Source of the DNA: Guillardia theta CCMP2712
Lineage: Eukaryota > Protista > Cryptophyta
Length of the DNA stretch: 64,000 nt
Reading direction: 5' to 3'
Assembly (NCBI RefSeq): GCF_000315625.1
Contig: NW_005434639.1
Location: forward strand, 1-64,000
Positions 1-64,000 of this stretch are shown here, piece by piece. A program made the translations under genes and the position numbers. The notes under the pieces were generated by a model. The model saw only the letters and a list, made by a program, of their open reading frames with translations, was not told where the DNA came from and made no database searches. Positions within the stretch are counted from its first letter, which is position 1, and each line of letters starts with the position of its first letter.

Positions 1-202
1 CCTGCCTCAGATAAAGGGATCCTGCCTCAGATAAAGGGATCCTGCCTCAGATAAAGGGATCCTGCCTCAGATAAAGGGATCCTGCCTCAGATAAAGGGAT
101 CCTGCCTCAGATAAAGGGATCCTGCCTCAGATAAAGGGATCCTGCCTCAGATAAAGGGATCCTGCCTCAGATAAAGGGATCCTGCCTCAGATAAAGGGAT
201 CC
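1..202. repeat. Perfect 20-bp tandem array (CCTGCCTCAGATAAAGGGAT) x10, running off the window start
   Basis: Ten identical units read directly; same unit recurs at 14626-14879; no spacers. Confidence 0.98.
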
Positions 203-222
203 ACTAAACCCTAAACCCTAAA
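202..222 (-). repeat. Short telomeric tract (one CACTAAA variant + 2 CCCTAAA; TTTAGGG on -)
   Basis: cactaaa-ccctaaa-ccctaaa between the 20-mer array and the truncated collagen-like ORF. Confidence 0.9.
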
Positions 223-950
223 TTTTTACCCAACAAAGTTGTTCCATTAGAATTATAAAATTTGAGCTCTCCAGCATTTATTCCATTTGTTCCATTGTCT
301 CCTTTAGGTCCTGCCGCTGGTAAATTTATAGATGCTGATGAAACATTAGCATCTCCTATTTTTCCTAACAATTCTGTACCATCAACATTATAGAATTTTA
401 ATTCTCCTGCGTTTGTTCCTCTTGGAACATTTATAGAAGCTGTAGAAACATTAGAATCACCTATTTTAGCAAGTTCAATGGTTCCATCATAGTTTTTGAA
501 AATTATTTGACCCGCATTTTTTCCATTTGTTCCATTAGTTCCATTAGTTCCACTGTCTCCTTTATCTCCCTTTGGTCCTTGACTTCCAGTGCTTCCAGTA
601 TCTCCTTTATCCCCTTTATCACCTTTGATACCATCGGGTAGTGTTATATCTTGACTATTATAATTATTTAAAGTTATTGTCACATTTCCTGTTCTTGTAT
701 TCTTAAAATTTAGCTGAAATGTTTCAATTGTAGAAATATATCTTTGTTGTGCTTCATCATAATATATTTTAAATATTCCCTGTCTATCTGCTGAATCAAA
801 CAAATCTTTAATGTCTGTCTTAGCCGGCTCATTGTTGATGGTTAAGCTTCGTCTTATATTGTTATTTGTTGAAAGGCTTTGTTGTGTGCTCACTGTTTGA
901 TTATTTACAGTAATAAAAGAACCACCATATAAAATATTATCACATATCAA
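204..950 (-). CDS. Collagen-like (G-X-Y) fibre/tail-type protein, C-terminally truncated by telomere repeats
   Basis: GDKGDKGDTGSTGSQGPKGDKGDSGTNGTNGTNG plus three NAG(E/Q)xxFxNxxGTxxLxKIGD repeats; the third breaks off into telomere-encoded NLGFRV. Confidence 0.75.
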   Translation of the reverse strand: MICDNILYGGSFITVNNQTVSTQQSLSTNNNIRRSLTINNEPAKTDIKDLFDSADRQGIFKIYYDEAQQRYISTIETFQLNFKNTRTGNVTITLNNYNSQDITLPDGIKGDKGDKGDTGSTGSQGPKGDKGDSGTNGTNGTNGKNAGQIIFKNYDGTIELAKIGDSNVSTASINVPRGTNAGELKFYNVDGTELLGKIGDANVSSASINLPAAGPKGDNGTNGINAGELKFYNSNGTTLLGKNLGFRV

Positions 951-2637
951 ATGGTCTAAGTGAAGCCCTCCAGTTATCTTCGTTTTTTACATTGTCAACA
1001 TCTCCATTGTTTATTTTAGAAGCCTTCATCCTCAGATCCGTACACCAGTTTGTAGCATTCATTACAATATTACATATCCCCCTATTAGCTGAGTATCTGC
1101 CATCTTTTAGGATGTAGTTTCTAATGTTATAATTATAAATTACAATTGGATGTAATTGATACCAATTCGCCGTCGGTGGCGTGATATCCATAGCCACCAA
1201 AACACCATTCAGATACACCTTAAATATATCTTTGGATATGCTGAAAGCGTAATGATTCCAATCGTAAAACAATGTTTTATCATTCGCAAAATTATTGTTA
1301 ATGATAACAGACCTCAAATTCTCAACCCTTTGATGTAAATTATTAATATATACAATCTTGACCCGCAGCCCCAAAAATTTATCAGGCAAGGAATCATCAT
1401 CTGAAATAATCCAGTAAAATTCAGTCCCATCATAAAAACCATCGTTGCCATTCTTATTTTCATATTTGATTTGAAAAAGCCTATATTCTTGTGTTCCGTT
1501 GTTTCTTGCCTCGTTCGTGTTGTCAAATCTCCACCAAAAAGAAAGGTTTATGTACTGAGAAAATAAAAGGTCATTTACTATTAAATTTTTATTGCTCTGA
1601 AAATTAAGTCTGTACGTTGATATGTTAAGTTTATACGTATCTTCAACAGTTCCTGTAAATTCAATGTTGTTATAAGATGTATTCAATAGGTTCTTTATTG
1701 ATAAACTTGTAGGACCAATAAAAACATCTCCTTTGACTGGTGACAATGAAAGAGGATATGTTATATTGAAATTATTGTTATTCAAAGCTAACTTATCCGA
1801 GAACGTTAAAGAATTATTGACTGTTAAATTATTTGTATTCACTGAGTTTTTTATTTCATTGTTGATAACATTATATAATATATTAGACTCAGAATATATG
1901 CGATTGTTTAATAGGTTTGAATCAGTTTTTAAATGATTGTATAATATATTTGATTCATTAAGTGTATGCTCATATAATATGTTTGATTCATTAAGTGTAT
2001 GCTCATATAATATGTTTGATTCAGTATATATATAATTGTATAATATGTTTGATTCAGTATATATATAATTGTATAATATGTTTGAAGTATTATTTACTTC
2101 TTGTTTTGTGTATGCGTCGATTATATTTGGAAGGTCTGTAAGCTGAGTATATGAGCTCACTAAGTCCGGAAGGTCTGTAAGCTGAGTGTATGAGCTCACC
2201 AAGTCCGGAAGGTCTGTAAGTCGAGTGTATGAGGTCACTAAATCCGGAAGGTCTGTAAGCTGAGTATAGGAGCTTACTAAATCCGGAAGGTCTGTAAGCT
2301 GCGTGTATGAAGTCACTAAATCAGGTAAATTTATTAATGTTTCATAGTCGATATTTTGTAATTTTACATCTATTTCTGATTTATCATAATAGTTATCTAG
2401 CTCAGCGCTTAGTTCTGTTGTATCTATAAATTTATCATCTGTTTCTTGTTTTGTATATACTGAAAAATCTATCTCTCCTTTATTGTAATAATTCAAAAGC
2501 TCATTATCAACATAAGCTATTATCTCTGCCTTTTGGGCACCTATCTTAGCACCTAAATCATTAGATGTATTTAATAACTCTTGCTGTGATAATTGATAAC
2601 CACGACCAGCAACCCAATTTAAATTATCATAGCTCAT
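940..2637 (-). CDS. Repeat-rich viral fibre/structural-type protein with C-terminal ConA/LamG-like lectin domain
   Basis: 565-aa ORF; 13-aa (TDLPDLVSSYTQL) and 11-aa (ESNILYNYIYT) repeats; ISFWWR...WNHYAFS...KVYLNG-type LamG pattern. Confidence 0.65.
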   Translation of the reverse strand: MSYDNLNWVAGRGYQLSQQELLNTSNDLGAKIGAQKAEIIAYVDNELLNYYNKGEIDFSVYTKQETDDKFIDTTELSAELDNYYDKSEIDVKLQNIDYETLINLPDLVTSYTQLTDLPDLVSSYTQLTDLPDLVTSYTRLTDLPDLVSSYTQLTDLPDLVSSYTQLTDLPNIIDAYTKQEVNNTSNILYNYIYTESNILYNYIYTESNILYEHTLNESNILYEHTLNESNILYNHLKTDSNLLNNRIYSESNILYNVINNEIKNSVNTNNLTVNNSLTFSDKLALNNNNFNITYPLSLSPVKGDVFIGPTSLSIKNLLNTSYNNIEFTGTVEDTYKLNISTYRLNFQSNKNLIVNDLLFSQYINLSFWWRFDNTNEARNNGTQEYRLFQIKYENKNGNDGFYDGTEFYWIISDDDSLPDKFLGLRVKIVYINNLHQRVENLRSVIINNNFANDKTLFYDWNHYAFSISKDIFKVYLNGVLVAMDITPPTANWYQLHPIVIYNYNIRNYILKDGRYSANRGICNIVMNATNWCTDLRMKASKINNGDVDNVKNEDNWRASLRPFDM

Positions 2638-2643
2638 ATTTTA

Positions 2644-2904
2644 TTAATCACTCATATTTAATTTTTTAAGCTCCTCTCTGGCCTTCCTATTGAATTCTTC
2701 CCAAAAATTATTACATTTTATATTATCTTCCATAGTAAAATAAAGCGTGGTCTTTTCATTTGTTATATTAAATTCTTTTGATATCTCAGCATTTTGTTTA
2801 ATTATCTTATTTCTATAATATTCTCTCGACATCTGCTTTTTTTTCTCTATATATATTGGGTCTATTCTGTATTTATTAAAGTTCATTTTATTAAAACAGA
2901 GCAA
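2644..2904 (-). CDS. Small basic hypothetical viral-type protein
   Basis: 86-aa ORF exactly filling the gap between two larger ORFs of the cassette. Confidence 0.45.
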   Translation of the reverse strand: MLCFNKMNFNKYRIDPIYIEKKKQMSREYYRNKIIKQNAEISKEFNITNEKTTLYFTMEDNIKCNNFWEEFNRKAREELKKLNMSD

Positions 2905-2909
2905 AATAA

Positions 2910-3680
2910 ATGAGCAACCCGAGAGGCAGCAAAAACGGAGAGGTCGTTTTTAATTCTAAAAATGACGAAGGCATGTTATGGGATGAGTTCAAAATAAAAT
3001 ATAATGAATACTTAAACACTAGCGCCTTCTATATTATAAGAACCCCTAAAACAATAAATGGAAAAGGTAACCTTATAAAACTTGGTATATCTTCCGTTGG
3101 TTCTTCTGAAATCATAAGGAGGTTATCAGACTATGAAAAATATTATGATGGAGACTTTAGGGTATTACATCTTAGGGTTTGGTATCAGTATGTAAAAGGA
3201 ACAAATCAGGAGGGAGCGCCTCAGGAACGTTTCGAGTTGAAAACTAAGCGAAGGATGAAAGAACTAACATCATCAGCTTATGGTAATGAATGGTATAAGT
3301 CAAATGACTTAAAAACTCTACGCGATGTATTGAAAGAGTTTGATAAAGAAAATGAAGATATAAATTATGTACCACCAGAACGCAATAAGTCGCGTAAGGC
3401 AAAGCAAATATCAACCGATACCCTAGTAAGGGTTAAATATGGAAACAAATATTTTAATGGTGTTATATATAATATATCTGTGAAGGATAATAAACCGTGG
3501 TTTAGTGTTATATTTTTCAAAGACTATAAAATTAATAATAATGATTTAGGAGGATATGACAAGGAAGAGATAAGAGAGGCTATAACCAAATATGAAGATT
3601 GGGAAGAAAAAAACAAAGAACTTTCAAAAAAGCTCAAATCTGAATGGTCTAGGTTTAAAAATAAGGAAGGTATCCATTAA
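2910..3680 (+). CDS. GIY-YIG superfamily (T5orf172/MUG113-like) nuclease with possible C-terminal Tudor-like domain
   Basis: FYIIR...LIKLGIS...RRL..Y...E...GNEWY motif order; C-terminal VRVKYGNKYFNGVI...FSVIFFKDY. Confidence 0.6.
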   Translation: MSNPRGSKNGEVVFNSKNDEGMLWDEFKIKYNEYLNTSAFYIIRTPKTINGKGNLIKLGISSVGSSEIIRRLSDYEKYYDGDFRVLHLRVWYQYVKGTNQEGAPQERFELKTKRRMKELTSSAYGNEWYKSNDLKTLRDVLKEFDKENEDINYVPPERNKSRKAKQISTDTLVRVKYGNKYFNGVIYNISVKDNKPWFSVIFFKDYKINNNDLGGYDKEEIREAITKYEDWEEKNKELSKKLKSEWSRFKNKEGIH

Positions 3681-3760
3681 GTCGGGTCTTATGACATAAT
3701 ATGAAATTTTATCTTCTTCTAAAAGTAAATATACCATTTAATATATTTTGAGATATTAAA

Positions 3761-4132
3761 ATGTCTGAACCTAGAGATAAAGAATTATATGAAAAGATTA
3801 AAAAGAAAATAACAGACAAATATAAGCCCTCAGCATATAGGAGTGGTCTTATTGTAAAAGAATATAAAAGAGAGTATTTTAAGAAACATAAGAATAATAA
3901 TTCTTACACAGGTGATAAGAAAAAAAGTAACCTTAAAAGATGGTTTAATGAGAAATGGAGGAATCAGAGAGGAGAGGTAGGATATGATAAGAAAGGTGAC
4001 ATATACCGACCGACAAAAAGAATTAACAGTAAGACCCCTATAACAATAAAAGAGCTTTCACCCTCACAAATAAAGAGGGCTCAAGAAGTAAAGAAGGCCA
4101 CAGGAAGAGTTAAGAATTTTTCTAAGTTATGA
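3761..4132 (+). CDS. Small basic protein of a large-DNA-virus family (DUF5872-like)
   Basis: P.DKELYEKIK...PSAYRSGLIVKEYK...LKRWFNEKW...YRPTKRINSKTPIT.EL; family recalled from memory, not searched. Confidence 0.6.
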   Translation: MSEPRDKELYEKIKKKITDKYKPSAYRSGLIVKEYKREYFKKHKNNNSYTGDKKKSNLKRWFNEKWRNQRGEVGYDKKGDIYRPTKRINSKTPITIKELSPSQIKRAQEVKKATGRVKNFSKL

Positions 4133-4159
4133 GTGCGTGCCCGCCTCAGGAGATGGCCA

Positions 4160-4243
4160 TTTTTCGTTTTTTTCTTGCGGGAATCGAACCCGCGCGCTTA
4201 TCGCCGTAACGATGGCATATTGGCCACTCGACTATTAGGTCTT
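4160..4243 (-). ncRNA. tRNA-derived/Pol III-type element (A box + B box with T-arm), no intact cloverleaf
   Basis: Minus strand TAGTCGAGTGG (A box) ... GCGGGTTCGATTCCCGC (T-arm/B box); TATATA ~25-30 nt upstream; A-rich run downstream. Confidence 0.6.
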
Positions 4244-4648
4244 TTAGGGGGTAGGGGTGGTAGTCCTATATAAAATAAATTCTCATGCGTATTTTTGGGA
4301 GGGTACGCATAAGATACACACAGAGACAATGCGAAAAAATTTTTCGCATGAGAATGATAAGAAAATATTTTATTTTTCTTGAATTTCACACATCACATGT
4401 GAAAAAACACAAAACTTCACACTGAAAATCACAAAAAACAAAAAAATTTCAATCAAAACACATCAAGACCATAAGCCCAACGGAGTGACAGAGAGCCCCA
4501 TCATTCATTCCCCTTCCCCCCCCAGTCGCCCACCTCTTCCCTCCATGACCCTGAGCTGCGCCTGTCTCCTTGGTGCTAGGCTTGTTTTCCTTCCCTGCCT
4601 GTGCTCCATAGGTGGCTTGCCCATGAGCCGCGCCTGCCCCCCATCGGA

Positions 4649-6709
4649 CTAGGTCGACTCGCTTCCCCTTCTTGCCGTCCATAGCATGTGTTGCACCTCC
4701 AGCAGTTGCTTGATTGCTGCTGTCTTGATGCCTTCCCATTCCGTGTCTTCCACCCTTAGCACCCTGAAATTCTCATGCCATTCCCTTTCCATGATCGATC
4801 CTTTCACTCCTGCTATGAATGTTGCTTGTTCAACTTCATGGTCAGGTAGCAAAACTGTGATTTCTGCTCGTAGGGGGGCATATTTCTCTTCCTTTTCCTG
4901 AAATTTCTTCTTCAGGCATTCCAGGCTTGTTTGTTCGACTCCGTCATATTCCAATGTCCTTGCAAATTCGATGAGGACAATGCGTTTGATGCTTGCAAAG
5001 TAGCAGCAACCGTCAGGTATCCAGTGCCCTTCTCGGTGCATTGAAGTCCCCATCGCTTCCATCACGATGCGTATTGGAGTGTCCCACCATGAATTGACCT
5101 GTACCCTTTGTTTCCTCCAACTCTGCTGCAGTCTTACCTTGATCTTCTTCGTGACTTCATTGTGTGCTTTTTGAATCATATCTTGAAACTGCTTGCACGC
5201 TAGCTGAACATGACCCCAGGTTTCTTCTCGGTCTGGACAGTGAGGACAACATGGTGAGTTAGTCTTCCCCCATTGAAAGAGCTTCTTCCTCGTCGGTGCT
5301 GAGAAGGTGATCGCTTGGATAGCTGTTCGCGTAACTGACCCTTCGCATTGTTTGAACCCTCTCCCTAGTAAATCTCTTCCCACATGCATTTCGAGCATGA
5401 ATTTCTCTGTCAAGGTGAGGTCTCCCGCTCGAATCCTTGCCACCATTGTCTGTTGTCTGATAATGTAGTCCCATTTCTTCAAGCGATCGAATCCTGATGT
5501 AGGATTTTCTTCTCCTGCAATGATGAATTCCATTGGACTATCGTAGATTGCTTTCTCCCATCCCGAGGCAAATGTTTGTTTTGCTTGCTTGGCCATTTCC
5601 TTTGCCTCTTGAATGTTTCTATGAGATTCTTTTGCTAGTTGGAGTCGGATCCTGATTCCCCTCCCTTCGAGTTTCCTCATGCAAGTGAGTAACCGATCAT
5701 GTAAGTCCTCCAGCAGTTCGTCTTCGTATCGCATGGTATCCATTCGCAACGTATTTGTCATAAAGCGGTGGAAACGTGTGGACTGGTACATTATTGTGAC
5801 TTGATTTCCCCTTTTGATCTGTATTCCTTCCTCAAGGACATGTTGCAGAAGTAAACCGATTGCGATTGTGTTCGCTCGGATGATGCTGCACTTCCCATTG
5901 ATTTTCATCCCTCCTCCTGACGTCATCTCTTTTTGTTGGAGAACATATCCTACTCGCATGGATCTGTTTTTTCTGCCCTGCATGATGTCTCCTTCAATAG
6001 CTGCTGTGAAATGCCTTCCGCCTTGATGATCGCTGCACGGCTGGATCTGATCCCTTCGTCTGTTACACAGCTCCTCATACGTTGGGAGGATGTTGTCCTG
6101 AAGCTGGACTCGTAAGTATGTTGGGAGTGTGTGCCTAACTAGTATCCATAACTCCTCTGCAGTCTTCATCAAACACCTATTCCCTGTTTGCCAGAAGTTT
6201 GCTGCATAAGCTATTTGAGCGCCTTTCGGGACCCGGCTGATAATTTCAAAACCTTCTGGTATCTCATCAATGTTATTCTTCCATCCTATCAGAATGACAT
6301 GTATTGTATCCAGGATTTGTTCACGAAATCTCTCTTGTTTGTCCATCCAAACCACCACTCTGTGCAGTTCCCTTGCTCTCTTCTTGTCCAGAGCCTGGGG
6401 ATGTGTGTGTAGGGTAGGCCAGTTACGAAATGTACTGATGTCGCATGCTGTAATCTCTGCTAGATGTTGTAAAAACTCGTATGCCAATGGTTGTGTTGTT
6501 TCTTGGCGAACCTCTGATACTACCTCCTCGAGTTGTTGCCACCATGCTGTAGCTTCTGTTTCGCCGTCGTCCAATGCATTAACTATTTCCAGCAGCAGAT
6601 GGATGCTTTGATTGCAGTCTCTTCGGTTATTACCGTCCTCTTCCCTTGTTGCAGATGTGAAGGGAGCCGAGTCCAGTGACGCTTCCAACCATTCTATTGG
6701 TGGATCCAC
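4649..6709 (-). CDS. ORF2 C-terminal fragment: degenerate RNase H-like domain, CCHC zinc knuckle, restriction-like (PD-(D/E)xK) endonuclease
   Basis: CPHC...ETWGHVQLAC, KAHNEV, WIPDG...VLIEFAR, EKEEKY match the RLE-type non-LTR signature. Confidence 0.85.
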   Translation of the reverse strand: MDPPIEWLEASLDSAPFTSATREEDGNNRRDCNQSIHLLLEIVNALDDGETEATAWWQQLEEVVSEVRQETTQPLAYEFLQHLAEITACDISTFRNWPTLHTHPQALDKKRARELHRVVVWMDKQERFREQILDTIHVILIGWKNNIDEIPEGFEIISRVPKGAQIAYAANFWQTGNRCLMKTAEELWILVRHTLPTYLRVQLQDNILPTYEELCNRRRDQIQPCSDHQGGRHFTAAIEGDIMQGRKNRSMRVGYVLQQKEMTSGGGMKINGKCSIIRANTIAIGLLLQHVLEEGIQIKRGNQVTIMYQSTRFHRFMTNTLRMDTMRYEDELLEDLHDRLLTCMRKLEGRGIRIRLQLAKESHRNIQEAKEMAKQAKQTFASGWEKAIYDSPMEFIIAGEENPTSGFDRLKKWDYIIRQQTMVARIRAGDLTLTEKFMLEMHVGRDLLGRGFKQCEGSVTRTAIQAITFSAPTRKKLFQWGKTNSPCCPHCPDREETWGHVQLACKQFQDMIQKAHNEVTKKIKVRLQQSWRKQRVQVNSWWDTPIRIVMEAMGTSMHREGHWIPDGCCYFASIKRIVLIEFARTLEYDGVEQTSLECLKKKFQEKEEKYAPLRAEITVLLPDHEVEQATFIAGVKGSIMEREWHENFRVLRVEDTEWEGIKTAAIKQLLEVQHMLWTARRGSEST

Positions 6710-6747
6710 GGTCTTGCTTTCTTCAATTTGAGATCGCTCAAAGATGG

Positions 6748-9366
6748 CTATGTTCCCTTGAACTTTGAAAGGTAATTGCTTGTAGTGTAACAGAATCTTT
6801 CTTGCTGATTCCCTCCTTCATCATAACAGGTGGGGTCATGTTGGAGCCACCGCCTCAAAATTACCCGGGTACAAGCCTTCGTATTCGTTTCCTCTCTCCC
6901 TTGGTCCGGTCTGGCTAGTTTCTTGTGTGGCTGAAGTTCATGTGGGCTAGCCTCCCTTTTTCCTTTCCTTCTCTTGTTTAGAGGCTTCCCCTCCTCCCTG
7001 GCTGGCCTTCTTCTCTTCCCTGTTCCTGCCTGCTCAAGTCCGAGTTTTGCCCAGATGACATTCGCTTGCAGATATTGTGCAAGGATTTCTTCTGCTTGTT
7101 CCCTTTGCTTTGGGAATGGCCAGAGTCGGATGGGCAGGTGCAGGGAGATGCCCTCGGTATCTGGGACGGGTAAGACACTTGTCATGGAGTGGAAGCCTAC
7201 TTGGGGCAGTAGTCTCCATGCCTTTGCAAAACTCTCCCAGCCTTGCCGAGCAGGAGATGTAGGTAGGGAGTTTTCTCCGGACAGCAGGGAGTTTTCTTCT
7301 GAGATCATCTTGTCCTCCAGGTCATGTAAGATGGCTATTGTCCCCGGTTTCATCTTGCTTTCAATCATTTCCCAACTGATGGTGGTCTGCATTTTTTCCG
7401 CTATCCAGATTGCGAGTCTCCCCGGTCCTCTTATCTCTTCGATCTCGTTGAGTCTGCCCGATCTGATTTCTCGTTGTAGCTGGTTTATTGTTTGACACCC
7501 CCATTGGTTGCACCATGATGTTAGTTTGTGGATCAGACTGCTTTTGATATCATCATCCACCCTGCATTTCTTATTCGTTTCTTTCTCTAGATACCGAATC
7601 GCCGCCCTTCCCAAGATGGGTGCTGGATGGGGGAGTTGGAGGCCTCCTTTGTCCCAAGGTAGGTGAAAGATAGCGTTGCTTGTACTCTTGCTCAATCCCA
7701 TAGCTCTTTTGAATGCTCTGGTCCAGAGGGTATCTAAGGTTTGTAAGTCTGACCAAGACCAGCTCACCAGTACCGCCGAGTATCTAAATATATTGACGAT
7801 GCCTACCTTCACCAGGTAATATTTTTGGGCTGCCGAGTAAGCAGATGATTCAATCAGCTTTGTCAGTTCTTTTGTCTTCTCCAAGATGTGTTCTTTCTCT
7901 CCCCACGTGAAGGGGCAGGTGTGCGCCTTGTTGCCTCTTCCTCCTGGTCTCCACAAGCTGATCCGGATCCCTAGATATTTGAACCATTTTGTCGGTGGTA
8001 GGTTCACAAACTCCTTGTCGAAGAACTTGATGGTCTGTGTTCCTGGGATCTCCCTTCTTAGCCGATAATCAAAGCTGGTGATTTCAGATTTCTTCGTGTT
8101 CAGTTCTAATCCACTCCATCGACAGAATCGCTCTACCACTTGGACAAGCGTTTTCATCTCTCTCACTGAATGTGCTATCAGGACAAGGTCGTCTGCAAAT
8201 GACAGATTATTAGGGTGTTGAGTTGCAATCTCGTCTTGTTTTTGATCGAGCTGTTTGGACAAGATGCTTAGCAGAAGATTTGTTTTTGGCGGACTTGCGG
8301 GGCTGCCTTGGGGTAATCCTCTGAGAAGTGGGATGGCTGCTGTTTCGAACCTCTCTGTCTGAATTTGCAGCGCTATCCCTTGGCTACAACTGATTGCGAC
8401 GTCTACATCACACTGGTGAAAGCCATATACTTCCATGATTTTTGCAATGGATTCGACTGCCACATTGTTAAAGAAGTTTGCAAAGTCGAGGTACAGCAGG
8501 ATGAGGTCGTGTTGATTACTCTGAGCCTCCTCGATGATGTTGAGTAGACGATGACCCTGCCTGATCGTTCCTCCCTCTGGTCTGAAACCTTCCTGGTTGT
8601 TAGTGAGTAGCTTATGTTTTTCAGCAGCTTTTGCCAGTCTGTGCGCTATGACTGCCTGGAAGATCCTCGTTATCGAGGAGAGGACGCATATAGGTCTTTG
8701 ATTCTCCAAGACGTGACATATCTCATTTTTTGGGAGGAGCCTAACTCTCGCGAGCATCTTTAGTGTTTGCTTGTCTCCGATCAAGGCTCGGCTGATTGTC
8801 TTGCCTATTTCCTCCTTTGCACTGTCAGGCAGAGCTTTCAGAATCTCGTTTGAAATCAAATCCATGCCTGCTGCTTTCCGGTTGGCCAGTTTTTGAATCC
8901 ATACTTGGATCTCGCCTGGCTCCAGCGGGTAAGCTATCTCTACATCCCTGGTCGGGTGTTGATTGATTTGCTCTGGGGGTTCGAAGTCCGGTGGTTTGAC
9001 GGAAGTCAGTGATTGACAGCTTTTGCAGAAGAAGAGGATTGATGCTTCTTCGTTTTTCTGGCTTTTGTCATATAACGGAATCAGTCGTCCTTTTGTTTGA
9101 CATTCAGCTCTTGCACAGGTTCCGTTCATGGTACATCCGTTGACTGCAAAGAAGGTTGCCGTGTGGGTTTCATCTTCTAGATCTCTTGCCAATCTCATGG
9201 GGAGGAATTGCTCGATGTTTTTGTATCCTTCCAGGCGCCACCCTCCTGGCTGTGTGATCAGTCCTCGGATGATGGGTACGATTGCGTGTGCAGGCGCCAG
9301 CGTTATGAACAGCTTTTGTGTCAGTGTTGCCAGGTTCCTCGCCCCGAGAACCTCGACGTGCAGCAT
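6748..9366 (-). CDS. ORF2 fragment: non-LTR reverse transcriptase
   Basis: KAAGMD, RPICVL, QEGFR, YLDFANFF, GLPQGSPASP, FADDLVL, GLELNTKKS, KYLG, GGLQL. Confidence 0.95.
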   Translation of the reverse strand: MLHVEVLGARNLATLTQKLFITLAPAHAIVPIIRGLITQPGGWRLEGYKNIEQFLPMRLARDLEDETHTATFFAVNGCTMNGTCARAECQTKGRLIPLYDKSQKNEEASILFFCKSCQSLTSVKPPDFEPPEQINQHPTRDVEIAYPLEPGEIQVWIQKLANRKAAGMDLISNEILKALPDSAKEEIGKTISRALIGDKQTLKMLARVRLLPKNEICHVLENQRPICVLSSITRIFQAVIAHRLAKAAEKHKLLTNNQEGFRPEGGTIRQGHRLLNIIEEAQSNQHDLILLYLDFANFFNNVAVESIAKIMEVYGFHQCDVDVAISCSQGIALQIQTERFETAAIPLLRGLPQGSPASPPKTNLLLSILSKQLDQKQDEIATQHPNNLSFADDLVLIAHSVREMKTLVQVVERFCRWSGLELNTKKSEITSFDYRLRREIPGTQTIKFFDKEFVNLPPTKWFKYLGIRISLWRPGGRGNKAHTCPFTWGEKEHILEKTKELTKLIESSAYSAAQKYYLVKVGIVNIFRYSAVLVSWSWSDLQTLDTLWTRAFKRAMGLSKSTSNAIFHLPWDKGGLQLPHPAPILGRAAIRYLEKETNKKCRVDDDIKSSLIHKLTSWCNQWGCQTINQLQREIRSGRLNEIEEIRGPGRLAIWIAEKMQTTISWEMIESKMKPGTIAILHDLEDKMISEENSLLSGENSLPTSPARQGWESFAKAWRLLPQVGFHSMTSVLPVPDTEGISLHLPIRLWPFPKQREQAEEILAQYLQANVIWAKLGLEQAGTGKRRRPAREEGKPLNKRRKGKREASPHELQPHKKLARPDQGREETNTKACTRVILRRWLQHDPTCYDEGGNQQERFCYTTSNYLSKFKGT

Positions 9367-10260
9367 GGTTTGATGTCTTGCACTCCAAAAAGTTTTGCTT
9401 GATTCTTTGGAGTTGCTCTGGAGGAATGTCTCGATTAACGGGTTCAGTTCTTGAAGATATGCTGTCTCCGGCTGTTGCAGCGCTGGCTGGAGATCTCTCC
9501 ATGACGTTGTTTGGGTGGCACTTCTCTGGCAGTTGACTCAGCATTGGGGCTTTGGGCTTAAAGTCTGACTTCTTGCCCATTGCATTTTGAGACTCTTTAC
9601 TCCCTATCGTGCCCAAGCGTCTTCTTCGTTCTTCGCATATTTTCAGGAATATCTCTTGGTCTTGTGCTGCGCAGATCTCCTTGAATTTGGTCATATTCTC
9701 TCTTATTTCTGCATGTAAGCTCGACTCCTTGTGTGCGCGATCAATAAAGTCTGGAATTTCTGAAGCGTTTCTTAAGTCCTTGTGAAGTTGCTTGATTTTG
9801 CGCTTCAGATCCATTTGAATTTTGGATGCATGTCTTTTCCCGCTGGAGCCTCGTAGCGGAATTTCCTTGATGGGGAGGGCTGTTGTTATCAATTCGAGAA
9901 TGTCGCAATCTTGATGTAGAGCTTGTGCCGCTTTTATCTTCTCATCAAGTGCTATTGCCCATTCCACGCCTAGTCTTCCCGATAGCTTGTCCATCTCGAC
10001 CACCCTTTTCTTTCGTCGAGGGGTTGCTTCTCGATCCCTCCTTTGCGGGAGGATTTCAATCTTTGGGATGGCTTGCTTACCCTCAGCATCGAGAGATCTC
10101 ACATTCACTACAAGTGCTCTGTGGTCGACTGCGGCTCCTATGATGCAATCCTCTGCGGTCTGCGATATTAAGCTTACTGTGCGAGATGGATGGTGTAATG
10201 CAAAGACATGATCCAGTTTTGCTTGGTGATGACCCTGCTTGTACCATGTGGAGAGTGCTG
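9170..10260 (-). CDS. ORF2 fragment: end of APE domain plus APE-RT linker
   Basis: This frame reads STWYKQGHHQAKLDHVF...VDHRALVV upstream of the annotated 10108 start, i.e. the C-terminal APE motifs. Confidence 0.75.
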
Positions 10261-11492
10261 CTTCTGCTCATCTTCTCGCAAGTGACCATCTGGGATCGTC
10301 CAAGTTCGTTTAAGCCTTGTTCCATTCTCTCATCTGCACGGTGCACACTCGATTTGCTCCCGTATCCGACTCTCATGAGGATCTCTGGATGTTGTCGAGA
10401 TGCATTGAAGTCGCCTCCTATGATGGTGAGCTTGACACTTGGCTCCGTCTTGAGCATCTGGCTCAGCGTTGCCCACATCTCGTCTTGATCCTCCCCTTGC
10501 GCTGCAGTAGGAAAGTGGGTGTTACAGATCCCTATCGGTTCTTTTTTTCCGATCTGTAAAAGTTGTATTCTTTTTTGGAGATTCTGCTCTTCCAACATGT
10601 CAGCGCGGCGGCAGAGCAGGGGGGAGGGACGAGGGAGAAGGTCCGCATGTACTAGCGTCACAAGGCGAAGATCACTCTTACCCTTTCTCCCCTCCCCTGC
10701 ACCTTTCGTCATGAACACTCGGTAGCATCCCCATTCTTTCTTGATCATCATTCGGAGATCTGCCTCCTTTCGTTTTCCCCCGACCAAAACTTCTTGAAGT
10801 AGCACGACTGTTGGTTGATATGTTTCAATCAGGTATCCTAGGATGTGTTTCAGCACAAATTGACTGCATCCATTGACATTGTGAGAAATGATGTTGCCAG
10901 GGGCGTTGTCCTTCCTGTGCGTTTCCACCCATGCTGATTGCACTGACCTGTCGGTGGTGGTCGTGGGTGGTTTGCTGCCTGCTGGTAGGATTTGCTCCTC
11001 CGCCCCCGTTGCCCATTGAAGGTGAGACGAGTTCCCATCTTGCATCTTTGTTGGGCCTGGTAGCTCCTCCTCTCCCCTTGTCTCCTTGTCGTTCTTCGAG
11101 ATTGGCGCTGTGTGCATTGCTTGTGGCGGAGGAGGTGGCTGGAGTGGAGAGACGGGGCATGAAGCAGGAGGTGGGGGAGGGGAGGACGTCAGGATGTCTA
11201 CCTGTGCTGACCTGTCTTGTAGTTGCAGGACCGTCGCGGCTATGAGCTTCGTTGATCCTTGTCCTCCTTGCTCCTGCTCGTCTTCCAATCTCTCCTGTAG
11301 CCGTGCATCTTCAGATGCCTGGGTCGCCTGTAGATCGCCTGCGCGTTCTTGGCCGTCTTCTCGCCTTTCCATCCGGTTAGGTATACGTTCCATGGTGAGC
11401 TCTGCAGCTTGCCATTCCTTGTAACCTGTATCTTGCGCGTGCTGTGCATTGGGTTGTTTCTCGCATGTGCACATGTTGTGCACATGTTCCAT
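10083..11492 (-). CDS. ORF2 fragment: apurinic/apyrimidinic-like endonuclease (APE)
   Basis: IISHNVNG, VVLLQEV, ICNTHFP, IIGGDFNA motifs. Confidence 0.9.
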   Translation of the reverse strand: MEHVHNMCTCEKQPNAQHAQDTGYKEWQAAELTMERIPNRMERREDGQERAGDLQATQASEDARLQERLEDEQEQGGQGSTKLIAATVLQLQDRSAQVDILTSSPPPPPASCPVSPLQPPPPPQAMHTAPISKNDKETRGEEELPGPTKMQDGNSSHLQWATGAEEQILPAGSKPPTTTTDRSVQSAWVETHRKDNAPGNIISHNVNGCSQFVLKHILGYLIETYQPTVVLLQEVLVGGKRKEADLRMMIKKEWGCYRVFMTKGAGEGRKGKSDLRLVTLVHADLLPRPSPLLCRRADMLEEQNLQKRIQLLQIGKKEPIGICNTHFPTAAQGEDQDEMWATLSQMLKTEPSVKLTIIGGDFNASRQHPEILMRVGYGSKSSVHRADERMEQGLNELGRSQMVTCEKMSRSSTLHMVQAGSSPSKTGSCLCITPSISHSKLNIADRRGLHHRSRSRPQSTCSECEISRC

Positions 11493-12405
11493 ACCCCCCC
11501 CCCAGAGCCCATCCAGCAGCAGATGTCTTGCTGATGGGGGGGGACGCCTTGTTGCCTCCCTGTGTTGAAGATATCTTGTTGAAGATATCTTGTTGTTGTG
11601 TTTTCCTTCGTGTCTTTGCGATCAGCAGGAAAATTCCACAATTGTAGCCGTCTGTTTGTTGCAGCCCAGTTGACACACATGCCCTCCATGTCGTGTCGTC
11701 ACAGTGTTCTTGTTGATCGCTAATTGCCTCGGTGATAATCGTCGCCATGAGTGTTGCTAGGTCCATTCGTTGTGCGCCCCCCAATTGAAACTGTGCCTCC
11801 CTTTGGCTTCTGACTGTCCCTAGGTCTCTCTCAAGGGCCGTGCTAAGCGAGTCGACGATGTGTATTCTTTTTGTGTCAACATCTGCCACGATTAGGATCC
11901 AATGATTGCCGTTCTCTACGCAAGGGAATAAGAATGGTTGAGCTGCCCCGGCTAGCAGTCGTTTTGCTCTCCGTGTCCTTCCCTCCTGATCTCTCAAACC
12001 CGCTACTATTCTCGGGAGAACAATGGTCCCTCTCTGCAGCCCAAATTGGTTTCTAGTTTGCTCGCTGGCATACCTCGTGCCTTGGAGCCATGCTATTTGA
12101 AATCTGTCTTCCGCTGGTTCTAAATTTCGGTTTACCTCAACGATTAATGCCTCCATAACGTCCTCAGAGAGAAATCCATCTTCTCCTGAGTTGAGCAGCG
12201 CCGCTGCTCCGTACTCTCTATTGTTTTCCCGTAGACTCCAGGGGATCTCCCCTATCAAGTCGAATGTTTGTATTTTTCTGTTTTTTTCTGTTTTTTTCTT
12301 GTCATTGTTTTTCTCACCTTCTTGTCTCTTTCTGCTTGATTCCACCACGCCCTGGTGCCCACTGTCCCACCTGCCCTCAACTCCTCCTCCTCCTCCTGCT
12401 TCCAT
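11377..12405 (-). CDS. ORF2 N-terminal fragment: Ulp1/SENP-like (C48) cysteine protease
   Basis: FLSEDVM...PCVENGNHWILIV...IHIVDSL...QQTDGYNCGIFLL: His-Asp-Gln-Cys order of the C48 family. Confidence 0.85.
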   Translation of the reverse strand: MEAGGGGGVEGRWDSGHQGVVESSRKRQEGEKNNDKKKTEKNRKIQTFDLIGEIPWSLRENNREYGAAALLNSGEDGFLSEDVMEALIVEVNRNLEPAEDRFQIAWLQGTRYASEQTRNQFGLQRGTIVLPRIVAGLRDQEGRTRRAKRLLAGAAQPFLFPCVENGNHWILIVADVDTKRIHIVDSLSTALERDLGTVRSQREAQFQLGGAQRMDLATLMATIITEAISDQQEHCDDTTWRACVSTGLQQTDGYNCGIFLLIAKTRRKTQQQDIFNKISSTQGGNKASPPISKTSAAGWALGGGYGTCAQHVHMRETTQCTARARYRLQGMASCRAHHGTYT

Positions 12406-14552
12406 TAGGCTTGCGCTGCTGGGAAGGAGTCAAGCGACATCTCTTCCGATTCTGCCGCCATGCTCCCAGCCTCGGGTACATCTTCCATTCGAGCGTCTTT
12501 CATCTGTAGCTCACTGCTCAAAACAAATTTCAATTCGTTTCTATCTCCCAGCATTCCTACGAGGGAGAGCGCCGTTTCCTCCAGGAATTTATTCAAAGCA
12601 ATGAAGAGAAGGTCAGTTTTCAAGGGCTTCTCCTCATTTGGTGCGAAAGCGCTGCTCTTGCGTTTCGCTACCTTCCACGTATGCTTGCCTGCAATCATCC
12701 TGACTCGTTCGCGCAGTTGCTTGCTCACGGCATTCTCTGCCGCGTTGGCACCCTTATCAGCCCACTCTTGTAGCGTGGGGAAGGATGCATTTCCTGGGCT
12801 CTCCGGAGCCATCTCTTGCACCGCGTCATCAAGATGGAGTTGAAGCTGCCCTTGCTGTTGCAGCTCGCTCCTAGTTACGTCAGCAATAGTTTCCTTAAGT
12901 TCTTCGACGACCACGTCCGTTCCCGCATCTGGGAGGTTGGTCTCGTTGATAATTGAACTGAGCTCGATCTCTTTCCACACAGTTCCCTCTGCTCTGGTCC
13001 CCGTCGTTTGTGACCTGGCCTCAGGGTTAGACTGATCGCGAGTTGCCTGAGGCGACACTTGGAGGTTCAGACTGCTCGCTGTCGTTTGGATTTCAACTGT
13101 GCCTTGCCAGCAGAGGAGCTGTGTGGGGAATTCAGCCATCATCTTTCTTGCACTACTTTCACTGCGTAGCCGGAGAATGATACCAGACCCATCCCAGATC
13201 CCTGTTTCTGGATCGCATTGGAGGTGGATCCGTTGGAGATCTTTTTCCACCTGTGGATCAAAGCAAGCGACAGCCCTCCGAATGTTTCGGATGACTTTTG
13301 CTCTGCCCGTTTCGTCACTTGCACAGATTTTTTCGATCTCATTTCGGGAGAACTTCCCTGACGGCACAGGAGAGGAGATTTGTACCGAGTACAGCATCTC
13401 TGCTCCCGTTGCCATTGCCGTGCCCTCTTGTCGCACCGCATTCTTCATATTCTTGTGCAGCGCCGTTGCTTCCATCTGCACTGAGAACCATTTCAGTATT
13501 TTGTCATTCTCTGAGACCAGTCCCAAAGTGACTCCTGCACGATCCTTTCCATGTCGATCGAATGCTTGAAGAACGATGTCCGCTGCTTCAAGGCTCGAGC
13601 ACGTTGCGATCCAGTCGACCTCTCTGTTCTGGTTGACTATTTCTATTCCTACCGCAGCGAACACCTTCTTTGGCGGTAGGTTCCTCTTGGGGGGGAGGTT
13701 CACTGTCATTCCCGCGTTTGGGATCAGATCAATAATCGCTAATCCCTGCTTCAGGCATAGCTGCCTGTAGATCTCACATATGTCACCTGTGCTCGAATCG
13801 TTGAGCATCAGGAGTTGGGCCACCTCAGCTAGGATTCCAACTCTGCTCATGTTCTCCTTCTTTGGCCGCATCTTGAACGAGATCGGTGGGTTGGCTGCTG
13901 GGTTCACTGCTAGAATCCTCCTGCCTGCCACCTTGAAGGTACCATCTCCTTTCCAGAGTTTCTCAGCCGCCTCATTGCGGACAAATGTGATCACTGCTGG
14001 GATCTCCGCTGCCTGCACAAGGTCAGGCTTCAAGGGAGCCTTGAAGATCAGGCTCCTGCTGTCTTGCGTCTGATCGACGATCAAGCCTTGCTCTTCAAGC
14101 TTGAGGCATAAGTTTTCCACCTGTCTGGAAAAGTATGCAGGGATCCCAAGTACCTTCATGGTAATCGTCTGCACATTGGTGCCCTGATCATCATATGATC
14201 TGGCCTCCATCTGCCTTTGTCTGTCAGCTTGGAACTCTGACAGGTACCACTGCTTGACATCGTCACCCCACTGCCTGAGCCCTTTCGGATTCTCCAGTGA
14301 CGAGGGTTCAGCGAAGCTGCATGTCTGACTGATGGCTTCGGCTAAGGCTTCCAAGGAAATTTCTTTTGCTTTCAGAGCTTTGCTCGTCCTGCTTTTGGGG
14401 TTCTGCCTTGCGAATTCATCCAGTCTCCGCATCAGTTCGGCTGATGACGGCATCGTTGCAGCTTCCGTCTGCCTCTTGAGGTAGCTGGAGGTACGGTACT
14501 GCACGATCTCGTCAGGGTTCACAATAGATATTGGCCACATGTTTCGAAGCAT
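12405..14552 (-). CDS. Retroelement ORF1 (715 aa) with RRM-like region
   Basis: Intact ORF upstream of ORF2; MKVLGIP...AVITFVRNEAAEKL...VAGRRILAV fits an RRM pattern; paralog at 17392-18462. Confidence 0.8.
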   Translation of the reverse strand: MLRNMWPISIVNPDEIVQYRTSSYLKRQTEAATMPSSAELMRRLDEFARQNPKSRTSKALKAKEISLEALAEAISQTCSFAEPSSLENPKGLRQWGDDVKQWYLSEFQADRQRQMEARSYDDQGTNVQTITMKVLGIPAYFSRQVENLCLKLEEQGLIVDQTQDSRSLIFKAPLKPDLVQAAEIPAVITFVRNEAAEKLWKGDGTFKVAGRRILAVNPAANPPISFKMRPKKENMSRVGILAEVAQLLMLNDSSTGDICEIYRQLCLKQGLAIIDLIPNAGMTVNLPPKRNLPPKKVFAAVGIEIVNQNREVDWIATCSSLEAADIVLQAFDRHGKDRAGVTLGLVSENDKILKWFSVQMEATALHKNMKNAVRQEGTAMATGAEMLYSVQISSPVPSGKFSRNEIEKICASDETGRAKVIRNIRRAVACFDPQVEKDLQRIHLQCDPETGIWDGSGIILRLRSESSARKMMAEFPTQLLCWQGTVEIQTTASSLNLQVSPQATRDQSNPEARSQTTGTRAEGTVWKEIELSSIINETNLPDAGTDVVVEELKETIADVTRSELQQQGQLQLHLDDAVQEMAPESPGNASFPTLQEWADKGANAAENAVSKQLRERVRMIAGKHTWKVAKRKSSAFAPNEEKPLKTDLLFIALNKFLEETALSLVGMLGDRNELKFVLSSELQMKDARMEDVPEAGSMAAESEEMSLDSFPAAQA

Positions 14553-14625
14553 TCTCGATGGTTTCCCGAGCTTCCTGCGTTCCTGGCGACTCTTGCTCTA
14601 CCACGCAGGGACCCCGCTGATCTGC

Positions 14626-14785
14626 ATGCCTCAGATAAAGGGATCCTGCCTCAGATAAAGGGATCCTGCCTCAGATAAAGGGATCCTCTCAGATAAAGGG
14701 ATCCTGCCTCAGATAAAGGGATCCTGCCTCAGATAAAGGGATCCTGCCTCAGATAAAGGGATCCTGCCTCAGATAAAGGGATCCT
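14626..14785. repeat. 20-bp tandem array (~8 units, one 18-bp variant) abutting the 5' end of unit A
   Basis: Same unit as 1-200; variant cctctcagataaagggat at 14685-14702. Confidence 0.97.
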
Positions 14786-14825
14786 CCTAAACCCTAAACC
14801 CTAAACCCTAAACCCTTAAACCTTA
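14786..14825 (-). repeat. Telomeric tract inside the 20-mer array
   Basis: (CCCTAAA)n with cccttaaa/ccttaa variants. Confidence 0.95.
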
Positions 14826-14879
14826 ATCCTGCCTCAGATAAAGGGATCCTGCCTCAGATAAAGGGATCCTGCCTCAGAT
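14826..14879. repeat. Second block of the 20-bp repeat (~2.7 units)
   Basis: Read directly, between two telomeric tracts. Confidence 0.95.
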
Positions 14880-14947
14880 CCCTAAACCCTAAACCCTAAA
14901 CCCTAAACCCTAAACCCTAAACCCTAAACCCTAAACCCTAAACCCTA
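14880..14947 (-). repeat. Interstitial telomeric tract (CCCTAAA) x~9.5
   Basis: Perfect heptamers, followed on + by (ATT)n to ~14963. Confidence 0.97.
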
Positions 14948-15125
14948 TTATTATTATTATTATGTGAGTTTATTAGAATGCTAGAATGTTGCTCGGCCTC
15001 GTTGTGGGCTTATGCAATTTGATCCTAGTCTAAAGAGGCGCTCGAGCACTGGGAGTACACGGCCTACAATGCGAACCCTGCTTCTGAGGCGTCTTTCTAC
15101 TTTCTACTTCTGCTGTCTTCTCTTG

Positions 15126-15298
15126 GCTTCCTCAGCCTCAGTCAGGAGAGTTGCCTCTCCTCACCTTGGCCTTCGGTCACCACCTACTCTACCTCCATTC
15201 AGCTTCCTCAGCCTCAGTCAGAAGAGTTGCCTCTCCTCACCTTGGCCTTCGGTCGCCACCTACTCCTCCTCCATTCAGCTTCCTCAGCCTCAGTCAGG
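15126..15298. repeat. 76-bp tandem repeat, ~2.3 copies
   Basis: gcttcctcagcctcagtcag... starts at 15126, 15202 and 15278. Confidence 0.9.
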
Positions 15299-15629
15299 TA
15301 CGGGCTCGCCCCGTCTTCTTCCTCGCCCTCGCCTTGCTCTTCCTCCATGTCTTCCTCTTCTTCGCCATCTTCCCTCATCTCCACCCGCAGTCGGTCCTTC
15401 TTGTCCACCCATAGCGTTGCCTTTCTCAATTGACCTTGGAGCTCTAAAACGTTTCGCGGTGAGGGTGGTAGATTCAAATCCACGCATACCACGCCTCATG
15501 TGGGGGCGGGGTGGGTCTTCCGACCGTGTTCCGAATTCAAATCACGAAGAGCCAAGCAGAACTTTTTCAGGGGTAGGGTCTTCTTGAGTACAATTTCTTG
15601 GTACCAGTTAGTACAGTCCGAACCATGTG

Positions 15630-16518
15630 ACTTTAATAACTTCCTCTATGACAGAAGGAATAAGAAGTACTTGCTTGTGGACTTTGGGCTGGCAGAGAAA
15701 CAAATGCAGTCATCAGGCCGCAGCATCGGCAACATCTTGCCCTGTGAGGTTTCTACGGCCAGCTCTCGCTCCTCGCGGAATCAAAAGGAGCAGGAGAAGC
15801 TAGAGATGGCGCAGCAGATGGCGAAGAGGCGGATCATGTTGGGCGTCAGCAAGACGAACGCATCGGTGACAGTGAGGAACTCAGGGGTCAAATTCGAACG
15901 TCCAGTCAAACGCGCGGGAACTCGGGGATACCGAGCGCCCGAAGTGCTCATGGGCATGCAGTGCCAGACCACAGCAGTGGACGTGTGGGCTGCTGGGGTA
16001 GTACTGCTTACCCTGCTGTGCCGCACGACACAGTTCCAATGGTTCCAGTATAACGACATAGTCACGGCAACGATGGAGATCTACGGGTACGCTCTTTGTG
16101 TACCTTGGAAGTGCGCTTGTCTGACTGTCTGAGCAGCTTGCGCATGTACATCAAGAGCATGGATGCTGTGTGGAAGCTCCTCGACGTTAAGGTAAAATTG
16201 TTGTCGTCGGCGTTGTTGTATCAAGAGGATGACGATGAGGTGATATGGGTTGGCCGCGAGGCCTGAGGTTGCTAACTTGATGTCATTCAGATTCCACCAT
16301 TGGAACTGCATCTCAGCTATGCCCGCGGTTTCAAGCAAACATGGCGGACCTTGTCAAGCTCCCTGGGCGCGCATGCGGGATGCAAGGACTGGCTGGAGGT
16401 GGATGAGAAACATGGGATCTGGGACTTCCTCAACTGCTGCCTCAACATCGATCCCCGCACGAGGATTACAGCACTGGAGGCTCTGAAGCATCCCTTCCTC
16501 ATTAGTGCTGTCAAGTAA
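15630..16518 (+). pseudogene. CDC7: 5'-truncated Cdc7-like Ser/Thr kinase (C-lobe only), two introns retained
   Basis: NNFLY...YLLVDFGLAE, long insert, RAGTRGYRAPEVL, QTTAVDVWAAG, RITALEALKHPF; no Gly-loop, VAIK or HRD upstream. Confidence 0.75.
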
Positions 16519-17391
16519 ACCGTCTCTACCCGTAGCTTTCTCCTTCCTCTCCTCTCATGTCCTCCTCGCCCTCCTGCCTTCCTCGCTAGTGGTCTTGAGT
16601 AAACACGGTCTCTCCTCCGGCATCTCCTCTCGCAGCGATCAGGCATATCAACTAGCCTGGCCTCCCAGGCGTCCATTTCCCTTCCAACCCCTCCCCTCTC
16701 CTTCCCCCAGCCTCTCAAACTCCTCACCTCCTCACAAATGACACCGCCATATTACAATAGGTTGGGAGAAGCCTCAAAAAACGCAATCATGGCAAAGCAA
16801 CAGGAAGTCTCTTGAAATATGTTTCTTATTCAACCGACGAAGCATTCAGGTAAAGGAAGCTAGGGCGTCAACACAACAAGGAAAAATTTCGATGAGATGC
16901 ATACCTTACACATTCAACCTACTATAGGTGTGATTCTCAGCCAAGAATTGAGCTGTTTGATCTCAGTACTTGCCTGGCAGTTTCAGGAGTTAGTATTGAG
17001 GGGCCATGGTCCTTGACTGCGCTCAGCAGCTGAGCAAACAGTCCCTGAGTACATTGGGAGTAGTGGGATAGGGAAGAGACGGGGCAAGTGTGAGGTCGTT
17101 TACAAGTGTTTTAGATTGATACGAGAAGTTTGCACTACCCCCTACCCCTCAACACGGGCTGGAGGCCGTTGGAAAGATTCAAATCATTTGAATACCTACC
17201 CCGAGCCTCCTCATGATTATTTAGTCAACTATACACGCCTATTCATATCAAATAGAGGAAGGTTTTGCTCAACATTGCCCTTCTCGTCTTGGATGGCCCG
17301 GCAGCCCCTGGCAACGAAAAAGGTACATAAATTGACGGAGCAAACATTTTTAGCTCAATTTTCTCTTGCCGCTTTAATTTGACTAAAACTA

Positions 17392-18462
17392 CTATGAGAA
17401 CCACCCTGGTTGACTGATCCGACAAGGATACGGAACGGCAACGCTAGGCTTCAGCGAGCAGGCCAGCACATCATTCGCCTCTGGGCAGCTCGAGGAGACG
17501 ATCCACTCCACCTCCCTCTGTCTCCAGATGACGTTGGCCCCTACAGCGATGAAGCCTTTCTGACCTAAGCCTTTGTGGACTTGCTGTCCTGGCGCCCCAG
17601 CGACCAGCATGCCTGCCAGCGGCTGGAGTTGGACCGCTGCAAGGGACTGGCGCAGCAGCTGATAGCGATAGACGGCAGCTATCTCAGCCGTTGTCATGCC
17701 GCCCAAGGTTAGCAGGTGAGTCAGCTCTGCCAAGCTGCCCCCTTTGCCCCAGGGTCCTCTCTTGGCTCGAATCTTGAAAGATCGATCGTGCACGATGCTC
17801 ACATGTACAGCTGTGAACTTGCGACCATCGATCGCGAAGTCCTCTCTTCCCTGCCAGAGCTTCTCCGCTTGTGCATTGCGGAGGAAGGAAACAGTCACCG
17901 GGATCTCCTCAGCACTCGCTATCTCGGGTCTATACGGAGCCTTCCACATGATTGCTTTACTCTCTTGCACTGAGTCTACGATCAGTCCGATCTCTTCAAA
18001 TTTCTTCTTCAGCTTTTCTTCATGGTTGACATACACCGAGGAGATGCCCAGGAGAGTCATGGAGATGAAGGAAGTCACCTCGTTGCCTGCTGAGGCGGTG
18101 TATGTCTCGACCTTCTCCTTCTTGGCTTCTTCAATCTGCTGCATAAACCACTCTCTGGATGCGTCACTCCATCCAGTCATCGCTTCTTGCAGAAACTCAC
18201 GTCGTGCCTGCTGACATGTCGAGCGGATGGCTTCTGCGATAGCGTCGGGGGTGCATCCCTCCACAGCCTTGCAAGCCTGGGCTGTCCTGCTGTTCGGATA
18301 ACGCTTCGCGAAGCTCTTCACCCTCTCGACGAGATCAGCTTCGAGGACAGAGGCATCCACAAGTCCGCTCTGCGTGTATTGGCATGATCTCCGATACAGC
18401 AGGTTGCGAACATTTTCATCATACTGAAGAACCATACTTAGAAAGCTATTTGAAGTATACAA
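17392..18462 (-). CDS. C-terminally truncated ORF1 of a second, divergent family of the same retroelement (unit B)
   Basis: Collinear with 12405-14552: FAKRYPNSRT/FARQNPKSRT, GLIVD, KAP.P, RN..AEKLW.G, REV(E/D)WI. Confidence 0.85.
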   Translation of the reverse strand: MYTSNSFLSMVLQYDENVRNLLYRRSCQYTQSGLVDASVLEADLVERVKSFAKRYPNSRTAQACKAVEGCTPDAIAEAIRSTCQQARREFLQEAMTGWSDASREWFMQQIEEAKKEKVETYTASAGNEVTSFISMTLLGISSVYVNHEEKLKKKFEEIGLIVDSVQESKAIMWKAPYRPEIASAEEIPVTVSFLRNAQAEKLWQGREDFAIDGRKFTAVHVSIVHDRSFKIRAKRGPWGKGGSLAELTHLLTLGGMTTAEIAAVYRYQLLRQSLAAVQLQPLAGMLVAGAPGQQVHKGLGQKGFIAVGANVIWRQREVEWIVSSSCPEANDVLACSLKPSVAVPYPCRISQPGWFS

Positions 18463-18508
18463 ACCTCTTGCTTGCAGCTTCCTTGGCGCCCTGGCGGCTT
18501 CCCCTACA

Positions 18509-18550
18509 CCTGACGAGGAGCCATGCTGCCTGACGAGGAGCCATGCTGCC
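18509..18550. repeat. Different 20-bp tandem repeat (CCTGACGAGGAGCCATGCTG) x2 at the 5' end of unit B
   Basis: Two exact copies between the ORF1 leader and the telomeric tract. Confidence 0.93.
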
Positions 18551-18647
18551 CCTAAACCCTAAACCCTAAACCCTAAACCCGAAACCCGAAACCCTAAACC
18601 CGAAACCCGAAACCCGAAATCCTAAACCCGAAACTCTAAACCCGAAA
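18550..18647 (-). repeat. Telomeric tract degenerating proximally (CCCTAAA to CCCGAAA/TCCTAAA/CTCTAAA)
   Basis: ~14 heptamers: perfect distally, variant proximally. Confidence 0.95.
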
Positions 18648-19606
18648 GGTTGTTGACGTCAAATCCTCCGATCTCTAGCGCTCGCACTCAGAAGAAGCAG
18701 TCTCGCCGCAAACCTGGTGCTATAGGCTCTTTTCGCTCCTGGGCTGTACGTCAATTTTTGTTTCAGTTGTGTCGCTTGGGTGATGAGGTGTCACTGAGGT
18801 GCTCGGATTCAGCTGGACTCATCTATGCACAAGGATGTGAGTGGTCTGACGCCTGGGCCTCCAGAATTGAACATGCTGCAGATGAAGTCACTTGGCACCC
18901 CGGCACTTCCTGGAGAGGCATCGACCTCGAGCAGCTGGCCTCCTACTGGTGCCCGCGATCTGCTTTGCTGTATTCTTGAGATGTGAGCCATTGATATCAA
19001 CATCTTTTACATTCTTAAACGCTTGCGGATCGTCTGGTGTGGGTGACAAGGTATCTAGTTGGAAGGGGGAGAGGCTTGTTGCTGGCCGCATGTAGAGACC
19101 AACTTTACAGCAGTGAAAGTTTTGCTAGGAGTTTTTGTGCCTTCATCGTCCTATTCTTCCACGTCGCTTTCTCCCTCTACATTTTCGAACCCGCACGCTC
19201 ACAGTGATGGAATCGTCATCGTAGGAGAGTTTCTCAGTTTTTGGGCTGGGGGCATATGACTTTCAAAACTCAGTATTTCCCTCAGAATGATGTGCATTTT
19301 CAACCAGCAAAGCGGGTTTCCATTAGTCGGTGACACTAATTTTGATTTTAAATGTCATTTCGAGGGAAACAAGATAATTTCGCCTGCTCAAGGGTCCAAT
19401 TTCTCATGCAGGGACTTATTGCACACTCAGTTCATTAAGACCGCGTTATAGTGACAAGACTGCTAAAGTAGTCTGAACATCAAGAAATACCAGCCCATAA
19501 TTGTGGCAAAATCCTCTAAGTTTGATGCCGAAGAATGCATCAGATGTTTGGAACTATCGATTGTTCTTCTATCTCCACGGAGATCCAGACAAGACGACAA
19601 GACGAG

Positions 19607-20439
19607 TTACATAATCAAGCATTCATCATCTCCCTGGCGACTAGAGCCTTTCTTCGACTTCGGGCGACCGGAGCCTTGCTTCTTCGACTTTGAGCGAGAG
19701 CAATTATTGCAGTCGAATCCTGACCACCCAGCGAAGTAATGCTTGCCGCACTTGGAGCAGTGAGAGGTGCGACAGTCGCCCATGCACTTTCCGAATCCCT
19801 TGCATTCGCGACAGTGACTGTGATATTTGCCCGAGTCTTGAGACATATTCTTACCACACATGTTGGTGAGGTACCCTTGGTAGAAGCAATCATCCTTGCT
19901 GCACACGATCCCTCCTCCGTCAGAACCATCTTCGTAGTCGTGACCGGAGTCGGCCTGTTTGAGCAGGGCACGGAGTCTGACTTGAATCTCAGATTTGCAA
20001 GCAGGGCATTCGCCCGTCCAGGCAATCGAATCGAGTTTGGCGTCAAAGTCAACCTGCACGAAGGTCAGCGACATCACGGGCCTACAGCTCTGACCTTGAG
20101 GTTTCCCTTTGCCATGCCAGCCATCGCGCACATGGACGCGCAGTCAGGATCCTCAAAGCCCCAGGACTTGATCAACTCCTTGACAGCCGGCAGCGTTTTA
20201 GGGACAGAGGTGATGGTCTTCTGCTTCTTGGATGGCTTGATGCCCTCAGCAGACGACTTCCCCTTCCCCTTCTTGACTGTCACAGCCTCGTCTACATCGG
20301 TTTTCTGCAGAGAAGGTCAAGAGGAGAACGTTGAGTGCAAAAACACTTAAACCTTGGAGGGCTCAGGAGATGCGATAACATTCAAATCCTTAGAGGAGGA
20401 CGGAGCACCCTCAATACTAACAGTCTCGACAGTCGACAT
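19607..20439 (-). CDS. Cys-rich putative zinc-binding protein ending in a CaaX box (spliced; start tentative)
   Basis: Several CxxC pairs (CPAC, HCRECKG, HCSKCGKH, CNNC), Lys-rich tail, terminal CLIM*. Confidence 0.7.
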
Positions 20440-20746
20440 TTGAATGAGCCTGAGGCATCCAAATCAAAGACCAGACGTGAAGGATGTTCATGTGCGAGAG
20501 GAAAGGGTGAATCACGTCTGTTGAAGTAAAGGGTGAGAGAGCAGAGACAGGAGACAGAAAAGACGCTGACAAACATGAGGAGGCAGGTAGAAATGATAAT
20601 CCAAGCACAGGAGCCGCGAGGGTCGCGCAAGGCAGAGCATGGCAGAGGGGGCGTAAAAATGGGCGGGGAAAACAAGGCGGGAAATCAAGTAAAATTCGAA
20701 TTTGAATTTGAATCCTACCAGGCCGATTCGGCCCATTTTATTTTTT

Positions 20747-20839
20747 GAGACTAGAAGTAAAAGGTGGATGATCGGAGACTAGAAGTAAAATGTGGATGAG
20801 ACTAGAAGTAAAAGGTGGATGAGACTAGAAGTGAAGATG
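20747..20839. repeat. ~23-bp minisatellite (GAGACTAGAAGTAAAAGGTGGAT) x~4
   Basis: Read directly. Confidence 0.85.
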
Positions 20840-20867
20840 ATGGCTTCGTTTCCTGGTCCCACGGCAG

Positions 20868-23182
20868 CTAGAAATTTCTGCGTGACGGATGATTGAACTG
20901 CGAGGAAACAACTCAGGCGACGACCCTCAATCAGCTTACAAGTACCTGAGGCATCATCTGCGCATGCAATCTTGTCGCTTGTTCCCGAATTGGATTGATT
21001 TGGTTCCGCTGCACCATCCCTCCTGGTCCCGGCATCCCTCCCATCCCCATCCCTCCCATCCCCATCCCTCCTTGTCCCGGCATCCCTCCCATCCCCATCC
21101 CTCCTTGTCCCGGCATCCCTCCCATCCCCATCCTTTCCTGGCCATGCATTCCGCTCATTCGGAAAGATCCCAGGTGGCTGGAGGCCTGGGAGAAGCTTTC
21201 AGAGGCATGAGCAATAAGTTGGATATCACCTCAGAAGTAGTCCTGACTTGTCTTTGGGAAGGGAGAATCTGTCTTTTTGGTGCTAATGAGTAATCATACG
21301 TGCTGATTTGATCAAGGTTTCTTGGGTACGGAGCGTCCCTTCTGTTGTGAGATTCGAGAAATCCTTCTCCTTGGAGAGACATAACAGTCAGGCCAGAGCA
21401 TGTCAAATTTCGAGAAACTTACGGGGTCGATCAAAGCCGCCAAAGTCTTGATCATACATCATATTCTGCGATGATCCTCTGAACGAATCGTACTCTCTGT
21501 CGCTGCCCCGGTAGTCTCTTTCTCTTGGTTGACCTGAGCGCGAGCGGAATTCTTGATCTGACAATGACATCACACTTACAACGAGAAATTAGCTCAAGTA
21601 ACCTCTGTCATAGTCTTGCTCATTCATATATCTCTCATCATTTCGATACTGAAAGTTGTCTTGCTCTGCGAAGCGTCTCTCGCGCTCCCCTCCTCCCCAT
21701 TCCCGCCTCTTTTGATCCATATTCCCTGCCCGGCCCATGTCTGGAAGTCGTCGGAAGTCTCTTTCTTCAAAGGAGCCCTCTCTGCCGTCCTGGTACATTC
21801 TCCCGTCTGCCTGATAGCTCGCTTGAGGAGGATATCTTCCCACAGAGTCTCGACTGTCCCATGATCGACTCTCCTGATAGTTTCCATGTTGGTACCTACC
21901 AACATGGCGTACGTCGAGATCTCGATGATACCAGGAGCCTCTGTCTGGAGACATGAGCAGGCATGAGTGATGGAGAGCACAGCAGCATACAACCTCGTTC
22001 GTCATGCTGTAGCGAATTTCCTACTCCATCTCTTCTTTCACGAGATTCAAACCCCGAGCTGAAGTCCCATTGGATTTTGTTACATCCCTCAGGAGGAGGT
22101 TCACCGAAGGCTCCAGGGTATTTCACACACCCTATCAGCCCAACCCTTCTTCGCTGCACATGATTTTCAACATGGAAAAACACTGACGACGGACCAAACC
22201 TTTTTGCCTTGATTTTCGCACTTGTCCGTCTTCTCTTCCTGATGCGAATCAATGTTTTGCATCGCAAGGAACAAAGGTCTTACCCGATTGCCCATATGCA
22301 TTACCAAGCAAGAGTCTGTTTTGAGAGCAATTTCCTTGTTCATCGAAGCATCTTCGTACTCAACATATCCAGGTGGGTACCCTTCGTTCACCTGCTTATG
22401 GTGAGTGCCTACACCTGACAAGGAGGAGCTACCATGGCCCGCATGTAAGGAGGAGGATTTCCAGGAAGAATCCCCAGAGCTTCTCTAAGTCTCTCGCTGA
22501 TCATTCCTGGTCTGACATGGGCGATGCGCTCCGAGGAGGAAGGAACGAAGTATCTGCCAGCCATGAGGCAGCAGCAGCAACATGACTCATTCATCACCTC
22601 GGCTCACTCGTCCACGATCGATTTCCTTTGTTCTTCTCCCAAGCCTGAAAGGGTTTGATTGCATTCAATTGAGCTTTCAACCTACTAGGACGCAAAATCA
22701 GTCACCTTCCTCCTCTCGGTGATGGCGTTTTGATCGCGAGGCTGAGAACACTGATTGAGAGAATGGCCTATTTCATTGCATCACCTCCTGCTCCCACAGC
22801 CAGACCCCTAATTCACCTGCATCACCGCAGTTGAAACAAACGTTGGAGGACGCCTTCTCCTTGGGAGCTTGAGTCTTGTGGCGAGCAAGAGGCAAAGGGA
22901 ATTCCATGCTTACAACAGAGTGAGGAGGGAGAGCAAGCAACACTAATCATACCAAACTTCATAGTCAAGACATGGCCAGCCTTCTACATCACGATTACAG
23001 TTGATCTTGTAGATTTCCAATTGTATGGAGCTGGAGTCTGTTGAATATCTGCCAAACTGCTGAACTTTTGCTCGGATGGCATCAATTGCAGGTCCATCTT
23101 CTTGCTCAACAAGATCTTTGCTCTCGAGTTGTGGTCTGTTGCCCTCAGTGAAAACGTCGAATAGATCATCTTCATCTGCCAT
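20868..23182 (-). CDS. ZCCHC8: ZCCHC8-like zinc-knuckle/PSP-domain protein (multi-exon; ends approximate)
   Basis: VCFNCGD knuckle near 22830; PSP motif RPGMISERLREALGI...PPPYM...GYPPGY; Arg/Asp- and Gly/Met-rich tail. Confidence 0.7.
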
Positions 23183-23529
23183 CTGATTGGAAAAAAGTTC
23201 AAGTAATTGAAATTGATGATTCGTGCAAAACAGATAAAATGCCCTTCCCTACATCTCACCATTTCTGCAATCCTCACCTTCTCTTCTCCCACATCGAAAG
23301 AATCGTGTCAATGCCGTCAGTCTCCTTCTCATCAACCTTCATCTGATCATTTCTGCTATCCCCTCTGAACTCTTGAACCTCCTCCTCCTCCTCCACCTCC
23401 TCCTCCTCCTCCGTGGGAACGTGTAGATAGCAAGCTCTCCCTATCCCTGCGTGATGTTTCTTCGCTGTCCCACAGTAAAACTTTTTTACTTGGTTTTACA
23501 CATCCGATGGGCATGGCAGGAGCGTAGAC

Positions 23530-26460
23530 ATGAGGGTAGGACGGGCCCGAGCCGTCAGGCTGCTCCTCTTGCTTGAACTTCTTCAGTTCTCCTCTTCGTA
23601 TCTTTCTCCTCCTCCTCCTCCTCCCTCTCCTGTCCCGTCTTCCTCGACGAGACTGGAAGACTCACTGTCTCCTGAGCTGCACATCCTTCTACCGCGAAAT
23701 GGCGAGGGCGTGAGGGTGGAAGGAGATAATGGTGTGCACTTGCTGTTTCAAGTGCTCGGCGTGGACATGGAAGAGCAAGGTGTGTTGATACAGGTCGAAG
23801 TAGACGACCGTGATTTTCTCTTCAACACCTCTCACATAAGTGGGCGAGTGAAAATGGAACCAGGGTGGCACGGAATCCGAGCTCAGCTCATTCCTGCCCG
23901 ACATGCAGAGGCTGCGTGGAAGATGCATCCTCATAGCGTAGCAGAGACTCGCTTCCTGGTGCATGAGCCTGAACGACTTCCCGGTCAGCTCACGAAGGTG
24001 GAGGAGGGAAATAGAGATTTGTGCTTGTTGATCGGAACGGTGCGGATCGGAGCACGCGAGGGCTCGGGGACTGACGGAGAAGTCAGCATCAGATTCCATA
24101 GCTCAGAAGCGACTGAAACGGTCACCCTGCAATCGACTGATCGCCTGCTACAGGACGCATCGCGAAGTTGCTTCTCCATGGGAATTAGATGCTCGGCCTG
24201 GCCCTTGACGCATGCGACAGTGACGCATAGAACAAACAACTCATGGCGCGGCCTCTTCCTGGAAGACATCAAGACTTCTCTTGTCTACAACTGTAGCCTT
24301 TGCGAGGCATCGGGGATGCTAGATGCCAAGTCTTTGCGCTCTTGTTCCTTGTGCGATGCGTTCACCTTGGAGCATGCGGCGACAAGCTCCTCGTGTGAGC
24401 TTGAGGTCATGCAGGGTGAGGAGGGAGGAGCGTCTGCGAACGAAGAGGCCATGGGCGAGGACGTCTCGTCTCATCGCTCCTCCCTGTTCGTTTGTAACAG
24501 GTGGTTCGATGAAGAGAGCGGGGTCTCGGGGGTCTGCCCTAGCCTAGACGTTATTAACGGGAAAAGCAGCGCAGCCATGGCTTGCGCTCCTTCTCCGCAT
24601 AGTGGACAACGATCGAAAGATGTCGAACATGACCAAGTGTGTATGAGCGCGAATGTCTTTCAAGACCAGGTCAAGTGGGTGACCAACTCTCGCCTGGGGG
24701 TGTCGGGCATGATGGGAAACCAACTGTTTCAGCTCGCGACTCTCATCGCGTTCGCTCATCGTCATCAAGACATGCAGGTAAGGCATGGCTGCATGCTCTC
24801 GTGTGAGAGGCCTCAGGTGGTTATCCCCGATATCCCTTGGACTGGCAGAGAGCAGGAGAGACTCAGACTCTTCGAGCTGCTTGACCTCCACATACCTCTG
24901 ATTCCTTTCGGCTACCTGCAAGGTCGCTGCTCCAGCATCTCCTCACTACTTCTCGCCTCTTCTCTGATACGTCAGCTGACAGTGCGAGTGCAAAGTACGT
25001 TTGTGGAGAAGCAGTTCCATCACGACGAGAGCGTCATGAAGGTCAGAAAGTTCCAGTTCACGGAACTGACACGGAACTGACTCGTCCACATACAAGATGG
25101 AGGGAGGGGTCAACACAGACCTCCTCGGCAGATTTCAAAGTTTCGCTTATTTTGCAGACAGTGAGGAGGAGGTCAGGAAACCAGGAATGGGTCTTGATGC
25201 TCAGAATGAGAGAATTCCAGGTTCGATCAAAGATGAAAATTCGACCGGAGCTGAAGAGGCGTGCTGCTGCTGTTCTTGAGCAAGTCCGATCCGACTTTGG
25301 CTCTCAAACGTTGAAAGGTGCGAGCGCAGATCTTGTGAGAGAAGAAGCTGAGGGAATCGAGCAGTTGTGTCGCTACATGTGAGACGAGGGGACAATGTCC
25401 CTTCTCAGGTACGACGAGAGACGAAGGGTTGAAGGGAACTATCGTTTAAAATGCGAGGAGGAGGGGTGGATGTGTGTTGGTGTGGAGGGAGACGGAGAAG
25501 GCACAAGTGGTGTGGGGTAAGGAGGAGGAGAGGGAAACAAGGAAACACCGACTTTAATGATCCTCTCCTGATGTAGAGAGCTCAAATTTACGACGGATGG
25601 CGACGAGAAGCGCCGGAGCTTTACGGTACGACATCTGTCTGCTGCCTTGCATGCGTCTGCTTTCCCAGCCTCTCACCCTCCCTCGCCGATTCTTCAGCTC
25701 GCCTAAACTTGCGAGCAGGACCTGTCGGCGATAGCATCGCTCCCCACCTGCTCATGGACTCGAACTACATCCAACGAGCAACAGCTGAGATGGAGAGAGG
25801 AGACTGGTCAGCACGGGAAACTGATGCATGGGGCTGACGTGAAGCAGGTGTGGCAGCGAGCCTTGTGTCTACCTGGTGTTTGCCGACACTCCAGCAGACG
25901 TCCAGTGGTGCAGGTCAAATGAACATGCTCGAGTGCTGGTGGGGTCAACTGGTTGAGCAGAGAAAACATCCCCGCAAACATCCGCACGAAGTTTTACAGT
26001 GACTACGTTCCTCTGATGTCCACATGGGAGAAAGGAGCAGGTGAGACTCTCATGCGGCTGGCAAGAGAATGACGAGGAGGAAACGAGGGGTGAAGGACCA
26101 CGGGAAGAGAGCTGCTCCTCTGTCGGACATCCTCGACCTCGCTGGTGTTGCCGTTTACACCAGAAGTTGACGCGCTGAGAGCTTGTGCTCAGGTATCGCG
26201 GCATGCGACGGCCATGTCGTCTCCACCTCGACCTTCAGCTGGTGGCGGAAGAGGAGAAAGTGCGGGTGATTAAACCAAGAGCAGGTGGGGAGCTTGGCTC
26301 AATGACAAACCAGACAAGAAAGTTGTCGTGCCCTCGCCATGGTGGTGAAACTAACTGCCCTTGTAGATCTCCTGAACTCTTGCAGGTTTAATCCATACCA
26401 CCCGATGGGACAACAATCCGACACAAGCACAATGCATCCAAGGTCTCTGAGGAGGAAGAG
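23530..26460 (+). CDS. Signal peptide + PLAT-like domain + GT11 alpha-1,2-fucosyltransferase-like protein (multi-exon; end approximate)
   Basis: GMMGNQLFQ, GRFQSFAYF, SLHVRRGD, VFAD, STFSWW, VVVPSPW; PLAT-like GSGTDGEVSI...FVCNRWF. Confidence 0.8.
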
Positions 26461-26523
26461 GAAGGAGAGAATGACTCTCAAGCAGGGGATGGAAGGAACT
26501 TTCTCTTTTCACTTGAAAGACTC

Positions 26524-27585
26524 TCAGAGGGTTGAAGGAGGACGCGATGTGATTTCGAGCACAGCAGACTCGAAGTCTCGCAGTATGTCGTTGAACTCGA
26601 CGTCCTGCACTTTTGTCAGATCCCTTCCCTCCCCCTCACATCCTGAAAACCCCTCCCCATCACTTCCGTTGTCCCTCCTCCCTCATTGCTCTCGATGCCT
26701 CCACGGACCTCAACGGGGATCTTGGAGGAAGAAGCGAAGGAGGAGGAAGAGGAGGAGACGGTCACAGAGTCAGCAGCAACTTTTGACTTCACACTGCTGC
26801 CCTTCGGCTTGGGAGCTGCTCGAGAGTTCCGTTGTGCTGGAGTGCGAGGAGGCGGAGCCCTGGGCTGAGACTGGCTGACTTGAAGAGCCTGCGTCACGTC
26901 TTCTTGGACTGGAGCTGGAGGAGATGTCGGGGCTGGGAGGCTTCCGTAGGGGATCTGAAAGCTCTTGAGCTTCCTTTCAGCTATCATTCTCCTCTCTGGA
27001 CCAGAAAGTCAAACGATGACGAGAAACGTCGATGATTCACCTTGTTCTCGGAGAGCGAAGAGGACCAGGTCGTCCTTGCTCATGAGGTGAAGGTCCGAGT
27101 AGGTCAAGCTCTGCTCCTTGCTGTCCTGCTGCTTGTGTCATGCGGTGAAAGGAAGAGAGACAAACATTTCCTCCGTCATGCTCGCTGTGTCGTCGCTCGT
27201 GCAGCTTCTCAGTGAATACTTCTTCTCCCTGCGAATCATCTTCTTCTTGGCTGAGCTTGAGAAGGTTTGCTTGTCCATGACGGAGAGGCTCTGCGCCTCT
27301 ACCAGGCATGTTAAGGCACCGCAAGCCTCAGCGACTTGTACCAGGCGGTCGACTCGTCTGCATGGTCGGCATGACTCGGCTCTTCGTTCTGTTTGGTCCG
27401 CCTGGCGGGTTCCTTACGGAGGCTTCAGGCATGCTGATCGCCTGCCTGTGAGCATGTGGCGGCGACAAGGTGGGAGGAACCTGAGGAGGAGTAAGAAACC
27501 ACTCAGAAGCTGTGCATGGCCGCCTCACCCACTCGCATGCAACATCTCGAACAAACCCAGGCTCCAGCGACTGTCGCGTGGACAT
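26524..27585 (-). CDS. Hypothetical multi-exon protein
   Basis: Chain of short minus-strand ORFs with GT-AG boundaries; no domain recognised. Confidence 0.4.
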
Positions 27586-28074
27586 GTCAGAGGAACTTGA
27601 CGTGAGCTTCGCACTGTTCTCCTCCTCTTCCTCGCTCTCCCATTCGCGTCCTCGTCTCTGCCTAGTTCAAGTCGCCATCACCACTTTTGTTGTCAAAATG
27701 AAAAAAAACAAATTTCAAAATTCAAAATTGCAGGTCACATGTGATGCTGCATGTGAAGTAGTCAACTCTATGATCGTTTTTGAAATTTCTTTCCCAATTT
27801 GCGTGTGAGAAGTGAAATAGGTGTAGAGGACCTGGACAGAAGCTTCTCTGGCTGTTCTTGAAGTCGAAGTCGGCGAAGAAAGGAGGAGTGATGTGGGCGA
27901 ACAGGAGGGGAGGGGAGGACGTTCAGGACAGGCCAGGCCATGGGACCTGTCGCTACTCGTTCTCGGAGACAAGAAGAAAATAGAGCGTCATCACGGACAG
28001 CCAGGAGGGAGGAGAAGTAATGATACGAGAAGAACGGTTTCTTATAGAATACTTCGAAGCCTAACAATGTAAAT

Positions 28075-31000
28075 TCACTCTCCTCCGCTCTTGGCTGCCT
28101 TGGCTTTCTCGAAGGCTTTCAGAAGGGCGAGTTGCTTCCTCCTCTCCTTGGGACTGAGTGAGTCGATGAAACTGTCTGTCTCCTCGGCTGCTTCACCCTT
28201 CACCTCCTTCGACTTCTTCCGCTTCTTGGGAGGCTCAGACGTCTTCTTCTTCCTCTCATGCTGCACACTCTTGACATCGGGCTCGCCGGTCCTGCTGCTC
28301 TCGTCGGCTCTCCGTCGTTGAGCTGGCGGGTAAGTCTTGCTGTAGGGATCTTCGCGAACCTTCTTCTCCGCGCCCTCATCCCCCTCTCTCCCTCCCTTGA
28401 CGTTGGGACTCTTCCCTCGCTTCCCTAACATTGACTTGCCGGGTGCCATTCGACTTCTCCCAGCCGTCGTTTTCTCCTCCTCCTTGGGCTTCCCTAACGT
28501 CCCTCGACACTTGGGAGCTCCACAAAGGCAGACGACATTCTCGCTGCCGTAGAATTCCATGTCGTAATCGAAAGTCAACTCGCTTCCTGATTAAGCAAAA
28601 GGCATGAGCAGAAGAAGGGAAGTTTGAGCGACGAGAGGAGAAGGGAGGAACATCAGAATTGTGAGTACGTCGAGCAGGATTATAGGCAGAAGATGACTGG
28701 TGCTCACCGGAAGGGATGAAGTACTTAGCGAACAAAGCAACACACTGCTTGTTCCCCACGTACCACTTCTGCATCTCACAGTTCGGCTCGCAGCAGTGGT
28801 TAATGAAGCGAGCGAGGTTGGCTTTCCTGCGATGGCCCATAAGCATGGGGAGGAGCAACGAGAGCTGCTTACCTCGTCGAGTCGATGAATTCCTCCTGGT
28901 TTAACTTGAGCATGTAGGTGTGTCGCTTGCCCGCATACTCTTCCATCCTCCTCGAAACTTCTTCTCCCGAGATGACTTCTCCGATGTACTCCATCACCAG
29001 CTGCCCCTGCCGCAGGTCCTCGTCGTTCCTTAAAGCCCACCCTCGTCCGTTCTTGGCGAGGAAGATGCTGCACTTTGCCCACTGTCTCTTCTGCAGCCTC
29101 TTGTTGAGACAGTGAGAGCTGCAGGGGCAGCGATAGTCGCACTCTATGTACAAGTCGCGTAGCATGCAGTTACTGTGCTCTCCACAAGCCGTCTCAGGCA
29201 CACCGGGCACGTAGATGCACTGGCAAGCTGAACGAGACTCCATGCTCTTGAGCGCCGCTCGCTCCTCGCCAACATACACGTTCTTGCTGATGGGGGTAAA
29301 GGGCGTTGGAAACTCCGATGTACTATCCTTGCAAGCTTCGTCTTCAAACTCCCTCTGCTTCATGTCCTTCACCGCTGGATATGGCAGCTTAAAAAAGTGT
29401 GAAGAGACTTCAAGATCAGCTTTTGGCATGTCAGGCAGAGGGATCCAGGCGCATTGCTCCTCTTCAACTTCCTCGATCCTTTCCTTACCCTCAGTATCCT
29501 TCGACATGTCACTTTCTGTGGTCTCCATCTTGCCGCTTGGGTAGGTCTCTTCGTCAACACCATTATTCTCTTCAATTGGCGCTGCTGCCGTCGAGACTTG
29601 CAAGCAACGTTCAGATGCCTGCGCTACATGACATGTCGATTCTAGTCTTTCTTGCTCCTCCTCACTGTTCACATTGTCCTTCCCCTGCATCCTGCTGTCT
29701 TCTTCGGCATCCAAAGAGCTCTCTAGAGGCTCTTTGGTATGTGCTCCTTTCTCAGTCGACAAGTTCGTCTGACACTCAGTTGTTCCTCCTTCCAATACCA
29801 ACACAGTAGCACTGTCCAGCACATCTGGGTTTTCTCTCGCCTCAGCTTTTGATGGCGTCTCCAGCCCTTCCCGTTTTCCTTCCCCAACGACGGCCGAGCT
29901 GTGCGCCTCCTCCTCTACTTTGATTTCGTTTGGTGTAGTCGCGTTCATCAGTGTTCCATGGTCCCCTAATTCCATCTGCCCTTGTCTTTGTTGATCATCT
30001 TTCAACATCGCATCGTTCTCCTGTTTTGCCTCTGCGTTCCCTTCGTTCCTCACCGCTGGTATTAATGCTGGTACCACTTCGATCTGCATCTCCTCTGCCA
30101 TACCCATGCTCTTGACTGGCTCGCCCGACGATTCTGCCTGAATCTTCTCAACCAAGTCCTCACGGTTTCTTTGTTGGCCTTCTTCGACGTATGTTTCCTC
30201 ACAGGGAGGTAGCAAAAGCTCTGGACATCTCGGAACATTCTTGAACCATCTCGGAATATTTGTGTTTACAGTTTTGGATGATACGTAAACGTCATTGGAC
30301 GGGCATGACTTTGAGTTTCTTGGTTTTCTTTCGACTCCGTTCTTCTCACCCTTGACTCGGACTTTTTTGGGCTTCTTCTCTTCAGCATCTGTTTTGCGTT
30401 TCTTCCAAGTCGTCCATCCACTGCCATCATACCTGTCATCCATCCCTTGCAGCTCGCACGTCATCATCTCAATTGTGTCAGTAGTGAGCGAGATTCTCGC
30501 TGCTTTCTTAGCTGTCCTTGACAAATGTTTCTCACGGTAGGTCCAATCATATGAGAAGTTGAACTGATTGCTCTTTACCATGTCAGAGATTTCATCGGGT
30601 ATGGCAACCCCACCATTGCCAGTGTTGGACTTCTTCTTGCTGGCGTTGACAGCACTATCAGTCTCTCCACCTTTCCCATCGTGATCCGACCTCACACTTC
30701 TTGCCGAAAGGTTCCATGATACAACGCTGGGAAGCTTTCCCCATTCAAGCCTGTGCGAAGTCGTGTTGGGAGCGAAAGAAACTCTCCACATTTGCATTGC
30801 TCGTTCCCATGCAGTCTTGTGATTCATGTCAAAATGAATTCTTCGAAAGAAGGGAACTTGTTCTTTCATGAAATTGTTGAAGTTATTCAGAGCCTTGGGC
30901 TGTCTTCCATCACCTGAATTCTTGGCTGATTCTTGCTGCTCGCGCTCCTTTACTTGCTGAGTCCAAAGCTTGCCAGCACTGGTTTGCAACCACAGCTGCC

Positions 31001-33247
31001 CGTCGTCTGAAGCAAGGAACTTTTGACCAGATGGAGTTTGCATCCATCCACAATCATATTCTACTTCAACTATCTCTTCCTCCACACTATTCTCAAAGAC
31101 TTCTGAGCCTACTTGCACGTACACGAGACTGTCATTGCAAATGTTGTAATCCGCCAACGTCCTGGAATCATCTAATCTTTGGCCCGAAAAGACAACTGTC
31201 TGCTCCTTGACAGCTATTCCTTCTTTCCCCTTTATCTGTTTCTTTATGCTAGAGACTCGATCATTCTGCTTCAATGTAAGTGTCAAAGTCTTCTTCACCG
31301 ATTGGACTTTCGCAAAAATCTTCACATCCACAGTTTCTCCTGTCCCAACTCTAGCAGGGAGCTTGAGTAAAGTACCTTCCATCAACTTGGTGTTTGCTCG
31401 AATGTCAGGGTAGACTGATTTGTTGATAGAAATCAGCTTTGCGGAATCTACTTTCAGTTTCTCAGCAACATCCTCTGGAGTTTCCTCATCAAGACATGCG
31501 TACAACTGGTACAGACTTCCAATAACGATCCCCATTCTAGATCCTGCCGAACGGACGCTGCTTTTCTTCCATCTTTCATGTGCTATCTTACGAGCTTTCA
31601 CGCTTGTTAATTTAGGATTCTCCCTCATAATAGATTCCAATTCCTGCTTGATAAATCGCTGATACTCTGTTGGAGGTTTGTGGCTCCCATTCTTTCGCTT
31701 CTCCGAAATTTCTTGTCTGCGCTTTGTCAACAATTCCTCTTTCTCTTTCCGTTTTACACGATCAAGTTCTCTCTGCTCTTCACGAGATAATTTTGGCGCA
31801 GGCTCTGCTTCGTTATTCGCTGGCTTCGGTTGCTCTTCATCCTGTTTTTCCTTAGACCGGTGCTTTCGAAAAATAGGTGTTCCATCTTTTCGGATACGCG
31901 GAGCATCCGGGCATTCCACTTCTCGTACTCTCCTCGAGGAAAGTTTGATCCATTCGTTCCATTTAGAGTCCCAACCAGCAAAGTTCACCATCACCTAATC
32001 AATGGCAAAGTTAATTTCAGATCTTTTTTAGGGAGCCTTGGGCAGGAGATACCTGACGACGAGAGTAGCTCACTCCCTGAATTGTAGCTCTGTACCATGC
32101 CCCTTGACAATCACAAGATTCAACCTTGTCGCCAACCTTCCATGGAGCAAGGAATTGATCTGCTTTGCCAAGTTTCTTGACCTTAGGTGCACTTGGATTC
32201 GTCTCCTGGGATTCTGAAGCCTTGGTTTCATTCTTAATCACCTCCCAACTCCTTGCACTGCTCTCAACCGAGACAGGCTGAGGTTGACTGTCACTTGTCA
32301 TGTTGTTCTCGTCTACATGATTATTGTTCATTTCCTGGGCTGGAGAGTTTTGCAATGCGATCAGAGCGTCACGTTTCCGAATTTCATTGATCAAGTCCTT
32401 TTTCAAACGCACCCATGTGCACAAGATCCATTCGTCATCCAAGAAATCACTGTCACCCTCTTGAAGAGCTTTCAATCTTGTTGAAATGTCCTGCAAACGC
32501 TGGCCGGAAGGCTCCGTCATATCCTGATCGATCAACTATGGAAACAGGTCAAAGATGTCTCAAGGGAAAACGATGAAGTTGCACTACCTCACGGAGAAGC
32601 GCGTAGACATGCTTACTTGCCTTTGATAACTTTGTTTTCGAGGCAAATACTAACTGGTGTGAAGGATGATGTGAATTTTGAGCAGAGGAAGTATCGCTGA
32701 AATTCTCGTCGATGGGGAACTGCTGGAGTGGAATTCGATTCTGTTCGTGCTGATGGAAATGATTGGGTATACTTGAAGATATTTGGTGAGAGTCCATCGA
32801 TGAGATATGTTGGCGAGAGCTGTTCGCAACCTCCTGCATGATATGGCCTGCCATGATCATTTCATCATCGGAATTTTCTTCGTAATTTGTGTCTTCTTCG
32901 AACTCATCGTCAGCCCTCTCCCCTGCAACAGGTTGAGCAACACCAGCAGCTTGCTGATCGAGTAGCATAGGAAGCCTCTGGTAGCCCAAGTAGTTTGCAC
33001 CTGCGTCCTGCCATGCCGGTACTCGCATATCATGCACGGGTATAATCCCAGCAGGGTTTTGGAACAGGTGCCCATTACAGTGGCCAAGTGGGAGTTGAGA
33101 GGAGGAGATGGGAAGGGGAAGTTGTTGTGTGCGGTAGAGGATCGGGGGAGGGCAAGGTTCCTGTGCTAGGAGGCAGGGGGGCGGGGGTAGCGAAGTTCCC
33201 GCCATAGGCGGCAACCCTCCCGGCATCATTGTAGGAAGGGCGCGCAA
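28075..33247 (-). CDS. SET2/ASH1-class histone lysine methyltransferase (AWS-SET-postSET) with Tudor-knot, HMG/YABBY-like, LysM-like and ubiquitin-like domains; start approximate
   Basis: [40 protein letters not shown]; AWS cysteines; UBL VKIFAK...IKGKEGI...[18 protein letters not shown]; [14 protein letters not shown]. Confidence 0.9.
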
Positions 33248-33904
33248 TTTGAGAAGCAGGGGTACTTTTCCCCACCAAAAGAAGGGGTGATTGTATGGTA
33301 CACGGGTATATCATCCCGGTGAATCGACTGGAAAGGGGGGTGGGGTACGCTTCGTCAGGTCAGAGCGTGTGTAGTCTCTTCCCCACTCAGACCCTACGGT
33401 TACATTCGATCTTGAACTGTAACTGTCTCCAATTGGTTTGTCGAAGGGTCGTCATGGAGGTGAGTGCGGGCAAGCTGGGGCCGCGGGGGTAACGAAGAAA
33501 AATGATGGGAGGGAGAAGAAGTGGCTGGAAAAGCTAGTAATAATGAAGAGATGACGTCAATGCTGTCAAGTGAGGGAAGAAAATAGAGACATCAAGAGAG
33601 AAATACTACTGTAAGTGGGGAGCCAGAGGGGAGCAAGAGAAGAATACAAGAAAGAAAGGCAACTGAAGAAATGCGTAACAAGCAAGCCAAAGAAACAAGG
33701 TGTGCTATAGTAAGTATCGCTAAATGGCATGAGAATCTCAGAAGGTGGATGAACAAAGGAGAAATGTGGGCCATGGAGGCAGGGCTCATCAAGCCTAAGC
33801 TTTGAGGTGGACGGGGAAAGTTGTGGTTGTAAACCAGACATAGCCCATCATCTCTGGGAAGGAAGCAGGAAGGGAGGGAGAGAGGGAGTCAGATCTCTTG
33901 TGAA

Positions 33905-34741
33905 ATGAAGAGTATGTGTCCATGTGGGCAGATAAGAAAGCAGTCCAGAAACAGAAAGCATTGTAAACGATGGAACATGCTGACTCCTTGTTGCAAGGCG
34001 TATCCGACATTGTTCAATAGACATAAGAATTTCGGTGCTTTTGCTGCGACATTGACTACCGCAATTTTTGCTGTGAGTTGTGCCCTGCTGTGTGGTTTGT
34101 TTGTATTTTCTAAAGGTTCAATTGCAGATCTCAACGCTTACATACCGAGCTGTTTCTTCCAACGGGCCGAAGAGCCAGATGTTATGGCAGGTATGTCACT
34201 TCATGGCATCATTCGAAATATTCCTGCTTTCCTTCTGCAACGCTGGGGCCTCTGCTGCATCGCACATCATACCTTGCACATTCGCCTCAGTGATTGAATG
34301 CTTTAGGGCCAGGTCAACTCGATGGATGTCCCTCCCCAACCCAAGCTTGCCTATAACGGGCCTGTGTACTCTGGCAGTGGAGCGTGGATGTGGCACGGCA
34401 AGACCATCAAGCCCTCGGCTCATCCGAGGCTGCAGCATGCAATGAAAAGGAAGGGGGTTCGAGGACACGGTGATGCACAACATGCTCATTCAGAGCACAG
34501 CCTATCTGTGAAGGCTGCTGCTCAAACGCCGGTACAGCACAAGAAATTGGAGAGTAGCGTGCCAACGTGGCTTGCGAAACATGCACCAGGGTTAGCAAGG
34601 GACATCAAGACAGCAAAGCAGCTGTATTCCAAGGGTCAGAACTCATTGAGCGCAATTAGTGAGGGTTTCGGGAAGGCGTTCGACATTCATGACGACATGG
34701 CACAAATGAAGAAACCCGTCAAAGTTCTGACTCACGTTTAA
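33905..34741 (+). CDS. Hypothetical protein with N-terminal hydrophobic segment (spliced)
   Basis: Consecutive + ORFs; hydrophobic AIFAVSCALLCGLFVF. Confidence 0.35.
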
Positions 34742-36737
34742 TGGACAAACGACACAAGGGAATAAGTTCTAACAGACTTCGGAGTCATGCCACTACCCGG
34801 ATCAGTGTACCGGGTATACTGAATCGGACTCATCGCGGCCTGGCCCATCACCGTGATCAGGATCTAAAGGTGCTTGTGAAGGTCACAGTAACGACTCTGC
34901 GCCAAGACTTGACCTGCCACGGACCAGCCTACCAGTGAGATTGGATGTAGCAGTTCAACTACTACCGTACGGTCATTCAGTAATAAACTTTCAGCTTAGC
35001 AAGTTCTATTCACGTTCTGGGCCCTACTAGAGTCAGTGCGGCGGCCGGCGGCCGCAATGCACTGACCGTACACCGGCGGTGCCCAGGCTAGTGTCTGGCT
35101 GCCCCGGGCCCGGTTCTCAGTAGGTGTATGGAAATTATTAGTCAATCACTTCTCCCGGCGACTCCGATACCCCTACCCCTGCCCCTACCCACCTTGGTAC
35201 CAGAAAGGTTTGGAAGTTGGTACCATGCCTATTCGATTTTGAAGGGCGCTCTTACCGGCAGGGGTATGACTCCAAACTGATTTGTATTTTTCTTCTTTAA
35301 AATGAAATATGAAAAGATAACTTGAGATGCATTCAATTGGTAACATTGAAATATGTGGTTGAGAAATTCAAATTAAATTTGAAAGTTGGACAAGGTGTGA
35401 GGGATGAGGGCAGGAAAGTTCGGAAAGAGATGATCGGGATTGCAGTGGGGGGTAGGGGTACAGGTCAAAATGGGGGGACAGGGGTACAGATAACAATAGT
35501 GGTAGGGGTTATCAAAAGCTACTGAAGGTGGGTACTACTTAGACGTGGTAGGGTGACCTTCTGTACTGAGTGTAGTCCGAGCGGGGGACGACCGGGGTGG
35601 GTCCAGAGAAAGAGGGGTCGGGTGGTGTATCGTCAAACACAATGGGGACAAGGGGTGTTGTTCATACCCCCCTTAGTAAGTTATTTTACTTGGTATAATC
35701 ATGGGTAGGGTGATAGTTCGGTCGGAAAAAACAGAAGTACCCACGGGGTAGTGGGATATGTCTCCGAGGGTGGGTTGTCGAGATAGATGATGAGTAGTCG
35801 ATGGCGGGGGTTAGAACAAGATAGAGTGGCGGTGAAGGAGTGAAACGACCAAGGAAGAAGAAGCGCTGTAGTGAGAGATAGAATGAGAGTTATGAACACA
35901 GTCAGAATGGAGCTAGATGAAGAGACTGTGAAGGCAAGCATAAGGAAGAATCGCAGTCTGCGCACAGCGGGAAGGGCAGAAATGGTGAGAAACACGAACC
36001 ATGCAAATTGAAAAGATAGGCAAGAATTATGAAACGCATCTCTTTGTGTATCATGAGTAGTTTCATATTTCGAGGTATCAAACAATAATGCAAAGTTCCG
36101 GGCGAGGCAGGAAAGGCTGCGAAGGAAAGTGTATTGACAACATTGATGTTTGATCATGCGAAGTCGGAAGATCAAAACCCTGATGTGGTTTTCTAAGATT
36201 GAAATACTCAGAAATAGAATGAAAGTTGAGGTATAGAAATTGAAACTGCGAAGTCAGCTGAAATCATATTGCTTCGCGTTCACATTCTTGGTTGATTTTC
36301 ATACTGGTGTTGCGACGATGATTGTTACGTTCAGCAGCTGTTGTCGTCCCTCCGTGCACTCTCATCATAGGGAACCAAGGATGCTGATATAATCTGCTGA
36401 TACAATTTCAACAAGTCGCTGCCTCAGTGTTCTTCGGTGAGTTCCTGTGGTTTTTATACAATTCCATTATCTCCAACTGAAGTCGTGGCTGCGAAAGTCA
36501 GTTGCAAACATCGGTCGAAGGAAGTAGAATTTCACTCAACACCCAATGCTCACTGCAGTACAAGGTTAGGGACCGTCTCCCTGCTCGGTCCCATACCTAA
36601 GATTTCGTAGATGCAAAAATCGAGCAGAAGGAACAATCGTCACCGGAAATCGTACAGGCAACGCCATCAAAGGCGAGACTGACTTCTTGTTGTTTTCTAG
36701 GCCCGAAACCTATTGACAAATTTTTGACGTGCTGTAG

Positions 36738-39620
36738 ATGGCAATGTCTGAGAAGAGGTCCCTGTTTGAAAGAAGCAACAAACCCGAAAATTCGAAATCA
36801 AACACAGAAAGGCAATCTGCGAATGAATTAGGTCGGTCAAAATCGTGTGAAGACAAATCAATAGCAGATGAAGCGGCAACCGGGGAAAAGTCTCCTACAG
36901 GAGAGACGTCAAGACCGCGATCCAATTCTGATGATAAAAAGGCGGATTCATCCAGTATCGAAACTCAGAGCATGGGCAGTTTGAAAGATAGGCTGGCCCT
37001 GCTTCAGCGGGGTAATGCAGACAAGAATCAGCAGGAAATCTCAAAGAAAGATCCTCAAAATCCGCACCCCCCTGCTACCAAATTAGAACATGAGAACTCC
37101 TTGAAGGACAGATTAGCTTCACTACAAAGTGGGATAAAACAACACAATGATTCTGATCAAAAAGTGCCAAAAGAATCTTCTTCAAGCTCAAAAGATGGAT
37201 TGACGAAAACTCCACCCGAGAGCAAAAAAGATGTAGATAAAATTTTACAAAGGCAACATCCTTCTTGCTATTCTCCTGTCAATCTGATTGCATTTTACAG
37301 GTTCGGAGAGAATCCTAGCAGCGAAGCAACCAAGTCAAGTGAACAGAAGCCGAACGTGGAAAAAGCTATATCCAACACCAGCGGTCTGAAAGATCGGATC
37401 AGAGCGCTGAATGAGTCGGGCCAGCATGTACAAAAGTCGAATGAGTCGGGAGATGAAAAGATGCATCAGAAATCACCGCCAGCTGCGGCACAACCAGAGG
37501 TGCAGAGCCCAAGTTCGTCATCCATCTCGCAAGAGGTTCGTTCTATCCTTCCTGTTTCGTTTTAACGATCACGCCTTTCTCCCTCCTGACTGTGTCTGTA
37601 AAACAACAGGTGCCACCCTTTGCAGACAGATTAGCCTCCTTTGCGAATCAGTCCAGTTCTGATCCTGTCGAAAGTTCGGAAAGAAAGTAACTCAGAGCAA
37701 CAAGCTCTGCCTGTGTTGCATGACTAGATATTCTTCAGGAAATCACCGCCAGCTACTAGCCACACGAAACCGATTCGAAAGGAGTTGGCTGTCCCGGGTT
37801 CAATAGTGCCAGGTTATCGTGCTTGTATTGAGGGATTTGTTTGTTAATCATGTTTGACCACGATAGAACCTTCCAAACCCAGCGAGCATGTTAAGAAGTC
37901 TCTAATGCCCTCAAAGACCTCCTTTGACAAGAACCGAGGTTTGTCGTGATTGCAAATCTATCTGCCGAACTCATTCGCAATCAAGAAAAACACGATCACA
38001 CGAAAGAAAGTCCTCCTCCTAATGTAAGATATCGCTTTCACACTTGTCATGAATGTCCTTATTGATTTCCTCAGAGCCAACAAGATACAAGTCAAGCGAC
38101 CGCCTCTGTTCCTAGTGAGTCATTTTCATCTAGTGGTTCGTGTAGTGAGACTGGTCAGGCATGAGCTTGAAGGAACGAATGGCTCGGCTACAATCAGGGC
38201 AGGACCCAAACAGTCGCGAATCGGCACAAGAGGGTACGGGGGGTTGTGAAGTCATATCGACCTGACGTGTGAAATTAGAATCAATGCAACAGCCGATTCG
38301 CAAGAGTACCTCAATGCCCGTTGGGCCCCGGCAAGGTCAAAACCTCGTGGAATAGAATGTTGTGAGATTGTCTGAATCTTGGGAGTAGAACCCTCCGTCT
38401 CGAAGAAAAGTCCGCGTGATGAACAATTCCGTAAAGAGCACAAGGCAAGTTCGCTCAAGTTCTCGCATCTGTCTCAGCAGGTGGTTTGTTTTGGGCAAGC
38501 GAATGATAGATATCTGACTTTTGATCCTTCCAGGCTCGAGAAGTTGCAGAAGCTTTGGGTTCTGACGCGGCAGAAGAATCCGATGAAGAGCCAGAAAGTG
38601 AGACTGCTGCTGCTCTTGCTGCTGCAAATAGGGTGCTCATGGACGGTGCCTGACAGAAGAAGAGGAGGCTGCGGACGGAAGCATTCGAAATCAAACAGTT
38701 TTCAATCGTGTCTCCATGTTTGAAACCGGTGATGAGGAGCAGCAATTAGAAACTTCTGTTGATTCACCCATGGCAGGTGACATGGCGGCTGGATGGGACC
38801 TTGAGAAGCTCGCGAGACCGGAGCCCGGAAGGATTGGAGGAGTCCCGCCCAAAGAAACGAAGATCGATACGGCTTCGTTGGATGTCGGGGATATCAAGAA
38901 TCGATGGAAGCAAGGAAACGTTGCAAAGGACGAGAAGTAAAGATGTGAAGCAAAGGCAACGCAACGCTTCTAAGATTTTCAATGCAGGAAAACAAATAGT
39001 GCGTCAGAAGAAGCTCTTTTTCGTTGTTACGCTGCTGCGGCGACAAGAACAGGAGGTGGTTCCTATCCGTGTAGTAGAAGAATTTGATTGCTTTGTACCA
39101 GGTGTGTATGAGATTCAACAAAAAATGGAACATCTTGCGGCGGGAAAGCCAGTGCCCAAGGTAAAGAGATAGAGTGAAGATAGATTTGTATGGATGACGG
39201 TTGGAGGACAGAATACTCCTCCCAAGCAGTCGTCAAAGATAGCGGAGATAGCAGAGTCGATTCACTTCGATCCGAACACGATGATGCCCGGAGCTCAGGT
39301 CTTGCTCCCTTGAACGAGTCCGGTTGCAGTGACTTCCTTGCAGCATCCGAGTCTCAATTACAATGTCGTAGAGTCAACCAGCCGCGCCAACGAGTGAGTC
39401 TCCTCCTACTACTACAACTACCACTCCTGCTCCTACTCCTACTCCTACTCCTACTCCTACTCCTACTCCTACTCCTACTCCTACTCCTACTCCTCCTGAC
39501 TTGACTGAAGTTGGCGGAAATACACGGAGTCTAACCTGGCAAACCTCAACATGGACGACGACGACGAGCTGCCGCCGCCTCCTCCTCCGAGCTGTGGGTT
39601 GCACGCTTCCGACCGAACCT
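36738..39620 (+). CDS. Low-complexity Ser/Lys/Glu-rich multi-exon protein with repeated (S/G)LKDR(L/I) motifs; ends approximate
   Basis: 275-aa ORF plus many short exons; SLKDRLA x2, GLKDRIR, IKNRW. Confidence 0.55.
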
Positions 39621-39852
39621 CCTTGACTCTGCTCAGGGGCCTCTAAGTCGAGCGAAGCAGCTTCGGAGGCAGATGGGACCAAGTGAGTGCCGCCCCCCAT
39701 CCCCTCGCGTCTCACTCGGCCGCAGGTCCCCGGGCAAGAAGCTCCGAGCGTCTGCCAAGTGGCTGCTGGAGAAGCGAGGACTCAGCTGACGTCGTTCCCT
39801 CCTCTTTTTTGACATTTTCTTACTCGTCTGTATATTTTTTTGCTAGTTTACC

Positions 39853-40908
<1,056 letters not shown>

Positions 40909-41232
40909 TAGTCCCCTCTCCTGCTCTGCTCCCCTCGGCCCGGAGTCCTGTCCTTCCGGCGACAGCGGTTCTCATTCTTGCAGTGCGTCTCATCAACTGC
41001 CATCGGCCCGGAGTCTATTTCGGTACCCGCCGGTTGCCCGGCCACTCGGGTATCCCGGCCCGAACGGCCCGCCGGTTGCAACTTCAGAAATTTCTTTAGG
41101 TGATCGCAATATCCAAAACCCACCCAGCCTTATCGACTTTTTCGTGAAGCGACAGGCAATGCTGGTACCGCTCTTCACTCGGCTCTTTCTCTTCGGCAAT
41201 GGTGAGAAGCGCAGAAAGTCAGGAATAGAATC

Positions 41233-41303
41233 GATGATATGAGGCATGTGATGGATGATATGAGACATGTGATGGATGATATGATACATGTGATGGATGA
41301 TAT
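41233..41303. repeat. 21-bp minisatellite x~3
   Basis: gatgatatgag(g/a)catgtgatg-type units. Confidence 0.85.
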
Positions 41304-41684
41304 CAGGCTGGGTCTTGTTCCAGCGCCCATTCCCTTTGTTGTATTGTGTCTTCGGTGTGCCGCACGCTCAACTGCTGTAACTCGTGGATCGTCAAGTCGA
41401 ACCGCTGATGTGAGTGGATGTGATCTGCAGATTGGGCAGATACATACAATCAAGGATTGTATGGCAACAAGATTCAGGGACTAGGGTCGACTAATTCACA
41501 AGTCGGGTTTGGAATTATGTAAGAAAGCAACAAAGACTCGCAGTTCTGAAAGTTTGCTAGGGATCACGACGATACAACGTTGCAACGACAAGTTTGAAGC
41601 AGGTGAAAAATCGGGAAGTTACAACGGAAACCTTCTGCTTTTCCATGTTTGATTATCTAGTGAAATGTAAATGAATCACAAAAT

Positions 41685-42420
41685 TCAGACAGATGTGAGG
41701 GGTGGGGAAGCGACGGTAATGAAGCAAGGAGGAGGACTTATGCCGCCAAGATTTTTGTCGCTGCAGGAGACCTGGACAGGCTCGAAGCTCGAAGACTTGG
41801 CAGTTGCCTCTGCCTCCTGATCCTCCTGTGCCACGATATCCTTCCATTGCACACTCGACCCTCGCTTGGCGTCCCGCGGGCTCAACCTCACAACCTCCGC
41901 TGCGTTGTTTTGGATACCATCGTCCTCAGGAGGGCATCCATGCGGGACTCCTCCATCGAAACACGTGACTTCCCCCTTGTTCTTCCACACCATGTACGCG
42001 CCATACCGGCGGTCCCTTGCACTGAGCGTGACATCGGGAGGAGCGAAGCGCGCTATTGGCACGGCCTCCTCTCCTGCTGGATTCACCCACGCTATGTATC
42101 CGCCTCGCTTGATGCTCTCGGGATCCAAAGAAACCTCAATTGAGCCGTCGCCCACCCGTTCACCCAGCATCTGCACAGAGGTGATCAGGCATGCAGGAGA
42201 ATGCAGGAAGAGTTTCCAAATTTAACGACTCACTTGTTGCCGCATCTGGACACTCTGACGGAGACGTCGCGAGGATGGCTCTATCCCCGCCCTCTGCTGC
42301 CTTGCACGCGGGGATGAAATTACGTACATCTCAAGCGCATCAGGGCTCCGCTGCCACCATTGCAGCATCAAGCAGCAAAGAACAAGAAGAGCTGCTCCAG
42401 CAGATAAAATTGCACGTGCA
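41685..42420 (-). CDS. Hypothetical, possibly secreted protein (spliced)
   Basis: 163-aa last exon; upstream exon with hydrophobic AALLVLCCLML. Confidence 0.45.
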
Positions 42421-43922
42421 CTCGCTACATGCACGAGCGAAAAATGCTTATGCTCGAAGAGCATCACGGTTCTGATCAAATAGTCCTGCGAGGCAGCATT
42501 ACATTACAATCGAAAGAACTTTGTCCTGGTTTCTAACGAAAAGATTGTTTGTTAACTAACCCAATTGTAGGCTTGTATTCTAAGCAAAATATTTCTTAGA
42601 CCATATCAATGCCTTAACTCAAAAGAATCATCGACGAATTCACACAGATTAGTATCCCCTGTCTGCTCTCTTAAATTCTACCCCCTCATCCCACTCACCC
42701 AGCATTTCTCTGGTGCTTTCCCCTTTGCCCTTCTGCTTTCCCCTCTCCTGCTCCTCCTAATCCTGCTCTCTCCTTGTCTCTCCCGACCCTCCATAACCTT
42801 CTTCACGCCTCTTGGCCACATGTTTTGTTGTACCCGAGCTCGCCTCAGCTTTCTAATCGTTTGTGGCCCTCATCCGGCCCGTGGCCAGTTTCTGGCATGG
42901 CGCGGCAACTTGCGGCGCCAACAGACCACCCACCCTTGACATGTTTAGACACCGGGGGTTTTTAAAACATTTTATCAGAAAAACTGCGCATTTTAATTGC
43001 TCTTTTTTAACTTACTCAGAGCAGTGATGTACGGCCGATACAACGATTATAATGTTATCAAGCTGTACTATTCGCAGATGATATAAAAACTACATAATTT
43101 AATTCCTATGCACTAGCCTGGTAGCGTGCCAATGGTATTACAATTATATATATAACTCTTATACTGAGTATGCGGAGACAAAAATGTACCGAATGGCAGA
43201 CTATCTACACTGAAAATATTTTTAAAGTTTACCTGTCAAAAATCTATACCAGTAATCTTGGGAAAAAAATGGATGTGTACTTGAGAAGGGTGTGGTACTA
43301 ATACCCTGGTACCCGTAGTAACGACTTTCAAAATCGAGGGGTGGATGTGCCGCGAATGGCGATTGGCGAAGGAGCCAGAGGCCATGGAGGAGAATTCAAG
43401 GGGAGCTGAGGAAAGGGAGACATATAGGTGGATCAAGGAGCGAGACTCCAGAAGACTGTTGAAGAGGAAAGGAGCTGTTCCCGGTAGCAGGCGTGAAAGA
43501 CTTGAGGTTAAATTAGTAGAGAAGAAGAAAGACTAGACCTGGGTTGGAAGGAGAAGCCTCGGATAGGAGTGTGTCCATCATGCCTGCTTCGATCTATTGA
43601 AGTGTGTGTGTGATAGCAACATATTTGAATTAGACACACGGAAATTGAGCTTTGTGCAACTAGAAGCCAACCCATTGGATCCATCGGAACCTGTTTCTGA
43701 ATCTGATTCTTCTTTCTGGATCAGGCGTCACCTTGCACTCGTCGCAGTCTGCCATGATGTGAGGTGAACCTATGCAGTGTATCAATTGCTGACTTCATTC
43801 TCCACAGACCGGCACTGAATTTAACTGACAAGAATCATTATGCACTCTCTCCGGATTCCAAAAGCCGACCTGCAAGGCAGTGCTTGTCTGATCACGGCAA
43901 TCTCTTCACTCCCAGGACTGAA

Positions 43923-45162
43923 ATGCACAAACCGACTGTCCCCAGGATAATCGAGCAGAATGAATTCACTGTGATGAATCTTTGAAAGTCCTCCCTGTTC
44001 GTTTGATCTTCGTCGCAGGTTCACAAACTGCTCGGCAGGGGCACACAGGGCAAGGTATGGGAAGCGACACTGCACAAGATGAACAAGAAGGTTGTGGTGA
44101 AAGCTGTTCACAACCACCCCAAGTTCAGACCAGTTACCAAGTCTTCAAACAAGAGTTCCGTCCCTCGACAAGCCGATGCAGCACCGTATAATTCCTGCTG
44201 CGCATTTTTCCTTCAGGCCTTCAGAAATGAACTCTGCACCCTCGAGTCCCTCGGCAGTCATCCCAACATCGTCAAGCTCCTCGGTCGTTCAAGTGATTGC
44301 ACGTCCATTGTGCTTGAAATGGCAGAAAACGATCTGCATACAATCATATCCACCCGAGGAAGTCAGCTCGACCTGTCATCAATCAAGCGTTGGTCGCAGA
44401 ACATCTTGGAAGGGGTGGCCTACCTGCACAACATGGGGGTGATTCTCTCTTCAACTCTTCGCTCTCTGACATGAATCTCAGGTCACCCACACCGACTTGA
44501 AGCCAGAAAATGTCCTGATATCACCTGACAAGGTTGCTAAGATATGTGACTTTGGGATCGCTCAACGCGGAATACCTGGAGGCTCATGGTTCGTTGCCTC
44601 TGAGATCACCACGCTGTGGTATCGGGCGCCGGAGCTGTTGATGGGGGCTCGCACCTTCGATCAGATGGTCGACTTGTGGGCTGTCGGGTGTATCCTGGTG
44701 GAGATGCTGTATGGCAAGCCCTTGTTCAAAGGTCAACTCAATACCGTGTGCAAATGCCCTGAGGCGACACATCGCAACTTCAACTCCGATCAGCTCGCAA
44801 AGATTTTTGCAATCGCTGGCTCGCCGAAAACGTTTGAGGGACTTGAGTGCGTCAACCACTTTCAAAGCTGGCCAAAATATGCGCGGAGGATCGACGAGAT
44901 TGTGAGTGCAGTCTGTGAGCTTTCGATGTTGACTTTTGCCGTCACTCAGGTTTACTCGTTGCACAAGAACAAGAGGGTCGTGCGCGACATCAAGAATCAA
45001 GGGTCAAAGCAGGAGCCTTCAGGCAGTGACTGGGTCGAAGTCATTAGCGGGTTGCTTCGCCTCAATCCGCGCGAGCGCTACAGTGCTCGTCATGCTCTTA
45101 CCAAGCGCTTGTTCGGACAGCAGGCGGCCAAGTTCTTCATGAAGCTGCAAGGCATCGCGTAA
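43923..45162 (+). CDS. CDK/CMGC-like Ser/Thr kinase (multi-exon; start may lie further upstream)
   Basis: GRGTQGK, VVVKAV, HPNIVKL, HTDLKPEN, DFG, TLWYRAPELLMG, DLWAVGC. Confidence 0.9.
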
Positions 45163-47186
45163 AGTTTCTTGCCACGTCTTGACAGTCGAAGTCTCATGTA
45201 ATAGTATTGTTTGTGCATAACTCTTCATGCGAACGTCAGCCTTACTCGGATGTTCTTCTCCTTCCATTCGCCACCTGATGTTCCTCCGGAAACCAGCGAG
45301 TTTGATTGTTTGTGTACACATATTTCATTTATTGACGAAACAAAAATTATTGAGTTTGTGCTAGAGTTTCAGTTTGCTTTCTACGCCATACGAGCCTCCC
45401 GGCTAGAATTTTCCCCTTCAGTTGGCAGTCGCTATGTCATACACACATGCTCATGCTGTGACACTCCTTGGGAAACTTTTCCCTCGGAGTACTTTCAAAA
45501 TCATTGCCTGTGTCAAAATCCTCCCCATGCATTATATCCAGAAAATCCATTGTTGAGTTGTTGAAGATCATGAACGATATCACATCATCTGAAAAAGAAA
45601 CGGATCTGCTAATTGATTTCTTCTGTTTCAAATTCGAGAGAGAAGCAATTCTTACTATCTTCTTCTGCAAAGTCTTCTGCTTCTTCTTCTCCATGATGAA
45701 GGAGTGATTCATCAACCGATTCGAGACCAAATTCATCTGAGAGTGGAAGCTTACTGAATGTTCATCGTTCCAGTCCAGCCGACCATTTCTGTTCACTACT
45801 CGCATCTTTTTCAGCGTGTCTAGATCAGAATCCATTCGCTGGTCCAGAGAATCAGCCTTGACCATCCGATTGCCCATTTCGAATTTCAAGTCAGCTACAA
45901 AGATGTTGATACTTTATTGGTTGCAGTGCTGCCTGTCAACGTCGCCTAAAAAGCAAAAAGATTATTCGACATCAAAACGATCTCATTTTGAGGATTCCTC
46001 GGTATCGTTTCCTTTCTCTTCATTGTTCAACTCTATGCAAGATACCTCTCAGTCTCACTCCAGGCATAGTAATCTATGTTAAGCAACTCCTCCGCGTATT
46101 CATTTGCACAGATATAATCTTTTTCTTTCAGATTTTCTACACTTCTCTCAAGACAATAATGGAAGAAAACACCTCTGCGTCACAATTCCATATTCCCTTG
46201 TCCTGTTCTCCGAGTTGACTTAAATCGTTCTCCATTGCCTTTCTCACGCCCGTTAATCCCCTCAATGTTGTTCTGTCCACTTCCTTTTCTTCCTTGATGA
46301 TTTGCCCTCTATCCCCTCTCTCCTCTCCTCTCCTCTCCTCTCCTCTCCTCTTCTTCTTATCATATCTCATCGCATCGCATCCTCAACTCTCCTGTCTTTC
46401 TATCCCTCGTCTCACTTCCACACTCTCCGATGGCCTTGCCCCACCACCACTTACGGACCCGAACCTACCCCTGTTTCCAGAGTACCCTTCATTTGACCCA
46501 CTACTACCCCCACATTGAGAAGGTGGCCTACCCTATATCTAAACGAGGGACATGCTTTTAAAACCGAGATTCCTCTTCTACCCCTGATTTTAATTGATAT
46601 TTTGGGGGTAGGGGTGATTTCGAGATGTCAAGTGGGGAACTTTTAGCATGGAGATTCCAACTGGTCAGATTTGGTGGAGTCCTTTGTAGGCCCTGAGGGG
46701 TGGGGGTACCCACCACTGGTACTTGACACCCCCATAAGGTTCGATTGTAGGTGGGGTACATTCGTCCCACAAGGGTGTAGAACCCTGGAGGTTCCCTGTA
46801 AGGGCCAACAATGGAGGATCATTTGAAGCGTTGAGATATCTCAACGCTTTCTGAGTTTGTTCCTGATAACCCCACCTATGATTTCCCGTAGTTTTTGAGT
46901 TGAACGTACCGGTAGTCCTGCTGTCCCTGTAGAGCTGCGGACCGGCACAGACCTTGAACGTGCCATCAACCTTATTGACCCGTTACGGCAGTTGAAAGCA
47001 GTTGAATAAGCTCTTGAAACCGTTACACCGTGCCGACCGGATCAGGCTGATATGGCTCGGAACCGATGACCGGGGCAGGCTGATCAAGGCCGTCACGGGC
47101 GGCCGGGCCCCGGGCCCGGAAGAGACTGGCGGCATCAGGTATTAAAAAAGGAGGTCAACTTGTGGCAGTGACCGTCGGACGGGACA

Positions 47187-50100
47187 TGACAGTGGTCGAT
47201 GCGATGGAGGGAGGATGGGGCGAGGGGAGGCTGAGGAGGCGATGCATGCTGCTGGGGATGAAGGCAGAGCGGTCAGTTGACAGAAGACTCTACTTCATCC
47301 AGGGCGAGCTCCTCCACCGATCCTTCGTGCTACGGGAGCCCTTGTGGGTGGGGATGACTTTGAGAGTCTGCCTACACAACAGGGACGAGCCAAGGGGGAC
47401 AGGTAGTAGCGAGGAGGTAGGAGAAGTGACGTCTCAGCTTGCGGATGACGTTGAGTGGGATGAGTGGGACTTGCAGTGGGAGGTGGGCGATGGGAGCGCT
47501 CGCTGCATCAAGGAGATATGGAAGCTGCCGTCCTCAGTTCATCTTGCGCGAGAGGGTAGCCTGAGTCAGGCCGCATTGATGGCGGAGCGAGAAGTCATGA
47601 CCCATGTCGCTGCTCTTCATCACTCGCCAACGCTCCTTCCCCTCGTGCGGCAGAGAATCTCCTTCCTCCTGAACGCTGCTGCTCTCGAGGTGTCCGAAGA
47701 GAGCCTGGATGAAAGTGTCCCTCTGCTGCTGCGCGCGGAGGAGCTGACGAGACACTCGAGCGGGAAGGACAGTTGCTGTCTCTGTGAGCAAAGGACTTCC
47801 AGGAGAAGGAAGACCACCACCTGCAGGAGGACGCGATTGAGGATCTGGACGCTTGTGAACCTGGCGGACATTTTTAGGAGGAAGGGACTGCTGGCATCGT
47901 CCAAGAAGCACCTGCAGCAGGCAGTGGAGATGACGATCGAGTACTTGAGCATGGGTGCATGAGGATGCTCTGAAAGGTTTACCTCAGGTCAGGAGAAGGA
48001 AAGATCTGCTCCTGCCTCCCCTCCGACCGTGCCTCTGTCTTGATCAACCAGGTGCTCTCTGTTGGGCCCTCGTTCACGGTCTGAAACGAGCTTACAGGCC
48101 TCGTTGCTGATCACGATGAGAAACTACGAGGACGCTCTCCGCTGCTGCGAGAAGGCGCTCTACGACCTCAAGGTGCTCCTCCATCTCCAACTGACAACCA
48201 GCTGCAACTGACTGCGCGCCAGGCCGAGTGGCTCTGGGCCAAGGGCTCGCTGCTGATTCTTGGACAAGAAGACCTGCAAGTTCCTGAGAGCGTGAAGCCA
48301 ACGCTCGACCTGACGATCCTGACGGACCTGACCGTCTGCATGTACAACGCGGGAATATGCCACGAGCAGCTCTTCCTCCCAGACGAAGCACTGCAGAACT
48401 TCTCCTACTGTCTTGCTCTGCTGCGGATGCTGCCGAGGTGGCATCCCTTCAAGGACTACCTGGAGAAAGTGAGCTCGATAAGCTGCTCGTCAGGCCAGGA
48501 CTCAAGTTGGTCACCTGCAGGTTCTTCCGGGAAAGGAGGCGATCGCAACGCAGATGCGAAGGCTGCAGGAGCAGGTGAAAGAGTGGGAGATGAGCTTGAC
48601 CTGATGAGTTTCAGCGACTTTCTCGTACGCCTGAGAAGCAGGCAAAGAAATCCTCAAGGCTCGTGCATTTCCAGTGAGTCGGCGGGAGAGGGCGGAGAAG
48701 AGCGAGGAAGGGGAGGTGGGGGTGGGGGGGAGTCAGGACTCAGGCAAAGAGAGGAGCAGAAGTGAAGTCAGGAGCGACCTTTTGCGCTTATTCCCAAGCA
48801 GGGAGGAGCAAGCAGCAGCCGACTTCATCGACGTCGTGAAGGACGCGAGCTCGTATGAAGGCGGGCCGCACCGGATGGAGCTGGTGGATAGAATCCGAAG
48901 CTCGGGAGCCACGAGCTCCTCTCTGGACTGCTTCCCTCCGGGTTGGCTCGAGCTTGAAAACTCCTCGCACCCCAGCGGCCCACCAGCAGAGTCTGTCGGT
49001 AACAGGAGGAGACGCCAAGCCTGAGGATGACGCTACTCCTGCTGCAGATGAGGACTTGCTCTCTTGGCACTGCGACTTGTCCTCGCCCATGCCCTTCGAT
49101 CGCTCATCCGTTCCCATCAAGACGACTAGGACGCGACCAGGACAGCCCCGTCGTCGGCCGCAGGAGGAAGGAGAAGGAAGGGGAAGATTGCAGGTAGAGA
49201 CGGCGCGATGGATCGAAGACTTGAACCGCAGGGAGGAACGGGGGGGAGGAAAGGAGGAGGGGAGAGGAGTACAGCAGGCGGCGGGTAGAGCACAGAAGGA
49301 AAGGAGGGGAGTGCTGGGGAAGGAAGATGAAGGCAAGAAAGCGTCAGGTGAGATTGAGGAGGGGGGAGGACCTGAGCGAGTCGATGAGGTTGTTTACAGG
49401 AGAGCAAGAGCATACAACAGGCAAGGGGATGGTGGAGCAGCGGGTGAACGGACAAGTGGAGGAAGAGGAAGAGGAGGAGGAGGAGGAGGAGGAGGAGCAG
49501 CAGCAGCAGCAGACAGGGGAAGAAATTGATGTCGACTATGTCGAGCAGGGGGACGCTGGAGATGAGGACAAGTACTTGCGCAGCAGTGAACATCGGCATA
49601 TGTCGCCGAGGGTAACGAGGGGAGGGATAGCAGATAGAAGGATCGAAGAACAGCTGGCGAGTAGCTCGCTGCTCCATGGAGCCGCCGCCATAATTCAGTG
49701 CTCTTACCGCACGCATCGCGCGCGAGTTGAGACGCGGTGGATCTTCTGGATGAAGTTTGCATGCAAGATCCAGGTTGACTCTTTTTGCACATCTCCTGTC
49801 AACTCTCTAACCTTTTGCTTCTTCTGCATCCCCTCCTTCTTACCTGCTCTCCTCGACCTCGACCTTCTCCTCCTCCCTCAGGCTGCGTACAGGTGCCACG
49901 TAGCTCGACTAGAGCTTCACAGGATGAGTCTCAGCCGCCGAGCGACACCAGCTGAGACCTCGCGGCCAGTCTCAGGGACCGTCCGGCTGCTCCGGGAGTT
50001 GACCAGGAGGAAGCGACAGCTCGAGCATCTGAGGGCCCTGCAGGAGCCTGAGGGGGAGCCTGATATTCTGATATGCCAGTGACTGACGTCCGATCAGCAT
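47187..50100 (+). CDS. TPR-like and IQ-motif-containing hypothetical protein (multi-exon)
   Basis: TLVNLADIFRRKG, MYNAGICHEQL TPR-like helices; IIQCSYRTHRAR and KIQ/AAYRCHVAR IQ motifs. Confidence 0.6.
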
Positions 50101-50636
50101 CATTTGAATAAATTTAGAGTCCGTGCCATTGGCCGACTCGAATGATCAAGTTTTCAGTCACACTACTTCAGGGTCAATGGCGGGCCCCGGCGAGTCAGTG
50201 TTTCAACCGGGCCTTGCCAGCCGCCGGTCGACTGGCACCGTGGCCGGGACGGTGGCAGATCCGGCCCGGGCCGATTTTTCAAGTATTTTTACCGGCGTAA
50301 ACGGTTTTCAACGGCGATCTTCCTTCCCAAAAAGGAAAGCGAGGGGGGCATGCAAAAAGCGGGAGGGCAGGGAGGAAGGGAGGGAGAAAGAGAGGGAGGA
50401 AGGACGAGGGGACGCGAGCGAGGAGGCGACATGGTTAATGGAATGAGAGAAGCAGACAGGAAAGTCGATGTGAACTACCCGGAGAGAGACGAAATCAACC
50501 GAAGTAGATGATAGCAATCAAAGCAGAATGAGTTTGGTTTCACTTCTCAAACATCTATCGTACTTCTTGTTTGTATCTCATTCATCACTGTCTTGTATCC
50601 TTGTTCTGAAACTCTCACTCTCTCAGGCAACGCAGG

Positions 50637-54350
<3,714 letters not shown>

Positions 54351-54424
54351 GAAGTATGTAAAGTATGTAGCCGATGACAGGTCATGTCACGTTCCACCTT
54401 GTCCTTGTCCTTGTCCTTGTCCTT

Positions 54425-54466
<42 letters not shown>

Positions 54467-54839
54467 CTCCTGGCGACTTTCTCCAACCCTCTTACTCGCT
54501 CTCCTTCCGTTCTTCTCTCCTTTGCCTTCACTTCTTGGCCTTGCCCGATCGAGCCAGAGCTACCTGTAATGATGTCAGTCATGTGAGAATGCTTGCGGGA
54601 AGAGGAGGACGAGGAGGAGGACGAGGAGGAGGACGAGGACGAGAACAAGGAGAGAAAGGCACAGAACGAGCTGAAAGCGAACAGACAAAATGAAGAATGG
54701 AGGGAAGGCAAGAGAGAGGAGCGGGGGAGTGGGGGGGGGGGTGGGGGGGTTAGGGGTTAGTAGGGGTAGGGGTAGGGAGGAAGGGTCGGGTCGGGGTAGG
54801 GGGAAGGGGAGGTAAGGTAACGGTACCGGTAACGGTACC

Positions 54840-54939
54840 NNNNNNNNNNNNNNNNNNNNNNNNNNNNNNNNNNNNNNNNNNNNNNNNNNNNNNNNNNNNN
54901 NNNNNNNNNNNNNNNNNNNNNNNNNNNNNNNNNNNNNNN
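54840..54939. other. Assembly gap (N run)
   Basis: Ns. Confidence 1.
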
Positions 54940-54959
54940 AAAGATGGGACTGGACAGAA

Positions 54960-55884
54960 CAAGGATCGTAGCACTGAGTGGACCATGAAAGAATCAAATG
55001 GAAGAGCTGGAGGAGGGGGGCCGGGGCCGGGGCCGGGGCAGGAGCAGGAGCAGCAGGAGCAGCAGCAGGAGCAGCAGCAGGAGCAGCAGCAGAAGCAGCA
55101 GCAGGAGCAGGAGTTGAGACCTCCTCCTCGTGAAGGGCTGGAAGATTGTCTTGCGATATTTCGAGCAGCCTCGATCGAGGTGTCGCTGGGGCTGCTGGCG
55201 AAGCCGAAGGGTCTGAGCTTGAAGTAGAAAACTCTCCCTGCCCGTAGCACGCCAACTTCCACCTCCTGCCCCAGCTTGCAAGCGTCGAACATGCGCATGA
55301 CTTCCTCTCCCTGCATGTTCGGCCTTGAGATGTCGTCTTTGTCGATCTCCTGCTCCTGACTTCACCTGCTCCTCCTTCTCTCCTCCTTCCCTGACTTACG
55401 AAGATCATGTCCCCAACCTCCAACCCGGCGTTGCTCGCCGCTCCTCCTCGATCCAGGTCCGTCACCCTCACTCCTGGGCGCAAGATGTCAAGAGGAGCAG
55501 GAGCAGAAGCAGAAGATACCTCCTTTGGTACAGGCAAACGTCAGCCCAAGTTCTCCGCGCGCCCCCGGTGAAGTTTCTTTGGAATCGTGTTGCTGAAGAC
55601 CAACAGTGTTATGGTGTAAGACCTGTTTTCAACTTCCCCCTCCTGCTCCTCTCCCCCAAACCCACTCTCGCTTCCACCTCTCTCCCACACCCTTCCTCGA
55701 CTCCACCCGCTCGCCCCCCCCCCCCCCCTCTTCCTCCAATAAAGGCGTAAGTGGCCTCTTGCCATTTCTGAAGGATGAAGCTCTTGGATCTCTGCAGCGG
55801 CAAGCAGTCAGAGCAGAACAGGGGCAGCCGTATCCTGCTTTCCTCATACATTCTCCCCTGCTCTTCCACATAGCAATCTCCCAT
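54960..55884 (-). CDS. PDZ-domain protein (multi-exon, runs into the gap)
   Basis: GVRVTDLDRGGAASNAGLEVGDMI...GQEVEVGVLR. Confidence 0.65.
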
Positions 55885-56081
55885 GTAAAATGCTGTGCTC
55901 AATTCAATCTACATACCCTTCTCTCCTCTACTGATCTTCCCCTATCTCCTCTCCTCTCCTCTCCTCTCCTCTCCTCCCTCCCTTCCCTTCCCCTCTCTTC
56001 GCCTTCAACTGCGCTATCCCTTGCGATGACTGCTCATAGCTCTTCCTCCATTCTCCCCGCTTCACCGTAAAAACACATGGT

Positions 56082-56163
56082 GGGGTTCCTTATAACGGAT
56101 TGTCAACAGGGGGTTCCTTATAACGGATTGTCAACAGGGGGTTCCTTATAACGGATTGTCAAC
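56082..56163. repeat. 28-bp tandem repeat (GGGGTTCCTTATAACGGATTGTCAACAG) x3
   Basis: Read directly; no spacers. Confidence 0.92.
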
Positions 56164-56733
56164 GGGCGGGCAGGGCCCGCCGCCGGGTCCGACTGGCAGT
56201 GGGCCAGTCACAGTCCGGTCTGGCAAAGTGCGCTTTGCCACAGCCTGAGAAATCCAAGCATCCAGACATGAGAGAACCTGAGCTACTACTGATACCGTAC
56301 CGTCGGTAGTACTACGGTAGTACCGTACCGTCCAGAAAAATTTGCCACGGTGACTCCAGAAAAACTATATAACTAACCAAACAAGATCAACATGCCATTG
56401 AGCATGCCGCGGGCCCTGAGTAAACAGGGCCGTCACGGTCAGGCTCCCTCACGGTGACTCGGCGTCCTCTTCTCGCCATGTGGCCTGTGCGACAAAGTGT
56501 CAGGGTCAAGCGGCCTCCCGGAGTCCTCGCCTCTCCTGATTGTCCTCTTTTTAATTAGTCACTGCCTGAGTGCAACCCCGGGCCGGCGCCGGGCCCGGGG
56601 CCGGCCGCGGCCGAAAAAGCCTTGTAGTCAACTATGTGAGGCCTGTAGTGAAATTTATTCCTCAATCTCTTCAAGTACTATAGTCAATGTTCTTATAGTC
56701 AAGGCTGAGGCGCCGCGCGAAGAGCCGCGAAAG

Positions 56734-58345
56734 ATGGCGCTCTATGGCGCGATCGAAGAGGTGGAGGGACGAAAGGTGAGAGGAGGGGAGGAGAAGTGAG
56801 GACTCGAGGAGAGAGCAGGGGAGGGGGACAGAGGATAGGAGGAGAGATGACAGGAGGGAGGAGAGTAGAGGAGATGGAAATGTTGAGTTCTCTTAAGCAA
56901 GCAGGAGGGAGGAGAGTAAAGGAGTGGTAGAGTTCTCTTAGGTAAGATGCAATAGGAGTGGAGAGTTGTTCAGTGTTTGAGAAAGACTACAAGTTGATGT
57001 GAGAGGAGAGGAGAGGAGAGGAGAGAAACCAATGATGGAGAAGTAATCTATGAAGAGCGACGGATTCACGTCAAGCCAAGCACAGGGGAAAGGGAAAGGG
57101 AAGGAAGGGGATCGACTGCAAGGATGATTAATTTTGACTGAGAAATTGGTTGGAAATCGAATCATTGAATGAGATGCTCGAAGAGACCAGCAGAGGTGCT
57201 GAAGCGAGAGAAGTTGATGGGATGATGGAAAGGATGAACACAGATTGGTGATCTCCGTTGATTTTTTGTTTGTGCAGCTTCCACAGGCAAAGCGGACTCG
57301 AATGGCGCTTGCTGCACTAGGCAGCGCAGCAATTTTGATGTGCTTGATCGTCTTGGTGAGGACATCAGCCCATGGACCTTCGGCCCTGGTCGAGGAGGTC
57401 GACGGCTTGGAGCTCAATGCATATTTGACTCCAGACGAGGTCGAGGAGTTCAAAAAGGTAAAGGAGAGAGGAGGGGAATGGCTGCGTGGCTGAGCTTCGA
57501 GCAGCTTCGATCGGAGCAGGAGAAGTTGAACGCTCAGATTGACGACCTGGCCAAGAGAGAGGCCAAGATGCAGCCTGAAGATACCAAGGTCATCGTTCAA
57601 GTGGCTCCTCCAGGCCCCCCTGGCCCCGATGGTCCTCAGGGACCCGTCGGCGATAAGGTGAGAGCGTCGTACAAGCATCTCCTCCTCCTCCCGTTCTCCC
57701 CCTCCTCCTCCTCCTCCTTCCCACTTTCCCTCCTCCTCCTCAGCTCCCTCCTCCTCCTCTTGCTCGTCTCTGACTGTCTTGCAGGGCCTCAAGGGCGTCA
57801 CAGGACTTCTGGGCCCCATGGGCCGTCAGGGACCTCGCGGCCCTCAGGGCGACCAAGGACCTCAGGGGCCTCAGGGCCTTCAGGGATACCCGGGACCTCG
57901 GGGACCTCGTGGTGATCAGGGCCAGCAGGGTGTTGAAGGCCCACCGGGCGATCAAGGTGACGCAAACGAACCCCCCACCCAATCCCCGCCCTCCTCCTCC
58001 TCCTCGTTCACTCGTTCACTCTTGTTGTTTTTATCCGTTGTTTGCCTGCTTTCTCCCTGCGATTCTTCACCTCTCCTCTGCTCCTCTTGCCTGGCAGCTT
58101 TTTACTCCTCCCTCAGGCCCTCAAGGTCCTCGTGGAAACACTGGCGTTCAAGGCTTGCCCGGCCCCATGGGCAGCCCTGGAGGAGTTGGATCACCAGGAG
58201 CTCCTGGTAAGGAAGAGTCGGGGGACAGGGAAGGAGGGCAGAGGAGTCGAGGAAGAGGAGGAGTGTTGAGTTCCTGTGTTGATCTTTTACTGCAGGACCG
58301 GAGGGTTCTCAGGGTCCCCCGGGCAAGCAGGGACCAGCTGCTTAA
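56734..58345 (+). CDS. Type II membrane-anchored collagen-like protein (multi-exon)
   Basis: TM AALGSAAILMCLIVLV, short coiled coil, then G-X-Y exons (GPPGPDGPQGPVGDK; GPQGDQGPQG...). Confidence 0.8.
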
Positions 58346-58502
58346 CGACGCTTCCTTCAATGATCGCTGGCTGGAGGAGCGAGATGGAGTGAAGTGTAAA
58401 ATATTCGCACGACAGGACAGCCTGCACAGACTTTTCAACCATCATTACATTCTCAGCTCACTCTGCCTTTCCTGCCTCCATTTTTCCTCGAGCCTTCTAC
58501 CC

Positions 58503-59077
58503 TTAGGGCTTCTGATTGAGCTCGACGGCTAACAGGAGGCCTTCGTCGCTCATCACTGAGCTCTTCTCGACAACTTTCTCTGCCTTGTCAGCGCGCGGCT
58601 CGTCCTCGTGTGTCGTTCTCGAGCCGAAGGCTTCACGCTTGAAGATGCGAGGAGTGGACGGAGACTGCAGGTCAGGCTTGAGAACCTCCAGGCGAGACCC
58701 GCTGCGGGTGCGCAGGATCGAGCCGATGCTGTCTGAGCTCGTTCTGAGCAGCGACGGTCTCCCTGCCATCTTCATCGCTTGTCCTCTGAGTCCTCCTGCC
58801 GTCACGTCCTGCACCTCCTCCGGCTTGTCCGAGGAGAGTCGCATCAGTGCCGACACCTGCAGCATGTCAGAGAAGTGAAGGGGGGGAGGGGAGGAGGAGG
58901 AGACCCGTGGAGAGGCTGGTCGGCGAGGAGATGCTGGTCTGCGAGCTGAGAGAGGTCGTTCGAGCATGTTGCCATCGTGTCGGCATGCGGAAGAAGGACG
59001 CGAGTGAACCGGGACAGGCTCATCTCTTCCGATCATCTGAATCAGAAAGGAGTCAAAAACACCTCCTGTACTCCCCG

Positions 59078-59121
<44 letters not shown>

Positions 59122-61058
59122 CCTTCACCTCCCTCCTGCTCTGGATCTCTTCCTAGCTCTTATCGCCCTCCTTCCTCTTCGCCCTCCTTCACCTGCAGCC
59201 CGAGACTGGAGACAGGGGTCCTCGGGGTCTTGAGGGGGGTGATGGGCCGGAGAGCCGCCGGAGCCCATGCGCCAGGGTCGTTCATGACCCCAACATCCAG
59301 CTGATGCTCCGCCGCCTTTCTTGCCTGCCCTCTCTCTGTCTCTTCCCCGCTGTGACAACAAGTGAGCAGAGGCAGGGAGAGAGGAAGAAAGGAGAGGAGG
59401 AAGGGAGGGAGGAGGGGAGGGAGGGGGGGAAAGGGAGGTAGGACGGAGAAGGGGCAGACCTGAGATGGTCATCCTCAGCCGCCTTGCAATTGCTCTTAGA
59501 CTCCTTCGCACGCGTCAGCAAAGCACACGTTCTCTTCCTCTCCTCTACCTGCTCCTTAAGCTCTGCTTCCGCCTGATGTAGCAGCAGCATTGCCTCCTCC
59601 TTCAGCAGGCTTGCGAACAGCTGCTCTCGAGCTTCGAGCACGCACATCTCCTTCAACTGCTTCCTTAGCTCTTCCTCAGCAACCGATCGGATCTCTTCGC
59701 GCAGCAGATCGATGAGGACATCTTGATTCAGCTGTTTGGCTGCTTCCCACAGCAGCTGCTCCTTCCTCCTCTGCGCTGCCTTCTCCACTTCCTCGTCCTC
59801 CTTTCCTCCGCCCGAGACTTCCTCCTCCCTCCCATGTTGTTCCGCGTCTGCACATGCTGTCGACTTGGTGGAGGCCTCTGCTTCGCTTCCTGCTTGTGGG
59901 GAGGATGCAACTTCCCTTCCTCCTCCTCCTTTTCCTTCGACGACTCCATCACTGGCACGTCGTTGCTCCACAGCCCATCATGTAAAACCTTCTCTTCCTT
60001 GTCCGTCAGCTTTCCTCTCCCGTGCCTCAACCCCTTCAGCCAGTCTCCCTCGTATTGCCCTCCGTCCTTGTACAGCTTCGTTCCCTTTCCTGCCAGAGGT
60101 CTATCAGGAGAGTAGGAAATGGTAGGCATTGTGTGCGGGTTGGAGCAAGAGGAGGATGAGGAGGATGAGGAGGTGGTGATGTGGGTGGTGGCAGAGAAGG
60201 AGAAGGAGGAGGAGCAGATACCGCAGATATCGTCGTCCTTGAAATCTCCCTCATATACATCCCCGCAGCGAAAGGAGAAAACTCCCTTCCCAGCCTTCTT
60301 GCCCTTCACCCATCCTCCCTCATACTTCTCCCCCGACGCGTACGAGTACTTCCCCTTCCCATGTGCCCTGTCGTCTTTCCATTCCCCCTCGTACCGATCG
60401 CCATTCGAGTACTCACACACGCCTCTCCCACACGCCCGATCGCACCGCCAATCCCCGTCGTAGCAGTTGCCGTTGCTGAACGTGTAGCATCCTTCCCCGT
60501 GCTTCTGGTTCTTCGTCCACTTCCCCTTGTACACATCACCGTTGGCGTACGAGCAGGTCCCGTAGCCATGCCGCATGTCATCCTTCCATCGCCCGTCATA
60601 GACTACCCCGTTAGCGCATTTGTAGACTCCCTTCCCGTTCTTGGCTCCCATCGACCAGTCTCCTTCATACTTGTCTCCGTTGTTGAACAGAATCGTTCCT
60701 GTATCTTTCTGTCAGATCGAGCAGGAGGAGCAGGAGGAGCAGGAGGAGGGAACAATTCTACGTTAGACTGGGAGAAAAACTGCTGCACTAGGAAACGACA
60801 ATGGTGGAGCTGACCTGTCTCGACCTTCTTTCCAAACTTGTAGGTCACATAGTCGACATTGTATGTCTCCCCTGTCTCTGTCACGTAAGAGAAAGGTCCC
60901 TCCTCCCCTTCGATCCCCTTGATCCACGAGCATCCCTCCTTGGAGCTCTTCATACTTGTATCCCCCACCTGGAATGTCTCAACATCAGCCCCACTTGACA
61001 CAACAGATACGATGCACGATGTCTGACTTGATGTCATATCAAACATGCGATCAAACAA
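58503..61058 (-). CDS. MORN-repeat protein with coiled-coil C-terminus (multi-exon)
   Basis: Repeated YEGxWxxxxxHGxGxxxYxNG. Confidence 0.9.
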
Positions 61059-61672
61059 TCTCGCAGCACCTCCGCTTCACTATAACTCCACGCGCAAATA
61101 CTCTTTTCCACCCAACGACGATCGTGAATTGTTCTGATTTCTTCTTCCTCCTCCTCCCGTTCAACCATCACCATCAGGTTCCGCTCTCTCCTCCTCCTCG
61201 TCCTCTGAACCTTCTCCCTCTTCTCCTTCTTCTCCTAGTCCTCCTCTCTTCTCTCTCTCCTCTCCTCCTTCCCCTCCTCCTCTTTCGTTATCTTTCCCCA
61301 TCTCCGGCATCAACGGAAACAAGCCTACTCTCCACCCCTACCCCCTCTTTCGACTGTCAATGACCGCATTAACCCTACCAAGTCACTACCCTACCCTCTT
61401 TCTTATATAGAGAACACCCACCCTTAAGTAGCTCTCGCATACCCTACCCCCCAAAAGACCGACCACCCCTTGGAGCTATAGTCAAACACTACCCACCCCG
61501 ATATTAAACAATTCACTACACCCTACCCCTACTTATACCTGTATAGACCCCTATTCTCTACTAAAAAGTAACAACACTACCCCACCCACTGCATGTAAGG
61601 GACTTTAGAGATTTTATTGCCGAAGGCTACCCCCCATATCCATAGCCAAAAGGACCCCTGCTGATCCTTACC

Positions 61673-63050
61673 ATGAAAATGGCGAGATGCCCAGAAAGTA
61701 GGGGAACAGCGACGAGCACGAGGAAGAGGGGCAGGGCAGGAGGGGCAGCAGCAGCAGGAGAGACGATGAGTTCTGCAGGAAAGATGTGGAGCAGTAGGAT
61801 GAGAAAGTGAGAGGAGGTGTGGAGGATAGGAGGGTAGAGGATGGGTCGAACCATAGCAGTGTCAAAAGAGGACCATGACGTCAAGTGCGGGTTTGAGGAG
61901 ATGGGGATGGCGAGGGAATGAGAGTGGGACACCAGCGTTGTAGATGGAGGAGGAGAAGGAGGAGAAGAAGGAGATGGAGAAGGAGATGGAAGAGGAGATG
62001 GAGATGGAGATGGAGATGTGGAGGAGGGTGGTGGGATGGACAGAATGAGGGAGAGAATTCAGAAATTAGCGCTGTACCAGACTTTGTTTCCTCTATGATT
62101 GTTCATCATCGTGTTTCCTTGTTTTGACGTTGCATCTTGGACACAGGGCTCTGGCAGCAAGCGGCAATGGGTGAAAATCGGCTGACAGCTTTGGTTCTTT
62201 GCTGATCAAGAGACGCGCAGATCTTAGTCAGGCATGGCAGCGGCCTCCTCGGCACATCGTCGACAAGGTTTGATGATCGAGGGAGTGGTTGGAAGGGAGG
62301 AAGAAGATGATGATGTGGTTGTGGGTGGAGGCGAGGGAGGAGGCGGAAGAGCAGGCGGTTGAGGAGGAGGCGGCGGGAGAGGAGGAGGAGGAGGAGGAGG
62401 CGGAGGACGAGGTGAAATCTGTTCAGATCGAAAGCCTGCTGGAGCTGGGGAAGTCCAACGCGGCCATCAAGAACCATCACACTTTGATTGATTATTCTTT
62501 AACCGAGCGACAGGCAAGGGCTGACATGGGGTATGAGGAGCAGGTGACCGAGTTTGCAGATAGAGGACGTTAGGAGGGACTGGGTTGAGAATCGACAGTG
62601 GGAGAACAGAAAGCGAGAGATAAAGGCTCTTGACCGATCATTCGACGGCCAGAAGACTAACACGCCAGGGAGAAGTCCCAAAAGGTCGTCCGTTTCCTCC
62701 CTTCTCCTCCTCCTCCTCCTCCTCCTCTTCCTCCTTCTCCTCCCTTCCTCCTCCTCCTCCCTTCCTCCTCTTCCTCCTTTCTCTCCCTCCTCATGATCTT
62801 CTTCTCCCTCTCCTCCTCCCTGCAGCAACTGTGTGTGATGGAGTTGGATCAGCCCGAAAGACATCACCATGAACATGTACACGGGTGAAATCGTCCAGGT
62901 GACAATACCATCAATCCCTCGGCTTCCTCTGACCTGCAGCCGTCAAGACGCTGAAGGGAGGACCCAAGAACTGGCCACAAGAGGTCGTCGCGCACATCCA
63001 GAGCCTCCTGCAGCTGGGATGGAGCGATGCCAAGGTGAGCTGGTGAGAGG
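61673..63050 (+). CDS. Hypothetical acidic/charged multi-exon protein
   Basis: Short GT-AG exons with Glu-rich content; no domain recognised. Confidence 0.35.
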
Positions 63051-63053
63051 AGA

Positions 63054-63246
63054 NNNNNNNNNNNNNNNNNNNNNNNNNNNNNNNNNNNNNNNNNNNNNNN
63101 NNNNNNNNNNNNNNNNNNNNNNNNNNNNNNNNNNNNNNNNNNNNNNNNNNNNNNNNNNNNNNNNNNNNNNNNNNNNNNNNNNNNNNNNNNNNNNNNNNNN
63201 NNNNNNNNNNNNNNNNNNNNNNNNNNNNNNNNNNNNNNNNNNNNNN
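63054..63246. other. Assembly gap (N run)
   Basis: Ns. Confidence 1.
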
Positions 63247-64000
63247 NGAGGGGCGTCGTCTGTGGCTGCTAACAACCACCTAATATTCCCCGTTATCCCC
63301 CCACCTGATAACTGAAGAAGAAAGAAAAAGGACACCCCCCAAGAAAAAAAAAAAAAAAAACCACTCTCCAAAAAAAAAAAAAAAAAAAAAGCCGTTTTTT
63401 TTTTTTTTTTTTTTTTTTTTTTGGTGTTGAGAAAGTAGAGGAAGTGGCTCTCCCGCCCTCGGAGGCGGCCGACACGCCGCAGGAGGAGGAGGAGGAGGAG
63501 GAGGAGGAGGAGGAGGAGGAGGAGGAGAGTCTTCTGGGCTCTTGAGTAACATGCTCGTCAGGTCGGCCTTGTCCGCAACCTCCCGCTGCCCAAGAGCCCG
63601 AAGGATTCAAAGTCTGTCTTGACTCCTCTCCCTGCTTGCCTCCTGCTGAGCAGACCCCAGGATGTGCAAGCAGCTGGAGCAGGACACTTACATCAAGGTG
63701 GTTGTGGTAGATGACGCGCTGGGGATGATGGTTGGAGAAGGTCAAGACTCTGATCTTGGAGGGAAAGACGAACACAGGTTTGCTGTCCCTCCTCGCACTC
63801 TCGCTCCTCCTCTCATTGCCTTGCCTGCAGCTATCATGAATCATCACTGGATAGTGGACCAAGAGATCTCAGAAGCGCACGTACGACTGGAGAGATGGGG
63901 AAGGCGGCGAGAAGAGGAAGGAGGAAGGGATAAAACTTTGGGGAGGAGGATTGGAGAAGGGAGGGAGAGGAGAAGGGAGAGAAGGAAGAGGCGGGACGAG

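What the first reader, a model, noticed from the sequence alone, without database searches (positions are those of the whole stretch)
1..18650. Candidate new system: chromosome end extended by stacked retroelement units, each built as TTTAGGG tract > element-specific 20-mer array > ORF1(+ORF2) > cargo
Seen: on the G-rich (-) strand the pattern telomere tract > 20-bp array occurs at 18647-18509, 14947-14626 and 222-1. At the first two sites it leads straight into homologous ORF1s, both with their 5' ends facing the centromere. Each unit ends in unrelated cargo (CDC7 fragment; virus-like genes) joined to the next telomere tract. Established: SART/TRAS insert into telomeric repeats, while HeT-A/TART and Athena-type Penelope elements attach with the 5' end distal, the opposite polarity. 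I know of no described telomeric element with dual endonucleases and family-specific 20-mer leaders. Inference: a telomere-specialised retrotransposon lineage that alternates with telomerase and moves foreign DNA to chromosome ends.
Basis: partly seen in the sequence, partly recalled or inferred. Interest (0 to 1): 0.95.

Follow-up and report, generated by a model that had tools for sequence, protein, structure and literature searches.

The report
Telomere-targeting retrotransposon stack in Guillardia
The left end of this window is a chromosome end of the cryptophyte alga Guillardia theta in which LINE-type retrotransposons that insert only into the TTTAGGG telomere repeat have piled up head to tail; this is a known way of life for such elements, found here in a new host group and a new element lineage, and the "cargo" consists of separate accidents, not part of the elements.

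Summary
Three TTTAGGG tracts (18647-18550, 14947-14880, 222-202, G-strand = minus) are each followed by a short tandem leader, and two lead into ORF1s that are 36% identical. The organism is Guillardia theta or a very close relative. The same architecture recurs on four scaffolds of the 2012 reference assembly and on independent metagenome contigs. Two of those contigs carry an intact element: ORF1 plus a 2575-aa ORF2 with Ulp1 protease, APE endonuclease, RT, zinc finger and an R2-like restriction-like endonuclease. All families share an invariant 3' box and a trinucleotide tail joined at one fixed phase to GGGTTTAGGG. Their 5' junctions vary and their sense strand is the G-strand. This fits SART1-like target-primed insertion into double-stranded telomere repeats by a Dualen-like LINE lineage, with an ORF1-only partner family. 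Six units cut at arbitrary points on the distal side are capped by new telomere repeats, which indicates erosion and telomerase healing. The "cargo" idea fails. The CDC7 fragment lies in a nested TIR-bounded multicopy transposon. The giant-virus-like DNA is joined to a 3'-truncated element and is itself broken and healed. This is a new variant of a known kind.

The parts
1..202 (-). Leader array A, at least 10 perfect 20-nt units. It is the 5' end of a further A-type element whose body would lie beyond the window start (the distal side).
   Evidence: the same unit precedes ORF1A in L001, L003 and L004
202..222 (-). Three TTTAGGG repeats added directly onto broken virus-like DNA (a de novo, 'healed' end). 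They later became the target of the distal A insertion.
   Evidence: the junction reads ...GGGTAAAAA|TTTAGGG and cuts the collagen-like ORF 204-950
223..4465 (.). AT-rich (30% GC) giant-virus-like DNA fragment. It holds a collagen-like ORF 204-950(-), a 565-aa repeat protein 940-2637(-), ORFs 2644-2904(-) and 2910-3680(+), a DUF5872 ORF 3761-4132(+), and a tRNA-like remnant at about 4170-4245(-). It is not part of the retroelement.
   Evidence: no tRNA was called; none of the three ORFs tested by exact sequence (940-2637, 2910-3680, 3761-4132) is on record
4466..4505 (.). About 40 nt of GC-rich filler at the junction between the truncated A 3' UTR and the virus-like DNA.
   Evidence: homology to other A copies stops at about 4506
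4506..14626 (-). Element A, an autonomous Dualen-like LINE of about 10.1 kb. This copy lacks the last ~300 bp (3' box and tail) and has a frameshifted ORF2.
   Evidence: 99.1% identical to the L002 copy, 15 indels of 1-29 bp
12405..14552 (-). ORF1A, 715 aa and intact. It has no Pfam domain. The fold model is weak and its best, non-significant matches are RRM proteins.
   Evidence: (94% identical to GUITHDRAFT_114135)
11377..12405 (-). ORF2 piece with the Ulp1 (C48) cysteine protease domain.
   Evidence: E 3.6e-8 in the intact homologue
10083..11492 (-). ORF2 piece with the APE-type endonuclease.
   Evidence: weak sequence matches; the columns invariant across all six sequences are Y, GDxNA, D and DH, and the N-terminal N and E are present in the Guillardia-type sequences
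6748..9366 (-). ORF2 piece with the reverse transcriptase.
   Evidence: RVT_1, E 1.5e-28; best PDB matches are R2, E 1e-22, then human L1 ORF2p
4649..6709 (-). ORF2 C-terminal piece: linker, CCHC zinc finger and restriction-like endonuclease (RLE).
   Evidence: Foldseek top 7 hits are R2 proteins, E 1.5e-9, TMq 0.57-0.60
14627..14785 (-). Leader array A of the full A element, about 8 units.
14786..14826 (-). About 5.7 telomere repeats, the first ones irregular. They cap the remnant of an older A copy.
14827..14879 (-). 2.6 leader-A units: all that is left of an earlier A insertion, eroded down to its leader.
14880..14947 (-). TTTAGGG x9.7, the target tract distal to element B.
14948..15409 (-). 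Element B 3' UTR, with the shared 3' box TCTAATAAACTCA (14965-14977) and an (ATA)n tail (about 14948-14964) joined to GGGTTTAGGG. It contains a 76-bp tandem repeat at 15126-15297.
15410..17448 (+). Nested 2.03-kb insertion bounded by 14-nt inverted repeats (15412-15425 and 17433-17446). It carries a CDC7-like kinase fragment (15500-16132, 16300-16518) and is a deletion derivative of a multicopy repeat of at least 5.9 kb.
17449..18508 (-). Element B 5' part: the untranslated region and the N-terminal 343 aa of ORF1B. The C-terminal half (1.04 kb) is deleted relative to the full 2.7-kb B units in L001 and L003.
18509..18550 (-). Leader of this B copy, a 20-nt unit x2.1.
18550..18647 (-). Most proximal telomere tract, 14 units mixing TTTAGGG with TTTCGGG variants. 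It abuts unique chromosomal DNA at 18648.

Best explanation
Window 1-18647 is the distal part of a Guillardia theta chromosome end. It has been colonised by a lineage of non-LTR (LINE) retrotransposons that insert only into the double-stranded (TTTAGGG)n telomere repeat.

The autonomous member (A, about 10.4 kb when complete) encodes ORF1 and one very large ORF2. ORF2 carries a Ulp1-type cysteine protease, an APE endonuclease, a reverse transcriptase, a CCHC zinc finger and an R2-like restriction-like endonuclease. This is the dual-endonuclease architecture known only from the Dualen group. A second family (B, about 2.7 kb) has only an ORF1 plus the same 3' terminal box, and is presumably copied in trans. 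At least five further leader types are seen in the reference loci, several of them followed by diverged ORF1 or ORF2 sequences.

Inferred mechanism: an element endonuclease nicks the C-rich strand at one fixed phase of the repeat. The freed 3' OH primes reverse transcription from the shared 3' box and trinucleotide tail (target-primed reverse transcription). The sense strand therefore always lies on the G-strand, with the 5' end towards the centromere and the 3' end towards the tip, and telomere repeats remain on both sides. The 5' junction is made imprecisely.

The distal end then erodes. Telomerase re-caps whatever is exposed, and the new tract is hit again, so a head-to-tail stack builds up.

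The 16-26-nt leaders are tandem amplifications of the element's extreme 5' end. I infer that they act as a repeated internal promoter, which an element landing in promoter-less telomere DNA needs.

Shown here: the anatomy, the domains, the junction phases, the recurrence in independent assemblies, and the truncated, capped copies. Inferred: which endonuclease cuts which strand, trans-mobilisation of B, and the function of the leaders.
For: Organism: ORF1A is 94% identical to a G. theta protein, and the kinase ORF is 100% identical over the aligned 61% of its length to GUITHDRAFT_99883.

Recurrence: the same tel > leader > ORF1 units occur in L001-L004 (2012 Sanger reference) and in L005/L006/L039 (ENA and JGI metagenomes). 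L005 and L006 each hold an intact element with a 2575-aa ORF2, flanked by TTTAGGG on both sides. In L005 unique DNA is followed by telomere, A, telomere and B.

Domains: Ulp1 E 3.6e-8 and RT E 7e-29. In the APE alignment the columns Y, GDxNA, D and DH are invariant across all six sequences, and the N-terminal N and E are present in the Guillardia-type sequences. For the RLE, the AF2 model has pLDDT 89, the top 7 Foldseek hits are R2 proteins, and the CCHC/PD/K columns are conserved.

3' junction: an invariant box CTA..A.TCTAATAAACTCA plus an (ATA)n or (ACT)n tail is always followed by GGGTTTAGGG, in all 12 tails aligned (the window and L001-L006) and in L039. 5' junctions vary in phase.

Polarity: it is uniform within each stack. 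In L002, L003 (main stack) and L004 the G-strand points to the scaffold end, and in the window it points to position 1.

Erosion and healing: copies cut on the distal side at arbitrary points are capped directly by telomere repeats. These are L001 12549 (in Ulp1), L002 7292 (in ORF1B), L003(-) 3842, L004 15142, window 14826 (in the leader) and window 222.

Recent activity is suggested by 99.1% identity between the window and L002 A copies.

The polarity and junction logic match SART1, whose tail is joined to AGG of TTAGG (PMC7265360).
Against: Only about eight loci were examined, and no genome-wide census was possible. Two reference scaffolds hold a second stack in inverted orientation: converging in L001 at about 13324 and diverging in L003 at about 3842-5521. 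These may be real rearrangements or Sanger misassemblies.

One A fragment in L001 is 5'-truncated and abuts a chromodomain (Gypsy-like) sequence rather than telomere repeats.

The APE match is below Pfam's threshold. No RNase H domain was detected, although more distant relatives have one. The RT was not placed in a phylogeny with named clades.

The window's A copy is dead. No transcript, cleavage or retrotransposition data exist. No conserved RNA structure was found in the shared 3' end.
Confidence: 0.8

Rival explanations
1. Each unit is a composite 'telomere > leader > ORF1(+ORF2) > cargo', and the elements carry foreign DNA (host gene pieces, viral genes) to chromosome ends, for example by 3' transduction or template switching.
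For: In the window both units are followed distally by unrelated DNA before the next telomere tract. The virus-like DNA ends in AAAAA before the telomere repeats, which could be a short poly(A).
Against: In the other copies examined whose 3' end is preserved, the unit ends in the conserved 3' box and tail directly on GGGTTTAGGG, with no cargo. The CDC7 piece lies inside element B, upstream of B's intact 3' UTR. It is antisense, is bounded by 14-nt inverted repeats (2 matches in the window, 0.05 expected), and has 97-99% identical copies at internal genomic sites that end at the same terminal repeat. That describes a nested DNA-transposon insertion. The A copy next to the viral DNA lacks its own 3' box, so it could not have primed TPRT by the normal route.
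Confidence: 0.07
2. Assembly artefact. The stack, or at least the virus-like segment, is a chimeric join of repeats, contaminant reads and telomere-containing reads.
For: Subtelomeric repeats are hard to assemble. The reference scaffolds show inverted stacks and an N gap next to a stack fragment (L069). None of the three virus-like ORFs tested by exact sequence (940-2637, 2910-3680, 3761-4132) is on record in any public assembly searched.
Against: The tel > leader > ORF1 ... 3' box > tel organisation is reproduced in a Sanger assembly and in two unrelated short-read metagenome assemblies. The virus-like DNA is flanked on both sides by Guillardia-specific sequence (the A 3' UTR on one side, telomere plus leader A on the other), so two independent chimeric joins would be needed.
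Confidence: 0.05
3. The stack is mainly a product of recombination (break-induced replication, unequal exchange, subtelomeric duplication) acting on a few ancient insertions. There is no continuing telomere-specific retrotransposition.
For: Families are mosaic. Leader F in L002 is followed at 8291 by B positions 1229-2689, and the same B truncation point recurs. Inverted stacks exist. MoTeR arrays are known to expand by break-induced replication (PMC7367193).
Against: The 3' junctions are at one fixed phase while the 5' junctions vary. Telomere tract lengths and leader copy numbers differ between units. Intact ORFs are kept in relatives that are 84% identical, and copies within the genome are 99% identical. 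All of this points to repeated independent TPRT events. Recombination probably contributes as well.
Confidence: 0.08

Closest known systems
SART1 (and TRAS1) of Bombyx mori, telomere-repeat-specific LINEs of the R1 clade
   Same: They insert into double-stranded telomere repeats at one fixed phase. The SART1 sense strand is the G-strand, so its 3' tail is joined to ...AGG of the repeat and its 5' end faces the centromere (PMC7265360). They coexist with telomerase-type repeats and form arrays.
   Different: SART/TRAS belong to the R1 clade and have a single APE endonuclease, a poly(A) tail and gag-like zinc knuckles in ORF1. The Guillardia element has APE plus an R2-like RLE plus a Ulp1 protease in a 2575-aa ORF2, an (ATA)n/(ACT)n tail after a conserved box, and tandem 5' leaders. 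The host is a cryptophyte with a TTTAGGG repeat.
MoTeR1/MoTeR2 (Magnaporthe) and FoTeR (Fusarium), telomere-targeted CRE-like elements
   Same: They form head-to-tail arrays separated by short telomere tracts. An autonomous element is paired with a defective partner that shares its ends. The distal ends are truncated and healed by de novo telomere formation. Other transposons insert into the arrays. Tandem repeats are concentrated at the 5' end (PMC7367193, PMC12857005).
   Different: The fungal elements lie with the 5' end nearest the chromosome tip, which is the opposite polarity (PMC7367193). They have a single RLE and no APE, no ORF1, and their 5' repeats are telomere-like variants.
HeT-A / TART / TAHRE of Drosophila
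   Same: A gag(ORF1)-only element works alongside RT-encoding elements, stacked head to tail at chromosome ends. The A/B pair here looks like a convergent version.
   Different: The Drosophila elements attach to the chromosome end itself with the 3' end proximal. They replace telomerase and belong to the Jockey clade. Here telomerase repeats persist between units and the polarity is reversed.
Dualen/RandI LINEs (Chlamydomonas reinhardtii; also annotated as abundant in cryptophyte genomes)
   Same: Dualen is the only LINE group reported to combine APE and RLE in one protein, and it also carries a cysteine protease (PMC9977147, PMC4640811). 'LINE/Dualen' repeats are reported as expanded in cryptophytes, with G. 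theta named as the exception (PMC12747079).
   Different: The described Dualens insert dispersedly with long target duplications. They carry a Josephin-type protease and an RNase H (PMC9977147). Here the protease is Ulp1-type (as in NeSL/Utopia), no RNase H was detected, an ORF1 is present, and the target is the telomere repeat.
Zepp (Chlorella), GilM/GilT (Giardia), Tx1-1_ACar, Athena/Terminon PLEs
   Same: These are the other telomere-associated retroelements listed in the 2023 survey (PMC10088271).
   Different: They belong to different clades (L1-like, unclassified, Tx1, Penelope-like). That survey assigns the telomeric LINEs to four clades (CRE, L1-like, R1, Jockey), none of them Dualen. 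The RT here is LINE-type, with R2 and L1 as best PDB matches, not Penelope-like.

Membership tests
Non-LTR (LINE) retrotransposon | LINE-type reverse transcriptase | tested here: met
   RVT_1 at E 1.5e-28 to 7e-29. The best solved relatives are R2 (E 1e-22) and human L1 ORF2p (E 4e-14).
Non-LTR (LINE) retrotransposon | No terminal repeats; a defined 3' end with a simple-repeat tail; a variable 5' junction | tested here: met
   Conserved 3' box plus an (ATA)n/(ACT)n tail. 5' junction phases vary. No LTR-like repeats in the self-comparison.
Dualen group | APE-type endonuclease N-terminal to the RT | tested here: met
   Pfam Exo_endo_phos scores only E 0.002-0.003, below threshold. In the APE alignment Y, GDxNA, D and DH are invariant across all six sequences, and the N-terminal N and E are present in the Guillardia-type sequences. 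The five best PDB sequence hits are L1 endonucleases.
Dualen group | Restriction-like (PD-(D/E)xK) endonuclease with a CCHC finger C-terminal to the RT, in the same protein | tested here: met
   AF2 model pLDDT 89. The Foldseek top 7 are R2 proteins (E 1.5e-9 to 3e-4), followed by PD-(D/E)xK cap-snatching nucleases. CCHC, PD, R and K..Y columns are invariant or at least 90% conserved across 30 sequences, and an acidic E of the LE motif is in the consensus.
Dualen group | RNase H domain between the RT and the RLE | tested here: not met
   No Pfam or PDB match in the Guillardia-type ORF2, and no similarity to the RNase H region of relative P0094. More distant relatives that share the C-terminal domain do have RNase H.
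Dualen group | Cysteine protease domain (Josephin-type in Chlamydomonas Dualen) | tested here: inconclusive
   A cysteine protease is present, but it is Ulp1/C48-type at the N-terminus, as in NeSL/Utopia (PMC4640811). Relative P0094 also has Ulp1.
Dualen group | RT groups with Dualen/RandI in a phylogeny of LINE clades | not tested
   No named Dualen reference sequences (Repbase) were available in the tools. There is only the indirect observation that R2 and L1 are about equally close.
Telomere-repeat-specific LINE (SART/TRAS type) | 3' end joined to the telomere repeat at one fixed phase | tested here: met
   All 12 tails aligned (the window and L001-L006), and L039, read ...TA|GGGTTTAGGG.
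Telomere-repeat-specific LINE (SART/TRAS type) | Telomere repeats on both sides of full-length copies; constant orientation relative to the repeat | tested here: met
   L005, L006 and the window units. The sense strand is the G-strand in every copy.
Telomere-repeat-specific LINE (SART/TRAS type) | Copies confined to telomeric repeats genome-wide | tested here: inconclusive
   All 8 loci fetched through ORF1 or the 3' box are telomere-associated. Three of the four reference loci run to scaffold ends with outward polarity. L001 is 13 kb from a scaffold end with converging stacks, and no whole-genome census was possible.
Telomere-repeat-specific LINE (SART/TRAS type) | Element endonuclease cleaves the telomere repeat specifically | not testable with these tools
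   Needs biochemistry.
HeT-A/TART-type or Athena-type end attachment | 3' end proximal and 5' end distal, primed from the chromosome's 3' overhang | tested here: not met
   5' ends are proximal in every stack.

The most novel reading that the evidence does not exclude
The short tandem leaders are not ordinary 5'-UTR repeats. On this reading the element's own reverse transcriptase makes them by reiterative copying of the last ~20 nt of its RNA template at the end of each insertion, a telomerase-like repeat-addition step. The lineage, together with its ORF1-only partner, would then be a co-opted second telomere-maintenance system in cryptophytes that also stabilises broken ends that have captured foreign DNA.
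Probability: 0.1. Interest if true: 0.85.

Novelty: new variant of a known kind. Interest (0 to 1): 0.62.

Why it matters
Telomere-specialised LINEs are known from insects, a few fungi, Giardia, Chlorella and a lizard. A 2023 survey assigns them to four LINE clades (PMC10088271). This finding adds a fifth lineage, dual-endonuclease and Dualen-like, in a fifth major eukaryotic group (Cryptista).

The partnership of an autonomous element with an ORF1-only element converges on Drosophila HeT-A/TART. The insertion logic converges on silkworm SART1.

It offers a natural system in which to ask what each of the two endonucleases does during target-primed reverse transcription. It also allows study of how elements landing in promoter-less telomere DNA get transcribed, and of how erosion, telomerase healing and retrotransposition interact. 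It gives a site-specific integrase-like activity for the plant-type TTTAGGG repeat.

For genome annotators, it explains the interstitial TTTAGGG tracts and the many 'hypothetical proteins' at G. theta scaffold ends.

Tried and rejected
- Exact-protein look-ups of window ORFs (ORF1A, ORF1B and three virus-like ORFs) found nothing.
Of these, 56 are chance matches in AT-rich prokaryote-like contigs. Only L023 (= L006) and L039 are real, and both are followed by telomere repeats. The pattern was too short for that collection.
- Searches of viral contigs with the 565-aa and 256-aa virus-like proteins found no relatives. The DUF5872 hits show no synteny with the window.
- ARAGORN and Rfam do not call the tRNA-like stretch at about 4170-4245.
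- Sequence searches of the ORF2 C-terminus against PDB and Pfam were blank. Only the fold comparison revealed the RLE.
- No RNase H could be found.
- The ORF1 model is poor (pLDDT 64) and its fold matches (RRM proteins, E at least 0.006) are not significant.
- RNAalifold finds no shared structure in the last 90 nt of the 3' ends.
- I first thought the CDC7 piece might come from the kinase gene at 44497-45162. It does not: the two share only generic kinase similarity.
- I considered spliced-leader relics as the origin of the 20-mers. I dropped this because the unit is the element's own 5' end and is single-copy in relatives.
- The alignment of leader units across families uses rotations that I chose and sequences of only 20 nt. 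It is suggestive only.
- No sequence here was taken for human.

Full report
OBSERVATION

TTTAGGG/CCCTAAA repeats occur at only three places in the window: 202-222, 14786-14826 plus 14880-14947, and 18550-18647. A 21-mer probe gives 14 matches where none is expected by chance.

Read on the G-rich minus strand, each tract runs straight into a tandem 20-mer. CCTGCCTCAGATAAAGGGAT occurs x10 perfect at 1-202 and x12.5 at 14627-14879. CCTGACGAGGAGCCATGCTG occurs x2.1 at 18509-18550.

Downstream of the second and third leaders lie ORFs 12405-14552 and 17392-18462, which are 36% identical over 294 residues (E 4e-55). The first 4.4 kb is 30% GC against about 50% elsewhere.

ORGANISM

ORF1A is 94% identical to a hypothetical protein of Guillardia theta CCMP2712. 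The kinase ORF at 15500-16132 is 100% identical to GUITHDRAFT_99883 over the aligned 61% of its length. The window is G. theta or something very close to it.

THE ELEMENT

Between 14626 and about 4506 on the minus strand lies a LINE that I call A. It has:
- ORF1 (715 aa);
- pieces of an ORF2 with Ulp1 protease, APE endonuclease and RT;
- a C-terminal piece with a zinc finger.

Two metagenome contigs (L005 from ENA, L006 from JGI; ORF1 84% identical) carry the intact version: ORF1 of 717-719 aa and a single ORF2 of 2575 aa.

I searched the C-terminal 700 residues against 1.84 billion representative proteins and aligned 30 relatives. The invariant or at least 90% conserved columns include a CCHC finger followed by PD, R and K..Y, and an acidic E of the LE motif appears in the consensus. 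An AlphaFold model from that alignment (pLDDT 89) matches the R2 retrotransposon proteins as its top seven PDB hits (E 1.5e-9, TM 0.57-0.60). PD-(D/E)xK cap-snatching nucleases come next.

The APE domain is weak by Pfam. In the alignment of six sequences, the columns Y, GDxNA, D and DH are invariant. The N-terminal N and E are present in the Guillardia-type sequences. Its best PDB sequence hits are L1 endonucleases.

The element therefore has two endonucleases, the hallmark of the Dualen group (PMC9977147, PMC4640811). More distant relatives with the same C-terminal domain combine Ulp1 or APE with RT and RNase H. In the Guillardia element itself I could not detect RNase H.

The window's A copy is 99.1% identical to the copy in L002. 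It differs from it by 15 indels of 1-29 bp, mostly short tandem duplications or deletions, and these break ORF2.

UNITS AND JUNCTIONS

Fetching the G. theta reference loci that encode ORF1 relatives (L001-L004) showed the same organisation many times over.

Every G-strand telomere tract of two or more repeats is followed by the 5' end of an element. In most cases that 5' end begins with a tandem array of a 16-26-nt unit particular to the downstream family. I counted leader types A, A', B1-B4, C, D, F, G and H. The tract at L002 6523 is followed by a GC-rich sequence with no evident tandem array.

In the 84%-identical relatives, the A and B leaders are single-copy. The arrays are therefore amplifications of the extreme 5' end.

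At the other end, all families share an invariant box, CTA(A/G)(G/C)A(G/T)TCTAATAAACTCA, and a trinucleotide tail, (ATA)n or (ACT)n. The tail always ends ...TA and is always followed by GGGTTTAGGG.

A precise 3' junction, variable 5' junctions and a constant strand are the signature of target-primed reverse transcription at a sequence-specific nick. The nick here would lie in the C-strand, about CCC^TAAA.

This is the geometry of SART1, whose tail is joined to AGG of TTAGG (PMC7265360). It explains why the 5' ends face the centromere. No new mechanism is needed for the polarity.

FAMILY B

Family B is a 2.7-kb unit consisting of a leader, a 715-aa ORF1 and a 3' UTR with the shared box. Examples are L001 4506-7197, L003 7393-9540 and L004 12513-15135. 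It has no ORF2 and presumably borrows A's enzymes, as HeT-A is thought to do with TART and MoTeR2 with MoTeR1 (PMC7367193).

EROSION AND HEALING

Six units are cut at arbitrary internal points on their distal (3') side and capped directly by telomere repeats:

| Locus and position | Where the unit is cut |
|---|---|
| L001 12549 | within the Ulp1 region |
| L002 7292 | within ORF1B |
| L003(-) 3842 | within the B 3' UTR |
| L004 15142 | within the B 3' UTR |
| window 14826 | an A copy reduced to 2.6 leader units |
| window 222 | within the virus-like DNA |

TPRT does not truncate 3' ends. Terminal erosion followed by telomerase addition does.

CARGO

The CDC7 fragment is genuine CDC7-like sequence. 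It lies in a 2.03-kb insertion (15410-17448) inside element B, upstream of B's intact 3' UTR and antisense to it.

- The insertion is bounded by 14-nt inverted repeats, which are the only two matches in the window where 0.05 are expected.
- Three other copies, 97-99% identical, lie at internal positions of 0.7-1.3-Mb scaffolds. They extend at least 4 kb further on one side and stop at the same terminal repeat on the other.
- It is therefore a nested, internally deleted DNA-transposon-like repeat that carries a kinase fragment.
- The same B copy also has a 1.04-kb internal deletion of ORF1B.

The virus-like DNA (223-4465) includes a DUF5872 gene at E 9e-34, whose best relative is in a giant-virus MAG at 55% identity.

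- It is joined through about 40 nt of filler to an A copy that has lost its last ~300 bp, including the 3' box.
- Its far end is cut inside a collagen-like ORF by three telomere repeats.
- The simplest readings are that an eroded end captured a DNA fragment, or that a larger viral insertion was later broken and healed.
- Neither reading makes the DNA cargo of the retroelement. I cannot exclude a misassembly of this segment without reads, but two independent chimeric joins to Guillardia-specific sequence would be required.

CAVEATS

- L001 contains two stacks that converge head-on at about 13324. L003 has a second stack pointing into the scaffold. These are either real inverted rearrangements or Sanger-era misjoins.
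- One 5'-truncated A fragment abuts a chromodomain sequence.
- I saw only about eight loci. The single metagenome scan was mostly noise.
- No paper in the searchable library describes telomeric LINEs in cryptophytes. Repbase reports and subscription journals could not be searched.

COMPARISON AND VERDICT

The closest analogue by mechanism is SART1. The closest by array dynamics (head-to-tail arrays, a defective partner, truncation and healing, nested transposons, 5' tandem repeats) are MoTeR and FoTeR, which have the opposite polarity (PMC7367193, PMC12857005). By protein architecture the element is Dualen-like. That clade is absent from the list of telomeric LINE clades (PMC10088271).

I rate this a new variant of a known kind. 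It is real, coherent and of clear interest to people who work on transposons and telomeres, but it is not a categorically new system.

Noticed in passing
window 4170-4245 (-): A tRNA-like stretch with a canonical T-arm (GCGGG TTCGATT CCCGC) and a D-loop-like GTCGAGTGG lies at the inner edge of the virus-like DNA. Neither ARAGORN nor Rfam calls it. It may be a tRNA remnant of the virus or an old attachment site.
   Followed up: partly
window 5803-14626 compared with L002 9931-18761: The two A copies are 99.1% identical in aligned bases but differ by 15 indels of 1-29 bp. Most are short tandem duplications or deletions between short direct repeats. This slippage-like mutation pattern resembles the process that would amplify the 5' leaders.
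   Followed up: partly
L001 12800-14200 and 14150-18190: Two element stacks of opposite orientation meet head-on at about 13324. A family-C ORF1 fragment is joined there to an inverted APE fragment. This is either a telomere-telomere fusion relic or an assembly chimera. The inverted A fragment is 5'-truncated and abuts a chromodomain (Gypsy-integrase-like) coding sequence at 18200-18330(-).
   Followed up: partly
L069 2200-2386 (JH992995.1, next to an N gap): Another leader type, (AGGAAATAAGGAACCTGCC)n, with 2.5 telomere repeats and a B 3' end, is scaffolded next to a copy of the CDC7-carrying repeat in the interior of a 688-kb scaffold. It could be a mis-scaffolded representation of a locus like the window's.
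   Followed up: no
L070 1-5860, L071 22-5898: The CDC7-fragment-carrying repeat is at least 5.9 kb long with internal tandem repeats of about 137 bp. Its left end and any transposase were not found. G. theta gene models GUITHDRAFT_99883 and GUITHDRAFT_107937 are probably parts of this repeat rather than host kinase genes.
   Followed up: partly
window 1909-2322: Tandem repeats of 33/66 bp and 39 bp inside the 565-aa virus-like ORF encode reiterated peptides (LTDLPDLVSSYTQ and ESNILYNYIYT types), as in viral fibre proteins. The neighbouring collagen-like ORF matches phage tail-fibre families only through its collagen repeats.
   Followed up: partly
window 18550-18647: The most proximal telomere tract is a mix of TTTAGGG and the variant TTTCGGG (plus single TTTAGAG and TTTAGGA units). 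The tracts between elements are nearly pure. This is consistent with the proximal tract being the oldest.
   Followed up: no
window 20700-64000: The chromosome body next to the stack is rich in microsatellites and low-complexity coding repeats, for example (CTCTG)44 at 40675-40894 and (GCTCCT)17 at 53316-53417. It holds ordinary-looking gene pieces: ubiquitin plus AWS domains at 28869-31994(-), ankyrin repeats at 39853-40605(-), a kinase at 44497-45162(+) and MORN repeats at 59728-60651(-).
   Followed up: partly
L005, L006, L039 (ENA ERZ930064; JGI 3300014720 and Ga0172372): Intact elements whose ORF1 is 84% identical to the G. theta one occur in environmental metagenomes. An uncultured close relative of Guillardia therefore carries an apparently active version with single-copy leaders.
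   Followed up: partly

What the first reader, a model, noticed from the sequence alone, without database searches (positions are those of the whole stretch)
1..222. The outermost sequence is a perfect 20-mer array, not the canonical telomere repeat
Only three heptamers separate the broken viral ORF from at least ten identical 20-mers that run off the window. The homogeneity implies recent synthesis or homogenisation. Either another copy of element A starts beyond position 1, or the 20-mer itself caps this end as an alternative telomere-like repeat (inference).
Basis: partly seen in the sequence, partly recalled or inferred. Interest (0 to 1): 0.8.

Follow-up and report, generated by a model that had tools for sequence, protein, structure and literature searches.

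The report
Retrotransposon head repeat beside telomere
The perfect 20-base repeat at the edge of the window is the variable tandem "head" of a telomere-targeting jumping gene (a LINE retrotransposon) of the cryptophyte alga Guillardia, not a new kind of telomere; the array itself is ordinary, though the element family seems little described.

Summary
In detail: window 1-202 holds 10.1 identical copies of a 20-mer, followed by 2.7 CCCTAAA heptamers and then AT-rich virus-like DNA. The "alternative telomere" reading is not supported. In this window and in seven related loci (five from the Guillardia theta CCMP2712 reference, the rest metagenomic), 16 arrays of 18-26-nt units were found. All sit at the 5' end of a LINE body or its remnant, and 15 directly abut a telomere tract on their centromere side. 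Intact relatives carry this 5'-terminal sequence once; other copies repeat it 2 to 17 times with periods of 18, 19, 20, 21, 23 or 26 nt. The elements insert into TTTAGGG repeats in one phase and one orientation (sense strand = G strand). The array at 1-202 is therefore most likely the head of a second copy of "element A", whose body lies beyond position 1. The three heptamers are what is left of a telomere that healed a broken end inside a captured virus-like fragment. This is a new member of a known kind (telomere-repeat-specific LINEs with 5' variable tandem repeats). How the ~20-nt reiteration arises is inferred, not shown.

The parts
1..202 (-). 5'-terminal tandem array (10.1 x 20 nt, all identical) of a second copy of LINE 'A'. 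The body is expected beyond position 1.
   Evidence: same polarity and junction type as the arrays
203..222 (-). Remnant telomere tract (2.7 heptamers; G strand on minus). It is the target of the copy-2 insertion and the cap of the virus-like block.
223..4545 (.). AT-rich foreign, virus-like block (31% GC in 223-4133; 4134-4545 is unassigned at 42% GC). It is joined on one side to a 3'-truncated LINE and capped on the other by telomere repeats.
223..950 (-). Collagen-like ORF of the block, cut off at its 3' end by the block's boundary (one truncation).
   Evidence: Collagen, E 2e-6
940..2637 (-). 565-aa orphan ORF with an internal 39-bp (13-aa) tandem repeat.
2910..3680 (+). 256-aa orphan ORF.
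3761..4132 (+). DUF5872 ORF; 55% identical to a protein on a giant-virus MAG contig in IMG/VR.
   Evidence: (E 9e-34)
4177..4194 (-). tRNA-like T-arm fragment; no complete tRNA was called.
4546..14624 (-). LINE 'A' copy 1, body. It lacks about 350 nt of 3' UTR and the (TAA)n tail that relatives have.
12405..14552 (-). ORF1 of copy 1 (715 aa), uninterrupted.
4649..12405 (-). ORF2 of copy 1 (Ulp1-like protease, APE-like endonuclease, RT, long C-terminal part). It is broken: 5 frame switches and 1 in-frame stop relative to the intact 2575-aa ORF2 of L008.
14625..14784 (-). 5' array of copy 1: eight units (seven of 20 nt, one of 18 nt).
14785..14827 (-). Degenerate telomere tract (about 6 heptamers) between two array pieces.
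14828..14879 (-). Array fragment (a 5'-truncated unit plus two units) flanked by telomere repeats on both sides; read as an older copy that was broken and healed.
14880..14947 (-). Telomere tract, 9.7 perfect heptamers.
14946..18508 (-). LINE 'B' remnant (3.6 kb, internally deleted). Its (TAA)n tail is at 14946-14963, and its 356-aa ORF is an ORF1 homologue.
18509..18550 (-). 5' array of B: a different 20-mer x 2.1, made from sequence that is single-copy in other B copies.
18550..18647 (-). Innermost telomere-like tract (CCCTAAA/CCCGAAA, 14 units); ordinary host DNA follows.

Best explanation
The array is the 5'-terminal variable tandem repeat of a telomere-repeat-specific non-LTR retrotransposon (LINE) of Guillardia. 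Shown: these LINEs (ORF1 about 715 aa; ORF2 2575 aa with a Ulp1-like protease, an APE-like endonuclease and RT) sit in TTTAGGG tracts. Their sense strand is always the G strand, their 5' end faces the centromere, and a (TAA)n-type tail joins the repeat in one fixed phase. Their first 18-26 nt occur once in intact relatives and 2 to 17 times in other copies. Inferred history of this end: a LINE A copy was broken in its 3' UTR, and a fragment of virus-like DNA was joined to the break. Telomerase then healed the free end of that fragment at 222/223. A new A copy inserted into the young telomere, leaving 2.7 heptamers on its proximal side. Its head is the array at 1-202 and its body lies off-window. 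Inferred origin of the array: reiteration of whatever sequence forms the element's 5' terminus, coupled to 5'-end formation during insertion and/or followed by rapid slippage or unequal exchange. That would keep the units identical. A role as repeated internal promoter units is possible but untested.
For: The unit and its context recur. The window has arrays at 14625-14784 and 1-202. The G. theta reference has the unit at L005:7216, L005:9884, L007:9848 and L006:9800. In all, 16 arrays of period 18-26 were found; 15 abut a G-strand telomere tract within 5 nt, and all precede an ORF1-bearing body or its remnant. Alignment A3 shows that the last unit is homologous to the single-copy 5' terminus of the intact L008 and L009 elements, where telomere repeats come directly before it. 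Copies with bodies 95-98% identical have periods of 20 or 26 nt starting at the same first base. In window B, a 5'-shortened copy has duplicated its new terminal 20 nt. All 12 LINE tails join the telomere repeat in the same phase. L008 and L009 are full-length with telomere repeats on both flanks. RT scores E 1.5e-28, and the endonuclease catalytic columns are conserved. Break-and-heal footprints occur at four or more other places. Copy 1 lacks the 3' UTR and tail.
Against: The body of the proposed second copy is not in the window. One array piece (14828-14879) is followed by telomere repeats rather than a body, so the same could be true beyond position 1. L001's array is separated from its telomere tract by 77 nt. 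The same B-tail/A-head neighbourhood occurs in L005, L006 and the window with different arrays. That could mean the arrays change in place rather than at insertion. The Pfam endonuclease hit is below threshold (E 2e-3). No transcription data are available. The viral nature of the block rests on one gene plus base composition.
Confidence: 0.85

Rival explanations
1. Only an array fragment is present. The second copy was itself broken inside its head, and canonical telomere repeats (the true chromosome end) follow just beyond position 1.
For: This structure exists at 14828-14879: an array piece flanked by telomere repeats. LINE bodies cut at arbitrary points and capped by telomere repeats are common in the comparators.
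Against: Only 1 or 2 of 16 arrays are of this kind, and the 10 units here are uninterrupted.
Confidence: 0.1
2. The 20-mer is an alternative telomere-like repeat that caps this chromosome end.
For: It is the outermost sequence in the window and is perfectly homogeneous.
Against: The same arrays lie internally on the centromere side of LINE bodies. The unit shows no G/C strand asymmetry. Unit length and sequence vary between copies and families. Canonical TTTAGGG tracts of up to 15-19 units exist at contig ends of relatives.
Confidence: 0.03
3. It is an artefact: an adapter concatemer, or an assembly chimera or collapse at a contig end.
For: Contig ends in repeats are error-prone. The copy number and the perfect identity could reflect consensus polishing. 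The virus-like block was not found in the reference gene set.
Against: The unit occurs in the same biological context in an independent Sanger-era assembly and at 14.6 kb in this window. The junction types match natural classes seen elsewhere.
Confidence: 0.02

Closest known systems
SART1 / TRAS1 of Bombyx mori (telomeric-repeat-specific LINEs, R1 clade)
   Same: APE-type endonuclease plus RT. Insertion is into the telomere repeats, not at the very end, at a fixed position and in a fixed orientation. The sense strand is the G strand, as in SART1 (PMC7265360).
   Different: The tail here is (TAA)n-like, not poly(A). ORF2 is 2575 aa with an N-terminal Ulp1-like protease. No sequence-level match to the solved TRAS1 or R1 endonucleases was returned. 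The target is a heptamer, and the host is a cryptophyte alga with canonical telomere tracts still present.
MoTeR / FoTeR telomere-targeted retrotransposons of fungi
   Same: Non-LTR elements confined to telomere repeats that carry variable-number tandem repeats concentrated in their 5' region (PMC12857005).
   Different: Those encode a restriction-like endonuclease, and their 5' end points to the chromosome terminus. Here the endonuclease is APE-like and the 5' end points to the centromere.
Tandem 5' 'monomers' of mouse L1 (own knowledge, not tested here)
   Same: A 5' tandem array of variable copy number that evolves in concert within a LINE family.
   Different: Mouse monomers are about ten times longer and are proven promoters. 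Here the units are 18-26 nt, start at the very first base of the element, and have no demonstrated promoter activity.
Other telomeric retroelements: Zepp (Chlorella), GilM/GilT (Giardia), HeT-A/TART (Drosophila), Athena (rotifers)
   Same: Head-to-tail accumulation of retroelements at chromosome ends, interleaved with or replacing telomere repeats (list in PMC10088271).
   Different: That list contains no cryptophyte element. Per PMC7265360, the Drosophila elements add onto the chromosome end rather than insert within repeats.

Membership tests
Telomere-repeat-specific non-LTR retrotransposon (functional class) | Reverse transcriptase of LINE type | tested here: met
   RVT_1 scores E 1.5e-28 in the window and 7e-29 in L008. 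The best solved relatives are R2 and LINE-1 ORF2p.
Telomere-repeat-specific non-LTR retrotransposon (functional class) | Endonuclease domain | tested here: met
   Exo_endo_phos is below the Pfam cut-off (E 2e-3). Even so, the N..E..GDxN..D..H columns are invariant or nearly so in alignment A2. The A2 profile matches the L1 endonuclease, but that profile is dominated by distant LINEs.
Telomere-repeat-specific non-LTR retrotransposon (functional class) | Telomere repeats on both flanks, with a fixed insertion phase and orientation | tested here: met
   L008 and L009 are flanked on both sides. All 12 tails join the repeat in one phase, and every element has its sense strand on the G strand relative to its adjoining tract.
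SART/TRAS (R1 clade) | [quoted passage not shown] | tested here: not met
   Tails are (TAA)n, once (CTA)n and once TA-rich. No TRAS1 or R1 endonuclease chain was returned. No RT phylogeny was made.
MoTeR/FoTeR-like elements | Restriction-like endonuclease; 5' end towards the chromosome terminus | tested here: not met
   No such domain was found in the C-terminal 1099 aa; only a weak zf-RVT hit appeared. The orientation is the opposite. The shared trait is the 5' VNTR (PMC12857005).
Telomere or telomere-like capping repeat | Terminal position, distal to all unique DNA, at many ends | tested here: not met
   15 of 16 arrays lie on the proximal side of a LINE body, next to internal telomere tracts. 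The true end of this chromosome is not in the window.
Telomere or telomere-like capping repeat | G-rich/C-rich strand asymmetry and one conserved unit | tested here: not met
   GC skew is 0.000 over 1-200. Units differ in length (18-26 nt) and sequence between copies.
Telomere or telomere-like capping repeat | Synthesis by telomerase; binding by end-protection proteins | not testable with these tools
   This needs biochemical or chromatin data.
Giant-virus-derived insert (Nucleocytoviricota) | Hallmark genes (capsid, polymerase, packaging ATPase and the like) | tested here: not met
   None was found among the four ORFs. Three ORFs have no viral relatives in IMG/VR.
Giant-virus-derived insert (Nucleocytoviricota) | Foreign base composition and at least one gene with giant-virus relatives | tested here: met
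   GC is 31% against 52% in the host part. The DUF5872 ORF is 55% identical to a GVMAG contig protein, and three further viral contigs match.

The most novel reading that the evidence does not exclude
The arrays of about 20 nt are written by the element's own reverse transcriptase, which re-copies the last 18-26 nt of its RNA template each time it reaches the 5' end. This would be telomerase-like reiterative copying by a LINE enzyme, acting on whatever sequence happens to be terminal. The same chromosome ends would also record capture of virus DNA at a broken end, followed by telomerase healing, as a route for viral DNA into an algal genome.
Probability: 0.2. Interest if true: 0.65.

Novelty: new member of a known kind. 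Interest (0 to 1): 0.38.

Why it matters
It removes a tempting but wrong reading (a non-canonical telomere) and replaces it with a consistent picture of cryptophyte chromosome ends. Those ends are stacks of telomere-targeting LINEs separated by short telomere tracts. They are repeatedly broken, healed by telomerase and re-invaded. The held literature lists no telomere-specific retrotransposon from cryptophytes. The family also has an unusual ORF2 (protease, endonuclease and RT in 2575 aa). Reiteration anchored at the 5' terminus is a clean natural data set on how LINE 5' ends are formed. The virus-like fragment capped by a telomere is a small, datable example of foreign DNA capture at a chromosome end.

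Tried and rejected
- **Exact-protein look-ups:** the DUF5872 ORF and a host MORN-repeat ORF found nothing. The window's own contig could not be located or extended.
- **Metagenome scans:** the 20-mer gave no hit, and a conserved ORF1-start 24-mer found only the contig already held.
- **IMG/VR scans:** three of the four ORFs of the AT-rich block gave no relatives.
- **Exhaustive protein search on the 565-aa ORF:** it returned 175 hits, but they match through a short 13-aa repeat. The best are unnamed metagenome proteins, and the best hit's contig has no annotated neighbours. It adds nothing to the virus assignment.
- **RNA searches:** ARAGORN and Rfam found no complete tRNA, only a T-arm-like 18-mer.
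- **No other body copy:** a self-comparison of the window found no second copy of the element A body.
- **Rejected, adapter concatemer:** the unit appears in an independent assembly.
- **Rejected, subtelomeric satellite invaded by LINEs:** the unit is homologous to the single-copy 5' terminus of intact elements.
- **Rejected, 5'-truncated insertions piling up:** LINE truncation removes 5' ends and does not retain them.
- **Not attempted:** assigning the LINE to a clade by RT phylogeny.

Full report
**1. Observation**

Window 1-202 is a tandem array of a 20-mer: 10.1 copies with no mismatch or indel. The unit occurs 19 times in the window against 0.01 expected by chance. The other nine copies lie at 14625-14867. 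Positions 204-222 are 2.7 CCCTAAA heptamers. With the C strand on the plus strand, this is the orientation expected at a left chromosome end. From 223 the GC content falls to 31%, against about 52% in the host part. A minus-strand collagen-like ORF is cut off at that boundary. Ten GGATCC sites lie in 1-222.

**2. Element A**

The region from about 4546 to 14624 carries minus-strand ORFs with matches to four domains:
- RT (RVT_1, E 1.5e-28);
- an Exo_endo_phos-type endonuclease (weak);
- a Ulp1-like protease;
- zf-RVT (weak).

It is a non-LTR retrotransposon whose 5' end is the 20-mer array at 14625-14784. The closest proteins come from the cryptophytes Hanusia phi and Guillardia theta. Parts of the window are 98-99% identical to G. 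theta CCMP2712 scaffolds. The host is therefore G. theta or a very close relative. It is not human, and nothing was withheld on that ground. The rest of the window encodes ordinary eukaryotic domains such as ankyrin, MORN and ubiquitin/AWS.

**3. Comparators**

Nine loci were fetched through proteins returned by the searches. Two metagenome contigs, L008 and L009, hold full-length relatives with uninterrupted ORF1 (about 715 aa) and ORF2 (2575 aa). Both are flanked by TTTAGGG tracts on both sides. The ORF2 order is Ulp1-like protease, endonuclease, RT, then a long C-terminal part. The endonuclease hit is weak. However, alignment A2 keeps the catalytic pattern of the AP-endonuclease fold. No match to the solved TRAS1 or R1 endonucleases came back.

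**4. Insertion rules**

- All 12 element tails ((TAA)n, once (CTA)n, once TA-rich) join the telomere repeat in the same phase.
- All 5' junctions follow a telomere tract that ends at nearly the same point of the heptamer.
- The sense strand is always the G strand of the adjoining tract, so the 5' end faces the centromere.

This is site-specific insertion into telomere repeats, as in SART1 of Bombyx (PMC7265360). The protein architecture and the tail are different.

**5. The arrays**

TRF found 16 arrays of period 18-26 nt in the window and seven loci. Fifteen abut a G-strand telomere tract; L001 has a 77-nt spacer. All precede an ORF1-bearing body or its remnant.
- In the A family, the 5'-terminal sequence occurs once in L008 and L009 and twice at two places in L005.
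- It occurs four times in L007 (one unit of 18 nt), five times with period 26 in L006, and nine times with period 23 in L001.
- It occurs eight times at 14625-14784 and at least ten times at 1-202.

Alignment A3 shows that the last unit is homologous to the single-copy terminus of the intact elements. Other families have their own units, up to 17 identical copies (L003). In the window's element B, a copy that lacks the usual head has duplicated the 20 nt that became its new terminus. This is hard to explain by random slippage in a 3.6-kb element. I infer that reiteration is tied to formation of the 5' end. Later slippage or unequal exchange probably keeps the units identical. Bodies differ by 2-5% between loci, whereas arrays are uniform. 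The mechanism itself is not shown.

**6. History of this end (inferred)**

- Several LINE bodies in the comparators stop at arbitrary points and are capped by telomere repeats, followed by the next element (L003, L005, L006).
- The array fragment at 14828-14879 is flanked by telomere repeats on both sides. These are footprints of breakage or erosion, healing by telomerase and re-invasion.
- Copy 1 of A has a whole ORF1. Its ORF2 has 5 frame switches and 1 in-frame stop (counts only). It lacks about 350 nt of 3' UTR and the tail.
- At that truncation it is joined to the AT-rich block 223-4545, whose far end is capped by the heptamers.
- The array at 1-202 then has exactly the junction of a new A insertion into that young telomere.

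**7. The virus-like block**

Only the DUF5872 ORF has viral relatives: 55% identity on a giant-virus MAG contig. The other three ORFs are orphans. "Viral" is plausible, but it rests on one gene plus base composition.

**8. Comparison with the literature**

A 2023 list of telomeric retroelements names insect, Giardia, Chlorella, fungal, lizard and rotifer elements, and no cryptophyte (PMC10088271). Fungal MoTeR and FoTeR elements also carry 5' VNTRs, but they use a restriction-like endonuclease and have the opposite orientation (PMC12857005). Searches for G. theta subtelomeres or telomeric retrotransposons found nothing relevant.

**9. Verdict**

The "alternative telomere" reading is rejected, and "another copy of element A" is accepted with about 0.85 confidence for the nature of the array.

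Noticed in passing
window 223-4545: A 4.3-kb AT-rich virus-like block sits between a 3'-truncated LINE and a de novo telomere junction. It looks like foreign DNA captured at a broken chromosome end. Only one ORF (DUF5872) has giant-virus relatives.
   Followed up: partly
window 4134-4545 (T-arm-like match at 4177-4194, minus strand): About 400 bp that could not be assigned, lying between the last viral-type ORF and the LINE breakpoint. It contains a tRNA-like fragment, but no full tRNA was called.
   Followed up: partly
L008:2873-10600 and L009:2443-10170; window 4649-12405: The ORF2 of this LINE family is 2575 aa, with a Ulp1-like cysteine protease ahead of an APE-like endonuclease and RT, then about 1100 aa with no recognised domain. 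In the paper consulted (PMC4640811), Ulp1-like domains are reported for LINEs with a restriction-like endonuclease.
   Followed up: partly
window 18550-18647; L001:6011-6218: The innermost telomere tracts are variant repeats: alternating CCCTAAA/CCCGAAA in the window, and a 16-nt compound unit in L001. Older, proximal telomere tracts appear to have diverged.
   Followed up: no
L005 (G. theta JH993036.1, 423-446 kb of a 458-kb scaffold): A cluster of telomere tracts and LINEs in both orientations, head to head, lies at least 13 kb inside a scaffold. It may be a relic of an end-to-end rearrangement or an inverted duplication.
   Followed up: no
window 2129-2322 and 1909-2085: There are 39-bp and 33/66-bp tandem repeats inside or next to the 565-aa orphan ORF. 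The 13-aa repeat is shared with many unnamed metagenomic proteins.
   Followed up: partly
window 15126-15297: A 76-bp tandem repeat (2.3 copies) lies in the 3' region of LINE B. The same region precedes A copies in L005 and L006, so the B-tail/A-head neighbourhood may be a duplicated subtelomeric segment.
   Followed up: partly
window 40675-40894 and 53316-53454: The host part contains long simple repeats: a pentamer of 44 copies and hexamer arrays.
   Followed up: no

What the first reader, a model, noticed from the sequence alone, without database searches (positions are those of the whole stretch)
4649..14627. Non-LTR retrotransposon with both APE and restriction-like endonucleases, a separate ORF1 and a Ulp1 protease
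Seen: ORF2 order is C48 protease, APE, RT, RNase H-like, CCHC, PD-(D/E)xK. Established: most non-LTR elements carry APE or RLE. Both together define the rare Dualen/RandI group of green algae, described as one long ORF with a Josephin-like protease. A two-ORF, Ulp1-bearing, telomere-associated version looks like a distinct lineage and bears on the RLE-to-APE transition.
Basis: partly seen in the sequence, partly recalled or inferred. Interest (0 to 1): 0.88.

Follow-up and report, generated by a model that had tools for sequence, protein, structure and literature searches.

The report
Telomere-targeting dual-endonuclease retrotransposon in Guillardia
This is a damaged but full-length copy of a jumping gene of the cryptophyte alga Guillardia theta that carries two different DNA-cutting enzymes and inserts only into the chromosome-end repeat TTTAGGG. 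Its domain layout is already published for cryptophytes, but its telomere targeting, two-gene layout and gag-only partner element appear undescribed.

Summary
Window 14879-4505 (minus strand) is one non-LTR retrotransposon. ORF1 (715 aa) is joined to ORF2 by an overlapping stop-start UAAUG. ORF2 runs C48/Ulp1 protease, APE, RT, RNase H-like, CCHC, then an R2-type PD-(D/E)xK nuclease.

The window copy has four frameshifts and a truncated 3' UTR. Intact relatives exist with ORF1 of 712 aa and ORF2 of 2573 aa. Nesting of two elements is excluded.

The genome is Guillardia theta, a cryptophyte and not a green alga. The same ORF2 layout was published for cryptophyte Dualen elements (Dualen-1_GCr, Lescot et al. 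2016). The Ulp1-bearing dual-endonuclease architecture is therefore a known kind.

Four features appear undescribed in the literature I could search:
- Strict insertion into TTTAGGG repeats in one register and one orientation, forming arrays at scaffold ends.
- The bicistronic UAAUG layout with an RRM-containing ORF1.
- Tandem repeats of the element's own 5' terminal 20 nt, and (AAT)n tails.
- A roughly fourfold more abundant 2.7-kb partner that encodes only an ORF1 homologue and shares the 3' end, recalling HeT-A/TART.

The RNase H-like domain has lost its catalytic residues.

Verdict: a new variant of a known kind, useful for asking which nuclease cuts which strand.

The parts
14880..14947 (-). 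Target telomere repeats, (TTTAGGG)x9-10, immediately 5' of the element
14627..14879 (-). 5' terminal tandem 20-mers (AGGATCCCTTTATCTGAGGC), interrupted once by a short telomere-repeat run. The unit repeats the element's own first 20 nt
14553..14626 (-). Unique 5' UTR (..GGCATGCAGATCAGCGGGG..)
12405..14552 (-). ORF1, 715 aa, with no Pfam family. Residues about 385-500 (nt about 13053-13400) are predicted to be an RRM fold. The C-terminus is acidic
12403..12407 (-). UAAUG: the ORF1 stop overlaps the ORF2 start by one base. It is conserved in 7 of 7 full-length G. theta copies and in L020 and L021
4649..12405 (-). ORF2. It is collinear with all 2573 residues of the intact P0175 but split into five frame segments by four frameshifts
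11506..12225 (-). C48/Ulp1-like cysteine protease domain (approximate limits)
   Evidence: The His, Asp, Gln and Cys motifs (NHW, VDS, QQTDxYNCG) were read directly in P0175
10204..10915 (-). APE-type endonuclease (approximate limits). It spans one frameshift in this copy
7441..8835 (-). Reverse transcriptase. The Pfam core lies at 7960-8733 and the FADD motif is present
5513..5980 (-). RNase H-like domain with degenerate catalytic residues (E, D and D of DEDD replaced)
5195..5248 (-). CCHC zinc knuckle (C-x2-C-x8-H-x4-C)
4652..5104 (-). Restriction-like (PD-(D/E)xK) endonuclease of R2 type. PD, E and K..KY are intact
4505..4651 (-). Truncated 3' UTR. Homology to intact copies ends at about 4543. 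The terminal part, with the CTAATAAACTCAAATAAT(AAT)nAG end, is missing
226..4504 (.). AT-rich fragment of a multicopy endogenous giant-virus-like element. It is not part of the retrotransposon. It lies between the truncated 3' UTR and a short telomere repeat
1..225 (-). About 2.5 telomere repeats (205-225), then ten 20-mers (1-202). This is the 5' end of the next, more distal element copy, cut off by the scaffold end
14948..18549 (-). The proximal neighbour, a copy of the ORF1-homologue-only partner family. It ends in CTAATAAACTCACATAAT(AAT)nAG next to the telomere repeats
18550..18647 (-). Innermost, degenerate telomere repeats (TTTAGGG/TTTCGGG). They mark the boundary with unique chromosome sequence

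Best explanation
Window 14879-4505 (minus strand) is a full-length but inactivated copy of a telomere-repeat-specific LINE of Guillardia theta. It belongs to the dual-endonuclease (Dualen/RandI) group, in the C48-bearing subgroup known from cryptophytes.

Shown:
- One bicistronic unit encodes ORF1p (RRM-containing, probably the RNA-binding partner) and ORF2p, linked by UAAUG.
- ORF2p reads C48 protease, APE, RT, inactive RNase H-like domain, CCHC, R2-type RLE.
- All 27 3' ends examined abut GGTTTAG repeats in one register, after a variable (AAT)n tail.
- Every full-length 5' end follows ..GGTTTAG(G).
- The sense strand always runs with the G-rich strand towards the scaffold end.

Inferred:
- ORF2 is translated by termination-reinitiation, as in SART1.
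- ORF2p nicks the C-rich strand inside telomere repeats at or just before CCCTA^AA. That 3' OH primes reverse transcription of the (AAU)n-ended RNA, possibly helped by pairing with read-through telomere sequence. The second strand is cut within 0-4 bp.
- With two nucleases available, the likeliest division of labour is one strand each. Which nuclease takes which strand is unknown.
- The arrays grow by repeated insertion, alternating with terminal erosion and telomerase healing.
- An ORF1-only partner with the same 3' end is mobilised in trans by ORF2p.
For: - Domains and order.
- Not nested: collinear full-length copies in subfamilies with 78-100% RT-segment identity. Single open frames span APE to RLE (L003 2261 aa, L019 2157 aa). 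Intact ORF2 of 2573 and 2575 aa occurs in L020 and L021.
- Group membership: in the RT tree the window groups with P0175, P0176 and Hanusia P0177 (support 100). This sits inside a 28-row clade (100) that holds the SET/C48 proteins, and inside a 68-row clade (99). In that clade 38 of 38 proteins with room have APE and 27 of 33 have the full RLE. An RLE-only clade is sister.
- The RT is closer to R2 (E 4e-21) than to L1 ORF2p (2e-11) among solved structures.
- UAAUG: 7 of 7 copies plus L020 and L021. The SART1 precedent is in PMC3894237.
- Telomere specificity: 27 of 27 3' junctions in one register. 5' junctions are.
- Genome distribution: the 3' motif occurs 133 times against 0 for the reversed control. 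Of 46 listed minus-strand hits, 41 lie within 26 kb of a scaffold start. For 17 of 20 scaffolds checked, the last plus-strand hit (the last listed one for C72) lies within 40 kb of the scaffold end.
- Eroded ends capped by telomere repeats.
- Partner family.
- Recent activity: copies 97-100% identical.
Against: - No cleavage or retrotransposition data exist, so the nick sites are read from junctions that are ambiguous by up to 3-4 nt. TSDs cannot be seen in a tandem-repeat target.
- All G. theta copies I examined carry at least one frameshift or truncation, so current activity in this strain is unproven. Some frameshifts could be assembly errors.
- Scaffolds end inside the arrays, so true chromosome termini were not seen. 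A few arrays are internal (C6, C31, C46).
- The ORF1 model is poor overall (pLDDT 46). The RRM call rests on one 115-residue stretch at Z 8.3, which is near the tool's own noise level.
- I could not compare directly with Repbase Dualen/RandI, NeSL, R4, CRE or Proto1 sequences.
- 3'-truncated units followed by telomere repeats could arise by internal priming instead of erosion and healing.
Confidence: 0.85

Rival explanations
1. The APE-RT part and the CCHC-RLE part, or the C48 part, come from two different elements nested or fused in this one locus. The architecture would then be an accident of insertion or assembly.
For: The window ORF2 is broken into five frame segments. The scaffold end is a repeat-rich, collapsed region.
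Against: The same order is seen in the six other full-length G. theta copies fetched, in subfamilies with 78-100% RT-segment identity, and no segment stands out by a very different identity. Single uninterrupted frames cross every domain boundary (C48+APE+RT in L007, APE to RLE in L003, everything in P0175 and P0176). Relatives at only 20-35% identity keep APE, RT and RLE in the same order.
Confidence: 0.01
2. The elements do not target telomere repeats with an endonuclease. Instead they attach to free chromosome ends (end-primed, as in HeT-A/TART or EN-deficient Penelope-like elements), and telomerase then adds repeats on top.
For: The arrays sit at scaffold ends. Some units have eroded 3' ends capped directly by TTTAGGG. 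A viral DNA fragment is capped in the same way.
Against: Priming from the G-strand 3' end would place the element's 3' end towards the centromere. Here the 5' end is proximal in every copy, which is the orientation expected from a nick in the C-rich strand. The 3' junction register is fixed in 27 of 27 cases. Both nucleases keep their catalytic residues in the intact copies.
Confidence: 0.08
3. It is a distinct, previously unrecognised clade outside Dualen/RandI that gained a second nuclease independently.
For: No Repbase references could be included. The family differs from its relatives in having ORF1, lacking SET and having a dead RNase H. It shares only 20-35% identity with the relatives outside the Guillardia/Hanusia family.
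Against: The RT, APE and CCHC-RLE modules are each homologous to those of the SET/C48 proteins that match the published cryptophyte Dualen layout, and the RT nests among them with support 100. Independent gain is unnecessary.
Confidence: 0.06

Closest known systems
Cryptophyte Dualen elements (Dualen-1_GCr of Geminigera cryophila, Dualen-5_CCu; Lescot et al. 2016, PMC5029228)
   Same: They share the C48 peptidase, APE, RT, RNase H, CCHC and RLE in the same order, and a cryptophyte host. The RT's nearest relatives (P0151, P0018, P0161) show this layout.
   Different: The published element is one 5287-aa protein with an N-terminal SET methyltransferase. Here there is no SET domain, there is a separate 712-715 aa ORF1 coupled by UAAUG, and the RNase H is degenerate. 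Telomere targeting is not reported for the published elements. I made no direct sequence comparison, because Repbase is not available.
Chlamydomonas Dualen/RandI (Kojima and Fujiwara 2005; the active Dualen-4b_cRei, PMC9977147)
   Same: Both carry APE and RLE flanking the RT, with an RNase H and a cysteine protease.
   Different: The Chlamydomonas elements are dispersed, with long (median 900 bp) target-site duplications. Here insertion is into one register of a 7-bp repeat, with 0-4 bp of possible duplication. The protease type of the Chlamydomonas elements could not be checked here.
SART1 and TRAS1 of Bombyx mori (telomere-repeat-specific LINEs of the R1 clade)
   Same: Both insert into the telomerase-made repeat in a fixed orientation and register and co-exist with telomerase repeats. 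SART1 also links ORF1 and ORF2 by UAAUG (PMC3894237).
   Different: SART1 and TRAS1 have only an APE nuclease, a gag-like ORF1 with zinc knuckles and a poly(A) tail (from my own knowledge). Here there are two nucleases, a C48 protease, an RRM-type ORF1 and an (AAT)n tail. The resemblance is convergent.
HeT-A/TART/TAHRE of Drosophila
   Same: Both form head-to-tail arrays at chromosome ends built from an RT-encoding element plus a more abundant gag-only partner. Spliced antisense transcripts, as known for TART (from my own knowledge), are seen.
   Different: Drosophila lacks telomerase repeats and its elements face the opposite way, with the 3' end proximal (end-primed). Here telomere repeats separate the units and the 5' end is proximal.
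R2 (RLE-type LINE; solved structures 9dou, 9nl2, 8gh6)
   Same: The C-terminal CCHC plus PD-(D/E)xK module has the same fold (Foldseek E 5e-8, TM 0.64). The RT is the closest among solved RTs. Both are site-specific.
   Different: R2 has no APE, no protease and no ORF1. It has N-terminal zinc-finger and Myb DNA-binding domains and targets 28S rDNA.

Membership tests
Dualen/RandI group of non-LTR retrotransposons | An APE-type endonuclease N-terminal to the RT, in the same ORF | tested here: met
   Pfam Exo_endo_phos scores 26.3 bits (cut-off 24.5) in L011. The domain lies in one frame with C48 and RT in L007 and P0175. The catalytic N, E, D-N and D-H motifs were read in P0175.
Dualen/RandI group of non-LTR retrotransposons | A restriction-like PD-(D/E)xK endonuclease with a CCHC motif, C-terminal to the RT, in the same ORF | tested here: met
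   The alignment has invariant C, H, C, PD, R, K and Y columns. The AF2 model has pLDDT 87 and its top seven Foldseek hits are all R2 proteins.
Dualen/RandI group of non-LTR retrotransposons | The RT groups with other dual-endonuclease elements, between RLE-only and APE-only clades | tested here: inconclusive
   Among unnamed database relatives the RT sits in a 99%-supported clade in which 38 of 38 proteins have APE and 27 of 33 have the full RLE. An RLE-only clade is sister and APE-only LINEs are outside. No named Dualen, R2, NeSL, R4, CRE, L1 or Proto1 reference could be included, and the tree is FastTree only.
Dualen/RandI group of non-LTR retrotransposons | An RNase H domain between the RT and the RLE | tested here: met
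   The domain is present and alignable to the Pfam-positive RNase H of relatives. However E, D and D of the DEDD tetrad are replaced in the Guillardia/Hanusia family, so it is probably inactive.
Cryptophyte C48-bearing Dualen subgroup (Dualen-1_GCr type) | A C48/Ulp1 peptidase N-terminal to the APE | tested here: met
   Pfam PF02902 scores 23.9-32.1 bits (cut-off 20.7) in the window and three other copies. It is also found in relatives P0151, P0018 and P0161.
Cryptophyte C48-bearing Dualen subgroup (Dualen-1_GCr type) | An N-terminal SET methyltransferase within a single giant ORF | tested here: not met
   No SET domain is found in ORF1 or ORF2. ORF1 shows no similarity to the N-termini of the relatives. 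The element has two ORFs instead of one.
Telomere-repeat-specific LINEs (a functional class, for example SART1 and TRAS1) | Insertion into the telomerase repeat at a fixed register and in a fixed orientation | tested here: met
   All 27 3' junctions read (AAT)nAG|GGTTTAG. The 5' junctions follow ..GGTTTAG(G).

The most novel reading that the evidence does not exclude
Guillardia theta chromosome ends are built from arrays of two cooperating elements interleaved with telomerase repeats. One is a dual-endonuclease LINE. The other is an abundant ORF1-only partner that it mobilises. This would be a third, independent invention of a HeT-A/TART- or SART/TRAS-like telomere system, in a cryptophyte. 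Within it, the APE and the R2-type RLE would each cut one defined strand of the TTTAGGG repeat. That would make it the first dual-endonuclease element whose two cleavage steps can be assigned on a known 7-bp target.
Probability: 0.35. Interest if true: 0.8.

Novelty: new variant of a known kind. Interest (0 to 1): 0.6.

Why it matters
Dualen elements are the only LINEs that keep both the ancestral restriction-like nuclease and the derived APE nuclease. They are central to the question of how one replaced the other. What each nuclease does is unknown, because the described Dualens insert at dispersed sites with long, variable duplications.

A Dualen lineage with a fixed 7-bp target, a fixed register and natural intact copies makes that question directly testable. 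The test is nicking assays of the separate nuclease domains on TTTAGGG duplexes.

The arrays also add a cryptophyte example to the few known cases where retrotransposons occupy telomeres, complete with a gag-only partner. They also show chromosome-end healing that trapped a piece of an endogenous giant-virus-like element.

Tried and rejected
1. The representative-library search used a copy (L019) that has a stop before the CCHC/RLE, so the RLE was not in that query. I recovered RLE homology afterwards with local phmmer on the hits.
2. The sequence search of the C-terminal 722 aa against PDB found nothing. Only the fold comparison found R2.
3. ORF1 has no Pfam hit, no similarity to the N-termini of relatives and only family-internal homologues. 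The AF2 model is poor except for residues 390-500 and 540-680.
4. My first RLE label in the tree also caught the zf-RVT-like zinc knuckle of APE-only LINEs. I corrected this by requiring coverage of the nuclease part.
5. The iterative local search for C48 did not extend beyond the close family. Pfam was needed.
6. The 2005 Dualen paper and the 2009 RTclass1 paper are not held, so the 'Josephin-like' statement is unchecked.
7. The protein-atlas search gave only generic RT clusters. The search of earlier findings returned nothing. ARAGORN found no tRNA in the tRNA-like stretch near 4200.
8. I did not build a consensus ORF2, because natural intact ORFs (P0175, P0176) made it unnecessary.
9. I considered and rejected the idea that the AT-rich 4.3 kb is contamination or a 3' transduction. 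It has 82-97% identical copies elsewhere in the genome.
Full report
**What is in the window.** On the minus strand, open frames run from about 14600 down to 4650. Pfam assigns Peptidase_C48 to 11377-12405, Exo_endo_phos (weak here) to 10083-11492, RVT_1 (E 1.5e-28) to 6748-9366 and a marginal zf-RVT zinc knuckle to 4649-6709. The 715-aa ORF at 12405-14552 has no family. A tblastn of an intact relative (P0175, 2573 aa) covers all of its residues 1-2573 on the window, in five frame segments. This copy is therefore full-length in ORF2 but carries four frameshifts, near 11434-11492, 10254-10282, 9503-9531 and 6754-6775. At two of these sites other copies in sequencing runs have 11 extra bases (9507 and 10254). 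Those two breaks at least are real differences between copies.

**The restriction-like endonuclease.** No Pfam model and no PDB sequence match exists for the last 290 residues. An alignment with the C-termini of 18 relatives, 14 of them only 20-24% identical, has invariant C92, H104, C109, P169-D170, R188, K210 and Y214. It also has a conserved acidic residue in LIEFAR/LEFTR. This is the CCHC ... RPD ... E ... K..KY signature of R2-type nucleases, and it is intact in the window copy. The AlphaFold model built on that alignment has mean pLDDT 87. Its seven best Foldseek matches are all R2 retrotransposon proteins (E 5e-8 to 4e-4, TM 0.55-0.64 over about 240-270 columns). They are followed by PD-(D/E)xK cap-snatching nucleases.

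**Other domains.**
- The C48 domain passes Pfam's cut-off in four copies. In P0175 it shows the His (NHW), Asp (VDS) and Gln..Cys (QQTDSYNCG) motifs.
- The APE domain passes the cut-off in L011 (26.3 bits) and weakly resembles exonuclease III and L1 endonuclease.
- The RNase H-like domain aligns to Pfam-positive RNase H domains of relatives. In Guillardia and Hanusia the RAEL glutamate, the TDS aspartate and the NE.AD aspartate are replaced (IRANTIA, YQST, QEAKEMA). These positions are at least 90% conserved in 21 relatives. The domain is probably a structural remnant.

**Not a nested artefact.** The genome holds at least 49 places matching the RT segment. Seven full-length copies, in subfamilies whose RT segments are 78-100% identical, are collinear with the window. 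Single frames cross every boundary:
- C48+APE+RT in L007 (1397 aa);
- C48+APE in L011;
- APE to the stop in L003.

Two contigs from other samples (L020, L021) carry completely intact elements, with ORF1 of 712 and 713 aa and ORF2 of 2573 and 2575 aa.

**Host and relatives.** ORF1 homologues are named GUITHDRAFT_114135 and GUITHDRAFT_121998 [Guillardia theta CCMP2712], and one lies on a 41,711-bp contig identical in length to C270. The genome is G. theta, a cryptophyte. The nearest named relatives are from Hanusia phi (46-47% identity). Long relatives at 30-34% RT identity come from MMETSP and marine metagenomes. By Pfam they read SET-C48-RT-RNaseH-zfRVT (P0151), SET-C48-APE-RT (P0018) and C48-RT-RNaseH (P0161). 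Their C-termini match the CCHC-RLE module and several match the APE.

[quoted passage not shown] LINE/Dualen is also reported as common in cryptophyte genomes (PMC12747079).

**RT tree.** I built a FastTree of 154 RT domains.
- The window groups with P0175, P0176 and the Hanusia protein (support 100).
- This group lies within a 28-row clade (100) that holds the SET/C48 proteins.
- That clade lies within a 68-row clade (99) in which 38 of 38 proteins with N-terminal room have APE and 27 of 33 with C-terminal room have the complete RLE.
- A 13-row RLE-only clade is sister, and APE-only LINEs lie outside.
- The other dual-endonuclease subclade carries a PCIF1-like domain, in one case with a PHD finger, instead of C48.

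Among solved structures the RT is closer to R2 (E 4e-21) than to L1 ORF2p (2e-11). Named Repbase references could not be included.

**Two ORFs.** The ORF1 stop and the ORF2 start overlap as UAAUG in all seven full-length G. theta copies, including the 83%-identical subfamily, and in L020 and L021. The same pentanucleotide couples ORF1 and ORF2 of the telomere-specific SART1 (PMC3894237). ORF1 shows no similarity to the N-termini of the single-ORF relatives. Its AF2 model is poor overall (pLDDT 46). Residues 385-500 (pLDDT about 60-80) align to RRM domains in all 50 best rows (Z up to 8.3, rmsd 2.1-2.8 Å over 75-80 residues). This is suggestive, not proven.

**Telomere specificity.**
- The 5' end of every full-length copy is (TTTAGGG)n, then 1 to about 25 tandem copies of the element's own first about 20 nt, then the body ..GGCATGCAGATC... 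The repeat unit is AGGATCCCTTTATCTGAGGC in the window, a related 20-mer in another subfamily and a 25-mer in C270.
- The true 3' end, seen in C320, L020 and L021, is ..GAGTCTAATAAACTCAAATAAT(AAT)nAG followed by GGTTTAG repeats.
- All 27 3' junctions retrieved have the same register and a variable (AAT)n tail.
- The 3' motif occurs 133 times in the genome and 0 times for the reversed control.
- Of the 46 listed minus-strand hits, 41 lie within 26 kb of a scaffold start. For 17 of 20 scaffolds checked, the last plus-strand hit (the last listed one for C72) lies within 40 kb of the scaffold end, and for 13 within 12 kb.
- Scaffolds end inside the arrays.

The sense strand is always continuous with the G-rich strand, with the 5' end proximal. 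That is the orientation produced by target-primed reverse transcription from a nick in the C-rich strand. It is the opposite of end-primed HeT-A/TART. From the junctions, the primer could end no later than CCCTA, and the two flanks allow 0-4 bp of duplication. This is inference.

**Array history.** Some units end prematurely and are capped directly by telomere repeats: the unit upstream of the C141 copy, the 3' UTR in C260 and the viral fragment in the window. This fits terminal erosion and telomerase healing between insertions. In the window the 3' UTR stops matching intact copies near 4543. From about 4504 to 226 it is replaced by 30%-GC DNA. That DNA encodes a DUF5872 protein (E 9e-34), a collagen-repeat protein and others. 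It has 82-97% identical copies on other scaffolds, so it is a fragment of an endogenous giant-virus-like element. Its last ORF runs into 2.5 telomere repeats, which are followed by the 20-mers of the next element at the scaffold start.

**A partner element.** The proximal neighbour (window 18549-14948) begins after degenerate telomere repeats with its own 5' repeats (GGCAGCATGGCTCCTCGTCA). It encodes only an ORF1 homologue (34% identity) and ends in CTAATAAACTCACATAAT(AAT)nAG. On C183 and C29 this family forms head-to-tail units of about 2.7 kb. Most units are separated by telomere repeats. The intact ones carry a 703-754 aa ORF that is 31% identical to ORF1, and none has ORF2 homology. Of the 100 listed 3' ends, 81 are of this CTCACAT type and 19 of the autonomous CTCAAAT type. 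Shared 3' termini and target suggest trans-mobilisation by ORF2p. This is inference.

**Expression.** Contigs from runs that are probably RNA cover much of the 9400-14620 stretch that was laid. They show GT..AG joints on the plus strand, antisense to the element, at 9505-9542, 10720-10832, 11019/11168-11221 and 11393-11823. These joints are absent from the DNA run. Sense expression cannot be judged from contigs.

**Verdict.** It overstates novelty for the Ulp1-bearing ORF2, which is published for cryptophytes. I found no description of the telomere-repeat specificity, the UAAUG bicistronic layout, the 5' terminal repeats, the dead RNase H or the ORF1-only partner in the searchable literature. 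Repbase could not be consulted.

Noticed in passing
window 226-4504: A 30%-GC fragment of a multicopy endogenous giant-virus-like element. It encodes a DUF5872 protein (E 9e-34), a collagen-repeat protein and a lectin-like protein, and has 82-97% identical copies on C259, C94, C164 and C184. It is joined to the truncated retrotransposon 3' UTR and capped by 2.5 telomere repeats, into which its last ORF reads.
   Followed up: partly
window 14948-18549; L042 (C183:73000-82700); L043 (C29:713000-720450): A second telomere-array family of about 2.7 kb (about 3.6 kb in the window). It encodes only a 703-754 aa homologue of ORF1 (31-34% identity), has its own 5' terminal repeats and shares the 3' terminal motif (CTCACAT variant). 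It is about four times more frequent than the autonomous element.
   Followed up: partly
window 9505-11823, plus strand: GT..AG joints antisense to the element in three probable RNA runs but not in a DNA run, plus a poly(A) loose end at 9764. These look like spliced, polyadenylated antisense transcripts over the 5' third of ORF2.
   Followed up: no
window 15500-16132, plus strand: A 210-aa open frame with protein-kinase motifs (GLAEK .. GTRGYRAPEVL .. DVWAAGVVLL) lies inside the 3' part of the proximal partner unit, on the opposite strand. It may be a captured or interrupted host gene fragment.
   Followed up: no
L009 (C260), L022, L026, L027, L029, L033, L036 junctions: At least six further kinds of about 20-nt 5' terminal tandem repeats follow telomere repeats, for example GAGGCCGCCGGAGTAACAGACA, GACCGGGCCCCTGACAGAGGCA and CACCATGGCTGCACGCGTGGT. 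Several related telomere-array families or subfamilies therefore exist, each repeating its own 5' end.
   Followed up: no
P0055, P0104, P0097 (relatives, not in the window): A sister subclade of dual-endonuclease elements carries a PCIF1-like domain between the RT and the RNase H, with a PHD finger in P0055, and has no C48 protease.
   Followed up: no
L003 (C90:1-10000), minus strand: A 5'-truncated copy of the element is fused in frame to the pol of a Ty3/gypsy-like LTR retrotransposon. Its 2261-aa open frame therefore starts in foreign sequence.
   Followed up: no
Sequencing-run result for window 9400-14620: Near-identical sequence (51-71% of sampled words) is held by six metagenome runs, four of them labelled aquatic, freshwater or lake-water, and by runs of a second coded organism. 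Close relatives or the alga itself therefore occur outside the reference culture.
   Followed up: no
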